Below, piece by piece: positions 1 through 32,235 of a stretch of 32,235 nucleotides of DNA; positions within the stretch are counted from its first letter, which is position 1, and each line of letters begins with the position of its first letter. The notes under the pieces were generated by a model, which was given only the letters and a program-made list of their open reading frames with translations, had not been told where the DNA came from and made no database searches. Location of the stretch: assembly GCA_040757115.1 (NCBI GenBank), contig JBFLYA010000016.1, positions 1 to 32,235 on the forward strand. Reading direction: 5' to 3'. Position numbers and translations under genes: made by a program. This stretch comes from a bacterium (GTDB lineage: Bacteria; UBA9089; CG2-30-40-21; SBAY01).

Positions 1-42
1 TAATGAATCTATCCGTTGATTTAATGAATCTATCCGTTGATT
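1..42. repeat. 21-bp tandem repeat (at least 2 copies) encoding NQRIDSL heptads
   Basis: taatgaatctatccgttgatt occurs twice exactly (1-21, 22-42). Confidence 0.9.
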
Positions 43-171
43 TACATATCCAATTTCTTCTTTAACAACCGCGCGTATTTCGGCTATATCTTGTTTGGTT
101 AATTCGGCAAAGGTAATTTTTCCTGGCAGGAATATAAGTAATCCCAGAATTGGGATTAATACTTTTTTCAT
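1..171 (-). CDS. 5' part of a secreted or membrane-anchored coiled-coil protein (runs off window start)
   Basis: Not in the ORF track. ATG at 171 is preceded by AAGAGG. It reads MKKVLIPILGLLIFLPGKITFAELTKQDIAEIRAVVKEEIGYVNQRIDSLNQRIDSL with no stop and has a signal-peptide-like N-terminus. Confidence 0.8.
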   Translation of the reverse strand, partial: MKKVLIPILGLLIFLPGKITFAELTKQDIAEIRAVVKEEIGYVNQRIDSLNQRIDSL

Positions 172-204
172 CGTAAAACCTCTTTTTAAAAGTAATCTTA
201 TATT

Positions 205-233
205 AAATTATCACATCTTACTCCAAAAGTCAA
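205..233 (-). promoter_or_regulatory. putative sigma70 promoter for the 1..171 gene
   Basis: Minus strand TTGACT-17 nt-TAATTT. Confidence 0.45.
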
Positions 234-283
234 GTTTTATTTTTAATCTTTTTTTGCCACAGAGGCACAGAGTGCACAGAGGA

Positions 284-647
284 TTATTTATAAAATTAAT
301 CACTAAACCTACTTTCTTCCCGGTGAGTTTTAAGTAAGTAATTGTTGTCTCCATAGTGCCCTTAATAATCTTCTCTGTAACCACATTTATCTTTTCGTAA
401 GCGTTCAGGTGGTGTAACAAAAGGAGATGTGGAGATTAAGGAGATAGGGAGATATTATTAAAAAAATTGAAATTAATAGAAACTAATAGAAATTTATGGA
501 AATTTGTTGTTTCCCACAATCAATTTCTACCTATTTCTATAAATTTCAATCTATTTCTATTATCTTATCTCCATATCACTCTTATCTCCTTATCCCCTTT
601 CTTACACTTTTGATATATAGCCTGAACGGTTACATCTTTTCTATCAT
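284..647 (-). pseudogene. internally deleted GxxExxY-family gene remnant
   Basis: Removing MITE 397-633 and one target copy gives MIEKINVVTEKIIKGTME joined to TTITYLKLTGKKVGLVINF, the typical N- and C-terminal segments of the family. Confidence 0.75.
397..633. mobile_element. 237-bp MITE with IS66-like GTAA ends and 8-bp TSD
   Basis: Ends gtaagcgttcagg / cctgaacggttac. Direct repeat atcttttc at 389-396 and 634-641. Near-identical copies at 8173-8407 and 32116-end. Contains two nested inverted repeat arrays. Confidence 0.92.
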
Positions 648-677
648 TTTCTCTCTGTGTCCTCTGTGTCTCTGTGG

Positions 678-1070
678 CTAATCTTTTTTTTCACATAGTT
701 CAACTTTTTCCATTGCTTGTTTTTGCCAGTCTTCGTGAGGGGTATAAAAGCTACGGATGGCGTAAATTCCATGAACTATTTCACCGTAAGTATCCTTTGC
801 TTCTTTAAACTGACCATCTTTTTCATACATCTGACCTATTTCAAATATTCGCTCTTTTGCCTTTTTCACCCATTTTGAACCCGGGGTATAAAATCTAATG
901 GTTGAGCCATACCAGACAACGGCCATCGCATAATTTTTTCCCTTGTATTCTTTTTCTCCTTCATAAAATGCCTCTTTTGCCCGATGTAATGTCTCTAACC
1001 AGACCATTGTAAAGGCAATTACTATTACTCCTAAAACAGTTAAGATAATCTTTAATGGTTTATTCTTCAT
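678..1070 (-). CDS. hypothetical membrane-anchored TPR-like helical protein
   Basis: 130-aa ORF with GGAGG RBS, an N-terminal TM helix and a TPR-like A/Y/G helix pattern. Confidence 0.75.
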   Translation of the reverse strand: MKNKPLKIILTVLGVIVIAFTMVWLETLHRAKEAFYEGEKEYKGKNYAMAVVWYGSTIRFYTPGSKWVKKAKERIFEIGQMYEKDGQFKEAKDTYGEIVHGIYAIRSFYTPHEDWQKQAMEKVELCEKKD

Positions 1071-1425
1071 TTTTTAAACCTCCTCTGAAATGATAGAATT
1101 CGACCCCGCTGGCTTTATCCGTCATTCGCTGTAACGATTGGGGTAGATATTAATTTATTTTTTCGCCCAAAGCTTCAATATCGGCTAAATCCTTATGACG
1201 GTATAATGCCTTTTTGTTTATAATAAACTCTTTGCGTCCAATAAAATAAACAGGAAGATTACCATATTCTCCCTTTTCTCTACCAACAAATGCAGTATGC
1301 CAATCAATGCCTGAGATAGAGGTAATAATATCAATTCTTACCGGTGGCACCCCCAGTTGAACAACTTTATGTTCAACTGCAAAATCTTCGACAGAAAGTC
1401 TAAGTGAACCAAAACCAAAATCTTT

Positions 1426-1787
1426 CGACCTGTGAAATAGGTCAACGAGGGAAAAACAAAATTATACTCCACTGCTTGGTGTAAGAAAAGGAGATAGGGA
1501 GATTAAGGAGATAAGGGGATATTATTCTAATTCCACTCTTCTAAAATCTGCCTTTTCTTTAGCAAAGTTTACAAGAATAGCCACCTTTACACCTGCAGCT
1601 TTTAAATCGGTAAATACTCTCCAGAAAACCTGGCCCCAGTGTCTGGTGTACCTTGATAATACATTGAATTATTATCTCAGCAAGTAGATTTTCTTGATAT
1701 TCTTCTCTGATATCTCCATATCCCCTTTATCCCCTTATCCCCCTTCTTATACTAACTACGATCAAAATATTCCTATTTCACAGGTCG
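1426..1787. mobile_element. 362-bp MITE with perfect 16-bp TIR CGACCTGTGAAATAGG and 8-bp TSD
   Basis: TIRs at 1426-1441 and 1772-1787. aaatcttt at 1418-1425 and 1788-1795. Contains the GGAGAT-arm cassette 1479-1752. Confidence 0.92.
1522..1719 (-). pseudogene. internally deleted, frameshifted GxxExxY gene remnant
   Basis: IIIQCIIKVHQTLGPGFLESIY followed in another frame by KAAGVKVAILVNFAKEKADFRRVELE*. Confidence 0.85.
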
Positions 1788-1913
1788 AAATCTTTTAATG
1801 CCGCAAGTATTTTTTTGCCATTTTCTACGGATGGTTTTATAAAAATGTCCATATCTCCAGTATATCTGGGAGCACCATGAAATGCCAGGGCATAACCACC
1901 CATAATTAAAAAA

Positions 1914-2099
1914 TCAACCTGATGTTTGTTGAATAACTCTAACAACTCTTTGAAGTCTTGCTGTATTTCCATTATATTGCTTCCTTAAATAATCCACTGT
2001 CCTAACTCTCTCTTTTACAGATTTCCTTAACCAATATTCTAAATCCGAATTATCCTTTTTTGTATTTAAATCTTTTATTTTTACTACCTTGCGAATCAT
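1914..2099 (-). CDS. small hypothetical protein overlapping the nucleotidyltransferase gene start (possible partner gene)
   Basis: Track ORF 1914..2111; likely start MIRK at 2099, next to the rpiB stop. Contains DLEYW..S..ER. Overlaps the downstream gene start. Confidence 0.6.
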   Translation of the reverse strand: MIRKVVKIKDLNTKKDNSDLEYWLRKSVKERVRTVDYLRKQYNGNTARLQRVVRVIQQTSG

Positions 2100-2100
2100 T

Positions 2101-2538
2101 TTATCTCCCAATTTCTAATTCCCTAATCTTATCTAATCTACGGATATGTCTTTCTTCGTTGGAAAATTCTGTTTCCAGGAATATCTTTAAAATTTCCTTT
2201 GCTTGTTGAGAGTTCACTATTTTCGCCCCCAGAACTAAAATATTAGCATCATTATGTTCTCGGCATAATCTTGCGGTCATTGTATCACAGCAAAGAGCGG
2301 CACGGATACCTGGGATTTTATTAGCGGTAATTGACATTCCTATGCCGGTGCCACAAATAAGTACCCCGCGCTCAAATTCACCATTACTTACCTTTTTAGC
2401 CACCTTAATCCCAATATCCGGGTAATCAACGGATGTTTCATCATAGGTCCCAACATCTTCATACTCATAATTTAAAGATTTTATTAATTCCTTTTTTAAG
2501 TCAATTCCAGCATGGTCACAACCAAAGACAATTTTCAT
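2101..2538 (-). CDS. rpiB: ribose-5-phosphate isomerase B
   Basis: GCDHAG, SVDYPD, LICGTGIGMSITANK, REHNDANIL, RH.RR motifs. Start at 2538 gives an ATGA overlap with the upstream gene. Confidence 0.95.
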   Translation of the reverse strand: MKIVFGCDHAGIDLKKELIKSLNYEYEDVGTYDETSVDYPDIGIKVAKKVSNGEFERGVLICGTGIGMSITANKIPGIRAALCCDTMTARLCREHNDANILVLGAKIVNSQQAKEILKIFLETEFSNEERHIRRLDKIRELEIGR

Positions 2539-3623
2539 TCCATTAGTTTTTTTATCAATCGCGTTAGACACTTTTTAATCTCCAAAAAACAGGTTTCATA
2601 TCCTTCTCTTGAACCACCAATTGGGTCAGCAATCTCTTTTTTCCCTAATCCAACATACTCAGACAAAAGAAATGTTTTTCCTTTTGCTGATGGTAAAATA
2701 TTCTCTACCCTTTCTTTATGATAACTCTCCATCGTCAGGATTACATCTGCTTTTTTAATCATCTGTTCATTTAATAGTGTAGAAAAGGCAGCAGTGGGGA
2801 GAATCCCTTCATTTTCTAATATTTTTAGACTCATGGGAGTAACATTTCCGTTATTAATAGCAGATGTTCCAGCAGACTTAACTTCAACTAAAAAATTTGT
2901 CTCTTTTGCCATTTTGGCGAACAATTTTTCTGCCATAAAACTTCGGCAGGTATTACCTGTGCAAACAAATAAGATATTCTTCGAATTAAGAACTCTGAAT
3001 AATTCTTTAGAACCAATTGCTCCTTCACGCAAAATAACAGGTGATTTACCTGTTAAATCTAAAACAGTCGAGGCAATACCCAATTTTGTTTTACCACCAT
3101 CTATGATTAAATCTATTTTATCTTTTAAACCTGCCATTACTTCCTCACAGGTAGTTGGTTCTTTATGGCCAGAAATATTTGCTGAAGGACAGGCAATCGG
3201 GGTGTTTGAAGACTCAATTAATGCTAACGCAATCTTATTATCTGGCATTCGGATGCCCACAGTCCGCTTTTCACCCATTATCATTTCAGGAACTAAATCA
3301 CTGGCAGATAAGATTATCGTTAAAGGACCAGGCCAGAATTTATCTATTAATTTCCAGGTATCATCAGGTATATCTTTCGCTAATCTTGATAGCTCATTAA
3401 AATCTGAAATAAGTAAAGATATTGGTTTGGATATGGGTCTTTTTTTTACCTCAAAGATTAATCTTATTCCATCTTTATTCAACCCATCTACCCCTAATCC
3501 ATAGACCGTTTCCGTAGGAAAGGCAACAAGTTTTCCTTTTTTAATAAAATTAGCCGCCCTTGTTATCTTCTCCTTTTCTGGATAGATGGGGTCTATTTTT
3601 AAAATTTCTGCTCCTTTTTGCAC
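2535..3623 (-). CDS. tsaC: threonylcarbamoyl-AMP synthase (TsaC/Sua5) fused to a low-molecular-weight protein phosphatase domain
   Basis: VAFPTETVYGLG, KKRP, FWPGPLT, PSANISG, ILREG, followed by ILFVCTGNTCRS...IADPIGG. Confidence 0.92.
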   Translation of the reverse strand: MQKGAEILKIDPIYPEKEKITRAANFIKKGKLVAFPTETVYGLGVDGLNKDGIRLIFEVKKRPISKPISLLISDFNELSRLAKDIPDDTWKLIDKFWPGPLTIILSASDLVPEMIMGEKRTVGIRMPDNKIALALIESSNTPIACPSANISGHKEPTTCEEVMAGLKDKIDLIIDGGKTKLGIASTVLDLTGKSPVILREGAIGSKELFRVLNSKNILFVCTGNTCRSFMAEKLFAKMAKETNFLVEVKSAGTSAINNGNVTPMSLKILENEGILPTAAFSTLLNEQMIKKADVILTMESYHKERVENILPSAKGKTFLLSEYVGLGKKEIADPIGGSREGYETCFLEIKKCLTRLIKKLME

Positions 3624-3630
3624 TTTAAAT

Positions 3631-3659
3631 ACTATACCATATTACTTTAAGAATGTCAA
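3631..3659 (-). promoter_or_regulatory. sigma70 promoter of the tsaC operon
   Basis: Minus strand TTGACA-17 nt-TATAGT with extended TG. The GTG start lies 7 nt downstream. Confidence 0.75.
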
Positions 3660-3677
3660 TTGTTTTTTTGGTAATTC

Positions 3678-3732
3678 GTAACCGTTCACTGCTCTTCACC
3701 GCAGAGACACAGAGACGCAGAGAAAAAATTAA
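3678..3732. mobile_element. orphan GTAA-MITE end (truncated)
   Basis: gtaaccgttcac..cgcagagacacagagacgcagagaaaaaattaa equals the reverse complement of the 4392-4436 end, with a 10-nt insertion. Confidence 0.75.
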
Positions 3733-4185
3733 GTAACTATTCAGCCACTGATTGACACGGAGTAGCACGGAAATATAGCACTTATTAATCGAAATTTGAC
3801 ATAGATATGGCTATGAAATTCCAAATCACAAATTCCAAATTCCAAACAAATTCGAATGACCAAAATTCAAAACATTACCCCCATAGTTTGTATTTAGGAT
3901 TTGAAATTTGGTGTTTATTTGAGATTTGGTGCTTGGGATTTGGGATTTTTTTTACTTATCCACTCTGAGTAAAGTTTTGACTAATAACTGCTATAGTCAG
4001 AAGACAGAACTCAGAGGACAGATGAGAAAGGGGGAAACGGAGAAAGGGAGAAACGGAGAAGGAGAGGAGAGACGAGGCACTATACCTGAATTTTCAGCCC
4101 TCAGCCTAATTACGGACACAGAAAACGGACACGGATTACGAATTTTCAGTGTTTCATCTGTGTCCATCAGTGGCTGAATAGTTAC
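3733..4185. mobile_element. GTAA-ended MITE with perfect 20-bp TIR, containing nested elements
   Basis: gtaactattcagccactgat / atcagtggctgaatagttac. No intact TSD visible. Confidence 0.85.
3774..3995. mobile_element. TATAGC-ended MITE (possibly TA-targeting, IS630-like) enclosing an empty heptamer-arm cassette
   Basis: tatagcacttattaatcgaaattt / aaagttttgactaataactgctata form an imperfect TIR. Inner aaattcc-type repeats (3816-) face gggattt-type repeats (-3948). Confidence 0.7.
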
Positions 4186-4192
4186 ATTTCTT

Positions 4193-4436
4193 GTAACCGT
4201 TCAGGTGGAAATTTACCGCAGAGACGCAGAGGAACAGAGAAATAAATCAGATAACAGAAAAGATTATTGAGGTAATCATTGTCATACATAGGACATCAAA
4301 ACCAAATTATTAATCAATCATGAGATGTCGGGCCTCAAAAGCTTGCTCTGATGAAAATCAGGAATGGAATTCTGCGTATGGTAAATAGTTTTTAATTTTT
4401 TCTCTGCGTCTCTGTGTCTCTGCGGTGAACGGTTAC
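4193..4436. mobile_element. 244-bp GTAA-MITE with 8-bp TSD carrying an ACCGCAGAG-arm cassette
   Basis: gtaaccgttca / tgaacggttac. catttctt at 4185-4192 and 4437-4444. Arms span 4215-4426. Confidence 0.9.
4239..4395 (+). pseudogene. degraded GxxExxY gene remnant
   Basis: EINQITEKIIEVIIVIHRT ... KIRNGILRMVNSF*, resembling the family N- and C-termini. Confidence 0.7.
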
Positions 4437-4447
4437 CATTTCTTGTT

Positions 4448-6118
4448 CTAAATCATATCAATATACCCACAGGGGCATTCTTCCGCACATTTCTTACACC
4501 CCTGACAGAGGGCTAAATTGAACTCGTAATGTTTACCTTTGGGTAATTTCTTGACTGCAGAATCCGAACACAGAATATAGCAGTTGTCACAATCAAAACA
4601 TTGACCACAACTCATACATCTCTTAGTTTCTGCAATAGCCACAGGTTCATCAATGGTAAAAGCGACTTCATTAAAATTATTTACCCGTTCTTGCGGACTA
4701 AGATTTGAGGTTTGAACTCGGGCTAATTTTTCGTAGTAATTAAAATTCATCCTGGTATGTCGGATGATAGTTGGGGCAAGAATTTTTGCAGGTTCTCTTT
4801 CTCGTAAATAGTCGTCAATTGCCTCAGCTGCCTTTCTTCCCAAACCAATCGCCTCAGTGACCAGACCGAGTTGATTTGTTACATCACCACCAGCAAACAC
4901 CTTATCAATGTTTGTTTTTCCTCTTTCATCGATGGTAATCCAGCCTTTTTCATTTTTGATTTGCTCTAAACCGGTAAAAACAGATATTTGACTGATAGCG
5001 GCAATGATAGCAGTTGCCTTTATTTCAAATTCAGACCCGGCAATAGGTATTGGTCTTCTGCGACCACTGGCATCTGGCTCACCCAGTTCCATACGAATGC
5101 ACTTTAACCCAACGGTTTTATTACCTTGTTTTATGACCTCAACTGGAGCGACTAAAAGTTCAAGATGAATTCCTTCTTCTTCGGCTTGATTAACCTCATG
5201 TTCAATAGCCGGCATCTCTACTTTTGTTCTTCGATAGAGGATAGATACATCCGCATTTTGTCTTCTGGCGACCCTGGCCGCATCAATAGCACTATTTCCA
5301 CCGCCAATAACCAGCACCTTTGAACCTAAATCAATTTGTTTGCCAGAATTAATCTGATTCAGATACCAGGCCGCGGTAAAAACACCTTCAGCATCTTCGC
5401 CCGGAATGTTTAGACCCGCTCCTTGATGTGCACCAATAGCTACATACACCGCATTATAGCCTTTTTGTAACTGTTCAAATGAAATATCTTCTCCAATCCT
5501 TGTCTTGCATTTGAGTTCAATCCCTAATTCTAAAATCGCATTAATCTCAGCATCGAGAATATCTTCTGGTAATCGGTAGCGCGGGATACCATATCTGAGC
5601 ATTCCGCCTGGCTTTTCAAATCCTTCAAACACAGTGACTTTATAGCCTTTTCTGGCTAATTGACAGGCACAGGAAAGCCCTGACGGTCCTGCACCAATTA
5701 CGGCAACCTTCTCTGGATATGTATCCGGATAAAGTTTTTTATGTTTCAGGTTATTTTTAATCCCGTAGTCACCAATGAATCTTTCAACCGCATTAATACC
5801 TACTGCCTCGTCCTTTTCTTTTCGATTACATTCTTTTTCACAGGGATGCGGACAAACTCTACCACAAACTGCCGGGAATGGGTTTTTATCGACTAAAGTT
5901 TCCCATGCCATTTTAAACGCATCTTCATAGTTCCTTCCATAGTTTTGTGATTGAGCAATAATTGTTAAATAACCCCTAATATCTGTTCCAGATGGGCAGG
6001 TATAACTACACGGTGGTGTTTTTGGGGTATATTTAGGTCTTAGTGCAGAGGTTTCTCTGCCTCCGCGCAAACCAATTTTTTCTAAAGCCCGTTTTCTTGT
6101 TTTTAGAACTATAGCCAT
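4448..6118 (-). CDS. dsrL: DsrL iron-sulfur flavoprotein (NAD(P)H oxidoreductase), YRR type
   Basis: N-terminal ferredoxin (PPCSYTCP, CGRVCPHPCE), GAGPSG FAD site, GGGNSA...YRR, and C-terminal RCMSCGQCFDCDNC plus CQGCKKCAEECPCG. Lies downstream of dsrABD. Confidence 0.9.
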   Translation of the reverse strand: MAIVLKTRKRALEKIGLRGGRETSALRPKYTPKTPPCSYTCPSGTDIRGYLTIIAQSQNYGRNYEDAFKMAWETLVDKNPFPAVCGRVCPHPCEKECNRKEKDEAVGINAVERFIGDYGIKNNLKHKKLYPDTYPEKVAVIGAGPSGLSCACQLARKGYKVTVFEGFEKPGGMLRYGIPRYRLPEDILDAEINAILELGIELKCKTRIGEDISFEQLQKGYNAVYVAIGAHQGAGLNIPGEDAEGVFTAAWYLNQINSGKQIDLGSKVLVIGGGNSAIDAARVARRQNADVSILYRRTKVEMPAIEHEVNQAEEEGIHLELLVAPVEVIKQGNKTVGLKCIRMELGEPDASGRRRPIPIAGSEFEIKATAIIAAISQISVFTGLEQIKNEKGWITIDERGKTNIDKVFAGGDVTNQLGLVTEAIGLGRKAAEAIDDYLREREPAKILAPTIIRHTRMNFNYYEKLARVQTSNLSPQERVNNFNEVAFTIDEPVAIAETKRCMSCGQCFDCDNCYILCSDSAVKKLPKGKHYEFNLALCQGCKKCAEECPCGYIDMI

Positions 6119-6131
6119 AGTTTCCTCCTTT

Positions 6132-6319
6132 GTAACTATTCACCACGAAGAGCACGAAGGGCAGGGAGATGTTACAGAACAAATCTCTTTATGCCTTCTT
6201 TCAATCTTTCCACGTGAATTCAAACAAACCCGGCTCAAGAGTTCGATGCACCGCTATAGTGCCTCCAATGACTCTAATTTATCAAATTTCACTTCGTGTC
6301 CTTCGTGGTGAATAGTTAC
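6132..6319. mobile_element. 188-bp GTAA-ended element with CACGAAG arms
   Basis: Perfect 19-bp TIR gtaactattcaccacgaag / cttcgtggtgaatagttac. No TSD seen. Confidence 0.85.
6172..6292 (-). pseudogene. internally deleted GxxExxY gene remnant
   Basis: MKFDKL / RVIGGTIAVHRTLEPGLFE / VERLKEGIKRFVL* in shifting frames. Confidence 0.8.
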
Positions 6320-6327
6320 CAAACATT

Positions 6328-6582
6328 TTACTCATTCGCGGCCGCTTCTTTATGAGGTATCTCGACAAATGTGCCCCCAAAGTAGGTATAGACACAGCGT
6401 CCGGAATCTATTAACATATTGATCGCCTTCCTCGCATCGTCTTTAGAAACTCTATCTTCACCATATTGCATAGTCATCTCTTTAGGCAAGTCATTTGGTT
6501 TAAATTTTTTCTTACCGGCGTATTCTTCTATCATTTTGAACATTGCATCCGCTATTTCTTCAATAGACATTTTATCTGCCAT
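6328..6582 (-). CDS. dsrD: dissimilatory sulfite reductase protein D
   Basis: 84 aa with KKKFKPNDL..KAINMLIDSGRCVYTYFGGT winged-helix-like pattern. Located after dsrB, with GGAGG RBS. Confidence 0.82.
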   Translation of the reverse strand: MADKMSIEEIADAMFKMIEEYAGKKKFKPNDLPKEMTMQYGEDRVSKDDARKAINMLIDSGRCVYTYFGGTFVEIPHKEAAANE

Positions 6583-6602
6583 TTTTCTGTACCTCCTTTA
6601 AT

Positions 6603-7065
6603 AAGTAGAGAGTAGAAAGTAGAGAGTAGAGAGATTATTCCCATTTCGCAATTAGTGAATGAAGCATTGCTCTAATCTCATTTAAAACTTGTAGTCTCTT
6701 CTCTATTATTTTTTCAGGCAACAACTTTCTTAACCTCCTATATCTACCCCTACTTTCTCCTACTGAACCTTTAGACATTCTAAAGAAATTCTTAATTTCT
6801 TTTCCCGACTTTCGTTCATATCCTTCTTCCATATTAGCACAGATAGAATCTAAACTTCTCAATTGATTCGATGCTAATATCCTACCTGCAAAACTCTTTT
6901 GAAGCACAGGTAAATCTTCTTCTAAAAAATCTTCAAATAGTCTAACTGCTTTTTGATAAACTTCAAAGTCCTCTACACTCTTTATTGGTTTTCTCTCCAT
7001 TCTCTCTTCTCTCTTCTCTTTTCTCTTTTCTCTCTACTCTCTACTCTCTACTCTCTACTCTCTAC
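6603..7065. mobile_element. heptamer-arm cassette (AGAGAGT)n...(ACTCTCT)n enclosing an intact four-helix-bundle gene
   Basis: Arms 6603-6634 and 7001-7065 directly abut the gene stop and start. Confidence 0.85.
6635..7000 (-). CDS. four helix bundle protein (23S rRNA IVS-protein / TIGR02436-like)
   Basis: EDFEVYQKA, QLRSLDSICANMEEGYER, FFRMSKGSVGE motifs. Confidence 0.9.
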   Translation of the reverse strand: MERKPIKSVEDFEVYQKAVRLFEDFLEEDLPVLQKSFAGRILASNQLRSLDSICANMEEGYERKSGKEIKNFFRMSKGSVGESRGRYRRLRKLLPEKIIEKRLQVLNEIRAMLHSLIAKWE

Positions 7066-8132
7066 CTCATCTGCGTTGTCTTTCGATATGTTTGACCGGC
7101 ATGTTTAAAGTCATCGATATGATACTTGGTGAATTTAATACCGGTCAAATCAAAGAATTTTGGCCAGCCAATTCGATTAATCCATTCTCCAACTCGTTCG
7201 TATTTGAAGGCATTTTTGGCATAGACCTCAATGATATTTTTTACCGCCGAGACGACTTCAGGCCATCTTGGTGGATTATTTGGTAGAAAAGGTATGGCTA
7301 ATTTAGTGAACATTGGTGTAGTTCTTGCATTGGAAACCTTTCCGCCTACCCAGATAGAGACGCCATCATTTAATGGGTCAGCAATTGGCATCGCTGGACA
7401 AACAGTGTAGCAATTGCCGCAATACATACAATTATCTTCATCTATCTCTACCGATTTTTTACCATCAATGATAGTTGGTCTAATCGCCGCCAGAGGGCAG
7501 GAGGCAACAATTGATGGAATCTCACACAAATTGCCTAATTTTTCATGATTAATCTTGGGTGGTCTTCGGTGAACACCAAGAATGGCAATGTCTGAGCAAT
7601 GCACAGCACCACACATATTTAGACAACATGCTACCGCAATCCTTAATTTATGTGGTAATGCTATTTTGCCGGTAAAATAATCGGTCAATTCATCCATCAC
7701 GGATTTAACAATACCTGAGGCATCCGTAGCCGCAGAATGGCAATGAACCCAGCCTTGTGTATGAACGACATTGGAAATAGTATTTTTTGTTCCGCCTACA
7801 GGCAGATTCTGAATCTCCAAATCCTTGATTAAAGGCTCGATATTGCCTTCCTTTGCCAGTAAAAATTCAACATTGTTTCTGCTGGTAAATCTCAAATACC
7901 CATCGCAGTATTTATCCGCCAGGTCACATATCAGTCGGATAAAATCACTGCTCATCAATCTGGGTGAGCCAACCCGCACTGTATAAATTTTAGCCCCTGT
8001 TTCCGCAACATGGACTAAAACACCTGGTTTTAATACCTCATGGTATTTCCACTTACCATAGTTTTCCTTGATAATTGGGTGTAAAAACTTTTCATAATGT
8101 GGTGGACCTATATCTGTTTGTCTTTCTGCCAT
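7062..8132 (-). CDS. dsrB: dissimilatory sulfite reductase beta subunit
   Basis: [57 protein letters not shown]. Confidence 0.98.
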
Positions 8133-8156
8133 TTTTTAATTTACCTCCTTGTTTTT

Positions 8157-8451
8157 GCCACAGAGACTTTTTGTAAACATTCAGGTGGTGTAACAAAAGG
8201 AGATGTGGAGATTAAGGAGATAGGGAGATATTATTAAAAAATTGAAATTAGTAGAAACTAATAGAAATTATGGAAATTTGTTGTTTCCCACAATCAATTT
8301 CTACCTATTTCTATAAATTTCAATCTATTTCTATTATCTTATCTCCATATCACTCTTATCTCCTTATCCCCTTTCTTACACTTTTGATATATAGCCTGAA
8401 CGGTTACGACTTTTTATTATTTCTTTGTGAACTCTGTGCCTCTGTGGCTAA
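8157..8451. mobile_element. empty GCCACAGAG-arm cassette between dsrA and dsrB, interrupted by a MITE
   Basis: gccacagag ... ctctgtgcctctgtggctaa. Confidence 0.75.
8173..8407. mobile_element. 235-bp copy of the GTAA-MITE with 8-bp TSD
   Basis: Near-identical to 397-633. gacttttt at 8165-8172 and 8408-8415. Confidence 0.92.
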
Positions 8452-8455
8452 TATC

Positions 8456-9625
8456 TTACTCTTCCTCGTAATACTCCTCATAGAATATGTATGGATTCTC
8501 TCTGGGTTGGGAAACCATTTGTGGGACTGGCTCAAGCCCTATTTTTTCAAGGAAATTACCCAGTCCTATTCGTTGGATACATTCACCAATTCGTTCTCTT
8601 GCTTTGCCATATTCATCCCAGAAATCCCAGATTCTTCGGATAAGACTTTTAAGTTCCTCATAAGGTGGTTCCATTTTCATAAAGGGCACCAGCACTGATG
8701 ATAATTGTGCTCCTTCAACAATTGGTGCTTTTGCACCCAGAAGGATACAAGCACCCTTTTCTTTTCCTATGCGAAGTGCTTTTGGCAGGACATTAATACA
8801 ATGCATACACTTACTGCAGGATTCATTATCAATCTTTAGTTCCTTTCCATCCCATTGGATACATCTTTTGGGGCATTTATCGCAGACATCAGATTGAATA
8901 TTTGAGTATTCTTTAACGGCATCCTGGTCAATCTGGATGTTATCCTGCCATATTCCAATAACCGAGAAATCAGATCTGGCAATAGATGCGACGCAATCAT
9001 TGGGACAGCCAGCCATCTTGAATTTCCATTTGTAAGGGAAAAATGGGCGGTGGAGTTCATCCTGATAGGTCATAGTTAAATCGTAAGTCAGTGCCAGTGT
9101 ATCGTAGCAAGCAAATTCACATCTTGCCGGTCCAACACAACAACTTGGCGTTCTTACATCAGACCCTGAACCACCTAAATCCCAATTATTTGAAGATAAA
9201 TCAGTAAAAAATGGTTCAAGGGCATTGGTATCCGCACCTAAAAATATTATATCCCCGGTTGAGCCATGCATATTAAGGATTCCCGAACCATATTTATCCC
9301 AGGTATCCACTAATTGTCGCAAAGCCGCAGTTGTGTAAAACCAACCTGAAGGTTGATTGACACGCACAGTATGAAAATGTGCCGCCTCAGGGAATTCCTC
9401 CGGGACATCTGAAAATCTACCAATCACACCACCACCATACCCTTTAACTCCAACAATACCACCGTGCTTCCAATGAGTTTTCTTATCTTTGTAAGATAAC
9501 TCAAGTTGACCTAAAAGGTCTTTTGCTTTGGGGCTTCTCTGGCTAAGTTTCTTCAGGTCTTTAACAAAACTTGGCCATTTACCCTTCTCTAATTCATCTA
9601 AAAGCGGCGTTTTTAAATCAGACAT
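8456..9625 (-). CDS. dsrA: dissimilatory sulfite reductase alpha subunit
   Basis: [60 protein letters not shown]. Start MSDL is set by AGGAGG spacing. Confidence 0.98.
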
Positions 9626-9882
9626 TTTTTTCATCCTCCTTTTTTTTGCAGTAATGTTAAAAATTAACCACACAGAACCCAGCGCAGCATAGCCACAACC
9701 AAAAAAGGCACAACCTCACGGTTATAAAGAGGTCTATCGCTTTAACCACACCAAGGTATGTATTCCTCGTAAGTGTTCAGATAATAGGGTGTTTTGGTGA
9801 TCTGGTGTTTGGTGTCTTCAGGCACATAGATACTCAGCCCGCCTCATTGGTTACAAAACTTTCCTAAAAAACAAGATCTGGC

Positions 9883-9924
9883 GGTGGTGTCTGAAAATTC
9901 TTTCATGTTTTATTTAACACCACC
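9883..9924. repeat. 42-bp mini element with GGTGGTGT / ACACCACC ends
   Basis: ggtggtgtctgaaaat also begins 27485-27672. Inverted ends. Confidence 0.6.
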
Positions 9925-9942
9925 TCACATCTCAAATTCCAG

Positions 9943-12900
9943 TTATCTAATCACCACCACCCTTCCTGTTACCTTCTCATTCCTATCATTGGTGATAAGA
10001 TAGATATATACCCCACTGGCACATGAATTACCGGCTTGATTATTTCCATCCCAGTGAGCTTCATTGGTATCACCCGTTTTCTCATCTACTAATTCACCAG
10101 CTAAATTAAATATCTTCAAGTTCCAGTAAGATGTTAGATTTTTAAAGGTAATATATTTGCCTGAATGAACAGTAGTTGGTTTAAATGGATTTGGATATAC
10201 CTGGACATTAGATAAATTAGGTGCTACCAGATTACCAATAGCATAAATAGAAAAATGAGTGATATAAGCGGTTATACGATTATTGAAGGTATCTACTTCC
10301 TGATTAGAAGCGGCTAATTCCCAACCAGAACCTGTATAGTAAAATATCCGTAACCGACTTTCATCTAATCCTTTTACTTGCTCATCTGTGTAGCTTAAGG
10401 TAATACTTCCTTTTATCTCTAATTTAGTCTTTGGAGCTGTTACCACATTAATTTCAATAACTACTGGACTTACATCTTGTGGTATATTAGGTGGCACAGA
10501 TGGAGGAGTAGTAACTTTTGTTATTTCTACATACGCATCCTGGTTAGGTGAACCCTTCTCAATGACTACAACTGCCTTCTCATCTTCTGATTTAATCAGA
10601 ATATCCTCATTAGATTCTTTAGGAACATTAATTGCCTTGACTTCAAAGAGACTACTTGTCCCCACTTTACCAGAACTTCTAACACAGATAAATACCTGTG
10701 TTCCTGTGCCAGAAATAGCTACTGTTCCCTGCCATGTCCCACTACCAAAGGTAATTACTTTTGGAGTAATCGTCCCTGATATATTATGTAGAGATAAGGT
10801 ACCTGTATTGTTATAATCATCCACTATCTTATTCCCTATATCCAGAGCTTTTATCGTAACATTAAACGGTATCCCATCTACTTTAGGTGAGTCAATCTTA
10901 TCAAATTCAAAATGGTCTAATGGAGAAATAGCTTTAGCATTAACTTTAACTTCATTGACATCAAACAGGATAGCCTGGCTATTTATATCTATCATCTTCG
11001 TCATTCGATATTTAGCCGGGTTAAAATCAAACTTAATCTCCGTTATTCCTGAATCCTTTACTTTAAATTCAATCTCAGCTAATATACCACTCTCATATAC
11101 CTTGCCTTCTAATAATCCACCGGCATAATCTACCGTGTCAACTCCAAATTGAGACTTAATCACCGGAAGACCTATATTACCGGTAGTCAGATTAATTACT
11201 TCTAAAAGATTAGGGTCAAAGGACAATTGTGCCTGGCAGGCAGCTAAATCCTCTACATTCTCAATCATTATCCTGACACTAAATGTAGCACCTACAAATG
11301 TATCAATTGCAGATGGACTAAATGTAAGTTTAGTTTTAGCAAGTTTTACAGGTAGTTTAACTGGTGGAGCAGGCGCTGGCGGTGCAGGAGCAGGTGATGG
11401 TTGTGTCTTAAAGAAACTATTTCGTAAAATCATAGCATCATCTATATTTATCCGCTCATCGCCATTATAATCAGATTCCTCGTTCCATCTTCCATCTCCT
11501 ATGACCGAGAGATAGGCATTTCGTAAGACCATAAAATCCTCAATATCTACTACCCCATCATTATTTGAATCACCATTTAAAAGGGTAAGAGTAGCCACGA
11601 TAGTCTTTGTTCCCGGATAAACTACTATCCCGGTAATTGTACCAAGAGCTACACCTAAGGTATCAGCCTGTAATGTATAAGTTCCCGGGATAACCTCTAA
11701 AAAGGTATAATAACCACCTATCCCGGTACTGGTTGTTCCTACGCCTACGAGGGTAATTGAAATGCCTGCATTAGTGCCTGTATCCTTTGGTGGATCAATT
11801 ATTACATATCCTTCCATACTACCATATTCGAAAATAGTTACAGTCCCTCCATAAGTAGTAACTGGAATAGGTTGATTATCACTATCTTTAAGCACTGTCC
11901 AACGGTTATCAGGTTTATCAAAGACAAAGTAGATAGTAGCAGTCCCTGGTGCTTTAGCCTTAAATCTAATCTTTGCTAATATCCCTGAGCCATCTGCGGT
12001 ATTAGTGGCAGGAACTAAAATCAGGCTATAGGCAATCTGTCCGCTCGTATTAGTAGCCGCAGCATAAAGTAATGATGCCTCTGGAGGAAAAGGTCCTTGA
12101 GTAATTTGTATGCCCTCTTCTACAGGATTATCATCTAATACCTCTAAACGATTATGGTCAAAGTCAAGAAAGACATCCAGTCCTGCCAAATTCACCACAT
12201 CCTTCAACCAGATATCTATACCAAACTCATCCCCTTTAGTCACGATTTTACTCCCCGGCTTAATCTCTAATCGTGTACTACATAGGACATTAAAGAAGGC
12301 ATTAGCAGATACCAGAGTCTTTAACCCAGTAGCAGTAACAGTCTTCGTCCCTCGTACCATTAAGGGAAAAGTAAAGGTGGTAGAAAAAGTCCCTGCATCA
12401 CTGGCAATAGAAGTAGCAATAGACCGAATAGTACCAAAATGTATGACTATATCCTCAGTTCTACCATAACCATTACCAGATAAAGTGATGATAGTGCCTA
12501 CGGTCCCAGAGATTGGAGTAAGGATATAAATTCTTCCTCCTGTGATAAAGAAAAAGCCATTAGCTTTTTTACCAGTTAGAAGCTCAGTGGCAATAATAGA
12601 GGTAGTACCATAAGGCTGGGTATCAGTAGTAAATATAGCAGTAAATTTGCCTGATAAATCAGTTGTAACAGAGGTAATAGTAAGAGTTGTACCAAAATTT
12701 ATTTGAACACCCTCGGTTGGAATATATCCCCTCCCTTTTATTATCACAAGAGTACCAATAGTACCAGCAGTAGGAGAGATTTCAGTTATAGTTGGACTGG
12801 TATATGTCCCTTTTAACCAAGGATCATAATCAATATTACCAGAAAAGGTTGATGTAGCAGGTGGATCAGAACCCCACCAGTTATATTCAGCTGTCTGAGT

Positions 12901-14577
12901 ACCATCTGTTTGTAGATTGTATGGTTGGTTATTATAGATGTTATTATAAATAAGTTCAGAAATTACTGAGGATTTACAGTAAATTCCGACGCCATTACCA
13001 TTTGGATTACCAGTACCACCTGTATTATCTTTGAAAGTATTATCATTAATAATGGTATTATTATCTGAGGAAATTAAGTAGACTCCACAACCTACACCAC
13101 CGCTACCCATAGAACTGCCTCCTGGTCCTCCCTCACCACCTCTGTTATCTAATATGATATTTCTTACTATGATGGTTGAGGTAGAAAAAGATAGTAATAT
13201 CCCTCCTCCAATATTACCTGGACCTCCCTGACTATAATCACTTTTTCCTCCTTGACCACCTCTATTGTTTGATATGGTATTATATATGATAGTATTTTCT
13301 ATTGAAGATAAAAAATATATCCCATATCCTATACCACCTGCACCACCAGAAGAAGGCATACCTTTAACACTACTTGTACCGCCTTGTCCCCCTTTGTTAT
13401 ATGAGATGGTATTAAATGAGATAGTATTTCTTGTTGAAGATCCAAGATATATCCCCCCTCCTACACCACCTACACCAGCATCACCGATAGCGTCAGGTAC
13501 TACTTCTCCCCCTTGTCCTCCTTTGTTATGTGATATGTTATTATATAAGATAGTATTTTCCATAGAAGTCATGAGATATACACCTATTCCATCGCCACCT
13601 GCACTCATTCCCTTCCCTGCAAGGTTAAGTCCCCTACCACCATCTCCTCCTCCTATTCTTAGAAATGAATTATTTTTTACATTATTATGATTTGCATCAT
13701 ATAAATATAACCCTACTCCAATTCCTCCATTACCCCAATTATCTCCTCCTAATCCTCCTGTAATATTCATAATATTATTTTCATATAGTTCATTATTATT
13801 AGATGAACTAATAAAGATTCCAATTCCCTCACCTGTAGTTATGTTCCAGAAACCTCCCTGTCCACCTTGAATATCATAGATATTATTACTACTAATTTTG
13901 TTCTTTTCAGATGAATTTAGCAATATTCCTATTCCTTTACCTCCATTTCCTCCAATGGTAAATGGATATGCTCCATCACCACCTTTACCACCTATTATAT
14001 TCATTATAGTATTGTTCTCTATAACATTAGAGTCTGCTGAAAATAGAGAAATTGCACTTGCTATTCCTCCATCGTTACCTACTCCAATTCCATCATCTCC
14101 TTTATGATTGGCAATTACATTATTATTAATTATAACATTAATCACATTTTCTAAATATATAGCTTGTTGACCATATTTGATTACACAATACTTAATTATA
14201 CTTCCATTACCTCCATTACCACTAACCTTAATTCCATTCCAATCTCCTGCCTGAGCAATAGTAGAAGTTCCTTGACCATTGGTTTCATCTTTAAAGGAGG
14301 TAAAAACAATCTTATTTGTTTCCTCGCCAGTAGCATTTAGAAAACCATAAGAAATCAAAGAAGTACCTGTAGCAAACTTTACTACTACCCCTGGCTCAAT
14401 TGTTAAAGTATTACCAAGTTCTACAATAACAGTTCCCGTGACAATATATGGACTATTCGTAGCCAACCAGGTGCCACTTTGAGTTCCAGTTACAGTAATA
14501 GTTGCTAAACTAATTCTTACCTCACTCATTAACCCCATAATCATTAAAATCCCAAACAAAAAAATTCTCTTAAGCAT
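9943..14577 (-). CDS. large secreted protein: Gly-rich parallel beta-helix repeats, IPT/TIG-like domains, cohesin-dockerin-cohesin, C-terminal T9SS/FlgD-like sorting domain
   Basis: Signal peptide; repeated NTI..N.I..N.GG.GG; LDFD..LEV and LSFDP.LLEV cohesin-like segments; GDSNNDGVVDIED / DYNGDERINIDD dockerin; VYPNPF...KIFNLAGELV...WDG...ASGVYIY C-terminus. Confidence 0.85.
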   Translation of the reverse strand: MLKRIFLFGILMIMGLMSEVRISLATITVTGTQSGTWLATNSPYIVTGTVIVELGNTLTIEPGVVVKFATGTSLISYGFLNATGEETNKIVFTSFKDETNGQGTSTIAQAGDWNGIKVSGNGGNGSIIKYCVIKYGQQAIYLENVINVIINNNVIANHKGDDGIGVGNDGGIASAISLFSADSNVIENNTIMNIIGGKGGDGAYPFTIGGNGGKGIGILLNSSEKNKISSNNIYDIQGGQGGFWNITTGEGIGIFISSSNNNELYENNIMNITGGLGGDNWGNGGIGVGLYLYDANHNNVKNNSFLRIGGGDGGRGLNLAGKGMSAGGDGIGVYLMTSMENTILYNNISHNKGGQGGEVVPDAIGDAGVGGVGGGIYLGSSTRNTISFNTISYNKGGQGGTSSVKGMPSSGGAGGIGYGIYFLSSIENTIIYNTISNNRGGQGGKSDYSQGGPGNIGGGILLSFSTSTIIVRNIILDNRGGEGGPGGSSMGSGGVGCGVYLISSDNNTIINDNTFKDNTGGTGNPNGNGVGIYCKSSVISELIYNNIYNNQPYNLQTDGTQTAEYNWWGSDPPATSTFSGNIDYDPWLKGTYTSPTITEISPTAGTIGTLVIIKGRGYIPTEGVQINFGTTLTITSVTTDLSGKFTAIFTTDTQPYGTTSIIATELLTGKKANGFFFITGGRIYILTPISGTVGTIITLSGNGYGRTEDIVIHFGTIRSIATSIASDAGTFSTTFTFPLMVRGTKTVTATGLKTLVSANAFFNVLCSTRLEIKPGSKIVTKGDEFGIDIWLKDVVNLAGLDVFLDFDHNRLEVLDDNPVEEGIQITQGPFPPEASLLYAAATNTSGQIAYSLILVPATNTADGSGILAKIRFKAKAPGTATIYFVFDKPDNRWTVLKDSDNQPIPVTTYGGTVTIFEYGSMEGYVIIDPPKDTGTNAGISITLVGVGTTSTGIGGYYTFLEVIPGTYTLQADTLGVALGTITGIVVYPGTKTIVATLTLLNGDSNNDGVVDIEDFMVLRNAYLSVIGDGRWNEESDYNGDERINIDDAMILRNSFFKTQPSPAPAPPAPAPPVKLPVKLAKTKLTFSPSAIDTFVGATFSVRIMIENVEDLAACQAQLSFDPNLLEVINLTTGNIGLPVIKSQFGVDTVDYAGGLLEGKVYESGILAEIEFKVKDSGITEIKFDFNPAKYRMTKMIDINSQAILFDVNEVKVNAKAISPLDHFEFDKIDSPKVDGIPFNVTIKALDIGNKIVDDYNNTGTLSLHNISGTITPKVITFGSGTWQGTVAISGTGTQVFICVRSSGKVGTSSLFEVKAINVPKESNEDILIKSEDEKAVVVIEKGSPNQDAYVEITKVTTPPSVPPNIPQDVSPVVIEINVVTAPKTKLEIKGSITLSYTDEQVKGLDESRLRIFYYTGSGWELAASNQEVDTFNNRITAYITHFSIYAIGNLVAPNLSNVQVYPNPFKPTTVHSGKYITFKNLTSYWNLKIFNLAGELVDEKTGDTNEAHWDGNNQAGNSCASGVYIYLITNDRNEKVTGRVVVIR

Positions 14578-14739
14578 TTTTTATCATCCCCCTTTTAACT
14601 TATTTAAACTTTCTGCAAAAACTCTTTATTTCATCCTAAGTTCTTTGACTATCTTTAGTTAATTATTTTATACAACTCTTGATAAACCCCAATTATTTTC
14701 TTCATCCAAACAAATTTTTAACTCATGATATAAAAGGAA

Positions 14740-16878
14740 TTAATTTTGCATTGTTATTTTATCTAACATCTGTTTAACCTCGATATTATTAGGTTCTAAT
14801 TCAATTGCCTTTTTAAATTCTTGAATAGCTTGTTGCTGTTTTCCTGTCCTGTGATAAAGTACACCAAGATTATAATGGGCATTAATACATTTAGGATTTA
14901 ATTTAAGTGCCTTTTGACAATGAATAATAGCTTTCTTATATTCCCCTCTATTTCCATAAATACCTCCTTGGGCACAATAAAGCTCTGCATAATTATTAAA
15001 TATTGCTTTTTCAATTTCTCCTAACGGTTTTCTCCCATTAATCATACCATTATAGATATTCCTATTAATTAAATGATAACTAATAATTTCTTTCCATACC
15101 TCATCCATATTTACACTTTCTTTTAACACCTTATAAAGAATTATTCCAGGTATTAATGAATAATTATTATTAAAAATTTCTAAACTATATGTATAAATAT
15201 GATAATTAGTTATATGATTATCTATGAAATTATTGAATCGTTTTGATGTATCCTTTTCTTGATAAAAATTAAGATTTAAATCGGGATATTTTCTCTTTAG
15301 GAAATCAATATAGTAATCATCACTCATTCCAACATAAATAATAGGTTTTATATCAGGATATTGATTTTCAACATCCTGAATGTAAGCAAGAGGGAAAACT
15401 ACTTTATCAGATCCCCTTTTTAATACCATAATTGCTTTTTCTTTCAATGGTCTCAAAAGATTTGTTATATAATCATAAGTAAGATAATAGTTATTATAAT
15501 TATTAGAATAATAATGAGTAGAAAAAAGAATAATTGGAATAATTAAAAAAGTAAATATAATAGATTTTATGTTCTTCTTCACTAACAATTTTGCTATTTC
15601 TCTAATTCCATATCCACTTAGAATACAAAAAATTAAAAAAGATATGATATAATAATCTCCAATATTTGGAATACGATATTGCGTTCCATAGGATATATTA
15701 GTAATAATTATCAAAGAAAATAAAATAAAAAGTAATTTTCTCCTGAAAAACATAAATAAACCTATTAATCCACTTAAAGTAAGATAAGGAGTAAACTGAT
15801 GCGGAAGAATAGAGATAATATACTTTATTATTTCTTTTATAAAATTTTCTATAGAAAATGGAGTAAGATATCGTAGTTTATACTCTCCTCCACTTATATG
15901 ACTTATAAATCTCTCTACGGTATCTGGTTTACCATAGCAATAAGTAGAATTATCAATTGCTCGAATAGGCAGATATAGGTATAAGAATAATGGCAAAATG
16001 AATAAACAAAGCAACTTGAGAAGTAGTGAGTAGTCAGTAGACAGTAAACAGTAGTAAGGTTTTCGAGTTGGATTTTCTTGCCTCCATTTCTTCCAGTACA
16101 CGGCTATGATAAAGAATATACTCGCTGGAACTAAATAAATTGTTTGCATGTGGTGGGTAAAGGATAAGCCAAGGGTGAAAGCGAAGAGGTAAAGATAGTT
16201 TTGAGTTTTGAGTTTTGAGTTTTGAGTTTTTCCCTCTGTTCTCCATGCTCCACGCTCCGTAGTTACTACTTCTGCCCACTTTAGGAGGATGAAGATTAAG
16301 AGCGTGGCAAACAGAGCATTTAAGGTGTACTTCTCTGCAATTACTGCTTGTTCCCAGAAGGTAATAGCAAAGGCAAGCATTAGTGCTCCAACTATCGCCG
16401 GAATGAGGGATGAGAGATGAGAGATGAATTTATTTTCCTCACTTCTTACTTCCCACTTCCCATTTCCTATTTTTAAGATGATAAAGTAGACCATCACACA
16501 CGCCAAAGAGGCACATAGAGCAGAAGCTAAATTCATCCGATAAGCAATGTTTCCAATCGGTAGAATAGTCATCCACAGTTTCCCCAGCAAACAATACAGC
16601 GGATAACCTGTTGGATGTGGAATACCAAGCACATAAGCCGCTGTTATCATATCCCCTGAATCATGAAATCCAATCGTAGGTGTTAAGGTATGCAGATACA
16701 CTGTCCAGCAGATAAAAAATACCAATATCCCACCTGCATAATCTATCGGACTAAATGCTCTGGGAACAATTGGCTCATCCTTTAGCCTAAGAAACTTTGG
16801 AATTTTAAAGGAAACTCTTCTCTCCTTCTTTTTTTGCCCTTTGGTCTCTTTCTTCTGTCCTGTAAGTTTCTTTCCCAT
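14740..16878 (-). CDS. DUF2723 (TMEM260-like) membrane glycosyltransferase with C-terminal TPRs
   Basis: DSGDMITAAYVLGIPHPTGYPLY, FWEQAVIAEKYTLN, LSFTHH, YLYLPIRA. TPR motifs at the C-terminus. Confidence 0.88.
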   Translation of the reverse strand: MGKKLTGQKKETKGQKKKERRVSFKIPKFLRLKDEPIVPRAFSPIDYAGGILVFFICWTVYLHTLTPTIGFHDSGDMITAAYVLGIPHPTGYPLYCLLGKLWMTILPIGNIAYRMNLASALCASLACVMVYFIILKIGNGKWEVRSEENKFISHLSSLIPAIVGALMLAFAITFWEQAVIAEKYTLNALFATLLIFILLKWAEVVTTERGAWRTEGKTQNSKLKTQNYLYLFAFTLGLSFTHHMQTIYLVPASIFFIIAVYWKKWRQENPTRKPYYCLLSTDYSLLLKLLCLFILPLFLYLYLPIRAIDNSTYCYGKPDTVERFISHISGGEYKLRYLTPFSIENFIKEIIKYIISILPHQFTPYLTLSGLIGLFMFFRRKLLFILFSLIIITNISYGTQYRIPNIGDYYIISFLIFCILSGYGIREIAKLLVKKNIKSIIFTFLIIPIILFSTHYYSNNYNNYYLTYDYITNLLRPLKEKAIMVLKRGSDKVVFPLAYIQDVENQYPDIKPIIYVGMSDDYYIDFLKRKYPDLNLNFYQEKDTSKRFNNFIDNHITNYHIYTYSLEIFNNNYSLIPGIILYKVLKESVNMDEVWKEIISYHLINRNIYNGMINGRKPLGEIEKAIFNNYAELYCAQGGIYGNRGEYKKAIIHCQKALKLNPKCINAHYNLGVLYHRTGKQQQAIQEFKKAIELEPNNIEVKQMLDKITMQN

Positions 16879-16900
16879 TTTTTCACCTCATTACTCATCA

Positions 16901-16929
16901 ATTATACTTTGCTTTTTCATCTCTGTCAA
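16901..16929 (-). promoter_or_regulatory. consensus sigma70 promoter
   Basis: Minus strand TTGACA-17 nt-TATAAT just upstream of 16878. Confidence 0.85.
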
Positions 16930-16989
16930 GACAAAAACCATCTTAAATTGTCAAAGAGCAAAGTTGTAAAGAGGTCTGCATCAAAATTT

Positions 16990-17073
16990 GTAACTGTTCA
17001 CCGCAGAGACACAGAGACGCACAGATATTATTATTCTCCTGGTTTTCTCTGTGTATTTCTGCGTCTCTGCGGT
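16990..17073. mobile_element. one GTAA end plus an empty ACCGCAGAG-arm cassette
   Basis: gtaactgttcaccgcagagacacagagacgca ... tctgcgtctctgcggt. Confidence 0.75.
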
Positions 17074-17117
17074 TCACTTTCTTATCCCTAATAGTTCCAA
17101 AAACAATTACTCATCCT

Positions 17118-18440
17118 CTAATCCTCAGATTTTTCAAAGGAACCACCCCAAATCCAACCCTGTCTGCCTTTATATACCCCTTCGCTAGTAACTACCACCT
17201 TGTAAAACCCCTTTTTCTCTTCTCCAAGATATTTAACCTGGGTTCCATTATCAAGGGAATATGTCTGCCGACTATTAGGAGTGCCTATTCTCAACCAAAC
17301 CTGGTTACCACCGCTAACACTTTCTTCAGTAACTTTATATCTCTCCCCTTTTATCCATTGCGTGACTTCCTTTGATGGTTTTTTAATCATGTCCCCCTCT
17401 GGAGGGGGTAAGGGGGAGGAACTAGTTTCTTTGGGCAATTCACTTGCCTTTTTCTCTACCTCCTGTTCAGGTAGAGATGTTGTCTTCTCTAGAATTGTTC
17501 GGTTTGATTCTTTAGAAAGTATCTTACTTTCTACAGGCTCACTAATTTTAAATTGCAAGGAGAACCGATGCACATCTCCCATCTGCTCATAAGGTAAAAA
17601 ACTGTAGTCAAGATAAAAGTTTTTCACTCTAAAACCACAGCCTAAACTAATACCATTCCCTACATCATTCTTTGAATTATACCCTGCTCTAACAAATAAA
17701 TTATTAGTGGCTTGATATTCTGTGCCAACTCCAAAATTTATATCATTATCAACTGGTCGATTTATATCTAAGGCTAAGATGACTCGATTATCTAATAATT
17801 TATATCCCAGACCAAGTTTTAAATTTAGGGGTAATTTTTCCTTTTCTTTGATAAATTTAATCCTTGTCCCAAGATTAGATACACAAGCACCAAGTGATAG
17901 ATTATCCTGCTTAAATAATATACCTACATCTACTGCGGCTGAAGAGGAAACCTCTTTTTCTAATTCTTGCTGTATAAACTTAAGAGTAGCTCCAACAGAA
18001 ATTCCATCATTTACTCCCTGAGCATAAGTAACTCCTAACGCAAAATCCCTTGCATCAAAATCTCCTATCACTACATTATTAATATCTCTCCTTTGCATCT
18101 TACTCATTCCCAGGTAACTTAGACTTAAACCCAAAGTCTTATTTCTATAAGGCTCAGCATATGCCAAAAACTCATAATTTACCTCTTCTAGCCAATCAGT
18201 ATGCATCAGAGCAGAAGTCCTTTGTTTAATTTGAGTCAGTCCTGCAGGATTATAATAAATACTATTAACATCATCTGCCACGGCACAAAATGCCTCACCC
18301 ATAGCAGATGCCCTTGGGCTTATGCCTATCTTTAAAAAATTAGCCCCTGCCTCACCGGCTTTACTACTTATGGCCAAAGCAGGGTGCGGTAATAATATCA
18401 CTCCTATACCTACTATTAAAATTAATCTTCTCTTTAACAT
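17118..18440 (-). CDS. PorV/UPF0164-like outer-membrane beta-barrel protein with C-terminal SH3-like domain
   Basis: FLKIGISPRASAMGEAF...YYNPAGL, YLDYSFLPY..MGDVHRFSL. C-terminal GWIW. Confidence 0.85.
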   Translation of the reverse strand: MLKRRLILIVGIGVILLPHPALAISSKAGEAGANFLKIGISPRASAMGEAFCAVADDVNSIYYNPAGLTQIKQRTSALMHTDWLEEVNYEFLAYAEPYRNKTLGLSLSYLGMSKMQRRDINNVVIGDFDARDFALGVTYAQGVNDGISVGATLKFIQQELEKEVSSSAAVDVGILFKQDNLSLGACVSNLGTRIKFIKEKEKLPLNLKLGLGYKLLDNRVILALDINRPVDNDINFGVGTEYQATNNLFVRAGYNSKNDVGNGISLGCGFRVKNFYLDYSFLPYEQMGDVHRFSLQFKISEPVESKILSKESNRTILEKTTSLPEQEVEKKASELPKETSSSPLPPPEGDMIKKPSKEVTQWIKGERYKVTEESVSGGNQVWLRIGTPNSRQTYSLDNGTQVKYLGEEKKGFYKVVVTSEGVYKGRQGWIWGGSFEKSED

Positions 18441-18481
18441 ACCTTATACCTCCTAAAGTTTTTTCAACAGGTTGGATGATT

Positions 18482-19678
18482 CTATACTCCCACTCTGTGG
18501 CAAATCATATTTTGATATTTCGCCTCTGTTGGCAGTAAGGCGAAGAATTTCAACCCAAGAATATATAAGATGCCAATAATGGCTACGATTCCGAGTGCTT
18601 GAGTGATTTCTGGCAAACTGATAAAATAACTTCCAATTGTCCCATCCCCAAAAGGACTACTTACTTCATAGCCAGGAAATAGTTCTGACGGAAGCACCTG
18701 ACCAGGAATAACAATAATAAATCTTTCGCAGAAAACACCCGATACAACCAGTGCTGAAGCAAAAACTATCCAACCAATAGATTTTTTAATAAAAAGTATA
18801 ATGACTGGCACAATAGAACCCATCAGTATCAGCCCAATCCAGAAAATCAGACAATATTCATTGCCACTAAATAAAAGGAAATGCGTTGCTTCATAGCTTG
18901 CGGGTGAATAAAGTCGGGTTAAATTCTCAACCGCAAGAAAATATAAAACAACAAGGATAAACGAAACCAATAGTCGGCTTAGACCTATAATTAGTTGCGG
19001 GTCCAAAAAGCGTCTGGTAACCTTAAAGGTTAGCACTAATAGAATGATAATTAAACCCGTTCCTGAAGATAAAGCCGCGGCAACGAAACTCGGTGGTGTT
19101 AGTGGTGAATGGTATAATTCTCTGCCACTGGTAAAACCAAAAATCCCGCCCGTGCCACTATGCACACCAATTGCCCAGACTACGGCTAAAACCCCAATTA
19201 CTTTAACCAATTTCTCCTTTTCGGTAATCATTGCCCAGAGATAAACAATACAAATCAAGATATAAGTTGAATATAGAAAGCCATTCCAGGAAAAGATAGA
19301 TTTTGGATTAAGGTAGAAAAATGCCAGCATAATTCTTTCTGGCCGACCTAAATCAAGTCCAAGGGATAAAAGTGCTCCAACAAGCAACAAAGCGGCTAAA
19401 TAAGCGGCTACACGGGCAAATCCTTTATATTCGGTTTTACCAAACACCGATGATAAAGATGACAGAACTAATGAACCCGCACTTAACCCAATAAAATAAA
19501 TAGTAAGAATAATTGGCAGTCCCCAGGGAACCTGATTATTCATTCCGGTGAGATAATGTCCTCTGGTGAACATTAGATAGGAAGAATATAGTCCAGCGAT
19601 AGCCAGGATGCTAAGGATTCCTAATAAAAGATACTGACCGGTTGATTTTCCTTCAATTTTGGTATAATATACTTTCAT
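18482..19678 (-). CDS. dsrP: DsrP, NrfD/PsrC-family membrane subunit
   Basis: VPWGLPI, DLGRPER, ~10 TM helices; follows dsrO. Confidence 0.9.
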   Translation of the reverse strand: MKVYYTKIEGKSTGQYLLLGILSILAIAGLYSSYLMFTRGHYLTGMNNQVPWGLPIILTIYFIGLSAGSLVLSSLSSVFGKTEYKGFARVAAYLAALLLVGALLSLGLDLGRPERIMLAFFYLNPKSIFSWNGFLYSTYILICIVYLWAMITEKEKLVKVIGVLAVVWAIGVHSGTGGIFGFTSGRELYHSPLTPPSFVAAALSSGTGLIIILLVLTFKVTRRFLDPQLIIGLSRLLVSFILVVLYFLAVENLTRLYSPASYEATHFLLFSGNEYCLIFWIGLILMGSIVPVIILFIKKSIGWIVFASALVVSGVFCERFIIVIPGQVLPSELFPGYEVSSPFGDGTIGSYFISLPEITQALGIVAIIGILYILGLKFFALLPTEAKYQNMICHRVGV

Positions 19679-19690
19679 TCGTTACCTACC

Positions 19691-20389
19691 TTATAATCCT
19701 AAATAATACACCTTTGGTTTTGAGCCTAAATCCGGGCGAATTGGGTGTGCTTTACCGCTTGCGACTAATTTAGCCACTTCACTGTTTGGGTCATTTAAGT
19801 TACCAAAAAACATCGCTTTGTTTGGGCAGGATACTACACAAACTGGCATCTCCCCGTTATCTACACGGCTCACACAAAAGTCGCATTTTTCCACTACCCC
19901 ATGTTGTCGTTTTGGGGAATCAGAATTAGTATATCCTTCTTGATGTTTAAACACAAAAGACCTGGATTTATACGGACAGACAATCATACAGTATCGACAA
20001 CCAATGCACCGGTGCTCATCAATTAACACAATGCCATCTTCGCGTTTAAAAGATGCCTTAACCAGGCAGACCTTAACGCAAAACGGGTCTTCACAATGAT
20101 TGCATAATAAAGGAACAGGTTGAGATTTGGCGTCTGGCACCTTTGGTGTTACACTGGCGACTCGAATCCAATAATTATCCAAAGACACATTATTTTCTTT
20201 TCGGCAAGCATCCATACACACAGTACAGCCTTCAACGCATTTGGTAACATCAATCACCATTCCCCATTTATTTTTTGCACTGGCTTTAATATCCTTTGCT
20301 AATAGAGAAGAGACCAATTGCGGTAATGGTCCCATTGCAGTTCCTATAGCTAACCCGCCGCCTATTTTGAGAAATGTCCGTCTATCCAT
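19691..20389 (-). CDS. dsrO: DsrO periplasmic Fe-S protein with Tat signal
   Basis: MDRRTFLK; CNHCEDPFCVKVC, CIGCRYCMIVCPY, GVVEKCDFC. Confidence 0.93.
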   Translation of the reverse strand: MDRRTFLKIGGGLAIGTAMGPLPQLVSSLLAKDIKASAKNKWGMVIDVTKCVEGCTVCMDACRKENNVSLDNYWIRVASVTPKVPDAKSQPVPLLCNHCEDPFCVKVCLVKASFKREDGIVLIDEHRCIGCRYCMIVCPYKSRSFVFKHQEGYTNSDSPKRQHGVVEKCDFCVSRVDNGEMPVCVVSCPNKAMFFGNLNDPNSEVAKLVASGKAHPIRPDLGSKPKVYYLGL

Positions 20390-20394
20390 TTATC

Positions 20395-20579
20395 TCTCCT
20401 GAAAATCGGGACTCGGGACTCGGGGTTCGGGACTCGGGAAGGCTGGTAGCCGCACGACCCATGCTCTGCATGGGTACCCCGAGCCTGCGTTGCTCGACTT
20501 CAGCATCCCCGCCCGCATCCTTTCTTTATTTTTTATCTTCCTTTGTGCCCACTCACCGTGGACATGTTCGTTTCTCCTG
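20395..20579. mobile_element. CCTGAAAAT-type unit at the dsrO RBS
   Basis: Flanked by tctcctg at 20395-20401 and 20573-20579. Ends in the conserved hairpin site 20528-20579. Contains (CGGGACT)n. Confidence 0.75.
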
Positions 20580-20602
20580 TCTCCTGTCTGTATCCTCCCT
20601 CT

Positions 20603-20995
20603 CTACTCTCTACTCTCCGTAATATGGCAATTCCAGCAATTCGGTTGGACATCAACATAATTATGACATCTATCACAAAAATCTGCTTTATTAGAATGAC
20701 ATTTCATACAGGTTTTCTGAAGACTTTTTTCGTATCTGACGCCATCAATAATTCCGACCTCTCTATTGCCCTGACGAATGACCGCCTCCCTCCATTCGTG
20801 AAGCAATTTCATATGTTCAGTCCTCATTACATCTTTTGGCTTGACACACTCTTTTTTAGACATTTTATTGATAACAGGCGTGTCAAGACCTGGTTCAGGA
20901 TTAGAAGATGCCTTCACCAGATTATAGAAGAATGGAAAACTTATTAATCCCACAAAAATAATCAAACCAGGAATTATTTTGCCTTTATCATACAT
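20603..20995 (-). CDS. dsrJ: DsrJ triheme cytochrome c
   Basis: MYDKGKIIPGL, MRTEHM.LL..WR..V.R, CMKCH, FCDRCH, CWNCH. Confidence 0.95.
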   Translation of the reverse strand: MYDKGKIIPGLIIFVGLISFPFFYNLVKASSNPEPGLDTPVINKMSKKECVKPKDVMRTEHMKLLHEWREAVIRQGNREVGIIDGVRYEKSLQKTCMKCHSNKADFCDRCHNYVDVQPNCWNCHITESRE

Positions 20996-21022
20996 CTTTA
21001 TACTCCTATGTTATTCAACTAT

Positions 21023-21406
21023 AAGACTTCTGTAAAACTAAGAAACTGTAGTTTTTAAGCGGGTATTTAAAACCTTTATTTTTATCAATTTCCTCCAAAA
21101 TTCAAAATGCAAAAAGCAAATATAAAAATTACATATCAAAATGTAAAATTATCTCTTTCCTTTCAGCGTTAAAATACTTGAAGCAAAGATATTACCACAT
21201 TCCTCCAACTTTTTGAGAAACACTATTCTTTGGCAACTTATCGATGAATTCTATAAGTCGCAGAGTATAGTTATCCACTCTTTTCTTGAAGTCCTTTTTG
21301 AAATTTGATTTGTAATTTTGCATTTTGATATTTATATTTGATATTTAATATTTGATATTTAATATTTATTTGTTGTCTCCCCCCAATCCTATTTTGCAGA
21401 ACCCTA
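21023..21406. mobile_element. MITE with imperfect TIR and ~20-bp target duplication (IS1182-like), carrying a heptamer-arm cassette
   Basis: tcctatgttattcaactata (21004-21023) vs tcctatgttatttagctata (21407-21426). Ends aagacttctgtaaaa / ttttgcagaacccta. Confidence 0.7.
21149..21323 (-). pseudogene. internally deleted four-helix-bundle gene remnant within CAAAATG-type arms (21095-21366)
   Basis: MQNYKSNFKKDFKKRVDNYTLRLIEFIDKLPKNSVSQK, then in a shifted frame LEECGNIFASSILTLKGKR*. Confidence 0.82.
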
Positions 21407-21413
21407 TCCTATG

Positions 21414-23021
21414 TTATTTAGCTATATTTGGCAGTTCTTCACCCCGCAAATTAGTGGTTCTTTCCTTTTCTCCTTTCATCACGAGTGCATTTGCCACTAA
21501 CTCAGTCACACCTGTTACATCCACACCCGGCACCCAGTAATTCATCAAAGGAGGCAGTGCGGCGCGGTCAATGGCACAGATACAGGCAAGCATATTTACG
21601 CCATATTGCTCCTGAACATACTTGACAGCCATTGCCCTGGGTAATCCACCCCTAAGCCGCAATTCCATATTCTCAGAGGCATTCAACCCTGAACCACTGC
21701 CACAACAAAATGTCTTTTCCCGAATGGTATCTTCAGGCATTTCATAGAAATGGGGACAGACATTTTTTATAATATAGCGTGGTTCTTCAAACATTCCCAT
21801 CCCGCGGGCAACATTACAGGAATCATGAAAGGTTACTTTTAAATGGTCATTTCGTTTTGGGTTAAGGTTAAGTTTTCCATGTTTAATTAAATCAGCGGTA
21901 AATTCTGAAATATGAATCATTTTTGTTGATTTGGCATTCTCAAATTTCGTGCCCGTGATGGGTGAAATAGGCACTTCAAGGAAATCTGCAGGTCCGTTCC
22001 AGGTATCCATATACTGATTTATCACTCGCCACATATGACCGCATTCGCCACCAATAATCCACTTAACACCTAACCTTTTTGCCTCAGCGTATATTTTAGT
22101 ATTAAGTCGTTTTGCCAGTTCCATCGAGGTAAAAAATCCAAAATTCCCACCTTCAGAGGCATAAGTGCTCCAGGTGTAATCGAGTCCGAGTTCGTGGAAT
22201 AGTATCAAATAGCCCATACAGGTATAGGTGCCCGGGTCAGCAAACAGGTCACCTGACGGTGTAACAAAGAGTATTTCTGCTCCTTTTCTATTGAAGGTTG
22301 GCGATACCCGCACACCTGTTTTTTCTTCTATTTCATCAAGCAGGAAATCAATGGAGTTTTTAATCGTATGCGGTTCAAGGCCTAAGTGATTTCCTTTCAT
22401 ATAACAGTTTGCGGCTGGACCGGCAATCCATTCTATATTTAACCCCAAAAGATTGAGCAGTTCGCGGGCAATCATCGTAATTTCAGCAGTATCAATGCCG
22501 TAGGGACAAAAAACAGAACAGCGGCGGCATTCAGAGCATTGATAGAAATAATACCACCATTCTTTGAGCACATCAAGAGTAAGTTTTCGCCCACCGGCTA
22601 ACTTTCCCAGTACCTTTCCTATATTTTTAAAATTTCCTCGATAAACTGACCGAAGTAATTCTGCTCGTAATACTGGCATATTTTTCGGGTCGCCTGTGCC
22701 AAGAAAATAATGACATTTATCCGCACAAGCACCACAGCGGACACAAATATCCATAAAAATCTTAAAAGACCGATATTTTTTCAGTCGCTCAGCCATCCCT
22801 TCTAAAACTATCTCCTGCCAGTTATGAGGAAGTTTCCAGTCCTCATCAAGCACAGACCATGTTCTTGGATTTGGGAAATCTACGGTTTGCAGGCTTTTCT
22901 CCTTTGCCCCATAGCAGAACATCCCTTCCTTCCTTTCAACCGGGAGATTCATCCATGATTTTTGTGGAGGTTTATAATTTATTTGAGATATTATTTCTTG
23001 AGGTTTTGGTTCTTTAGCCAT
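21414..23021 (-). CDS. dsrK: DsrK HdrD-like Fe-S protein
   Basis: CVRCGACADKCH, CSECRRCSVFCPYGID, GECGH, HDSCN, CCGSGSG. Start MAKEP follows AGGAG. Confidence 0.96.
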   Translation of the reverse strand: MAKEPKPQEIISQINYKPPQKSWMNLPVERKEGMFCYGAKEKSLQTVDFPNPRTWSVLDEDWKLPHNWQEIVLEGMAERLKKYRSFKIFMDICVRCGACADKCHYFLGTGDPKNMPVLRAELLRSVYRGNFKNIGKVLGKLAGGRKLTLDVLKEWWYYFYQCSECRRCSVFCPYGIDTAEITMIARELLNLLGLNIEWIAGPAANCYMKGNHLGLEPHTIKNSIDFLLDEIEEKTGVRVSPTFNRKGAEILFVTPSGDLFADPGTYTCMGYLILFHELGLDYTWSTYASEGGNFGFFTSMELAKRLNTKIYAEAKRLGVKWIIGGECGHMWRVINQYMDTWNGPADFLEVPISPITGTKFENAKSTKMIHISEFTADLIKHGKLNLNPKRNDHLKVTFHDSCNVARGMGMFEEPRYIIKNVCPHFYEMPEDTIREKTFCCGSGSGLNASENMELRLRGGLPRAMAVKYVQEQYGVNMLACICAIDRAALPPLMNYWVPGVDVTGVTELVANALVMKGEKERTTNLRGEELPNIAK

Positions 23022-23046
23022 ATTCACTCCTTTTGGAAGTATTTTT

Positions 23047-23125
23047 GCCACAGAGGCACAGAGTGCACAGAGGATTATTTATTTTCTATTATTTTCTCTC
23101 TGTGTCCTCTGTGTCTCTGTGGCTA
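23047..23125. mobile_element. empty GCCACAGAG-arm cassette between dsrM and dsrK
   Basis: Arms identical to 256-681 with the gene fully deleted. Confidence 0.88.
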
Positions 23126-24118
23126 ATCCTTTTCCACCGGGATACCCACCTGTTTCATTCTTTCGCGGTAGTGCTCTTCGTATTCTTCATAAGTATGAAC
23201 TTTTACTGGATAATTCCACGGATTAATATGTCTTTTCATCCGATTATTATTTGCCAGATTTCGAGTTGGACTCAGGAAAATTCCTCCCATATGCACCAGT
23301 TTGCTAAATGGGAAATATATCAACAAGATGCAAACTAAAAACAGGTGGATATAAAAGATGACATTCACATCCGCAGGAATTACCGGTTGAAATCTTAACA
23401 ATCCTAAGGTATATGCCTTTAAACTCACCACATCAACCTTCACAAAATACCTCATCAGAATACCTGAAATGGCTATGGCAATGATTAAAAGAAGAGGGAA
23501 GTAATCCGCAATAGGTAATGAGATGTAATAGACTTTAGGGCTTAATATTCTACGGAGTAAAAGAAACGATATTCCAGCCAAAAGTCCAACTCCGGATAAG
23601 AATACCACCGGTGAACCTATCTCCATAAATCCATCCAGCCTACAAATCAGACTGATACAAGAAGGCACTGGCTCAATAAATAACCGACAATGTCTAATGA
23701 CAACAATAAAAAAAGACCAATGAAAGATTAATGCCGCAAGCCAGAGTAATTTTTCTTCGAGATGAAGAAAGTAAGGACCCTGTTTTAATTGGGTTTGTGT
23801 ATTGCGGAAAAGTGAGCGAAAGAGAAGAATCTCTAAAACCATTCTTCCGATAGCCCCAATACCTGTTGCTGGATTTTCAAAACAGGCACTTTTAATCCAG
23901 GGAAGTGATTTTTGCTGTCCACAGGTCGTTGGTATGCGGAAAGGAACAGGAGATTGTGCCCATCGGACAATGCGCCAAAGGACACCAACAATAAAAATAA
24001 AAATAGCTAAATACGGAATGATAACTCCAAAAAGTAGATGCAGATTTGCAGTTTCTATTCCCAGATATGCCAGTAAAACTAATATTATCACGGCTAATAA
24101 CGGTAATAAAACTTTCAT
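23123..24118 (-). CDS. dsrM: DsrM NarI-like membrane cytochrome b
   Basis: SPVPFRIPTTCGQQKSLPWIK, FHWSF...RH, YFPFSKLVH...SPTRN. ATGA overlap with dsrT. Confidence 0.96.
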   Translation of the reverse strand: MKVLLPLLAVIILVLLAYLGIETANLHLLFGVIIPYLAIFIFIVGVLWRIVRWAQSPVPFRIPTTCGQQKSLPWIKSACFENPATGIGAIGRMVLEILLFRSLFRNTQTQLKQGPYFLHLEEKLLWLAALIFHWSFFIVVIRHCRLFIEPVPSCISLICRLDGFMEIGSPVVFLSGVGLLAGISFLLLRRILSPKVYYISLPIADYFPLLLIIAIAISGILMRYFVKVDVVSLKAYTLGLLRFQPVIPADVNVIFYIHLFLVCILLIYFPFSKLVHMGGIFLSPTRNLANNNRMKRHINPWNYPVKVHTYEEYEEHYRERMKQVGIPVEKD

Positions 24119-24561
24119 TTGACACCCCACTTCATCATTTCATTTGTCTGAAGTTGATAAATCTTTTCTCTGCATTTCATAAATATATCAAACGAAATCG
24201 TTGCTAATCTATCTATTTTAGATTCAAGGGCTAATAATTCATTATATTCACTGCCAATTTTCTCTCTAATTGCCTGTTTTAGAACGAAAATAAAGGATAT
24301 AGCTTGTGAGGGAGCAACTCCCTGCACTGCTTTAATTTTGATTATATCCTCTAAAAATTTATCTACACCCTTGTTTTGAATAATTCCATCAAAAATGCCT
24401 TCAATCCCTTTTCTGATTGTCCATCCTACTGGATTAGCGAATTGGTTTTTCTCTGTTTTTACAAACTCTGCCGTCTGTTGTGGATAGGTATTAAGTATCA
24501 AATCAAACCATCTGTTGATAATAGATTCCTTTTTTCTTAATAAGACATCATTTAATTCCAT
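24115..24561 (-). CDS. dsrT: DsrT (RsbRD N-terminal domain protein)
   Basis: RWFDLILNTYP..QFANPVG..IKAVQ..PSQAISFIFVLK..FDIFMKCREKIYQL. Directly upstream of dsrM. Confidence 0.9.
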   Translation of the reverse strand: MELNDVLLRKKESIINRWFDLILNTYPQQTAEFVKTEKNQFANPVGWTIRKGIEGIFDGIIQNKGVDKFLEDIIKIKAVQGVAPSQAISFIFVLKQAIREKIGSEYNELLALESKIDRLATISFDIFMKCREKIYQLQTNEMMKWGVK

Positions 24562-24581
24562 ACAATTTAAACCCTGGATGA

Positions 24582-24638
24582 ATTGCGGATTGTGAATCTG
24601 TATTTTCAGTCCGCAATCCGCAATCCACAATCTGCGAT
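24582..24638. repeat. empty heptamer inverted-arm cassette (TGCGGAT / ATCCGCA)
   Basis: attgcggattgtgaat ... tccgcaatccgcaatccacaatctgcg. Confidence 0.7.
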
Positions 24639-24649
24639 TAATTATACAC

Positions 24650-25145
24650 GTAACCGTTCAGGGCTATACATTAGAAGTGTAAACAAGGAGAAATGGGGAA
24701 AAGGGAGAATTGGAGAAATGGCTCAAACTTTTTCTTGCTCCACCCTTCGGACATCAATCCTGGAGTCTGCGAAATTTACCAGTAACCCTATTTCTTTATC
24801 CACTGCTCTAAGGTATGATCTAACCTGATTATAATACTTCCCACTTATCTCCTCAACAGTTTTAATCTCTACCACAATCTCATCTTCAACAAAAAGATCA
24901 AGTCTATGAACCCCAACCTCGACACCTTGATAGAATATCTTGACTTCTTTTTCTGATTCAAAGATGATGTTCTGTCTTGCAAACTCAACCTTCAAGGCAT
25001 TGTGATAGATGCTCTCCAGAAAACCAGGTCCTAACTTTTTATGGACATTAATACAGGCATTAATAATCCTATCAGTTAACTCTTCTTTTCTCCACTTCTC
25101 CATCTTCTCCCTTTCTCCTCATTTTTATCCTACCTGAACCCTTAC
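24650..25145. mobile_element. 496-bp GTAA-MITE with 8-bp TSD carrying an intact GxxExxY gene in GGAGAA arms
   Basis: gtaaccgttcagg / cctgaacccttac. ttatacac at 24642-24649 and 25146-25153. Confidence 0.93.
24723..25103 (-). CDS. GxxExxY protein (PD-(D/E)XK nuclease-like)
   Basis: VHKKLGPGFLESIY, RLDLFVEDEIVVEIK, QVRSYL...GLLVNF. Confidence 0.93.
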   Translation of the reverse strand: MEKWRKEELTDRIINACINVHKKLGPGFLESIYHNALKVEFARQNIIFESEKEVKIFYQGVEVGVHRLDLFVEDEIVVEIKTVEEISGKYYNQVRSYLRAVDKEIGLLVNFADSRIDVRRVEQEKV

Positions 25146-25481
25146 TTATACACAGCCAGTTGGCTTGGGCAGACCAGCAATTTTACAGGCTTGTTTTGCT
25201 GGACCTGCTGGGAAAAGTTCATAAAGATATTTGTTATTTCCTTTTTCAGGACCAAACATCTTTGCCATCTCTTTTATCAAAATCTTAATCATTGGCGCAA
25301 TTTGATATTCCTTGTAATAATTTCTTAAGAAATTCACCACTTCCCACCGGCGTTCATCCAGCTCAATATCCTCAGTTTTAGCAATGTGCACCGCGACTTC
25401 CTCAGTCCAATCATCTAAATTTTGGAGATACCCTTCTTCATCCGTCTCATAAGTTTTTCCTTTAAATTCAAAACCTGGCAT
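25146..25481 (-). CDS. dsrC: DsrC sulfur carrier
   Basis: DEEGYL..W, YLYELFPAGPAKQACKIAGLPKPTGCV with both C-terminal Cys (CX10C). Confidence 0.97.
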   Translation of the reverse strand: MPGFEFKGKTYETDEEGYLQNLDDWTEEVAVHIAKTEDIELDERRWEVVNFLRNYYKEYQIAPMIKILIKEMAKMFGPEKGNNKYLYELFPAGPAKQACKIAGLPKPTGCV

Positions 25482-25545
25482 AATTTTACACCTCCTCTTT
25501 GTTTGGCAATTTATCTCTTATTAAAAGAGTTGTCATTATTGTAAA

Positions 25546-25947
25546 GTAGAGAGTAGAGAGTAGAGAGTAGAGAGTAGAGAGAAAATTTTTCCTCCACCCT
25601 GTTTTTTCCCTATTTTCATTCTCATTTGTGAACCCACGGTTCATAGGCGTTTCCCCTGAAAATCGGGACTCGGGACTCGGGGTTCGGGAAGAAAGAAACT
25701 CTCAGCAATTCCCCCTTAATAAAGGGGGTTAGGGGGTTGTCCTTCTCCCATTTTCATTGCCCTTTGTGAGCCTTGGCTCATGTCCGTTTCCTCTGAAAAT
25801 AGCGAATTAGTGAATTAGTATAGTATCCACAGATTCGTATCTTATGGTTTAGAACAGATATTCCCCCTTAATAAAGGGGGTTAGGGGGTTGTTCTTCCAT
25901 TATTTTCATCCCCCTTTGTGAGCCGCAGGCTCATGAGCGTTTCTCCT
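25546..25947. repeat. tandem array of three CCTGAAAAT-type units
   Basis: Conserved site attttcat..tttgtg-hairpin-cat..cgtttc.cctgaaaat at 25612-25663, 25750-25800 and 25902-25947, with variable 86- and 101-nt fillers. Confidence 0.85.
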
Positions 25948-26011
25948 TGAACCTGACAACCATTGCCTGTTGTTTCACTTTAGATGGCTAAATAGTTATA
26001 AAAGAAATACA

Positions 26012-26040
26012 ATTTTATCATAGAAATTCAAATATGTTAA
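26012..26040 (-). promoter_or_regulatory. putative sigma70 promoter upstream of dsrC-T-MKJOP
   Basis: Minus strand TTAACA-17 nt-TAAAAT with extended TG. Confidence 0.55.
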
Positions 26041-26068
26041 GTAAAAAAAATTAATAAGTCTATAAAAA

Positions 26069-27433
26069 TTATTTATAGGCTTTACCTCTTTCCACAAAAC
26101 TGACAAATTGTTGTGCCCAGTGTGGGACTCCGAGGCTGTGGAAATGAGTATATGAGGCAATAACATTTTTATAGATAATTCCATCGTGCCTACCATTTAC
26201 ACCTTTACCACGAATAACATTATAGCCAAAATCCAGTTGAGCAGGATTAGTAATCTGTGAGTAGTGGAACTCATGGCCTCTAATTTTTCCATCGAAATTA
26301 AACCACTGATTTTTAGTGGTGGTTTGCAAAATTACATAACCGTGTCCTTGCGGTTTTTCATACACACAAATATCACACGGAATAGCACCGACCATTTCTT
26401 TAGTTATGCCCTGATAAGATATATTTCTGGCTAAATACATCAAACCACCGCATTCTGCATAGACTGGTATTCCTTGTTCTATGGAGGTGCGAATATCTGT
26501 TAGCAATGATTTATTTTTGGATAAACTTTCGATGAATATTTCCGGAAAACCGCCTCCAAAATACAACCCATCTACTTGAGGTAATTTATCATCAGTCAAG
26601 GTATTGAACGGCACAAGCTCTGCCCCTGCTCTGGCAAGTGCGTCCAAATTATCTTTGTAATAAAAGGTAAATACCGGGTCTCTGGCTATGCCTATTTTGA
26701 CTACTGGCGAAGGTATTTGATACTCTTGTTTTTTTAATGTAGGTAAAGAAAAGGCATCTTTTGAAAGGCTAATAACCTTATCTAAATCTACATAATTTTG
26801 TATTACTGCGGCAATAGATTCAATTACAGAAATAAGATTTAATTCTTCTTTGATTGGAATTAATCCTAAATGTCGCTCTTTAATTTCAATCTCTGATAGT
26901 CTTGGTATAGCACCTAAAATCTCTAAATCAGAATGTTTATAAATGGCTTCTTTTAGTTTTACCTCATGTCGTGTCGAGGCAACATTATTTAAAATTATGC
27001 CTGAAATTAAATTATCCGGGTCAAAATGTTGATAACCAAAGACAAGCGGGGCAACGCCGTAAGTCATTCGACTGGCATCAATAACTAATAAAACTGGGGT
27101 TTTGAGAATTTTAGATAAATATGAGGTGCTGTCTTTACCATCAATATCCAGGCCATCATAAAAACCCATATTCCCTTCAATGAGGCTTAAATCTGTATCC
27201 TGACTTGCCTGCTGGAAAGCCTCGCATATTTTTTTCTCTCCCATCATAAAGAAATCCAGATTAAGACATTCCTTTCCTGCGGCGGCTGTTAGCCACATTG
27301 GGTCGATATAATCAGGTCCCTTTTTAAAAGGCTGGATGATTAGCCCACGCTTTCTCAAAGCCGCACATAACCCAATACATATCGTTGTCTTTCCTGAACT
27401 TCTATGAGCTGCCGAAATGATAATTCTGGACAT
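26069..27433 (-). CDS. dsrN: DsrN, cobyrinate/siroheme a,c-diamide synthase-like
   Basis: SSGKTT, FKKGPDYIDP, ERHLGL, GGGFPE, YAECGGLMYL, GHEFHYS, in dsr context. Confidence 0.88.
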   Translation of the reverse strand: MSRIIISAAHRSSGKTTICIGLCAALRKRGLIIQPFKKGPDYIDPMWLTAAAGKECLNLDFFMMGEKKICEAFQQASQDTDLSLIEGNMGFYDGLDIDGKDSTSYLSKILKTPVLLVIDASRMTYGVAPLVFGYQHFDPDNLISGIILNNVASTRHEVKLKEAIYKHSDLEILGAIPRLSEIEIKERHLGLIPIKEELNLISVIESIAAVIQNYVDLDKVISLSKDAFSLPTLKKQEYQIPSPVVKIGIARDPVFTFYYKDNLDALARAGAELVPFNTLTDDKLPQVDGLYFGGGFPEIFIESLSKNKSLLTDIRTSIEQGIPVYAECGGLMYLARNISYQGITKEMVGAIPCDICVYEKPQGHGYVILQTTTKNQWFNFDGKIRGHEFHYSQITNPAQLDFGYNVIRGKGVNGRHDGIIYKNVIASYTHFHSLGVPHWAQQFVSFVERGKAYK

Positions 27434-27484
27434 TTATTCTTCTTTATTTACCGTGCCTTTTAATACCTTTATTTTAAGTTTTTG

Positions 27485-27672
27485 GGTGGTGTCTGAAAAT
27501 AACTCTAATAGTGAAATCTATGCAGATTTGGTGTCCAAAAGGGAGTAACCGTTCAGGGCTATACATTAGAAGTGTAAACAAGGAGAAATGGGGAAAAGGG
27601 AGAATTGGAGAAATGGCTCAAACTTTTTCTTGCCCTACCCTTCGGACATCAATCCTAGATTAAGACACCACC
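27485..27672. mobile_element. GGTGGTGTCT-ended element containing a truncated copy (27545-27656) of MITE 24650
   Basis: ggtggtgtct / agacaccacc ends. 27545-27656 is nearly identical to 24650-24761, including the GxxExxY 3' end. Confidence 0.75.
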
Positions 27673-27745
27673 GAAAAAACAGGTGGAGGAAAGATTTTCT
27701 CTCTACTCTCTACTTTCTACTCTCTACTTCCTAATTTTCAGGAGA
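27673..27745 (-). repeat. truncated CCTGAAAAT-type unit with (AGAGAGT)n, an inverted copy of 25546-25608
   Basis: Minus strand tctcctgaaaattaggaagtagagag..aaaatctttcctccacctgttttttc. Confidence 0.8.
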
Positions 27746-28621
27746 ATGCTTACTCTTATTTACCAATGGGAATCCCATTGTTTCTCGTATTTTAATATAC
27801 CCCTGGGCACATTGTCGGGCTAAATTGCGTATTCTGGCGATATAACCTGTGCGTTCGGTGACGCTAATTGCCCCGCGGGCATCTAAGATATTAAATGTAT
27901 GAGAGCATTTTAATACACAGTCATAAGCCGGGAAGATGAGGTCTTTTTTTATTAATCTTATTGCTTCTTTTTCGAACATTTGGAATAATTTAAAATACAT
28001 CTTAACATTGGCGGCTTCAAAATTATATTTAGAAAACTCAACCTCGGTTTGGTGATGCACCTCACCATATTTAACTCCATTACCCCATTCAATATCAAAT
28101 ACAGAATTTTTCCCTTGCAGATACATTGTGATTCGTTCAAGACCGTAAGTAAGTTCAACTGAGATAGGTTCAAGTGGCAAACTGCCGACTTGCTGGAAGT
28201 AAGTGAACTGGGTTACCTCCATCCCATCAAGCCAAACCTCCCAGCCTAACCCGGCAGCACCGAGTGTCGGAGATTCCCAATCATCTTCAACAAATCGTAT
28301 ATCGTGTTCTAATGGATTTATCCCAAGGGCAATCAGGCTATTCAGATAAGTTTGTTGAATATTTTCCGGTGAGGGTTTGATAATTACCTGAAATTGATAA
28401 TAATGTTGAAGCCGGTTAGGATTTTCTCCATATCGACCATCAGTTGGTCTGCGAGATGGCTCAACATAAGCTACCTTCCATGGTTCAGGACCTAAAACCC
28501 GTAAAAATGTCGCCGGATTAAAAGTCCCTGCCCCAACTTCAATATCATAAGGTTGTGTAACTAAACAACCTTGCGATTTCCAAAAAGATTGTAAATTTAA
28601 TATTATCTCTTGAAATGTCAT
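27731..28621 (-). CDS. glyQ: glycine--tRNA ligase alpha subunit
   Basis: [55 protein letters not shown]. Confidence 0.98.
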
Positions 28622-28623
28622 TT

Positions 28624-30279
28624 TTACATCCCCTGATAAAATAATTTTAATCCTTTTCCCATAGCTGGCAGCACCTGTTTCTTTCGCGAAAAAATACCTT
28701 TCAAGAATAACTCTTCATCTATTCCTTCAAAGGCTAATTCGATAATTTTAGGATTTCCAGCAAAGATTAAATTACTTCCTTCTTTTAAAATATCTGTAAT
28801 TAACATCATCGCTAATTCTAATTTATGTTGTTCTTTAAGTATATTTAACTCTTTCAAAAACAAATCTTTCAACTTAAGTAAATTATAAGAATCAACCGTT
28901 TCAAATTGCCCGATACCGATATTTTTGTTCTCTATTTTATATTCTTTGTAATTAGCCAGAATTATTTCTTTAACAGATTTCTTTTCAATTATGGACGAAT
29001 GGCGAAACATATCAAGTCCAAATTCATTTATATCCACATTTGCCGCTAAGGCAAGTTTTTTGGCAATAGTTATATCTTTTTGGGTAGTAGTTGTTGATTT
29101 AAAAATAAGTGTATCAGATAAAATCCCGGCAAGGAGTATGCCGGCTATTTTTTTAGAAGGACTAATAAAATGTTGTTCATATCTTGCCGCAATTAATGTG
29201 GCTGTAGAGCCCACAGGTTCACCCGTAAATAAGATAGGCATTCTACTCTGAATATCTCCAAGGCGGTGATGGTCAATAATCTCAATAATCTCTGCCTCTT
29301 CAATCCCTTCTGCAGATTGAAATATCTCATTATGGTCAACCAATATTACTTTTCTACCCATAGCCTGTAGCAGGTCTCTTGCGGTAATTATTCCTATTAC
29401 CTTACCCAACTCATCCACCACAGGCATAGAGCGGGCAGGGGAATTAATTATCATCCCTTTTGCTTCATTAAGTCGTGTCTCTGGGGTTAAGGAAGGAATA
29501 TTTGTATTCATCAGTGTTTCAACCCCGGCTGAAAGTTTTGTTAGTCTAACTGAGGTAATCGTGTCATAAGGAGAAATAATGAGTGTTGTGTTTGATTTTG
29601 TCGCCAGGTCAACTACTTCTTGAGCAGGAGAAAATCCTCCCGTAATAATAAGGCATCGGACACCAACATTAAGAATAGCCATTTGGGCATCTTCACGATT
29701 GCCAATTAAAATAATATTATCGAATCCAAAGTAACTTTTAATTTTATTAACGATTGAGTCCACCTTCATTGCCCCAATAATCAGATTACCATTTGGGAAA
29801 GCAGTATCTTTTTCACCAACAATTAAAGTTCCATTTAAACATCGAATGATATTTTGAACAGTCGTATTTACCAATCTATCTGTTTCAATATTTGTTTCTG
29901 CAATGAGGAGCGAGGCAATTTTTTTAATATCAATCGTGCCCTTAAGCTCTGAATTTTTTACAATTGGCACCATTAAAAATCCTTTTTCTTTCATTATATC
30001 CAGGACATTTTTAATTGGTGAATCAATATTGACAAGGATAGGAGAGGGAGTCATTACATCTTCTACTCTTAGATAAAGGTCTCTAATGACCAGTGGCGGC
30101 TCAACTTCAAAATAATCAAGAACAAATCTGGTTTCATCATTTATTTCACCAGCGCTGACGGGTTTAACATTTTTGTCACCTAAAGTTTTCCTTAACTCAG
30201 CATAGGCAATAGCCGAAACAACAGAATCTGTGTCTGGACTTTTATGTCCGATAATTAAAATTAAATCTTGTTGTGGCAC
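28624..30279 (-). CDS. ppaC: family II Mn-dependent inorganic pyrophosphatase with CBS-DRTGG-CBS insert
   Basis: [37 protein letters not shown] and DRTGG segments. Confidence 0.95.
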
Positions 30280-30298
30280 ATTAAACTCCTTTTCAAAA

Positions 30299-30805
30299 TT
30301 AGAATTCCCGCAGGAAGATTAATTCATTTATAATTGAAGCAAATTGTCGTGGTAAAAAGGCTAATAGAATCTTGACCACCCAATATAAGTGGGGAATAAT
30401 TTGAGAGGAGTTAATTAACTTGTTGGCAAATGGCAATTTAGCTAAAATTATAACGATAATTACCGCGATTATCACTCCTCGAACAAAACCAAATGCTATC
30501 CCTCCAACCCTATCTAACCAGTTTAGCGATAATTTCTTTAATGTTTTTTGAAGAAAGACTCCAATAAGATTTATCAAGACACACACAATTAAAAATATAA
30601 GACCATAGGCAATTATATCTGCCCAAAAGGATGATTTGATAAATCGGATTAAAAACAGGGCTATTTTTGAATATAGTAGATTAGCCACTATAATCCCGGC
30701 TATTATCGAGAGCAGTGAGAATACTTCTTTTATCAGCCCTCTAAACAGACCAAAAACCATACTGATAATGATAATGACTAAAAAGAAAATATCTAATGGA
30801 TTCAT
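30299..30805 (-). CDS. cvpA: CvpA family membrane protein
   Basis: MNPLD...GLFRGLIKEVFSL...LDRVGGIAFGFVRG. Confidence 0.9.
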   Translation of the reverse strand: MNPLDIFFLVIIIISMVFGLFRGLIKEVFSLLSIIAGIIVANLLYSKIALFLIRFIKSSFWADIIAYGLIFLIVCVLINLIGVFLQKTLKKLSLNWLDRVGGIAFGFVRGVIIAVIIVIILAKLPFANKLINSSQIIPHLYWVVKILLAFLPRQFASIINELIFLREF

Positions 30806-31319
30806 TTCTCCTGTAAATAGCCGATGTCAGACGTAAGACAAGGCTTATTGCTTTTTCATAAATAGGTTCCTCTTTTGGGGAGAGCGATAGCAAGAAGAAC
30901 TTTAATGTAAATATCAAAATGCAAATATCAAAATTACAATGCAAAATGCAAAAATACTTGTAAATTAACAAAGTAGCTGGAGAATATTTTGATTTTTGAT
31001 TTGTAATTTTACATTTTGATGTTTGATTTTTAATTTATTTCCCCTGAAAATGTCCGTAAGTCATTGTAATTGCTTGAGTTACAAAATTACATTTTCATTG
31101 TCCTTTGTGAGTCGCAGACTCATGAGCGTTCCCCTGAAAATAGCCGTAAGAATAGAACACGGATGACACGGATTTAACGGATTTTCGCTGATTTTTTTCT
31201 CTTTTTTCTGTCTTCTGTCTTCTATCTTATATCCGCGAATATCCGCATTATCAGCGTCATCAGCGTGCTATTATTTTTCATCTTCCTTTGCTCCCTGTGG
31301 GCATATCCGTTTCTCCTGT
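30805..31319. mobile_element. array of CCTGAAAAT-type units at the cvpA RBS, with empty arm cassettes at 30905-31032 and 31155-31268
   Basis: tttctcctgt at 30805-30814 and 31310-31319. Conserved sites at 31091-31141 and 31273-31318. Unit starts at 30810 and 31043. Confidence 0.75.
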
Positions 31320-31320
31320 T

Positions 31321-31794
31321 TTACACATTTTCCAATTCTAAAATTAGTGCTTCTTCATTACAGTTTGGGAAATGGATACACTTAATGCATTCTCCCCAGA
31401 TTTTATGTGGTAAAGTAGCTTTATCAACTAACTTAAATCCAAATCTCTTGAAAAAATCGGGATTATAGGTTAAGACAAAGATTTTATTTACCTCAAGTTC
31501 TTTTGCAGAAGCAATTGCGGAATCAAGTAATTTAGTGCCTATCCCTTGTTCAGTCATCTCTCTTTTTACAGCTAAAGACCTTATTTCAGCCAGGTCTTTC
31601 CAGACAATATGCAAGCCACAACAGCCAATTACCTGACCATCTCTTTCTGCAACAAAAAAATCTCTCATCCCTTCGTATAACTCACTCAAAGAACGAGGTA
31701 AGAGATTACCTTTCTGGGCATAAGAGTTAATAAGTTGTTGAATTTCATCAATATCTCTAATTTTGGCTTTACGGATATAAATCTTTTCTTCCAT
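31321..31794 (-). CDS. argA: GNAT N-acetyltransferase, short ArgA-like N-acetylglutamate synthase
   Basis: LLPRSLSELYE..RDF, LAEIRSLAV, LPHKIW.EC..C.HFP.C.E.A. Confidence 0.8.
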   Translation of the reverse strand: MEEKIYIRKAKIRDIDEIQQLINSYAQKGNLLPRSLSELYEGMRDFFVAERDGQVIGCCGLHIVWKDLAEIRSLAVKREMTEQGIGTKLLDSAIASAKELEVNKIFVLTYNPDFFKRFGFKLVDKATLPHKIWGECIKCIHFPNCNEEALILELENV

Positions 31795-32068
31795 ATTTTG
31801 TAGGCCACTTTTGATTTAGCTTGTAAATAAAAACAAAAATTTCAGCGACTGCCTGATACAAATCTGGTGGAATCTGGGTATTCAATTCTAATTTCGTTAA
31901 CACCTCAGCTAAATTTGCATCTTCATAAATAAGGACATTATGGTTTCTGGCGACTTGAATAATGCGTTCGGCTAATTCTCCTTTTCCTTTGGCGACTATT
32001 TTCGGTGCATGCCCTTTATCGCCATCATATTCTAAAGCAACTGCTTTCCTTTTGTGAAGGGTATCCAT
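31769..32068 (-). CDS. FlhB C-terminal domain-like protein (EscU/YscU family)
   Basis: KAVALEYD..APKIVAKGKGELAERII...IPPDLYQAVAEI. Confidence 0.9.
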   Translation of the reverse strand: MDTLHKRKAVALEYDGDKGHAPKIVAKGKGELAERIIQVARNHNVLIYEDANLAEVLTKLELNTQIPPDLYQAVAEIFVFIYKLNQKWPTKYGRKDLYP

Positions 32069-32115
32069 TTTATACCTCTTTTTACTAAAGCGTGAACAGT
32101 AAAGAGTGAAAAATG

Positions 32116-32235
32116 GTAAGCGTTCAGGTGGTGTAACAAAAGGAGATGTGGAGATTAAGGAGATAGGGAGATATTATTAAAAAAATTGAAATTAATAGAA
32201 ACTAATAGAAATTTATGGAAATTTGTTGTTTTCCA
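32116..32235. mobile_element. third copy of the 237-bp GTAA-MITE (cut by window end)
   Basis: Matches 397-516 almost exactly. Confidence 0.92.

What the first reader, a model, noticed from the sequence alone, without database searches (positions are those of the whole stretch)
256..31268. Family of inverted tandem-repeat-arm cassettes carrying GxxExxY or four-helix-bundle genes
Seen: about 15 loci have two inverted arms built from short tandem repeats. Two enclose an intact gene (four-helix 6603-7065; GxxExxY 24677-25130). Five enclose a deleted gene (256-681, 1479-1752, 4215-4426, 6142-6309, 21095-21366). Eight have no gene (412-607, 3816-3948, 8157-8451, 17000-17073, 23047-23125, 24582-24638, 30905-31032, 31155-31268). 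Arm sequences differ between types but the architecture is constant, and the arms abut or contain the gene start and stop. Known: GxxExxY is a PD-(D/E)XK-like family, the four-helix-bundle family is related to 23S IVS proteins and DGR Avd, and both lack assigned functions. Inference: these are minimal selfish units, a gene looped out on a long hairpin, that spread to operon junctions and decay to empty hairpins. I know of no described mechanism for them.
Basis: partly seen in the sequence, partly recalled or inferred. Interest (0 to 1): 0.9.

Follow-up and report, generated by a model that had tools for sequence, protein, structure and literature searches.

The report
Hairpin-flanked mobile minigene cassettes
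The sulfite-reductase gene cluster in this window is peppered with small mobile DNA cassettes, each a tiny gene or its remains held between two mirror-image arms of short repeats, and the same design turns up in distant bacteria where it seems never to have been described.

Summary
All 15 loci form long hairpins, most with arms of 7-10 nt tandem repeats. Two enclose intact genes (four-helix-bundle, 4HB; GxxExxY). Four enclose GxxExxY remnants, one marginally; the claimed remnant at 21095-21366 is unsupported.

Three near-identical copies lie at different sites. These are hallmarks of IS66-family transposition, so this class is non-autonomous MITE/mobile-insertion-cassette DNA, presumably moved in trans.

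The 4HB cassette has neither feature. Its architecture matches 23S rRNA intervening sequences (stem plus S23p/4HB ORF) but it sits between dsrB and dsrD.

Relatives show clean presence/absence: this gap is 479 nt here, 565 nt with an unrelated 4HB cassette in the closest relative, and -1 to 13 nt in eight others.

The design is cross-phylum. On plasmids, 12 of 21 4HB/GxxExxY genes carry inverted arms versus 4 of 87 control ORFs, and a Xanthomonas supplement places a heptamer array over the Xcc0516 start.

How the repeat-less cassettes move, and whether RNase III excises them, is inferred only.

The parts
253..681 (.). Hairpin A1: CACAGAGG/TCTCTGTG arms (253-281, 653-681) enclosing a GxxExxY C-terminal remnant (within 214-435, - strand) and the nested element B1. 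The right end supplies the stop codon of ORF 678-1070.
397..633 (.). B1: 237-bp gene-less element. Ends GTAAGCGTTCAGG / CCTGAACGGTTAC. Two nested pairs of tandem arms (AAGGAGAT, AATAGAAATT). 8-bp duplication ATCTTTTC at 389-396 and 634-641.
1426..1787 (.). Element H: 16-nt perfect terminal repeat CGACCTGTGAAATAGG. 8-bp duplication AAATCTTT at 1418-1425 and 1788-1795. Inside it are AGATAAGG/TATCCCCT arms (1484-1521, 1711-1745) around an internally deleted GxxExxY gene. It splits a nucleotidyltransferase-like gene (ORFs 1778-1972 and 1150-1350) that is adjacent and co-oriented in L011.
3678..4436 (.). Composite nest. Solo left end 3678-3732, with a 38-nt arm 100% complementary to 4392-4429. Element D 3733-4185 (ends GTAACTATTCAGC), which contains hairpin 3816-3948 (AAATTCC/ATTTGGG) and array 4024-4060. 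Element C' 4193-4436 (ends GTAACCGTTCAGG/GGTGAACGGTTAC; duplication CATTTCTT at 4185-4192 and 4437-4444), with a marginal GxxExxY N-terminal remnant on the + strand.
6132..6319 (.). Element E between dsrD and the gltD-like gene: ends GTAACTATTCACC, CACGAAGAG arms, weak GxxExxY N-terminal remnant at 6204-6278(-). No target duplication.
6604..7065 (-). 4HB cassette between dsrB and dsrD: AGTAGAG/CTCTCTA heptamer arms (31 nt, 97%) around the four-helix-bundle gene 6635-7000(-). The arm starts at the dsrB stop codon. No GTAA terminal repeat and no target duplication.
8157..8451 (.). Between dsrA and dsrB: degenerate CACAGAG-type outer arms enclosing B2 (8173-8407), a near-identical copy of B1. Duplication GACTTTTT at 8165-8172 and 8408-8415.
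16990..17082 (.). Element F: left end GTAACTGTTCACC, arms 17000-17025/17048-17073 (26 nt, 85%), right terminal repeat truncated, no gene.
21095..21368 (.). AT-rich hairpin between dsrK and dsrJ (CAAAATG / TTTAATA arrays, arms 55 nt at 75%). No detectable gene remnant.
23044..23126 (.). Hairpin A2 between dsrM and dsrK. Its arms are identical to those of A1 and enclose no gene. The dsrM stop codon lies in its right end.
24583..24638 (.). Short hairpin with TCCGCAA-type arms, next to the GxxExxY cassette.
24650..25145 (-). GxxExxY cassette (496 bp): ends GTAACCGTTCAGG / CCTGAACCCTTAC, GGAGAAAT/TTCTCCAC arms, intact gene 24723-25103(-). Perfect 8-bp duplication TTATACAC at 24642-24649 and 25146-25153, the latter containing the dsrC stop codon. 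The 5' arm overlaps the gene's start and first codons.
27545..27656 (.). Truncated second copy of the GxxExxY cassette's left end. It starts exactly at the terminal repeat and has 2 mismatches over about 112 nt.
30903..31268 (.). Two gene-less hairpins: 30903-31037 (arms 51 nt at 73%, AT-rich tandem units) and 31155-31268 (arms pair, tandem structure unclear).
32116..32235 (.). B3: third copy of element B, cut by the window end.

Best explanation
The window holds two overlapping layers of selfish DNA built on one design: a promoter-less minigene between inverted arrays of short tandem repeats.

Layer 1 is shown. The GxxExxY cassette and its gene-less derivatives (elements B, C', D, E and F) end in IS66-type terminal inverted repeats. 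Four carry perfect 8-bp target-site duplications. They are non-autonomous MITE / mobile-insertion-cassette elements. I infer that an IS66-family DDE transposase encoded elsewhere in the genome cuts and pastes them. They lose the gene by internal deletion and then persist as 90-240 bp hairpin MITEs, which insert into one another.

Layer 2 has a shown architecture and an inferred mechanism. The repeat-armed minigene module itself (4HB or GxxExxY) occurs without terminal repeats or target duplications, wedged between the stop codon of one operon gene and the ribosome-binding site or start codon of the next. It is usually co-oriented with them, so host read-through transcribes it. It is the protein-operon counterpart of the 23S rRNA intervening sequence. 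I infer that in the transcript the purine-rich 5' arm and pyrimidine-rich 3' arm pair into a 25-50 bp stem that loops out the minigene, and that RNase III cuts this stem as it cuts rRNA intervening sequences. That would separate the flanking cistrons unharmed and free the minigene's ribosome site, which makes insertion into essential operons tolerable.

The cargo proteins are a minimal Cas4/RecB-like nuclease and an Avd/S23p-like four-helix bundle. I infer that they promote the element's spread or retention. How the module without terminal repeats inserts is not known.
For: Terminal repeats:
- GTAACNRTTCA occurs 13 times, against 0.11 expected.
- The stricter 13-mer class occurs 14 times in the window, 3 in L002, 5 in L003, 1 in L087 and 2 in L103. 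It is absent from the other 98 of the 103 loci held at that point.

Target duplications:
- Perfect 8-bp duplications flank B1, B2, C' and the GxxExxY cassette and element H.
- Two more flank the MITE in L002 and, if its mutated last base is counted as the element's end, the one in L087.
- The chance of one 8/8 match is about 2.7e-5.

Copies: B1, B2 and B3 are near-identical, and identity begins and ends at the terminal repeats. There is also a truncated second GxxExxY copy.

IS66 link:
- Passages in PMC11946415 say IS66 has 20-30 bp repeats starting GTAAGCG and 8-bp direct repeats.
- PMC12888890 gives GTAAGCGTCCGG... and GTAACCGTCCGGGCA.
- An annotated IS66 transposase in Calothrix (L103, 36222-37688) is bounded by GTAAGGATTCAGG on both sides.

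Decay: GxxExxY remnants.

Presence/absence:
- The dsrB>dsrD gap is 479 nt here, 565 in L001, 410 in L002, 71 in L003 and -1 to 13 in the other 8 of the 12 sequences compared.
- The L001 cassette at that junction carries a 4HB only 32% identical over 74 aa, although DsrB is 88% identical.

Cross-phylum:
- Inverted arms score >=12 in 12 of 21 plasmid 4HB/GxxExxY genes against 4 of 87 control ORFs (Fisher p 1.3e-7). The four control hits are another 4HB gene, two IS transposases and a TnpB.
- Filled and empty sites in two Nostoc plasmids place the insert exactly between stop and ATG.
- In 50 kb of pNPUN01, 8 of 9 heptamer arrays form 4 hairpins, and one of these encloses the only 4HB gene.
- A Xanthomonas supplement puts a GGGAATC array over the Xcc0516 start, 6 nt from bccP.

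Orientation: 17 of 20 cassettes are co-oriented with their neighbours (p 0.0013).

Arm polarity: the 5' arm is purine-rich in 44 of 49 hairpins.

Intervening-sequence precedent: a 428-nt element with an S23p ORF and a 28-bp stem that RNase III cuts (PMC4990558 passages).
Against: - No IS66 transposase gene lies in the window or in any of the 80 dsr loci (tblastn). Trans-mobilisation is therefore inferred.
- D, E, F and the outer C ends lack target duplications.
- Element H has a different terminal repeat around the same kind of arms. The arms-plus-gene module is thus separable from the IS66 shell, and the relation between the layers is unclear.
- Hairpin energy shows no bias towards the transcribed strand. 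The sense strand is lower in 16 hairpins and the antisense strand in 17, of 34 examined; G-U pairs number 57 against 64. Selection on RNA is therefore not shown.
- Some plasmid cassettes have same-orientation arrays (L091, L093), a long direct repeat (L083) or nothing (L090).
- No data on RNase III, transcripts or excision exist here.
- The cargo proteins' roles are guesses.
Confidence: 0.6

Rival explanations
1. The cassettes are autonomous. The encoded protein is itself the mobility factor: the Cas4/RecB-like nuclease, or the Avd-like four-helix bundle working with a host reverse transcriptase. It would act on the hairpin that forms in single-stranded DNA or RNA and give insertion without target duplication. 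The IS66-type shell would then be a secondary capture.
For: - Two unrelated nucleic-acid-binding proteins recur as the only cargo.
- Both are highly conserved across phyla. GxxExxY homologs are 64-85% identical in the 30-sequence sample, with 2004 hits. 4HB homologs are 64-85% identical and carry source names from Omnitrophota and WOR-3.
- The nuclease residues D69 and E79-x-K81 and the GxxExxY motif are kept.
- Plasmid 4HB cassettes show no target duplication.
- The same arms-plus-gene module occurs inside two different terminal repeats.
- Ralph and McClelland's idea that the intervening-sequence ORF serves mobility is quoted in PMC4990558.
Against: - A 121-126 aa protein has no known strand-transfer activity.
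- The gene-less copies B1-B3 spread with 8-bp duplications that point to a DDE transposase.
- PMC4990558 reports that Coxiella S23p appears not to be made in vivo (abstract).
- No reverse transcriptase lies in the window.
Confidence: 0.2
2. The repeat-armed hairpins without terminal repeats are REPIN-like. They would be non-autonomous hairpins moved as single-stranded DNA by a trans-acting HUH/tyrosine transposase (RAYT or IS200/IS605-type), with the minigenes as passengers.
For: - They are intergenic hairpin doublets with no target duplication, and many are empty.
- They nest within one another's loops.
- The features of REPINs and RAYTs are recalled here, not read.
Against: - Arm sequences differ almost from site to site, even at the same junction in close relatives. 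REPINs of one genome share one recognised sequence.
- No RAYT or TnpA gene was seen in the window.
Confidence: 0.1
3. The hairpins are host regulatory devices, not selfish DNA. They would be operon punctuation that sets mRNA processing, stability or translation, and the small genes would be regulated host genes.
For: - They sit at junctions of dsrA-B-D, dsrM-K-J-O, groES-groEL in Xanthomonas, nrd, par and cas operons.
- The purine-rich 5' arms look like ribosome-binding sites and are paired in the stem.
Against: - Close and distant relatives run the same operons with gaps of about -68 to 13 nt.
- Target duplications, identical dispersed copies, a gene-disrupting insertion and decayed genes mark transposition.
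- Only 1 of the 35 terminator-like sites found lies in a cassette (17059-17072, + strand), and the long cassette stems are not among them.
- Rfam has no match at its gathering scores.
Confidence: 0.07
4. The arrays are plain microsatellite-like slippage products that happen to lie near small genes.
For: Heptamer arrays are over-represented in several bacterial groups, and polymerase slippage has been proposed as the cause (PMC4692102 passages).
Against: - There are 9 inverted and 0 direct pairs in the window.
- Inverted 12-mer seed pairs number 79 against 7.7 in shuffles.
- The association with two gene families is specific.
- There are exact terminal repeats and duplications.
Confidence: 0.03

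Closest known systems
23S (and 16S) rRNA intervening sequences carrying an S23p / four-helix-bundle ORF (Coxiella, Leptospira, Brucella; PMC4990558 passages; CPR rRNA inserts, bioRxiv 10.1101/2024.02.27.582315 passages)
   Same: A roughly 430-460 nt element with terminal inverted repeats forming a stem of about 28-31 bp. The loop holds a ~120-aa 4HB ORF and is transcribed as part of the host transcript. Distribution is sporadic and horizontal, and the elements are regarded as selfish. The window's 4HB model matches the same structures (Xcc0516 2gsc, TM 0.83; BT_0352 2rld).
   Different: The window's cassette sits between protein-coding genes, not in an rRNA helix. Its stems are built from tandem heptamers. 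The alternative cargo is a GxxExxY nuclease. Many copies are gene-less. A subset has IS66-type ends and 8-bp duplications. RNase III cleavage is untested here.
IS66-family-derived MITEs and mobile insertion cassettes (non-autonomous elements with IS ends, with or without a passenger gene)
   Same: Terminal repeats start GTAAGCG/GTAACCG. Target duplications are 8 bp. No transposase is encoded. Sizes run from about 90 to 500 bp. Multiple near-identical copies exist, and one carries a passenger gene.
   Different: Between the ends lie long inverted arrays of tandem 7-10 nt units. The passenger is always the same small nuclease family. No cognate transposase has been seen. The MIC concept is known to me from search listings and from recall.
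Heptamer tandem repeats of cyanobacteria (STRR; recalled) and the G-rich GGGAATC / GGGGAYT repeats of Xanthomonas and Nostoc (Rehm et al. 2015, PMC4692102)
   Same: Intergenic 7-nt tandem arrays, mostly between co-oriented genes. That paper reports 70-75 'convergent' inverted pairs per Xanthomonas genome, able to form stem-loops. Their positions differ between close relatives and their function is unknown.
   Different: That work found no link to mobile elements and none to 4HB/GxxExxY genes. Its own supplement nevertheless lists an array over the start of Xcc0516.
REPINs / REP elements with RAYT transposases (recalled, not read)
   Same: Extragenic hairpin doublets that are non-autonomous, abundant and lack target duplications.
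   Different: REPINs share one conserved sequence per genome, carry no gene and are not built from tandem units.
Integron gene cassettes (recalled)
   Same: A promoter-less single ORF with an imperfect inverted repeat that folds in single-stranded DNA, expressed by read-through.
   Different: Here there is no integrase, no attI array and no attC core sites. The arms flank the ORF on both sides.

Membership tests
IS66-family non-autonomous element (MITE / mobile insertion cassette) | Terminal inverted repeats beginning GTAAGCG (or GTAACCG) | tested here: met
   GTAA(C/G)CGTTCAGG ends on B1-B3, C' and the GxxExxY cassette; GTAACT(A/G)TTCA on D, E and F. Compared with the literature repeats and with the ends of an annotated IS66 transposase, GTAAGGATTCAGG.
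IS66-family non-autonomous element (MITE / mobile insertion cassette) | 8-bp direct target duplication | tested here: met
   Perfect 8/8 in 4 of 8 bounded pairs with the GTAA-type ends (B1, B2, C', GxxExxY cassette). Absent in D, E, F and the outer C pair.
IS66-family non-autonomous element (MITE / mobile insertion cassette) | No transposase inside; several copies whose identity stops at the ends | tested here: met
   NCBIfam finds only GxxExxY or nothing inside. B1, B2 and B3 align from GTAA to TTAC only.
IS66-family non-autonomous element (MITE / mobile insertion cassette) | A cognate IS66-family transposase in the same genome | not testable with these tools
   None in the window or in L001-L080 (tblastn).
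rRNA intervening sequence (IVS) | Inserted in a helix of 23S or 16S rRNA | tested here: not met
   The cassettes lie between or within protein genes. Rfam finds no rRNA in the window.
rRNA intervening sequence (IVS) | Terminal complementary sequences forming a long stem around an S23p/4HB ORF | tested here: met
   6604-6634/7029-7059, 31 nt at 97%, around the TIGR02436 gene. The Coxiella stem is 28 bp.
rRNA intervening sequence (IVS) | Excised from the transcript by RNase III | not testable with these tools
   No transcript data. Strand-asymmetry test neutral: sense lower in 16, antisense lower in 17, of 34 hairpins.
TIGR02436 / PF05635 four-helix-bundle (S23p, Avd-like) protein | Profile match above cut-off, four-helix fold, R-x3-S-x3-N-x2-E motif | tested here: met
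   53.1 bits against a cut-off of 24. AF2 pLDDT 92.4 with four helices. Foldseek gives 2gsc at TM 0.83, 2rld at 0.68-0.70 and Avd 4dwl at 0.71. R48 is near-invariant and S52, N56 and E59 are invariant. The motif is as quoted in PMC3936711.
TIGR04256 / PF13366 GxxExxY (PD-(D/E)XK) protein | Profile match above cut-off, GxxExxY motif, restriction-endonuclease-like fold with D...ExK | tested here: met
   129.3 bits against a cut-off of 35. G27, E30, Y33, E79 and K81 are invariant and D69 near-invariant. pLDDT 94.7. The best folds are Cas4 SSO0001 4ic1 (E 1.6e-4, TM 0.61), MGME1, Cas4 Pcal_0546 and lambda exonuclease. That these residues are catalytic is inferred. Nuclease activity was not tested.
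REPIN / REP-RAYT system | One conserved palindromic REP sequence shared by the copies of a genome | tested here: not met
   Arm units differ between loci: CACAGAGG, AAGGAGAT, AGTAGAG, CAAAATG, GGAGAAAT and others.
Intrinsic transcription terminator | Short GC-rich stem, small loop, then a T-run | tested here: not met
   Only 1 of the 35 terminator-like sites lies in a cassette (17059-17072, + strand), and the long cassette stems are not among them.

The most novel reading that the evidence does not exclude
Intervening sequences are not an rRNA curiosity. They would be one face of a cross-phylum class of promoter-less, hairpin-bounded minigene cassettes, carrying an Avd/S23p-like four-helix bundle or a minimal Cas4-like nuclease. 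These cassettes insert exactly between stop and start codons of operons by a structure-specific route that makes no target duplication and has not yet been described. On this reading, the long-unexplained heptamer tandem arrays of cyanobacteria (STRR) and the G-rich inverted heptamer pairs of Xanthomonas are the arms and footprints of these cassettes.
Probability: 0.35. Interest if true: 0.85.

Novelty: new variant of a known kind. Interest (0 to 1): 0.78.

Why it matters
If the reading holds, four things follow.

1. Two very large 'function unknown' families get a context. GxxExxY/PF13366 gave at least 2004 hits in one capped search, and 4HB/PF05635 is also large. Both would be cargo of selfish cassettes. 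This explains why they turn up inside cas, nrd, par, acc and dsr operons and have been read as members of those systems.

2. Three literatures that have not been joined would connect: rRNA intervening sequences, cyanobacterial and Xanthomonas heptamer repeats, and MITEs.

3. It warns annotators. Arms supply stop codons, start codons and N-terminal residues, and they inflate intergenic spacers in marker operons such as dsrAB.

4. It offers a natural system in which an element can sit inside an essential operon without polar damage. That is testable with an RNase III mutant and is of interest for synthetic operon design.

Tried and rejected
- **RNA-level selection.** I compared fold energy and G-U counts of 34 hairpins on the sense and antisense strands. 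There was no bias: sense lower in 16, antisense lower in 17; G-U pairs 57 against 64.
- **Rfam, gathering scores.** 0 matches.
- **Terminator and promoter scans.** Only 1 of the 35 terminator-like sites lies in a cassette; the long stems are not among them.
- **Sequence search of PDB.** Nothing for GxxExxY and only noise for the window 4HB. The fold search was needed instead.
- **4HB remnant in 21095-21366.** Not found by NCBIfam or by my own HMM.
- **Target duplications for the 4HB cassettes.** None in the window, in L001, or at the filled and empty Nostoc sites.
- **IS66 transposase in the window or the 80 dsr loci.** None.
- **First flank statistic (RNA duplex energy).** It timed out and then gave a noisy control, with median -33.7 and minimum -109. 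I replaced it with an ungapped inverted-match score.
- **Uninformative literature searches.** Heptanucleotide and STRR terms returned exercise trials. 'Short tandemly repeated repetitive' with ORF and stem-loop returned unrelated papers. One search was rejected for an over-long term.
- **Integron reading.** Considered and dropped: no integrase, no array.
- **Defence-island reading.** Considered and dropped: no PADLOC scan was run and nothing in the context pointed to it.
- **Complex prediction, the protein-atlas search and the search of protein representatives.** Not used; no claim here depends on them.

Full report
**Setting.** The window (about 37% G+C) carries the dissimilatory sulfite-reduction genes of an uncultured bacterium, all on the minus strand. 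Listed by ascending coordinate, they are a gltD-like oxidoreductase, dsrD, a four-helix-bundle (4HB) gene, dsrB, dsrA, three type-IX-secretion-related genes, dsrP, dsrO, dsrJ, dsrK, dsrM, an unknown ORF, a GxxExxY gene, dsrC, cobB and glyQ. A scan of genome contigs with DsrB returned 80 loci. The best is 88% identical (L001, titled a Nitrospirota MAG), followed by L011 at 80%, L002 at 78%, and L003 and L004 at 77%. The source genome itself is therefore not in that collection.

- TRF lists dozens of 7-10 nt arrays, nearly all intergenic.
- The repeat finder lists inverted arms at the stated places, and folding of 17 intergenic stretches shows the long stems.
- In a TRF-based count, the window has 46 arrays of period 6-10. 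Nine pairs within 800 nt have reverse-complementary units and none have the same unit in direct orientation.
- Inverted 12-mer seed pairs within 700 nt number 79, against a mean of 7.7 (maximum 24) in 50 dinucleotide shuffles.
- The two intact genes are confirmed: TIGR02436 at 53.1 bits and TIGR04256 at 129.3 bits.
- Of the five 'deleted genes', GxxExxY remnants are supported in 256-681, 1479-1752 and 6142-6309, and marginally in 4215-4426.
- Nothing is detectable in 21095-21366.

Outside many arms lies a shared terminal inverted repeat. GTAACNRTTCA occurs 13 times, against 0.11 expected. It bounds these elements:
- B1 (397-633), B2 (8173-8407) and B3 (32116 to the window end);
- C' (4193-4436), D (3733-4185), E (6132-6319) and F (16990 onward);
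- the GxxExxY cassette (24650-25145).

Four of these have perfect 8-bp direct repeats of the flanking DNA:
- ATCTTTTC (B1)
- GACTTTTT (B2)
- CATTTCTT (C')
- TTATACAC (GxxExxY cassette), which duplicates the dsrC stop codon.

A fifth element, H (1426-1787), has a different 16-nt terminal repeat and the duplication AAATCTTT. It splits a nucleotidyltransferase-like gene whose two halves are adjacent and co-oriented in L011. One 8/8 match has a chance of about 2.7e-5. B1, B2 and B3 are near-identical, and their similarity starts and stops exactly at the terminal repeats. A truncated second copy of the GxxExxY cassette begins exactly at its terminal repeat. These are the marks of cut-and-paste or copy-and-paste transposition.

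**Which transposon family?**
- Passages in PMC11946415 state that IS66 has 20-30 bp terminal repeats starting GTAAGCG and makes 8-bp direct repeats.
- PMC12888890 gives GTAAGCGTCCGG... and GTAACCGTCCGGGCA for Pseudomonas IS66 members, some of which carry passenger genes.
- By luck, a 50-kb stretch of a Calothrix plasmid fetched for another purpose holds an annotated IS66 transposase. It is bounded on both sides by GTAAGGATTCAGG. The right end of the GxxExxY cassette reads GTAAGGGTTCAGG.
- The same 13-mer class occurs in L002 (3 times), L003 (5), a Geminocystis plasmid (1) and that IS66 (2). It is absent from the other 98 of the 103 loci then held.
- The MITE in L002 has a perfect 8-bp duplication. 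So does the one in L087 if its mutated last base is counted as the element's end.

No IS66 transposase lies in the window or the 80 dsr loci. Mobilisation in trans is therefore an inference.

**Orthologous junctions.** Relatives share the order cobB-dsrC-dsrMKJOP-dsrAB-dsrD-gltD.

| Junction | Window | L001 | L002 | L003 | Others compared |
|---|---|---|---|---|---|
| dsrB>dsrD | 479 | 565 | 410 | 71 | -1 to 13 (8 loci) |
| dsrM>dsrK | 71 | 90 | not adjacent | 113 | -68 to -3 (4 loci) |
| dsrK>dsrJ | 418 | 76 | not adjacent | 111 | -28 to -8 (3 loci) |

L001 also has a 4HB cassette at dsrB>dsrD. Its arms are GGGATGA heptamers, and its protein is only 32% identical over 74 aa to the window's. 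The window's 4HB is 85% identical to proteins from other sources. These are independent insertions or replacements at one junction, not a fixed feature. Arrays and inverted pairs are confined to the window, L001, L002 and L003. The other 77 loci together have 2 inverted pairs.

**Beyond this lineage.**
- tblastn against plasmids found 5 records with GxxExxY genes and 33 with 4HB genes, the latter mostly cyanobacteria. I fetched all 5 and 16 of the 33.
- Flanks printed show inverted heptamer arrays around 4HB genes in Nostoc, Geminocystis and Calothrix. They also show inverted arrays around GxxExxY genes in Gemmatirosa (11-mers) and Bernardetia (CACAGAG, as in the window).
- With an ungapped inverted-match score of at least 12, 12 of 21 cassette genes are positive against 4 of 87 control ORFs from the same loci (Fisher p 1.3e-7). 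The four control hits are a second 4HB gene, two IS transposases and a TnpB.
- Exceptions are stated: same-orientation arrays (L091, L093), a roughly 50-nt direct repeat (L083), unclear (L082) and none (L090).
- Two syntenic Nostoc plasmids carry different 4HB cassettes at adjacent junctions of one operon. The empty sites read stop-3 nt-ATG, and the insert replaces those 3 nt with no duplication.
- In an unselected 50 kb of pNPUN01, 8 of 9 heptamer arrays form four hairpins. One encloses the only 4HB gene. One lies at the junction that holds an intact 4HB cassette in Nostoc C052.
- A second unselected 50 kb, from Calothrix, has one empty hairpin.
- Rehm et al. (PMC4692102) reported 70-75 'convergent' GGGAATC pairs per Xanthomonas genome, of unknown role and not linked to mobile elements. 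Their supplementary file 2 lists an array 6 nt from bccP that overlaps the start of Xcc0516, and an inverted pair between groES and groEL (passages). Xcc0516 is the protein whose structure best matches the window's 4HB.

**The cargo.**
- *GxxExxY.* Homologs are 64-85% identical in a 30-sequence sample, with 2004 hits in a capped search and source names that include Ca. Brocadia and Planctomycetota. The model has pLDDT 94.7. It best matches Cas4 SSO0001 (E 1.6e-4, TM 0.61), MGME1, another Cas4 and lambda exonuclease. G27, E30, Y33, E79 and K81 are invariant and D69 near-invariant.
- *4HB.* The model has pLDDT 92.4. It matches Xcc0516 (TM 0.83), BT_0352, and then DGR Avd.
Function remains untested.

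**Further regularities.**
- The 5' arm is purine-rich, with G exceeding C, in 44 of 49 hairpins from all sources. Not all are independent.
- Because the repeat is inverted, this holds on both strands. It places Shine-Dalgarno-like units (AAGGAGAT, GGAGAAAT, AGGTGAT) before the minigene.
- In the GxxExxY cassette the 5' arm runs into the start codon and the conserved MEKWRKEE codons.
- Cassettes are co-oriented with both neighbours in 14 of 18 annotated plasmid cases. Counting only cases whose two neighbours are themselves co-oriented, and adding the window's two cassettes and the L001 cassette, the figure is 17 of 20 (p 0.0013).

**Mechanism.**
- *Shown:* transposition of the class with terminal repeats, decay by internal deletion, nesting, lineage-restricted spread, and the cross-phylum arm-gene association.
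- *Inferred:* an IS66-family enzyme acting in trans.
- *Inferred from the intervening-sequence precedent* (a 428-nt element with an S23p ORF and a 28-bp stem, cut mid-stem by RNase III; PMC4990558 passages): the arms pair in the read-through transcript and RNase III cuts them. This would spare the neighbouring cistrons and release the minigene message.
- *Against an RNA-level reading:* hairpin energies and G-U pairs show no sense-strand bias.
- *Unknown:* how cassettes without terminal repeats reach a stop-start gap, why the units are seven long, and what the two proteins do.

**Novelty.** The searches below found no paper linking these genes to inverted tandem arms or to MITEs:
- GxxExxY (3 papers);
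- intervening sequence plus four-helix bundle;
- the family names and their accession numbers.

PMC3936711 noted 23S_rRNA_IVP genes inside cas operons and read them as Cas-associated. PMC3424549 lists PDDEXK_3 as unknown. The library lacks most subscription journals, and my knowledge of the STRR and REPIN literature is recalled. The claim 'not described' is limited accordingly.

**Unchecked.**
- The source genome: copy numbers, transposase, and rRNA intervening sequences.
- The metagenome and viral collections, which were closed.
- Chromosomes of Xanthomonas and Nostoc.
- The full supplementary tables of PMC4692102.
- Any transcript or biochemical data.

Noticed in passing
window 9674-18481: Relative to L001, where the dsrP>dsrA gap is 24 nt, the window has 8808 nt between dsrP and dsrA. 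This stretch holds a PorV-family gene, a 712-aa membrane/TPR protein and a 1544-aa protein with a PorZ-like C-terminal end.
   Followed up: partly
window 20603-24130 compared with L001 and L030: The operon is a mosaic. The window's DsrM, DsrK and DsrJ are only 41-45% identical to those of L001 but 62%, 81% and 50% identical to those of L030. DsrO, DsrP, DsrA, DsrB and DsrD are closest to L001 at 76-88%.
   Followed up: no
window 16022-16467, inside ORF 14740-16878(-): Four heptamer arrays (AGTAGTC, AGTTTTG x4.9 at 100%, ATGAGAG, TTCCCAC) lie within the ORF, which stays open across them. They are translated as short peptide repeats such as KTQNSKLKTQN. Whether homologs lack them was not checked.
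   Followed up: no
window 25545-25581 and 27699-27728: AGTAGAG x5.3 and CTCTCTA x4.3 arrays use the same unit as the 4HB cassette arms. They lie in inverted orientation 2.1 kb apart on either side of cobB. A further CTCTCTA array lies at 20599-20617.
   Followed up: no
window 25620-25960 (also 20406-20439 and 31100-31140): Another small repeat family: a GTGAGCC..GGCTCAT hairpin followed by CGTTTCCCCTGAAAAT and TCGGGAC heptamers, plus two CCCCCTTAATAAAGGGGG hairpins about 150 nt apart. The 22-nt motif search found 2 copies at up to 3 mismatches.
   Followed up: partly
L001 11064-11615: The 4HB gene of the closest relative is flanked by two complete local hairpins, which gives four arms of one heptamer family. 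Several alternative pairings are therefore possible.
   Followed up: no
L093 and L095 (Pseudanabaena and Anabaena plasmids): A 4HB gene sits between cas6 and cas4 of type I-D loci in two cyanobacterial orders. In L093 it is flanked by 16 and 10 copies of heptamers in the same orientation, not inverted.
   Followed up: partly
L002 13745-14083: A 189-bp MITE with IS66-type ends is inserted into the arm of another repeat-armed element, and its 8-bp duplication GAAATTAG resembles a unit of that arm. In L002 and L003 the arm units (TATCAGG, CGTCAGC) resemble the inner heptamer of the terminal repeat itself, which hints that arms grow by reiteration of the end.
   Followed up: partly
window 13369-13604: A 129-nt tandem repeat (1.8 copies, 75% matches) lies inside the 1544-aa secreted-protein gene.
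   Followed up: no

Follow-up and report, generated by a model that had tools for sequence, protein, structure and literature searches.

The window, meaning here the whole stretch of 32,235 nucleotides that was analysed, holds a 496-bp segment that directly abuts the stop codon of dsrC. The segment encodes a small GxxExxY protein and contains no transposase. The locus therefore raises the question of how the segment reached dsrC without damaging it, what kind of enzyme moved it, and whether its gene is a mere passenger.

The element at dsrC and its copies

The window lies on contig C68 of the element's own genome (G000, 4.3 Mb in 462 contigs), and its features are collected in Table 1. An earlier note on this DNA had described GTAA and TTAC ends, an 8-bp duplication repeating the end of dsrC with its stop, and a lone GxxExxY ORF between GGAGAA arms. 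The ends were read directly at 24650 and 25145, and TTATACAC was present on both sides, its right copy being the reverse complement of the dsrC end, (T)GT GTA TAA. Because the eight duplicated bases include the stop codon, dsrC is intact and keeps both its stop and its C-terminal Cys-Val. The ORF (126 aa), which matched PF13366 and TIGR04256, is the sole ORF of at least 60 aa on the element's coding strand (24723-25103), and its first residues, MEKWRKEE, are encoded by the upstream arm. Compared as inverted repeats, the two ends of the element agree at 11 of 13 bases (GTAACCGTTCAGG versus GTAAGGGTTCAGG). At 11-13 bases, the inverted repeat held in common is short, and this was counted against the explanation preferred below.

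When one strand was folded, the ends and arms paired to form a long stem enclosing the gene. This fold had a minimum free energy of -136.5 kcal/mol and a z-score of -3.0, and its stability was reached by 0 of 100 shuffled sequences. No Rfam match was found within 24000-26200. Between the dsrC stop and the ATG (42 nt), neither a promoter-like nor a terminator-like site was found, and this upstream region makes it likely that the GxxExxY gene is expressed by transcription continuing from dsrC. The resemblance of the ends to those of a gene-less 237-bp MITE, also proposed earlier, was borne out by a common terminal GTAA-CGTTCAGG and the same word-arm layout, and the partial copy reported nearby is real. 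The possibility that two independent MITEs had inserted around a host gene was rejected, since the perfect duplication and the copies sharing the whole unit speak for a single transposition unit.

Table 1. Positions of the dsrC element and associated features in the window
Feature	Position	Strand	Remarks
Whole non-autonomous element, 496 bp	24650..25145		Gene on minus strand, same direction as dsrC and downstream genes
Left copy of 8-bp target-site duplication TTATACAC	24642..24649		Read directly
Right copy of 8-bp duplication TTATACAC	25146..25153		Equals last dsrC bases and TAA stop
Terminal inverted repeat GTAACCGTTCAGG	24650..24662	+	3' end in gene orientation
Terminal inverted repeat CCTGAACCCTTAC	25133..25145	+	5' end in gene orientation
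Non-coding word arm 3' of gene	24677..24718	+	GTGTAA, then GGAGAA-type words, ~8-9 bases apart
Upstream word arm, GGAGAA words	25086..25119	-	Holds RBS-like AGGAG and ATG
GxxExxY (PDDEXK_3) gene, intact, 126 aa	24723..25103	-	Profile matches
dsrC, 111 aa, C-terminus ...PTGCV, undamaged	25146..25481	-	Pfam DsrC 9e-47, TIGR03342 2.2e-48
RsbRD_N-domain gene, downstream neighbour	24115..24630	-	53-56 bp from dsrC in relatives
Partial copy, left end and arm only	27545..27659	+	97% identical to element positions 1-115
Gene-less 237-bp MITE with like ends (GTAAGCGTTCAGGT, GGAGAT words)	397..633		Duplication ATCTTTTC
Further MITE of 237-bp type	4193-4436
Further MITE of 237-bp type	8173-8407

Relatives of the same genus (G001), the same family (G002 and G005), and the order level (G007) were used for comparison. 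In G002 and G005, the dsrC site is empty and consists of an rsbRD-like gene, a 53- to 56-bp spacer, and dsrC, with one TTATACAC. dsrC was not found in the G001 assembly, in which the contig with the rsbRD-like gene stops ~125 bp before the site. Within G000 itself, ~21 related loci with at least 90% identity were detected, spread over 20 contigs, many of them with internal deletions or a nested insertion. The identity of the copies was 93-100% and mostly 97-99%. Both family-specific ends were located on one contig at 10 loci, and the termini were canonical (GTAA...TTAC) at seven of these. The earlier note had proposed counting copies with distinct duplications; four of the seven carry perfect 8-bp duplications, all different (TTATACAC on C68, CACCTATC on C430, AATTTTTT on C51, and GAAAAGTC on C174), and no flanking duplication was found at the other three (C267, C113, and C415).

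The copy at positions 14892-15402 of C430 has GATAGGTG on each side, and contig C759 of G001 has a single GATAGGTG and lacks the element. The C430 site thus has an exact empty counterpart in G001, and presence and absence differ within the genus. The element family has moved recently. For the C174 copy, the flanks had no match in G001 at E 1e-30. The public runs listed as containing the stretch were three DNA runs from one study and included none of RNA; we also examined the contigs of these three. Both junctions of the element were bridged in run X1, and a 280-bp internal skip in run X2 represents a deletion variant. No contig joining the empty site was found in the three runs, although contigs of this kind cannot show that the empty allele is absent.

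A transposase with matching ends

Six matches to PF03050 (DDE_Tnp_IS66) were found in G000, and only that on C198 was near-complete. It lies in a 1563-bp insertion sequence that has GTAACCGTTCAGGT and CCTACCTGAACGGTTAC at its ends and whose single frame of 472 codons is broken by one TAA and one TAG. When read through with X, the ORF matched DDE_Tnp_IS66 at 5.9e-39. An alternative genetic code that would rescue this transposase was ruled out by the fact that TAA and TAG both interrupt the frame. The C198 end CCTACCTGAAC-GGTTAC matches the CCTGAACCCTTAC end of the dsrC element at 15 of 17 bases, and the GTAACCGTTCAGG end of the element likewise matches the C198 ends. The five other PF03050 matches in G000 were fragments with no such ends nearby. 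The G000 assembly, from whose 462 contigs repeats may be missing, thus yielded no intact transposase gene between such ends, and present mobility in this strain can therefore not be inferred.

Contig C299 of G007 carries an intact homologue of 468 aa (41% identity) in a 1505-bp unit with the ends GTAACCGTTCACA...TGTGAACGGTTAC, and partial DDE_Tnp_IS66 homologues adjoin like ends on C119 of G002 and C116 of G010. GTAACCGTTCA ends consequently adjoin DDE_Tnp_IS66 ORFs at four loci in four genomes, including C198. The search for an IS66-family element with matching ends in the lineage, named as a check in the earlier note, was thus answered by the C198 pseudogene and the intact G007 homologue. 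No flanking duplication was observed at either of these two insertion sequences. GTAA ends with 8-bp duplications are reportedly general to the IS66 family, a statement ascribed to Han et al. 2001. According to a 2026 paper (PMC12898284), ISDge4 of Deinococcus geothermalis is a single-ORF member of the ISBst12 group of this family, and its transposition was observed. The same paper gives its ends as GTAACTGCTCAGCA and GTGACTACTCAGCA with an 8-bp direct repeat. The end variant GTAACTATTCAGCA, present in G000, is two bases off the ISDge4 end as given there.

The end type was then surveyed in the genome. The pattern GTAA...TTCA occurred 1780 times in G000, compared with 39-42 times for two scrambled control patterns. 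Perfect 8-bp duplications flanked 160 of the 1281 pairs of left and right ends lying 60-3000 bp apart and none in an offset control. These comprised 147 distinct duplications, with an A+T content of 75% against 63% for the genome and a weakly palindromic preference for A-rich then T-rich bases. Most of the elements had a length of 200-250 bp. For the 13-mer GTAASCGTTCAGG, G000 gave 559 occurrences and G001 gave 579 (0-1 for reversed-pattern controls), and it was found in 22 of the 24 same-phylum genomes searched and in one of six outgroups. Other cargo was also detected between such ends. Duplication-verified GTAA elements carry a 23S_rRNA_IVP/bAvd-like four-helix-bundle gene (C407, 15465-15948, 1.4e-29; also on C11 and C450), and a 1942-bp member on C444 carries a YhgA-like Transposase_31 gene (1.6e-46). 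GxxExxY, four-helix-bundle, and YhgA-like Transposase_31 genes all belong to families that occur in paralogue bursts.

A second end family, CGACCTGTG..., is also present in G000, and 11 of its 30 pairs were flanked by 8-bp duplications. A 369-aa ORF within one of its members had no Pfam match. These duplications, together with the fact that the sole insertion sequence with matching ends in G000 is a pseudogene, would fit movement of the elements by a transposase of another 8-bp-duplicating family, with the IS66-type insertion sequence merely sharing or having acquired similar ends. We consider this highly improbable, because the GTAACCGTTCA ends directly adjoin DDE_Tnp_IS66 ORFs at the four loci, no transposase of another family was found beside such ends, and the ends of the active ISDge4 of the ISBst12 group are nearly the same and accompanied by an 8-bp repeat (PMC12898284). 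Judging from its ends and duplications, the dsrC element is very likely a non-autonomous element of the IS66 family (ISBst12 type) that was moved in trans, i.e., a mobile insertion cassette.

The mechanism that we propose would make the dsrC element a selfish element of two layers, with IS-type ends outside and a cassette of gene and word arrays inside. The outer layer consists of terminal inverted repeats, 13-17 bp long, like those of single-ORF insertion sequences of the ISBst12 type. The DDE transposase that would bind these ends, and insert the element by an 8-bp staggered cut, would be encoded elsewhere. The copy in the window inserted at the very end of the dsrC reading frame, and the duplicated stop left dsrC intact. 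The inner layer is a promoter-less gene for a Cas4/RecB-like nuclease of 126 aa with its RBS and start codon inside one of two inverted GGAGAA arrays. Ends and arms may pair in RNA or single-stranded DNA to form a long stem round the gene, and the nuclease might act on the word arms or the hairpin, to the benefit of the cassette itself. The earlier note had likewise proposed that an IS66 transposase encoded elsewhere moves the element as a passenger. This proposal is supported by the insertion sequences with matching ends and by the distinct duplications of the copies, with the qualification that the sole near-complete transposase gene between such ends in G000 is a pseudogene.

The nuclease gene and the inner cassette

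The protein encoded by the element matched PF13366 (PDDEXK_3) at 2.7e-36 (124.9 bits, cut-off 22) and TIGR04256 (GxxExxY) at 8.8e-38 (129.3 bits, cut-off 35). An AlphaFold2 model based on 32 homologues had a pLDDT of 93.9 and a pTM of 0.87, and its secondary structure runs from two helices through three strands and one further helix to two final strands. The top match among solved structures was Cas4 SSO0001 (4ic1; E 1.5e-4, TM 0.61, 26% identity). Further matches were Cas4 Pcal_0546, MGME1, lambda exonuclease, and AdnAB nuclease domains, and the Cas4 structures among the best matches were 4ic1 and 4r5q. Three residues were invariant in the 32 homologues, namely E30, which is the E of the GxxExxY motif, E79, and K81, and D69 was conserved in at least 90% of them. 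By sequence, no match was found among solved structures in the PDB or among PHROGs families, and PADLOC returned only a weak match (PDC-M36A, E 0.0034). As modeled, the protein is a predicted nuclease that is reduced to a RecB/Cas4-like PD-(D/E)XK core and lacks the iron-sulfur module. More than 2000 homologues of the GxxExxY (PDDEXK_3) family were present among the matches listed. A 2012 survey of the PD-(D/E)XK superfamily gives the function of PDDEXK_3 as 'Unknown' and notes 'multiple transfers'.

We examined whether an intact gene accompanies the copies of the element. Pieces of the subfamily gene were found on 14 contigs by tblastn (at least 85% identity), and the window copy was the only one complete and free of stops. 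The C430 gene is full-length with one stop, and those of the remaining contigs are truncated or interrupted. On C415, C51, C151, C160, and C345, the gene is interrupted at element position 385 by the same nested MITE of ~189 bp, and this composite is also present in G001. The C51 copy still has a perfect duplication, and copies with a broken gene therefore kept transposing, so that the gene is dispensable in cis. Two shorter derivatives were identified, one of 286 bp on C113, consisting of element positions 1-113 and 324-496, and one of 197 bp on C193. These derivatives show that gene-less MITEs originate from the cassette by internal deletion.

The intact gene was compared with two diverged homologues, those of G022 (MAG record L028) and G009 (L027), giving two comparisons and not four. 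The dN/dS of the gene was 0.07-0.08 at a dS of 0.9-1.3. The 42-nt non-coding arm was identical at 38 and 37 of its 42 positions (88-90%), compared with 39-48% at silent sites (binomial p 3e-12 and 6e-8). Beyond the arm, the spacer and terminal repeat were identical at only 11 of 25 and 7 of 27 positions. The G022 homologue has different ends of the GTAAC type (GTAACTATTTACC and GTAACACTTTACC), and no GTAA-type ends were found next to the arms of the G009 homologue. Within G000, GTAA-type ends were located on both sides within 400 bp at 6 of 16 full-length GxxExxY genes and at 2 of 18 four-helix-bundle (23S_rRNA_IVP) genes, and others are bare or lie inside the second end type, CGACCTGTG.... 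Since cassettes occur without these ends or with others, the IS66-type ends form an outer layer that can be separated from the cassette within. All 34 GxxExxY or four-helix-bundle cassettes examined have word arrays of their own, and the words vary by cassette. Co-variation of word and protein was left out of the argument, since each cassette is inherited as a whole. When two bare cassettes were compared with G001, that on C408 gave repeat matches only, with no boundaries, and for that on C211 the corresponding locus was longer and rearranged, contained additional hairpins, and offered no clean empty site.

The strong conservation of both nuclease and arms suggests a role in the persistence of the cassette itself. 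The cargo, called a passenger in the earlier note, is more than a random one. A mere passenger predicts otherwise than the strong purifying selection found on gene and arms, and the hairpin-armed cassette is conserved and also occurs independently of IS66-type ends. With low confidence, we favor recognition of the word arms by the GxxExxY protein.

A stronger form of this idea is that the cassette mobilizes itself in a REP/RAYT-like manner, the GxxExxY nuclease recognizing its own arms and the IS66-like ends being incidental. The constraint on gene and arms, the homologous cassettes lacking GTAA ends (L027) or having different ones, and the word arrays in 34 of 34 cassettes would all agree with it. 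Yet it is very improbable, because the boundaries are exactly GTAA...TTAC with 8-bp duplications, the hallmark of the DDE transposase that is encoded by insertion sequences with like termini. Moreover, disruption of the nuclease gene did not stop copies from spreading, and like ends carry unrelated four-helix-bundle and YhgA-like genes. Staggered-cut insertion is not known as an activity of PD-(D/E)XK nucleases acting alone, and this was also counted against self-mobilization.

The state of the gene and of the transposase bears in addition on whether the element is an inactive fossil, i.e., an old single insertion with a decaying repeat and an ORF open by accident. We regard this as unlikely, though by no means negligible, given a transposase that is a pseudogene, a gene broken or partial on 13 of 14 subfamily contigs, and the lack of a contig joining the empty site in the public runs (contigs only). 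On the other side stand the 93-100% identity of the copies (mostly 97-99%), the presence/absence difference between two species of one genus, and an intact gene that retains all catalytic residues at a dN/dS of 0.07-0.08. The fossil reading concerns present activity only, and the identity of the element is not in dispute.

Beyond the assignment of the dsrC element to IS66-type mobile insertion cassettes, we tentatively entertain, at somewhat less than even probability, a broader reading in which word-hairpin cassettes are independent selfish modules whose protein recognizes its own arms and which repeatedly capture the ends of resident insertion sequences. Such a module would consist of a small gene, either for a GxxExxY nuclease or for an Avd-like four-helix-bundle protein, flanked by inverted arrays of a 7-base word peculiar to each cassette. 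The captured ends would be of the ISBst12/IS66 type and of the CGACCTGTG family, and in other lineages of other GTAAC types. If true, the cassette would be a hyperparasite of transposases, and this would explain the paralogue bursts of these orphan families in bacteria at large and most of the ~900 MITE copies in G000.

Comparison with known systems

The dsrC locus offers a clean, testable mobilization route for the orphan GxxExxY family, marked by ends of the IS66/ISBst12 type together with 8-bp duplications and exact empty sites. It thus shows one way for small nuclease genes of this very large family, which has no known function, to spread. It separates two layers that are easily confused, a transposase-dependent outer shell and a conserved inner cassette of gene and word arrays. 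The insertion was precise enough to spare dsrC, an essential and highly expressed gene of sulfur metabolism, and one IS lineage can fill a 4.3-Mb genome with ~900 non-autonomous copies.

With MITEs, the dsrC element shares non-autonomy, many copies, terminal inverted repeats, and flanking duplications. MITEs are typically under ~300 bp and non-coding, whereas the dsrC copy is 496 bp long and has an intact gene under selection. The definition fits the 286-bp and 197-bp derivatives on C113 and C193 and the 200- to 250-bp class. REP/RAYT systems (REPINs) and ORF-bearing 23S rRNA intervening sequences also have a small gene in the loop of a long stem, with gene-less hairpins outnumbering those that bear a gene. 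The element is not a REP/RAYT system, because its gene has a PD-(D/E)XK fold and no HUH/Y1 transposase is present in the element, and it is not a 23S rRNA intervening sequence, because it lies between dsrC and an rsbRD-like gene and has no Rfam match. In contrast to both systems, its boundaries and 8-bp duplication indicate a DDE transposase.

The dsrC element shares GTAAC-N3-TCAG-like termini and the 8-bp direct repeat with the ISBst12 group, as represented by the GTAACTGCTCAGCA end of ISDge4 (PMC12898284). It differs in having no transposase, and a nuclease gene between word arrays is absent from the autonomous insertion sequences.

The closest likeness is to mobile insertion cassettes such as MIC231 of Bacillus cereus, which have IS-type ends round a non-transposase gene, duplications, and presumed movement in trans. 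The original papers are said to be Chen 1999 and De Palmenaer 2004, and MIC231 is reportedly mobilized by IS231. The term is defined in the introduction of PMC3281130, and the dsrC element agrees with this definition in that IS ends flank a non-transposase gene and no transposase is present. The excerpt of PMC3281130 describes no IS66-type cassette of this kind, and in the papers searched, which were those outside subscription journals, no IS66-type cassette with a GxxExxY gene was found described. The ends of the dsrC element are of the IS66 family (ISBst12 type), whereas those of MIC231 are of the IS4 family. The dsrC element is also far smaller, at 496 bp, and seeds large MITE families by internal deletion. 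Finally, its cargo is a conserved, hairpin-armed selfish cassette, whereas that of MIC231 is a passenger of the housekeeping type.

Additional element families in the genome

We identified a second family of non-autonomous elements in the genome containing the window (G000), with ends CGACCTGTG(AAATAGG or CGGTTA...). About 221 such ends were found across G000, and an 8-bp duplication was detected in 11 of 30 end pairs. As shown in the table, one copy lies in the window and contains GGAGAT word arms and a decayed GxxExxY gene. The 1658-bp member contains an ORF of 369 aa, for which a Pfam search gave no match and which may encode an unclassified transposase.

The third family is a MITE of ~189 bp that terminates in TGTCGTGTTGA...TCAACACGACA; its junction shows a 4-bp overlap. 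At five loci, this MITE was nested at the same position, 385, in copies of the GGAGAA element, the type of GxxExxY-carrying insertion found at the dsrC stop codon. Beside the sister copy of that element on contig C430, the presence or absence of the MITE differs between G000 and the sister species G001 (G001:C759).

Features in the window and in G000
Feature	Location	Detail
Second-family copy	window 1426-1787	duplication AAATCTTT
1658-bp second-family member	G000:C137:1161-2818	369-aa ORF
~189-bp MITE copies	G000:C415 5879-6067; G000:C51 2939-3127	
Inverted GTAGAGA word arrays	window 25540-25606 and 27674-27740	67 nt, 87% complementary
dsrN-like gene	window 26069-27433	
Word hairpin in rsbRD-dsrC spacer	window 24585-24640	GCGGATT/AATCCGC
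Tandem repeat	window 13123-13604	~101-nt unit, 4 copies
Element with YhgA-like (Transposase_31) gene	G000:C444 4176-6117	326 aa; GTAA-type ends; duplication-verified
Element with bAvd-like four-helix-bundle gene	G000:C407 15465-15948	GTAA-type ends; duplication-verified
Bare cassette	window 6598-7065	
Four-helix-bundle (23S_rRNA_IVP-like) gene	window 6659-6973	minus strand, in bare cassette

Word arrays and hairpins

The 67-nt inverted GTAGAGA arrays enclose the entire dsrN-like gene, of the cobyrinate a,c-diamide synthase type; they may be two separate half-elements or may form a bracket around the gene. A small word hairpin was also observed within the short rsbRD-dsrC spacer, and the spacers of two relatives (L012 and L011) carry a hairpin at the corresponding place with different words (TAGGAC). 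Elsewhere in the window, the tandem repeat copies are 63-76% identical and spaced by 120-132 nt.

At locus L055 of the sister species (G001:C250), ACGAATT-word hairpins are present that the orthologous G000:C211 916-2663 lacks, and further genes lie between these hairpins. The arrangement resembles a series of cassettes with hairpins as separators.

Cassettes with other proteins

Elements with GTAA-type (IS66-type) ends also carry YhgA-like and bAvd-like genes. In the window, long inverted GTAGAGA word arrays flank the 23S_rRNA_IVP-like gene, and GTAA-type ends are absent. This bare cassette shares the architecture of the GxxExxY word-arm cassettes and encodes a different protein.

Follow-up and report, generated by a model that had tools for sequence, protein, structure and literature searches.

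The window analysed here, that is, the whole 32,235-nucleotide stretch of contig JBFLYA010000016.1 (assembly GCA_040757115.1, forward strand), belongs to a dsr-bearing, non-cyanobacterial MAG of 462 contigs. Its central feature is a stack of short non-coding units in the spacer between dsrC and a gene for a CobB/CobQ-like amidotransferase, and further units of the same kind lie beside a dsrO-like ORF and a GNAT ORF. The features are as follows.

20396..20578, plus strand: lone unit upstream (in gene sense) of the dsrO-like ORF, consisting of CTCC-TGAAAAT, (CGGGACT)n, filler and degenerate site D (20528-20578)
25146..25481, minus strand: dsrC (PF04358, E 9e-47), downstream (in gene sense) of the stack; context, outside the element
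25546..25581, plus strand: (TAGAGAG)n, a run of tandem heptamers that opens the stack on its left side and belongs to the leftmost filler, between the dsrC start (25481) and site A
25612..25663, plus strand: site A, ATTTTCAT-n5-TTTGTG[GAACC-cac-GGTTC]CAT-agg-CGTTTC-CCC-TGAAAAT; R1 score 69.2 bits
25657..25793, plus strand: single permuted unit, the form that is gained or lost: TGAAAAT, a filler of (CGGGACT)n and the hairpin CCCCCTTAATAAAGGGGG, then site B; boundaries deduced from filled/empty comparisons and the junction consensus
25750..25800, plus strand: site B, ATTTTCAT-n5-TTTGTG[GAGCC-tt-GGCTC]CAT-gtc-CGTTTC-CTC
25794..25947, plus strand: final unit of the stack: TGAAAAT, a filler that combines heptamers of the (GAATTAG) type with the CCCCCTTAATAAAGGGGG module, and site C at its right end; R1 score 72.6 bits
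25902..25947, plus strand: site C, which ends in CGTTTCTCCT and is followed by unique DNA
26069..27433, minus strand: gene for a CobB/CobQ-like amidotransferase, on the upstream side of the stack in gene sense; context
31045..31134, plus strand: unit whose filler is 39 nt long, with site E (31091-31141; stem GAGTC/GACTC)
31135..31317, plus strand: terminal unit; its filler is 131 nt long and its site, the degenerate site F, spans 31273-31317

The first-pass annotation, made from the letters of the window, had described six recurring sites, and all six are present on the plus strand, with TTTG cores starting at 20542, 25625, 25763, 25915, 31104 and 31287; in 100 shuffles of the window the site pattern produced a mean of 0.02 matches and a maximum of one. 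The positions by which the sites had been recorded are those of ATTTTCAT, which starts 13-14 nt 5' of every core. The degenerate sites at 20528 and 31273 read ATTTTTTAT and ATTTTTCAT, respectively, and the stem is shortened at 31287; the stems at the window sites are GAACC/GGTTC, GAGCC/GGCTC (twice) and GAGTC/GACTC, just as had been reported. The filler pieces said to be reused were likewise located: CGGGACT repeats occupy 20406-20439 and 25664-25690, and CCCCCTTAATAAAGGGGG at 25709 and 25861 falls within a 70-nt direct repeat of 87% identity. The heptamer TAGAGAG is also abundant in genome G003, and a two-unit block of the 25794..25947 type occurs at six loci of the same-genus genome G001, with 88-94% identity to contig C98 of the host genome (G000). 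The CTCC-TGAAAAT end of the lone unit at 20396..20578 lies 6 nt from the start codon of the dsrO-like ORF (CAT, 20387-20389), so that the unit reads ATTTTCAGGAGAGATAA-ATG in gene sense (row C68 - 11829, distance 6), and 3 nt separate the terminal unit at 31135..31317 from the stop codon of the GNAT ORF (31321-31794, minus strand). In genome G004, the orthologous spacer at the CobB/CobQ-like gene contains no unit.

Extending the search to the whole 4.3-Mb genome, as the first-pass annotation had advised, yielded 147 copies by a strict pattern (one in the shuffled genome), at least 150 R1 matches and 219 copies by profile, all of which are lower bounds because, in this 462-contig assembly, a contig end is found within 400 nt of 57 of the 154 stacks. 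A loose pattern that allowed two substitutions was as frequent in the shuffled genome (1221 vs 948) and was dropped. Only 10 of the 219 copies are inside ORFs, which were called crudely, as frames of at least 100 aa and without a gene finder. The 154 stacks comprise 1-5 units, and 65 of the 102 neighbouring pairs are less than 400 nt apart; every one of these 65 is on the same strand and none on opposite strands, which bears out the proposed head-to-tail arrangement. Read on the strand used in the list above, a unit of 75-190 nt consists of TGAAAAT, a variable filler, ATTTTCAT, about 5 nt, TTTGTG, a variable hairpin and CAT-nnn-CGTTTC-YCC(T). The fillers range from 11 to about 130 nt, are built of heptamer runs and small GC hairpins, and are reused at other loci; site spacing is 50-450 nt. 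The long enzyme-encoding units that had been suggested were not found: intervals of 400-4000 nt between sites of one strand hold ordinary genes that run in the opposite direction. Nor was any circular junction or excision joint seen in the contigs of three sequencing runs. Across these three runs, summed word depth was 10,000-57,000 in the stack and about 300 in its flanks.

The hairpin was evaluated in a structure-aware alignment of 108 copies (102 distinct) from at least five lineages. Compensatory changes, originally read from four stems, hold across this alignment: 95.5% of the stem cells are paired, compared with 76.9% in shuffles, and two-sided changes occur at all four inner stem pairs, in 125 cells compared with 44.3 in shuffles (0 of 500 reached the observed value), although these cells, like the wobble cells given below, are not independent events because the copies share descent. 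Sliding the 3' partner by 1-3 columns reduced pairing to 31-51% of cells. The outer stem, ATTTTCA/TGAAAAT, is conserved without covariation and is closed in the minimum-energy fold of 40 of the 44 distinct units. At the base of the inner helix, U26 pairs with G61 (95 sequences) or A (7) in all 102 distinct sequences and G27.U60 is present in 102 of 102. Within the inner stem there are 43 GT/TG cells and 8 AC/CA cells; again, shared descent means that these are not independent counts. Furthermore, the core is more stable on the strand written here than on its complement in 61 of the 73 distinct sequences (mean -9.38 vs -7.17 kcal/mol). The wobble pairs show that the folding strand is the one on which the first-pass annotation had written the site, and the site fold is strand-specific, with two stems flanking an unpaired spacer. 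The full structure has two tiers, an outer 7-bp stem and, beyond an internal loop, an inner helix based on the invariant U.G/G.U tandem, and forms only on this strand. We infer that a trans-acting factor, working on the unit as single-stranded DNA or as RNA, recognises this fold. The original proposal of a folded recognition site for a trans-acting recombinase, or an HUH or IS110-type enzyme, is sustained with respect to a conserved fold on the given strand, but not with respect to the enzyme.

The units are strongly oriented relative to genes. Between co-directional gene pairs, both flanking ORFs run opposite to the copy in 107 cases and in the same direction in 10. The unrelated carrier G044 (32 matches at 24 loci) shows 11 opposite and 2 same, and in the Sumerlaeota-labelled MAG all four distinct units between gene pairs oppose both genes. 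The terminal sequence of the stack, read in gene sense, is ATTTTCAGGAG; its most frequent position is 5-7 nt ahead of a start codon, so that the stack supplies the Shine-Dalgarno sequence. For 88 of the 210 terminal ATTTTCAGGRG-type motifs, the start of an ORF of at least 60 aa lies within 40 nt, and 44 of these 88 motifs are at 5-7 nt (11, 18 and 15, respectively), with 20387-20406 as an example in the window. Housekeeping genes with no relation to one another lie downstream. The first-pass annotation had noticed neither that the units are antisense to genes, nor the link to the Shine-Dalgarno sequence, nor the spread across lineages.

The unit boundaries can be placed from the ends of stacks and from comparison with relatives. 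In 73 terminal cores, homology extends through CGTTTC-TCCT (T 65, C 62, C 68 and T 61 of 73) and decays beyond, so the boundary that had been proposed at 'CCTG' maps between CTCC and TGAAAAT, within a junction core of TTTCYCC followed by TGAAAAT. When the host genome was compared with G001, whose flanks are 97-98% identical, two units faced the empty site TATCTCCTGAATATT (L071/L115 vs C441), three units faced TATTTCTCCTTC (L073/L121 vs C21), two units were present at a AGGGAGAAA site (L055 vs C33), one unit lay between copies of the 13-nt ATTTTCAGGGGAA (L122 vs C162), and one unit differed within a stack (L074 vs C51); altogether, 8 of 46 indels in about 330 kb involve cores. A unit of G044 is bounded by the 14-nt direct repeat TTTCAYCTGAAAAT. 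The flanking repeats vary from 4 to 14 nt and the junctions share CTCC(T), which could be either a duplication or a recognition motif, but the filled allele at C441 has an extra 12-nt duplicate at its right junction that a simple core crossover does not predict. The comparison with G001 has no polarising outgroup, and every 'empty' site could be a deletion between short direct repeats; for single-unit changes within stacks, unequal recombination is an equally good explanation because the boundaries are ambiguous over 13-22 nt. Nevertheless, the differences between relatives appear to include insertions rather than deletions alone.

The same frame recurs in other lineages. Matches at E <= 0.001 were found in 7 of the 41 genomes of the relatives search, the host genome included, and the frame is also present in MAGs labelled Sumerlaeota (7 matches), Pseudomonadota (8) and 'bacterium' Zod_Metabat.896 (82), as well as in 8 metagenome stretches; GC content is 44-65% in these stretches and the other-lineage MAGs. 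Strict-pattern scans of metagenomes and genomes yielded only 8 and 11 stretches, and no linked recombinase was detected among the neighbours checked (26 ORFs and 6 ORFs). Viral contigs contained no match to the site pattern. The conclusion that the site is neither an attC site nor a CRISPR repeat was upheld. In Rfam, nothing in the window reached a gathering score; within 25480-26000 the strongest hit below threshold had 16.2 bits, where the gathering score is 47.5, and matches at E <= 10 were at chance level. A CRISPR array was rejected given that the spacing is irregular (50-450 nt) and the fillers recur elsewhere. In the main texts of the papers searched, four 15-mers of the frame did not occur, and searches on small dispersed or heptamer repeats yielded no description of the family.

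As observed, the units share a covarying structure, stack, keep a fixed orientation and a position ahead of start codons, are gained or lost between relatives and occur in several lineages. They are probably very small, modular, non-autonomous mobile cassettes, specific in site and orientation, that home to ribosome-binding sites. Entry and exit would take place at the short core, TTTCYCC followed by TGAAAAT (ATTTTCA followed by GGRGAAA in gene sense), the natural targets of which would be Shine-Dalgarno-like GGAG(A) sequences ahead of genes and between cistrons. Each inserted unit would bring a fresh copy of the core at its own end, so that the downstream gene would retain a ribosome-binding site and the next unit could land there; repeated landing at the same place would produce same-orientation, head-to-tail stacks antisense to the genes. 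A bolder version, which we regard as unlikely, is that these are cross-phylum, enzyme-less cassettes with Shine-Dalgarno homing that would propagate via an antisense, single-stranded intermediate, probably RNA. The hairpin of this intermediate would stand on the invariant tandem G.U pairs, its 3' end ...CGUUUCUCCU would pair with GGAGAAA at ribosome-binding sites, and it would be integrated by a host process other than a classical transposase. Such an element would be nearly harmless and self-stacking because each insertion would regenerate both the ribosome-binding site and the target.

Two alternatives also put RNA at the centre. Improbably, the units might be selected cis-acting RNA modules of 5' UTRs and intercistronic spacers that spread only by recombination between copies, with no transposition of their own, and that could act as cassettes carrying a ribosome-binding site, as standby or coupling sites, as hairpins for processing or stability, or to block antisense transcription. 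Such a role would fit the stack end at Shine-Dalgarno distance from start codons, the gene-sense frame of a Shine-Dalgarno sequence, 7-8 nt and ATG, and the strong orientation bias, which selection against terminators within operons could produce since the hairpin with CGTTTCTCCT was flagged as terminator-like on the strand written here; the heptamer repeats just upstream of Beggiatoaceae start codons (PMC4679880) are a comparable case. However, the helix is better on the mRNA-antisense strand by the wobble count given above, both invariant wobble pairs would become A.C mismatches in mRNA, the downstream genes are unrelated housekeeping genes, and hairpin variants shift the ATG of the frame among reading frames so that there is no conserved peptide. 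In addition, recombination alone would hardly account for a near-identical 40-nt frame at 37-65% GC, or for units that appear where similarity extends over only 8-12 nt. It is quite doubtful, too, that the units spread via an RNA copy of the polarity written here, by target-primed or template-switch reverse transcription after annealing of the 3' end ...CGUUUCUCCU to GGAGAAA. An RNA helix would tolerate both the invariant G.U/U.G tandem and the excess of wobble pairs, the unit has its right boundary where a hairpin with a U-rich tract ends, multi-unit blocks move together, AGGAG microhomology is found at both junctions, and the genome has four RVT_1 matches. Yet the U-tract is weak, a promoter for such an RNA was not identified, and RVT_1 was not found in the carriers G041 and G042 but was found in non-carriers.

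The remaining alternatives assign the units to a known enzyme, and none of the five recombinase or transposase families searched for (Y1/HUH, integron integrase, IS110, reverse transcriptase and resolvase) tracks them; IS110 DEDD, RVT_1 and Resolvase are uncorrelated with the units across 13 genomes, and the host genome has no Resolvase match. Movement as single-stranded DNA by a Y1 HUH transposase (IS200/IS605 TnpA or RAYT) that cuts 3' of CTCC and recognises the hairpin, as in REP- or PATE-like elements, would account for the strand-specific fold and for orientation-specific insertion next to a fixed short motif that is the element's own end, and the genome has seven Y1_Tnp matches. None of the seven genes is beside a unit, however, and their flanks bear other repeats; Y1_Tnp occurs in 29 of the 41 genomes with or without units and is present in all carriers and in most non-carriers, and G003, which has 23-31 units, retains only Y1 fragments of 41 and 53 aa. 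Moreover, there are no inverted pairs among the 65, unlike in REPINs, and each unit has one conserved hairpin rather than two similar subterminal ones, which leaves this a reading of low probability. The case for IS110-family recombinases as movers is much weaker, and we consider it very improbable. It starts from a multi-copy element, L1, that sits exactly between ATTTTCAT-n5 and TTTGTG, with 22 of 25 right ends abutting the hairpin and 17 of 19 left ends abutting ATGAAAAT; L1 shares both termini with L2, the interior of which (G001:C586) matches DEDD_Tnp_IS110 at 84.4 bits, and the joined L1 ends form TTGACA-17 nt-TATAAT. On C197, a variant copy of the left-end region of L1 adjoins a fragmentary ORF of 38 aa, which may resemble an IS110 helix-hairpin-helix motif; this fragment had no Pfam match and no relative in the genome by tblastn. 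Although these data show the site as a target of the insertion sequence, they do not show that the insertion sequence moves units: no sequence is common to units and L1 ends, ends of L1 and L2 are also found at unit-free sites, and DEDD_Tnp_IS110 was not found in G042 or in G044, which has 82 units. An IS110-family element uses the unit site as an insertion target, much as IS621 and IS1397 use REP sequences (PMC3184786).

The units share several traits with integron cassettes: their site folds strand-specifically into two stems with an unpaired spacer between them, they form same-orientation head-to-tail arrays with a crossover at the 5' edge of the right arm, and they can be mobile several at a time. 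The genome also has a full integron integrase gene (368.6 bits; cut-off, 265) and about seven further copies or fragments. That they are unusual cassettes with attC-like sites recombined by these integrases is nonetheless largely refuted and, in our estimation, extremely improbable. The integrase on C322 heads its own array with canonical attC sites of about 60-134 nt that are unlike the units, and this true integron is separate from them, with no unit in the array. The attC core-site consensus is RYYYAAC ... GTTRRRY, which the arms ATTTTCA/TGAAAAT do not fit. Instead of one array with a linked integrase, the short non-coding units occupy 154 dispersed loci; TIGR02249 had no match at E <= 1e-30 in the carriers G041, G042 and G044, and an integrase above the cut-off is present in 11 of the 41 genomes of the relatives search (the host included), mostly non-carriers.

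With the homing-cassette reading preferred, the units can be set beside other small elements. MITEs and the palindrome-associated elements derived from IS200/IS605 are likewise non-autonomous, with terminal inverted 7-mers (here ATTTTCA/TGAAAAT), apparent short direct repeats at junctions and presence that is polymorphic between strains; in contrast to these, no parent insertion sequence with the same ends was found for the units, their hairpin module lies outside the inverted 7-mers of the filler, and a specific target motif is regenerated by the unit. A DDE-type MITE was rejected on the grounds that no parent insertion sequence was found, the long site spacings hold ordinary genes, and the flanking repeats are 4-14 nt rather than of fixed length. 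The REP/BIME/REPIN-RAYT systems (Bertels and Rainey 2011; PMC3116915) resemble the units as short extragenic hairpins in hundreds of copies that form mosaics with other short motifs, are non-autonomous and serve as IS targets. The units differ in that they are always direct and never inverted doublets, flank no RAYT gene, home to ribosome-binding sites upstream of genes, and keep their frame across distant lineages. Heptamer direct repeats upstream of start codons are reported from Beggiatoaceae, Cyanobacteria and Bacteroidetes (MacGregor 2015; PMC4679880). There, as in our data, start codons of several distant lineages are preceded at a few nucleotides by tandem heptamers that have no known transfer mechanism; in the units, however, heptamers do no more than fill a larger structure, which a conserved hairpin frame defines.

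The SDR4-6 repeats of Nostoc punctiforme, which Elhai and co-workers treated in 2008, are reportedly very small hairpins that show compensatory changes and sit, within conserved contexts, among tandem heptamer repeats, and different hairpins are said to be interchangeable within one frame. The units resemble SDR4-6 in these traits, although the host is a dsr-bearing, non-cyanobacterial MAG. We know of no enzyme for SDR4-6, and to our knowledge neither Shine-Dalgarno homing nor head-to-tail stacks nor the core TTTCNCCTGAAAAT has been described for them. What moves a 75-190-nt unit with no linked enzyme is a question of the same kind as that raised by the Nostoc small dispersed repeats.

That genomes ranging from 37 to 65% GC share a near-identical 40-nt frame points either to horizontal spread or to reliance on a host factor that is itself very conserved. 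The units are also a natural repeated landing pad for an IS110-family element, useful for studies of target choice. If the homing-cassette reading is true, the repeat would also explain long, assembly-breaking intergenic spacers in uncultivated dsr-bearing bacteria, and a selfish element would be occupying the most constrained bases before a gene without damage, by bringing its own ribosome-binding site.

All six sites named in the first-pass annotation lie on the + strand of the window (one entire contig, C68, of a 4.32-Mb source genome in 462 contigs with 36.8% GC), and a core pattern matches exactly these six, compared with a mean of 0.02 and a maximum of 1 in 100 shuffles of the window. 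Reading the sites confirmed the stem sequences given there, and the described reuse of filler sequence was borne out, with CCCCCTTAATAAAGGGGG lying within a 70-nt direct repeat (87% identical) and the CGGGACT runs found at both places claimed for them. No Rfam family was matched by the window sites. Genome-wide, the strict core pattern has 147 matches, versus one in a shuffled genome, and the matched copies carry 53 different hairpin sequences that reduce to about eight stem types. A profile built from the strict copies recovered 219 copies genome-wide (111 on the + strand, 108 on the - strand), and a covariance model of the unit (R1) at least 150 matches. The copies are grouped into 154 stacks, each with 1-5 units, and 57 of the stacks lie no more than 400 nt from a contig end, which indicates that the assembly breaks in stacks and that all copy and stack counts are lower bounds. 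The summed word depth of public-run contigs on the window is 10,000-57,000 over the stack versus about 300 on its flanks.

The proposed co-varying hairpin held up when 108 copies (102 distinct), drawn from the source genome, related genomes and unrelated carriers, were aligned with guidance from the model: pairing is seen in 95.5% of cells, compared with 76.9% in column shuffles, none of 500 shuffles reached the observed value, and pairing falls to 31-51% when the 3' partner is slid. Double-sided changes affect all four inner pairs (125 such cells against 44 expected); because the copies share descent, the events behind these covariation and wobble counts are not independent. On the first-pass strand, the helix base consists of invariant wobble pairs, with G27.U60 in 102 of 102 sequences and U26 paired as U26.G61 in 95 and as U-A in 7. 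Together with an excess of G.T/T.G over A.C/C.A cells in the variable stem (43 versus 8) and, for 61 of 73 distinct sequences, better folding of the core on this strand, the invariant base identifies it as the folding strand. The strand asymmetry speaks against a hairpin acting in mRNA and in favour of a form that is either single-stranded DNA or antisense RNA. The outer arms ATTTTCA/TGAAAAT are closed in 40 of 44 minimum-energy folds and display no covariation in the unit alignment.

With crude gene calls (non-overlapping ORFs of at least 100 aa, together 79% of the genome), just 10 of the 219 copies fall inside an ORF, and both flanking ORFs are on the opposite strand in 107 copies but on the same strand in 10; neighbours of mixed strand give (same, opposite) 11 and (opposite, same) 10, and copies with 'none' on one side give (none, opposite) 36, (opposite, none) 31, (none, same) 10 and (same, none) 4. 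Head-to-tail stacking, as originally suggested, is the rule, close neighbours having the same orientation in 65 cases and the opposite one in none. Read in gene sense, the unit is ATTTTCAGGAGAAACG-nn-CATG[hairpin]CACAAAGGnnnATGAAAAT. The genome contains 319 ATTTTCAG[GA][GA]G motifs, of which 109 run on into the frame and 210 do not; in 88 of the latter, an ORF of at least 60 aa has its start codon no further than 40 nt away, with a sharp peak of the distance at 5, 6 and 7 nt (11, 18 and 15 motifs). Two such terminal motifs are present in the window:

20387-20406, terminal motif before a start codon, preceding the dsrO-like gene
30803-30823, degenerate terminal motif, preceding the CvpA-like gene

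At the opposite end of a stack, homology extends through CGTTTC-TCCT and then ceases; in the window, 3 nt separate the end of the last unit (31317) from the upstream gene's stop codon. Both ends of a stack carry GGAG. From the positions of these start and stop codons, a stack takes the place of a short spacer of the form stop - Shine-Dalgarno - start.

For comparison with a genome of the same genus (G001), 42 stretches (2 + 20 + 20) were mapped onto the source genome, with flanks 97-98% identical. Among the cleanly readable comparisons, to which the following list is restricted, G001 contains two units (316 nt) where the source genome has TGTATCTCCTGAATATTGACTG (contig C441) and three units (431 nt) where it reads ...TATTTCTCCTTCTTG... 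(C21); further differences are two units at a AGGGAGAAA site (C33), one unit with ATTTTCAGGGGAA on both flanks (C162), one additional unit within a stack (C51) and a 33-nt solo hairpin adjoining CCTCCTTT. Cores are involved in 8 of the 46 indels listed over about 330 kb. The C441 case includes an extra 12-nt duplicate at the right junction that simple crossover does not explain. Each of these differences, unpolarised by an outgroup, may reflect either acquisition or precise loss. Six G001 loci share a two-unit block, 88-94% identical to one locus of the source genome, indicating that units move or are copied together as blocks. In a genome of a different genus (G004), the dsrC-cobB spacer has no unit.

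Among 41 genomes, 7, including the source genome, are positive for R1 at E <= 0.001: the model has at least 132 matches in the same genus, 23 and 12 in two other genera of the family, and elsewhere only 1-2 weak matches in three genomes. A scan of 185,579 species genomes with the strict pattern yielded 11 stretches. The four MAGs that contain them bear the labels Candidatus Sumerlaeota, Pseudomonadota and, twice, 'bacterium', and have 7, 8, 31 and 82 R1 matches (E <= 0.01); the metagenome scan yielded 8 stretches and the viral scan none. The distant copies, in DNA of 44-65% GC, have other hairpins in the same frame, ATTTTCAT-n5-TTTGTG[..]CATGnnCGTTTCACCTGAAAAT, and adjoin unrelated housekeeping genes. 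In the 82-copy genome (G044), 32 hits lie in 24 loci, with both neighbours opposite in 11 and both on the same strand in 2, and a unit with an 11-nt filler is flanked by a 14-nt direct repeat, TTTCAYCTGAAAAT. In the Sumerlaeota-labelled MAG, the four distinct units seen between gene pairs all lie antisense to both genes, as do two units stacked between two genes in one metagenome organism.

At least 22 units are themselves interrupted by another element, L1, which has a relative, L2. A 125-nt sequence ending ...TTGACATTTCACCATAAGAC is shared by 25 contig ends (e.g., C53:1-125) and, in 22 of them, is directly followed by TTTGTG, a hairpin of varying type and the remaining frame; the left end, on 19 contig ends (e.g., C165:1-230), reads in gene sense ...TATACGAGGACG and continues into ATGAAAAT and filler in 17 and into a gene start in 2. 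Because its right ends abut TTTGTG and its left ends ATGAAAAT, L1 lies precisely within the 5-nt unit spacer. The assembly lacks the interior of L1; joining the two L1 ends would create TTGACA-17 nt-TATAAT. L2, with 7 contig ends, has both termini in common with L1, and its interior, on a 1.7-kb G001 contig (C586, L181), matches DEDD_Tnp_IS110 (84.4 bits). L-type right ends also occur at sites without units. Recombinases of the IS110 family are guided by non-coding RNA. We read L1/L2 as a putative IS110-family element targeting CCTCC|TTT, which is present in every unit; REP sequences as targets of insertion sequences are a known parallel (PMC3184786). A further module (G000:C197:4385-4720; G005:C281, L165:1390-1620), about 230 nt long, carries several similar 9-mers and, at its end, a GC hairpin and then T's. 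It constitutes the left part of L1 in the source genome (G000) and lies between ilvD and a phosphoribosyltransferase gene in G005; it has 27, 6, 13, 7 and 4 matches in this family of genomes.

The first-pass proposal of a trans-acting recombinase or HUH/IS110-type mover gained no link from searches for Y1/HUH, integron integrase and IS110 DEDD enzymes. None of the 7 Y1/HUH matches in the source genome is beside a unit, and the family is present in 29 of the 41 genomes, in one carrier as fragments only. The source genome encodes one full integron integrase, scoring 368.6 bits against a cut-off of 265, and a second copy (327.8 bits) that contains a stop codon; six further contigs hold fragments (copies and fragments besides the full gene are on C223, C423, C22, C18, C251, C62 and C20). 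The full gene heads a classical array:

G000:C322:13613-24000 (locus L173, 12143-16072), classical chromosomal integron, full integrase gene followed by a small-ORF array

Between its small ORFs lie canonical attC sites (about 60-134 nt) that do not resemble the units, in agreement with the initial view that these are not attC. Three carriers have no integrase match at E <= 1e-30 and many non-carriers have one. The presence of IS110 DEDD, RVT_1 and Resolvase is likewise uncorrelated with that of units, Resolvase having no match in the source genome. Absence of an enzyme is weak evidence here since genes in multiple copies frequently drop out of binned assemblies.

On balance, the units are probably mobile cassettes. 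The simplest account of their abundance, structure, arrangement, gain and loss, and distribution would be a non-autonomous cassette whose short, attachment-like core lies at the Shine-Dalgarno sequence and which would insert in one orientation and remake its own target. The uniform orientation of mobile cassettes would then be set by the insertion target; selection against a sense-oriented hairpin plus T-rich tract may reinforce the bias. The family resembles REP/BIME mosaics in its way of working and integron cassettes in its array logic; by the tests that define each, it is neither. Small dispersed repeats of Nostoc work in a similar way. Four frame 15-mers were absent from the article text of 8.4 million papers, and no description of the family turned up in searches of it on small dispersed and heptamer repeats.

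Other repeat elements occur in the window and elsewhere in the source genome. A PD-(D/E)XK (PDDEXK_3) ORF (24723-25103) lies in a cassette (24651-25145) with inverted repeats GTAACCGTTCAGG / CCTGAACCCTTAC, inserted immediately following the stop codon of dsrC; about 30 G001 contigs carry parts of this cassette (95-100% identity), and a similar cassette with other arms differs in presence between G001 and the source genome (L125 versus C415). A MITE family of very high abundance, with heptamer-repeat arms and GTAACCGTTCAGG / GTAACTATTCACC-type terminal repeats (contig-end families of 80 and 79; e.g., L113/C5, L114/C24, L115/C166, L118/C334), some copies of which contain a small four-helix-bundle-like ORF, makes up many of the 46 G001 indels and about a third of all contig ends. 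An AT-rich inverted repeat (30903-31037; 51-nt arms, 73% complementary, short repeats of the (CAAAATG/ATATCAA) type) shares a spacer with sites E and F, and sequence like it makes up contig-end families with 15, 11 and 10 members. At G000:C430:13080-14100, a 155-aa Y1_Tnp gene is flanked on either side by a CRISPR-like 37-nt repeat with spacers. One heptamer run appears at the two dsr-locus stacks in opposite orientations (CTCTACT-type, 20596-20616; TAGAGAG, 25546-25581). Within 18482-25481, mobile repeats separate and flank dsrC and the dsrMKJOP-like genes; the sulfur-metabolism locus of the source organism is punctuated by the cassettes.

Follow-up and report, generated by a model that had tools for sequence, protein, structure and literature searches.

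The closest known analogues of the repeats described here are MIRU and the Neisseria REP2 elements. As summarised in PMC12548453, MIRU (Supply et al., 1997) are short intercistronic tandem repeats located at start codons. Since they bring their own translation signal, their insertion is believed to disturb the following gene little, and they contain an open reading frame (ORF) that is translationally coupled to that gene at -4 nt. Neisseria REP2 and the Borrelia repeats IR-A and IR-B are intergenic repeats without long terminal inverted repeats, and REP2 carries a promoter and supplies a start codon (PMC3184786).

The units considered here lie in a window of 32,235 nt, the whole stretch of DNA that was analysed, and throughout the 4.3-Mb bacterial genome to which it belongs (G000). 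They form a family of small non-coding repeats that bear a ribosome-binding site (RBS) and are abundant between genes; within the limited literature searched, no published description of it was found. Other known repeats share single features with it. In BIME/REP clusters, small hairpins and short motifs form variable mosaics in transcribed intergenic DNA, and the REPs themselves are short palindromes tagged with GTAG or CGTC, with an associated RAYT gene, that mostly follow genes and supply no Shine-Dalgarno sequence (SD). Our units are likewise mosaic hairpin clusters in intergenic DNA, but their consensus, judged by eye, has no GTAG/CGTC tag, and no RAYT gene was found linked to them, none of the RAYT-like Y1 genes having units on its flanks. 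Elements derived from IS200/IS605 (PATE) insert 3' of a short conserved target without duplicating it, have subterminal hairpins and coexist with a Y1 transposase in the genome. The 5' hairpin and the fixed left-flank heptamer of our units fit this pattern, but none of the Y1 genes is flanked by units. Heptamer simple-sequence-repeat hairpins and TAACTGA direct repeats (PMC4692102; PMC4679880) recall the degenerate 7-nt runs, often in inverted pairs, of our unit bodies, but a conserved SD-bearing junction module or 5' hairpin is not described in the parts of those papers compared here.

Read on the opposite strand, the motif that had been flagged in the window, CCTGAAAAT, becomes ATTTTCAGGRGAA, which forms the 3' end of this mosaic repeat family. 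Five copies occur in the window against 0.78 expected, a count of five or more being reached in 0 of 100 shuffles; genome-wide there are 394 copies of CCTGAAAAT and 160 of TCTCCTGAAAAT. Read from 5' to 3', a unit opens with a module of AGGAGAA, about 6 nt (ACGSNC) and an ATG that begins a 6-8-bp hairpin (hp1), followed by CACAAAKGRGGATGAAAAT, then by a long hairpin body of variable make-up, composed of runs of heptamers or of nested MITEs, and finally by ATTTTCAGGRGAA. Many body families have one 3' end and one 5' module in common. Units are chained head to tail via the common AGGRGAA heptamer. The genome holds 265 strict unit 3' ends, of which 101 run into hp1 and 49 into other repeated DNA; 81 have an ORF of 60 codons or more starting no further than 30 nt away, 32 run into unique DNA without such a start, and 2 lie at a contig end or gap. 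The repeat mask was built from 16-mers; a 12-mer mask covered 80% of the genome and was too permissive.

The 5' hairpin was collected via its flanking anchors alone, with complementarity playing no part in the selection. The hairpins fall into four length classes. In the class with an 11-nt core, which has 43 distinct versions, 139 of 172 inner stem cells are paired, and each of the three pairs nearest the start of the inner stem is formed by several Watson-Crick types, as compensatory variants. Chimeric arms are also present (e.g., TGAACC...GGCTCA). The very small mobile repeats of cyanobacteria (SDRs) that Elhai and colleagues described in 2008 were reportedly recognised as tiny nested elements through their precise absence. 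The hp1 module (24-30 nt) offers a counterpart, in that five junctions, normal in other respects, lack exactly this module. The body is closed by no more than a 7-nt pair, TGAAAAT...ATTTTCA, and the unit termini (AGGAGAAACG... and ...ATTTTCAGGAGAA) are direct rather than inverted. Folded as RNA, the sense strand is more stable than the antisense strand (-50.0 vs -43.6 kcal/mol), being the stabler of the two in 75 and the less stable in 34 of 109 units (p 5e-8).

A covariance model of the junction (R2), used for the window and for related genomes, finds at least 143 matches in G000 and at least 143 in a second genome of the same genus (G001). Rfam covariance models gave 0 matches at gathering score across the whole window, and one sub-threshold match (E 0.88) within 30700-31400. 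In an exact-pattern scan of species-representative genomes, a 22-nt junction string was repeated in just one other record, at 5 loci, and the remaining 7 of its 12 loci, in unrelated bacteria, were ordinary single-gene leaders followed by ATG. The latter are what would be expected if the motif were chance, or a preferred extended SD context and no repeat element. This is close to negligible as an explanation, given the repeated body upstream of 74 of the 81 start-adjacent ends, the 101 hp1-bearing internal junctions and the R2 matches in both genomes.

Within the window, attention had been drawn to the interval between two genes named argA and cvpA. The first encodes a 157-aa GNAT N-acetyltransferase (NF005840, 218.7 bits, cut-off 154), while the second has only a weak match to the family of colicin V production proteins (45.6 bits, cut-off 264). 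Between the GNAT stop codon (31323-31321) and the cvpA ATG (30805-30803) lies an array on the reverse strand. Its left outer heptamer, AGGAGAA (31311..31317), identified from the sequence, starts 4 nt past the GNAT stop, and this boundary is kept in G001. Unit 1 (31129..31310) has a degenerate 5' module, a body and the 3' end ATTTTCAGGGGAA (31129-31141), with an R2 match at 31274-31319 (29.8 bits). Unit 2 (31039..31128) has a canonical 5' module with the hairpin TGAGTC/GACTCA, a short hairpin body and again ATTTTCAGGGGAA (31039-31051); its R2 match at 31091-31141 reaches 71.7 bits (E 9e-17). Unit 3 (30806..31038) has an AT-rich palindromic body without hp1 and ends in ATTTACAGGAGAA (30806-30818), with a weak R2 match at 30800-30818. 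The copies of CCTGAAAAT in this gap are at 31043-31051 and 31133-31141. At cvpA, AGGAG ends merely 2 nt before the ATG, below the modal 5-7 nt of the family.

The preliminary description had noticed that a 10-bp direct repeat bounds this interval, and it is indeed found: TTTCTCCTGT, or ACAGGAGAAA on the coding (-) strand, lies at 30806-30815 and 31310-31319. Collapsing the repeat had been expected to yield a normal, short operon junction that relatives would retain as an empty site. No such site was found. The gap in G001 holds other units within the same boundaries, and in the family-level relatives G002, G003 and G005 it is filled with other repeats, namely heptamer palindromes. In the distant relatives G014 and G015 the GNAT gene runs directly into cvpA, which makes a tight junction plausible as the ancestral state and lends support to this part of the expectation.

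The second junction that had been singled out lies in a core sulfur-metabolism operon and is bounded by CAGGAGA repeats as described. A single unit on the reverse strand (20395..20578; R2 match 20529-20580, 34.6 bits), absent from G001, sits between dsrJ and dsrO, with its left AGGAGAA at 20572-20578, the hairpin TGTCCAC/GTGGGCA, an arm of GACTCGG heptamers and the 3' end ATTTTCAGGAGA (20395-20406) placed 6 nt before the dsrO ATG (20389-20387). TCTCCTG is found at 20395-20401 and 20573-20579, and a third copy is at 20580-20586. Adjacent to the unit, a partial repeat of GAGAGTA heptamers with a second CAGGAGA (20579..20622, reverse strand) takes the place of the native dsrJ end and provides the final codons and the stop of that gene. 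The dsrJ gene reaches or overlaps the dsrO start in G001 and in relatives at the order level (G007, G009, G010 and G011). The tight junction is therefore the outgroup state and the unit in G000 an insertion. The empty site in G001 is not the predicted junction: it has a different SD (GGGAGGG), 11 nt from the ATG and within the overlapping dsrJ end. Both proteins match their families (DsrO 270.5 bits, cut-off 200; DsrJ 171.9 bits, cut-off 100), as does GlyQ (510.5 bits).

Two further loci in the window carry units. Between a cobyrinate a,c-diamide synthase gene and dsrC lies a three-unit array on the reverse strand (25543..25947), the last unit shortened, with R2 matches at 25902-25948, 25750-25800 and 25612-25663 (61-68 bits); the native dsrC SD (GAGGAGG) is retained about 60 nt downstream of it. 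At the glyQ 3' end, the inverted copy noted earlier was confirmed as a partial unit on the forward strand (27674..27746) with a CTACTYT arm and ATTTTCAGGAGAA at 27734-27746. The last glyQ codons and stop (27731-27733) lie within this partial unit, which is common to G001 (where the match starts at window position 27655). The C-terminal codons of both DsrJ and GlyQ have been rewritten by repeats.

An enrichment of unit ends at RBSs had also been anticipated, and it is strong. At 61 of the 164 ends not followed by hp1, AGGAG lies 4-9 nt upstream of a start codon, as it does at 995 of 17864 random co-oriented intergenic positions (5.6%; odds ratio 10, p 2.6e-33). The spacing from AGGAG to the start peaks at 5, 6 and 7 nt (13, 17 and 15 cases). 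The terminal AGGAG of the last unit of an array usually occupies the expected SD position of the next gene, 5-7 nt from its start, and 76-81 of about 110 true array ends adjoin a start codon. The gene downstream of a unit end is co-oriented in 179 cases and opposite in 29; where genes flank both sides, 119 ends lie in ++ and 7 in -- arrangement (p about 1e-27). The 16S rRNA of this organism ends in ...GGATCACCTCCTTTCT, and its CCUCC is matched by the AGGAG of the unit. Judging from position and sequence, dozens of downstream genes appear to use the unit-borne AGGAG as their SD. At least about 60 genes have a repeat-borne AGGAG at the expected SD position, dsrO among them. Repeats able to insert at operon junctions while leaving the following gene active represent a little-studied route by which selfish DNA may be tolerated and perhaps exploited. 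As the units carry a terminal RBS, they can sit inside operons.

In being tandem (101 junctions), at start codons (61/164) and in the orientation of the gene (++ 119, -- 7), the units are like MIRU as summarised in PMC12548453. They differ from that summary in their signal, an SD heptamer at both ends and not a coupled ORF, and in their mosaic hairpin bodies, and neither host phylum nor sequences are related. The mini-ORF that starts at the ATG of hp1 has a median of 14 codons. From its stop to the 3' ATTTTCAGG end of the unit the median distance is 82 nt, and 0 of 105 units have a distance of 15 nt or less. With REP2 and the Borrelia repeats, as presented in PMC3184786, the units share an RBS carried directly upstream of ORFs (74/81 with a repeated body). 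Unlike genes behind REP2, those considered here use their native start, the unit's ATG opening the mini-ORF only, and REP2 is not described in that paper as forming chained mosaic arrays.

The left boundaries of the arrays are also marked by the heptamer. In 36 of 52 cases the array starts directly after an AGGAGAA preceded by non-unit DNA, and this holds for 21 of the 33 starts with unique upstream DNA. Counting against insertion at such heptamers, AGGAGAA is found without a unit 114 times at SD positions and 365 times elsewhere in non-coding DNA. The preliminary description had proposed CAGGAG as the target core; the C belongs to the ATTTTC of the unit, and the base preceding AGGAGAA at the 52 array starts is C in just 20 (A 19, T 7, G 6). 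The direct repeats are the heptamer common to all junctions and were not demonstrated to be target-site duplications (TSDs). A classical TSD would differ from site to site; the flanking heptamer is the same everywhere and also occurs at 101 of 101 hp1-bearing internal junctions. Of 11 listed arrays with a variant left heptamer, 8 have a readable first unit end, and in one of these 8 the variant is repeated on the right. The A/G variant agrees between the two flanks of a unit above expectation (odds ratio 3.2, p 0.0075).

At five orthologous sites that are unit-free in G001, a native GGAG precedes the same start codon within 1-5 nt of the position of the unit's GGAG; the start codon is the gene's own, being unchanged whether or not the orthologue bears a unit. 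Native spacers between SD and start measure 12, 11, 7, 9 and 9 nt, compared with 7, 6, 6, 6 and 5 nt in the matching unit-bearing copies. Such unequal spacers are not predicted by simple insertion with regeneration. They agree instead with units that have no target preference and land anywhere in transcribed intergenic DNA, the link to RBSs being made by selection after insertion: copies with AGGAG at a working distance would be kept and the DNA in between lost. The composition of the heptamer points the same way. In units with CTACTTCCT bodies, the R of AGGRGAA is A in 30 and G in 3 cases before genes and A in 7 and G in 9 before hp1 (67/14 vs 49/52 for all families, p 2e-6), so that within one body family AGGAG is preferred over GGGGA at gene-adjacent ends; this bias suggests selection for a functional SD, and targeting is not needed to account for it. 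Some arrays halt well upstream of an intact native SD (dsrC, C28, C240 and C278), the dsrC array by 60 nt, and at least seven unit ends adjoin the 3' ends of convergent genes (C2, C68, C189, C298, C375, C422 and C429). Even so, we regard landing without preference as rather unlikely. It would leave unexplained the AGGAGAA at the left boundary of 36 of 52 arrays, where no gene needs an SD, and a three-unit array in G001 (C167) that starts right after AGGAGAA within the loop of another repeat, which is not an RBS; it would also need a very efficient loss of other insertions to bring 76-81 of about 110 array ends to start codons.

The comparison of G000 with G001 covered 603 kb of aligned DNA. 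No clean pair of an empty and a filled site with a non-unit target was found in it. One clean pair exists (C411 vs L097), in which a single unit has ATTTTCAGGAGAA on either side and G001 has that sequence once, and this 'empty' site already resembles a solo unit end. Classical MITEs in the same genome pair show clean indels of terminal inverted repeats and 7-10-bp TSDs, so the method is able to reveal a clean duplication. At the GNAT-cvpA gap and at C2, C18, C28 and C322, the two genomes have the same outer boundaries with different units between them; the C189 arrays have the left boundary alone in common. Arrays differ between two species of one genus at loci otherwise 97-99% identical and therefore form a fast-evolving layer, which could alter translation rates and mRNA stability.

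The family could also spread and reshuffle without dedicated mobility, much as variable-number tandem repeats do, if its conserved junctions of 13-52 nt underwent slippage during replication, unequal crossing-over and ectopic gene conversion; AGGAGAA would then be a mere common microhomology that native RBSs also offer. The arrays that keep their outer boundaries while exchanging units, the tandem copies with a 104-111-nt period (C400, C2 and C35), the chimeric hairpin arms and the failure to find a transposase all suit such a process. As a full explanation we think it quite unlikely, however. Seven bases of microhomology are scant for conversion into new loci, and well over 100 arrays occupy unrelated loci in the genome; for 52 of these an hp1-bearing start can be identified. 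In another genus (G003), units of the same architecture, their ends likewise adjoining start codons, are spread over unrelated loci, and this needs a route to new sites.

We infer insertion of units at AGGAGAA-like RBSs as the best reading. New units would enter at or immediately 3' of AGGAGAA-like sequences, mostly native RBSs or the ends of resident units. Because each unit ends in the same heptamer, insertion would rebuild the RBS and leave the site open to the next unit, and the arrays would then turn over fast via unequal or ectopic recombination at the conserved junctions. Such insertion and rebuilding would account for the tandem arrays, for their tolerance in operons such as dsrMKJOP and for the 'direct repeats' reported earlier. 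The account as a whole, in which non-coding mosaic units place a terminal AGGAG at the SD position, enter at or 3' of AGGAGAA-like sequences and are reshuffled by recombination, is one that we neither favour nor doubt on balance. If insertion does target the SD, the units would amount to a safe-harbour system found in nature, its site defined by 7 nt, and to a concrete case in which the movement of MIRU-like elements could be tested.

No enzyme or transposase linked to the units was found in G000. A Y1 (IS200/IS605, RAYT) transposase was considered as the mover, and the genome has seven Y1_Tnp matches, none flanked by units. Across relatives the Y1 count does not track the unit count (34 junction matches and two fragmentary Y1 matches in G003, 2 and 5 in G006, 0 and 4 in G009), and this candidate was therefore rejected. 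Multi-copy genes were also considered, and none is tied to units. These genes include giant surface proteins, a 299-aa family (8 copies), a 332-aa family (7 copies), GxxExxY genes and integron-integrase-like fragments, the names being given by sequence reading alone. Titration of CsrA by the many GGA motifs was discarded in turn, no CsrA gene having been found in the 99.87%-complete genome.

A bolder version of targeted insertion, possible but on the doubtful side, is that AGGAGAA is attachment site and payload at once. The family would then propagate itself as a 'portable ribosome-binding site' whose integration is specific to SDs, via a possibly new recombination mechanism. On entry, the native SD would be handed to the unit's own ATG-hairpin mini-cistron and the host gene would receive a fresh SD, nearer its start codon. 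Were this true, the rapid swapping of units at fixed boundaries in sister species would retune translation and mRNA structure gene by gene.

The repeats also leave their mark on the assemblies of this lineage. DNA contigs of three runs consisted solely of unitigs interrupted at the repeats and of cross-mapping joints, and were uninformative on empty sites. The fragmentation is attributable to the repeats, since many unit ends have a flanking gene on one contig side only and 16-mers occurring at least three times make up 17% of the genome.

The sequence features named in the preliminary description of this DNA are all present in the window. TTTCTCCTGT stands at 30806-30815 and again at 31310-31319, flanking the 515-nt gap between cvpA and the gene for a 157-aa GNAT N-acetyltransferase that had been called argA. 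In the dsrJ-dsrO interval TCTCCTG is found three times, at 20395-20401, 20573-20579 and 20580-20586, and an inverted copy of the motif adjoins the 3' end of glyQ. The motif, CCTGAAAAT, which reads ATTTTCAGGRGAA on the coding strand, has five copies in the window, where 0.78 would be expected and none of 100 shuffles gives as many, and 394 in the whole genome (G000; 4.32 Mb, 462 contigs). Within the window, units form an array of three between the GNAT gene and cvpA, a single unit between dsrJ and dsrO, an array of three between a diamide-synthase gene and dsrC, and an inverted partial unit at glyQ. The window has no match to any Rfam family. The last codons and stop of two genes come from repeat DNA: those of DsrJ (20603-20625), whose family profile covers residues 1-124 of 130, and those of GlyQ (27731-27748), whose profile covers 1-289 of 296.

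When all 394 copies were sorted by upstream sequence, the motif proved to be the common 3' end of many different repeat bodies, with arms that include the heptamer-rich types CTACTYT, GGTCTAT, ATCTGCG, TAATTCG and GACTCGG. On its 3' side there are two common continuations, either a gene start or a second conserved module composed of about 6 nt (ACGSNC), an ATG opening a small hairpin (hp1) and then CACAAAKGRGGATGAAAAT. Copies of hp1 were gathered through their flanking anchors alone, complementarity not being required. As judged from its sequence variants, hp1 is a real hairpin. It falls into four length classes, and in the class with an 11-nt core, represented by 43 distinct sequences, 139 of 172 inner-stem cells are paired and alternative Watson-Crick pairs are found at the first three inner pairs. 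A unit consists of AGGAGAA, the 5' module with hp1, a variable hairpin body and ATTTTC closed by AGGRGAA, successive units being chained through this common heptamer; from the CATG of hp1 to the 3' end that follows, the median distance is 130 nt. The hp1 module (24-30 nt, ACGSNCATG...CACAA) is precisely absent from five otherwise normal junctions genome-wide, which include those on contigs C7 (-4375), C35 (-32378), C156 (-9763), C214 and C248 (+2745), and may be a tiny insertion of its own nested inside larger units. Predicted RNA folds give -50.0 kcal/mol for the sense and -43.6 for the antisense strand, sense being more stable in 75 and antisense in 34 of 109 units, and the last 3-7 nt, including part of the heptamer, are unpaired in six inspected folds. 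Such a pattern would fit a role at the RNA level, with a stable hairpin and an exposed Shine-Dalgarno (SD) sequence behind it.

The 16S rRNA of G000 terminates in ...CACCTCCTTTCT, and AGGAG is therefore the canonical SD core here. Strict unit ends, defined as ATTTTCAGG[AG]G, number 265: 101 are followed by hp1 at an internal junction, 49 by other repeated DNA, 81 by a start codon within 30 nt that opens a reading frame of at least 60 codons, 32 by unique DNA without such a start, and 2 by a contig end or gap. AGGAG most often lies 5, 6 or 7 nt from the start (13, 17 and 15 cases). Among the 164 ends lacking hp1 downstream, 61 place AGGAG 4-9 nt before a start; for 17864 co-oriented intergenic positions drawn at random, the figure is 5.6% (odds ratio 10, p 2.6e-33). 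The association of units with ribosome-binding sites is thus real and strong, and the enrichment anticipated in the preliminary description is clear. A repeated body lies upstream of 74 of the 81 start-adjacent ends, which shows them to be true unit ends rather than a preferred leader. The downstream gene runs in the same orientation as the end in 179 cases and opposite in 29, and both flanking genes are ++ in 119 cases against 7 with --. At SD positions, the exact AGGAGAA heptamer is found as 45 unit ends and 114 free copies. That units regenerate SD sequences, as had also been proposed, holds by position and sequence, the AGGAG of the unit being the predicted SD of these genes. Many unit ends in G000 have a flanking gene on one contig side only, and 16-mers present at least three times make up 17% of the genome; repeats evidently break the assembly.

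The direct repeats had been read as target-site duplications of a CAGGAG core, a reading that the data do not support in this form. All hp1-bearing internal junctions have the heptamer, as do array starts, so its recurrence at both ends of an array is expected under any mechanism. At the 52 array starts without an upstream unit, the heptamer is AGGAGAA 36 times and follows C 20, A 19, T 7 and G 6 times; with so mixed a preceding base, the C of the supposed core belongs to the ATTTTC of the unit. The A/G variants on the two flanks of a unit match more often than by chance (odds ratio 3.2, p 0.0075). Of 11 listed arrays with a non-consensus left heptamer, eight have a readable first unit end, and the left variant is repeated on the right in one of these (C167, AGAAGAA on both sides). 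We infer that units would enter at AGGAGAA-like sequences or immediately behind them on the 3' side, and that the unit's own end would then restore the SD. Entry of this kind would explain AGGAGAA at left boundaries, the growth of arrays at junctions and the tolerance of units within operons, and is the best single explanation, with about an even chance of being right.

Within a single body family, the heptamer variant tracks what comes next: AGGAG predominates before genes, and GGGGA makes up about half before hp1 (overall AGGAG/GGGGA 67/14 before genes vs 49/52 before hp1, p 2e-6). This suggests that a working SD is selected for, or that the heptamer does not travel strictly with its body. 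Insertion that is untargeted, with selection acting afterwards, is partly supported and seems to us unlikely as the whole account. In G001, a genome of the same genus, a three-unit array stands right behind AGGAGAA in the loop of another repeat, where there is no gene start.

Filled and empty sites were compared in 1.25 Mb taken from G001, of which 603 kb aligned to G000 with 96 collinear gaps; the two cvpA proteins are 99% identical. Within the compared DNA, 26 of the G000 ends are conserved; a further 14 fall within gaps. As a control in the same pair, classical MITEs of other families appear as clean indels, complete with inverted ends and duplications of 7-10 bp, and the CCTGAAAAT units differ from them. 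Between the GNAT gene and cvpA, G001 has the left and right boundaries of G000 but two entirely different units, and fixed boundaries with different content are also seen at C2, C18, C28 and C322; two arrays on C189 have the left boundary alone in common. Turnover at fixed boundaries is fast. The only clean pair is at C411, where the G000 unit lies between two ATTTTCAGGAGAA copies and G001 has one ATTTTCAGGAGGA immediately behind a sigma-70-like promoter. It represents either insertion next to an existing unit-like end or loss through recombination between repeats. Spread solely by slippage and ectopic recombination at junctions likewise has partial support, and we think it slightly less probable still than untargeted insertion; both are compatible with targeted entry. 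A ATTTTCAGGAGG standing alone just behind a sigma-70-like promoter is found at two genes, the C411 orthologue of G001 (L097) and C189 +5585 in G000, with promoters TTGACT-N17-TATATT and TTGACA-N18-TATACT, and is either the source of a unit end or the scar of unit loss.

Collapsing the direct repeats had been predicted to give the empty operon junctions of relatives. At dsrJ-dsrO the unit-free site of G001 is a different one, with dsrJ overlapping the dsrO start and GGGAGGG as SD 11 nt upstream. In order-level relatives dsrJ extends to the dsrO start, and the G000 unit is therefore a derived insertion which also rewrote the end of DsrJ. Five unit-free G001 sites have a native GGAG before the identical start codon, the spacer not being kept: the native spacing and that behind the G000 unit are 12 and 7 nt at C37, 11 and 6 nt at dsrO, 7 and 6 nt at C130, 9 and 6 nt at C452, and 9 and 5 nt at C405.

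In G014 and G015, more distant relatives, the GNAT gene runs into the cvpA start, which makes a tight ancestral junction likely, but the specific predicted sequence was not found. In family relatives of other genera, the GNAT-cvpA gap holds other heptamer palindromes of 100-250 nt (G002, G003 and G005), and since these are unrelated, the junction attracts repeats repeatedly. Upstream of cvpA in G002-G005 (L003-L006), the unrelated heptamer palindromes are GGAGGAT/GAGAGGAT runs or TTTTGGA/TTTTCGA runs. Searched against 41 genomes, a covariance model built on the 52-nt junction detects at least 143 copies in G000 and at least 143 in G001. G003 has 34 and G004 has 37 that are weaker; there are 2-4 in G002 and G005, and none of the remaining genomes has more than 3. 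In G003, which is of a different genus, start codons are again adjoined by unit ends. When species-representative genomes were scanned for the exact pattern, one further record proved to carry the repeat, at 5 loci; the other 7 loci are the ordinary leader-plus-ATG of single genes, so the junction closely mimics a translation start.

We class the units with a known kind of intergenic repeat, one that supplies its own translation signal. Closest in content are the Neisseria REP2 and Borrelia IR repeats, which in passages of PMC3184786 carry promoter, RBS and ATG upstream of genes, and the unit bodies resemble the heptamer-repeat hairpins found in parts of PMC4692102 and PMC4679880. Unlike classical MITEs, units seem to have neither MITE-type ends nor variable duplications, and no REP tag is visible by eye in their consensus. 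The closest analogue in behaviour is MIRU, portrayed in sections of PMC12548453 as mobile repeats that enter at start codons with a coupled ORF. Coupling of this type does not hold for the units: the hp1 ATG opens a short mini-ORF (median 14 codons), which in 0 of 105 units stops within 15 nt of the 3' ATTTTCAGG end.

No enzyme could be connected with the units. In G000, a Y1-transposase-like gene at C430 13372-13842 lies within a CRISPR-like array of a 37-nt repeat, with repeats on both sides. At 151.8 bits, the best Y1_Tnp match forms the C-terminal part of a 1120-codon open frame at C119 1549-4911 (-), which is either a fusion or the product of a missed stop or frameshift. Between dsrO and dsrP, G001 has a 235-nt classical MITE (L051, contig C44 of G001, 3880-4116) that is missing in G000 (window 19692-19698), with inverted ends GTAAGCGTTCAG.../...CTGAACGGTTAC, CACAGAG heptamers and a GATTATA duplication; other loci of its family have 8-bp duplications. 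The window also carries, at 24723-25103, a gene for a GxxExxY protein from a 5-copy family. A 569-nt indel upstream of a gene (G001 L064 5335-5905 vs G000 C415 16220-16230) is a gene that by eye resembles this family, bordered by CACAGAT-type heptamers.
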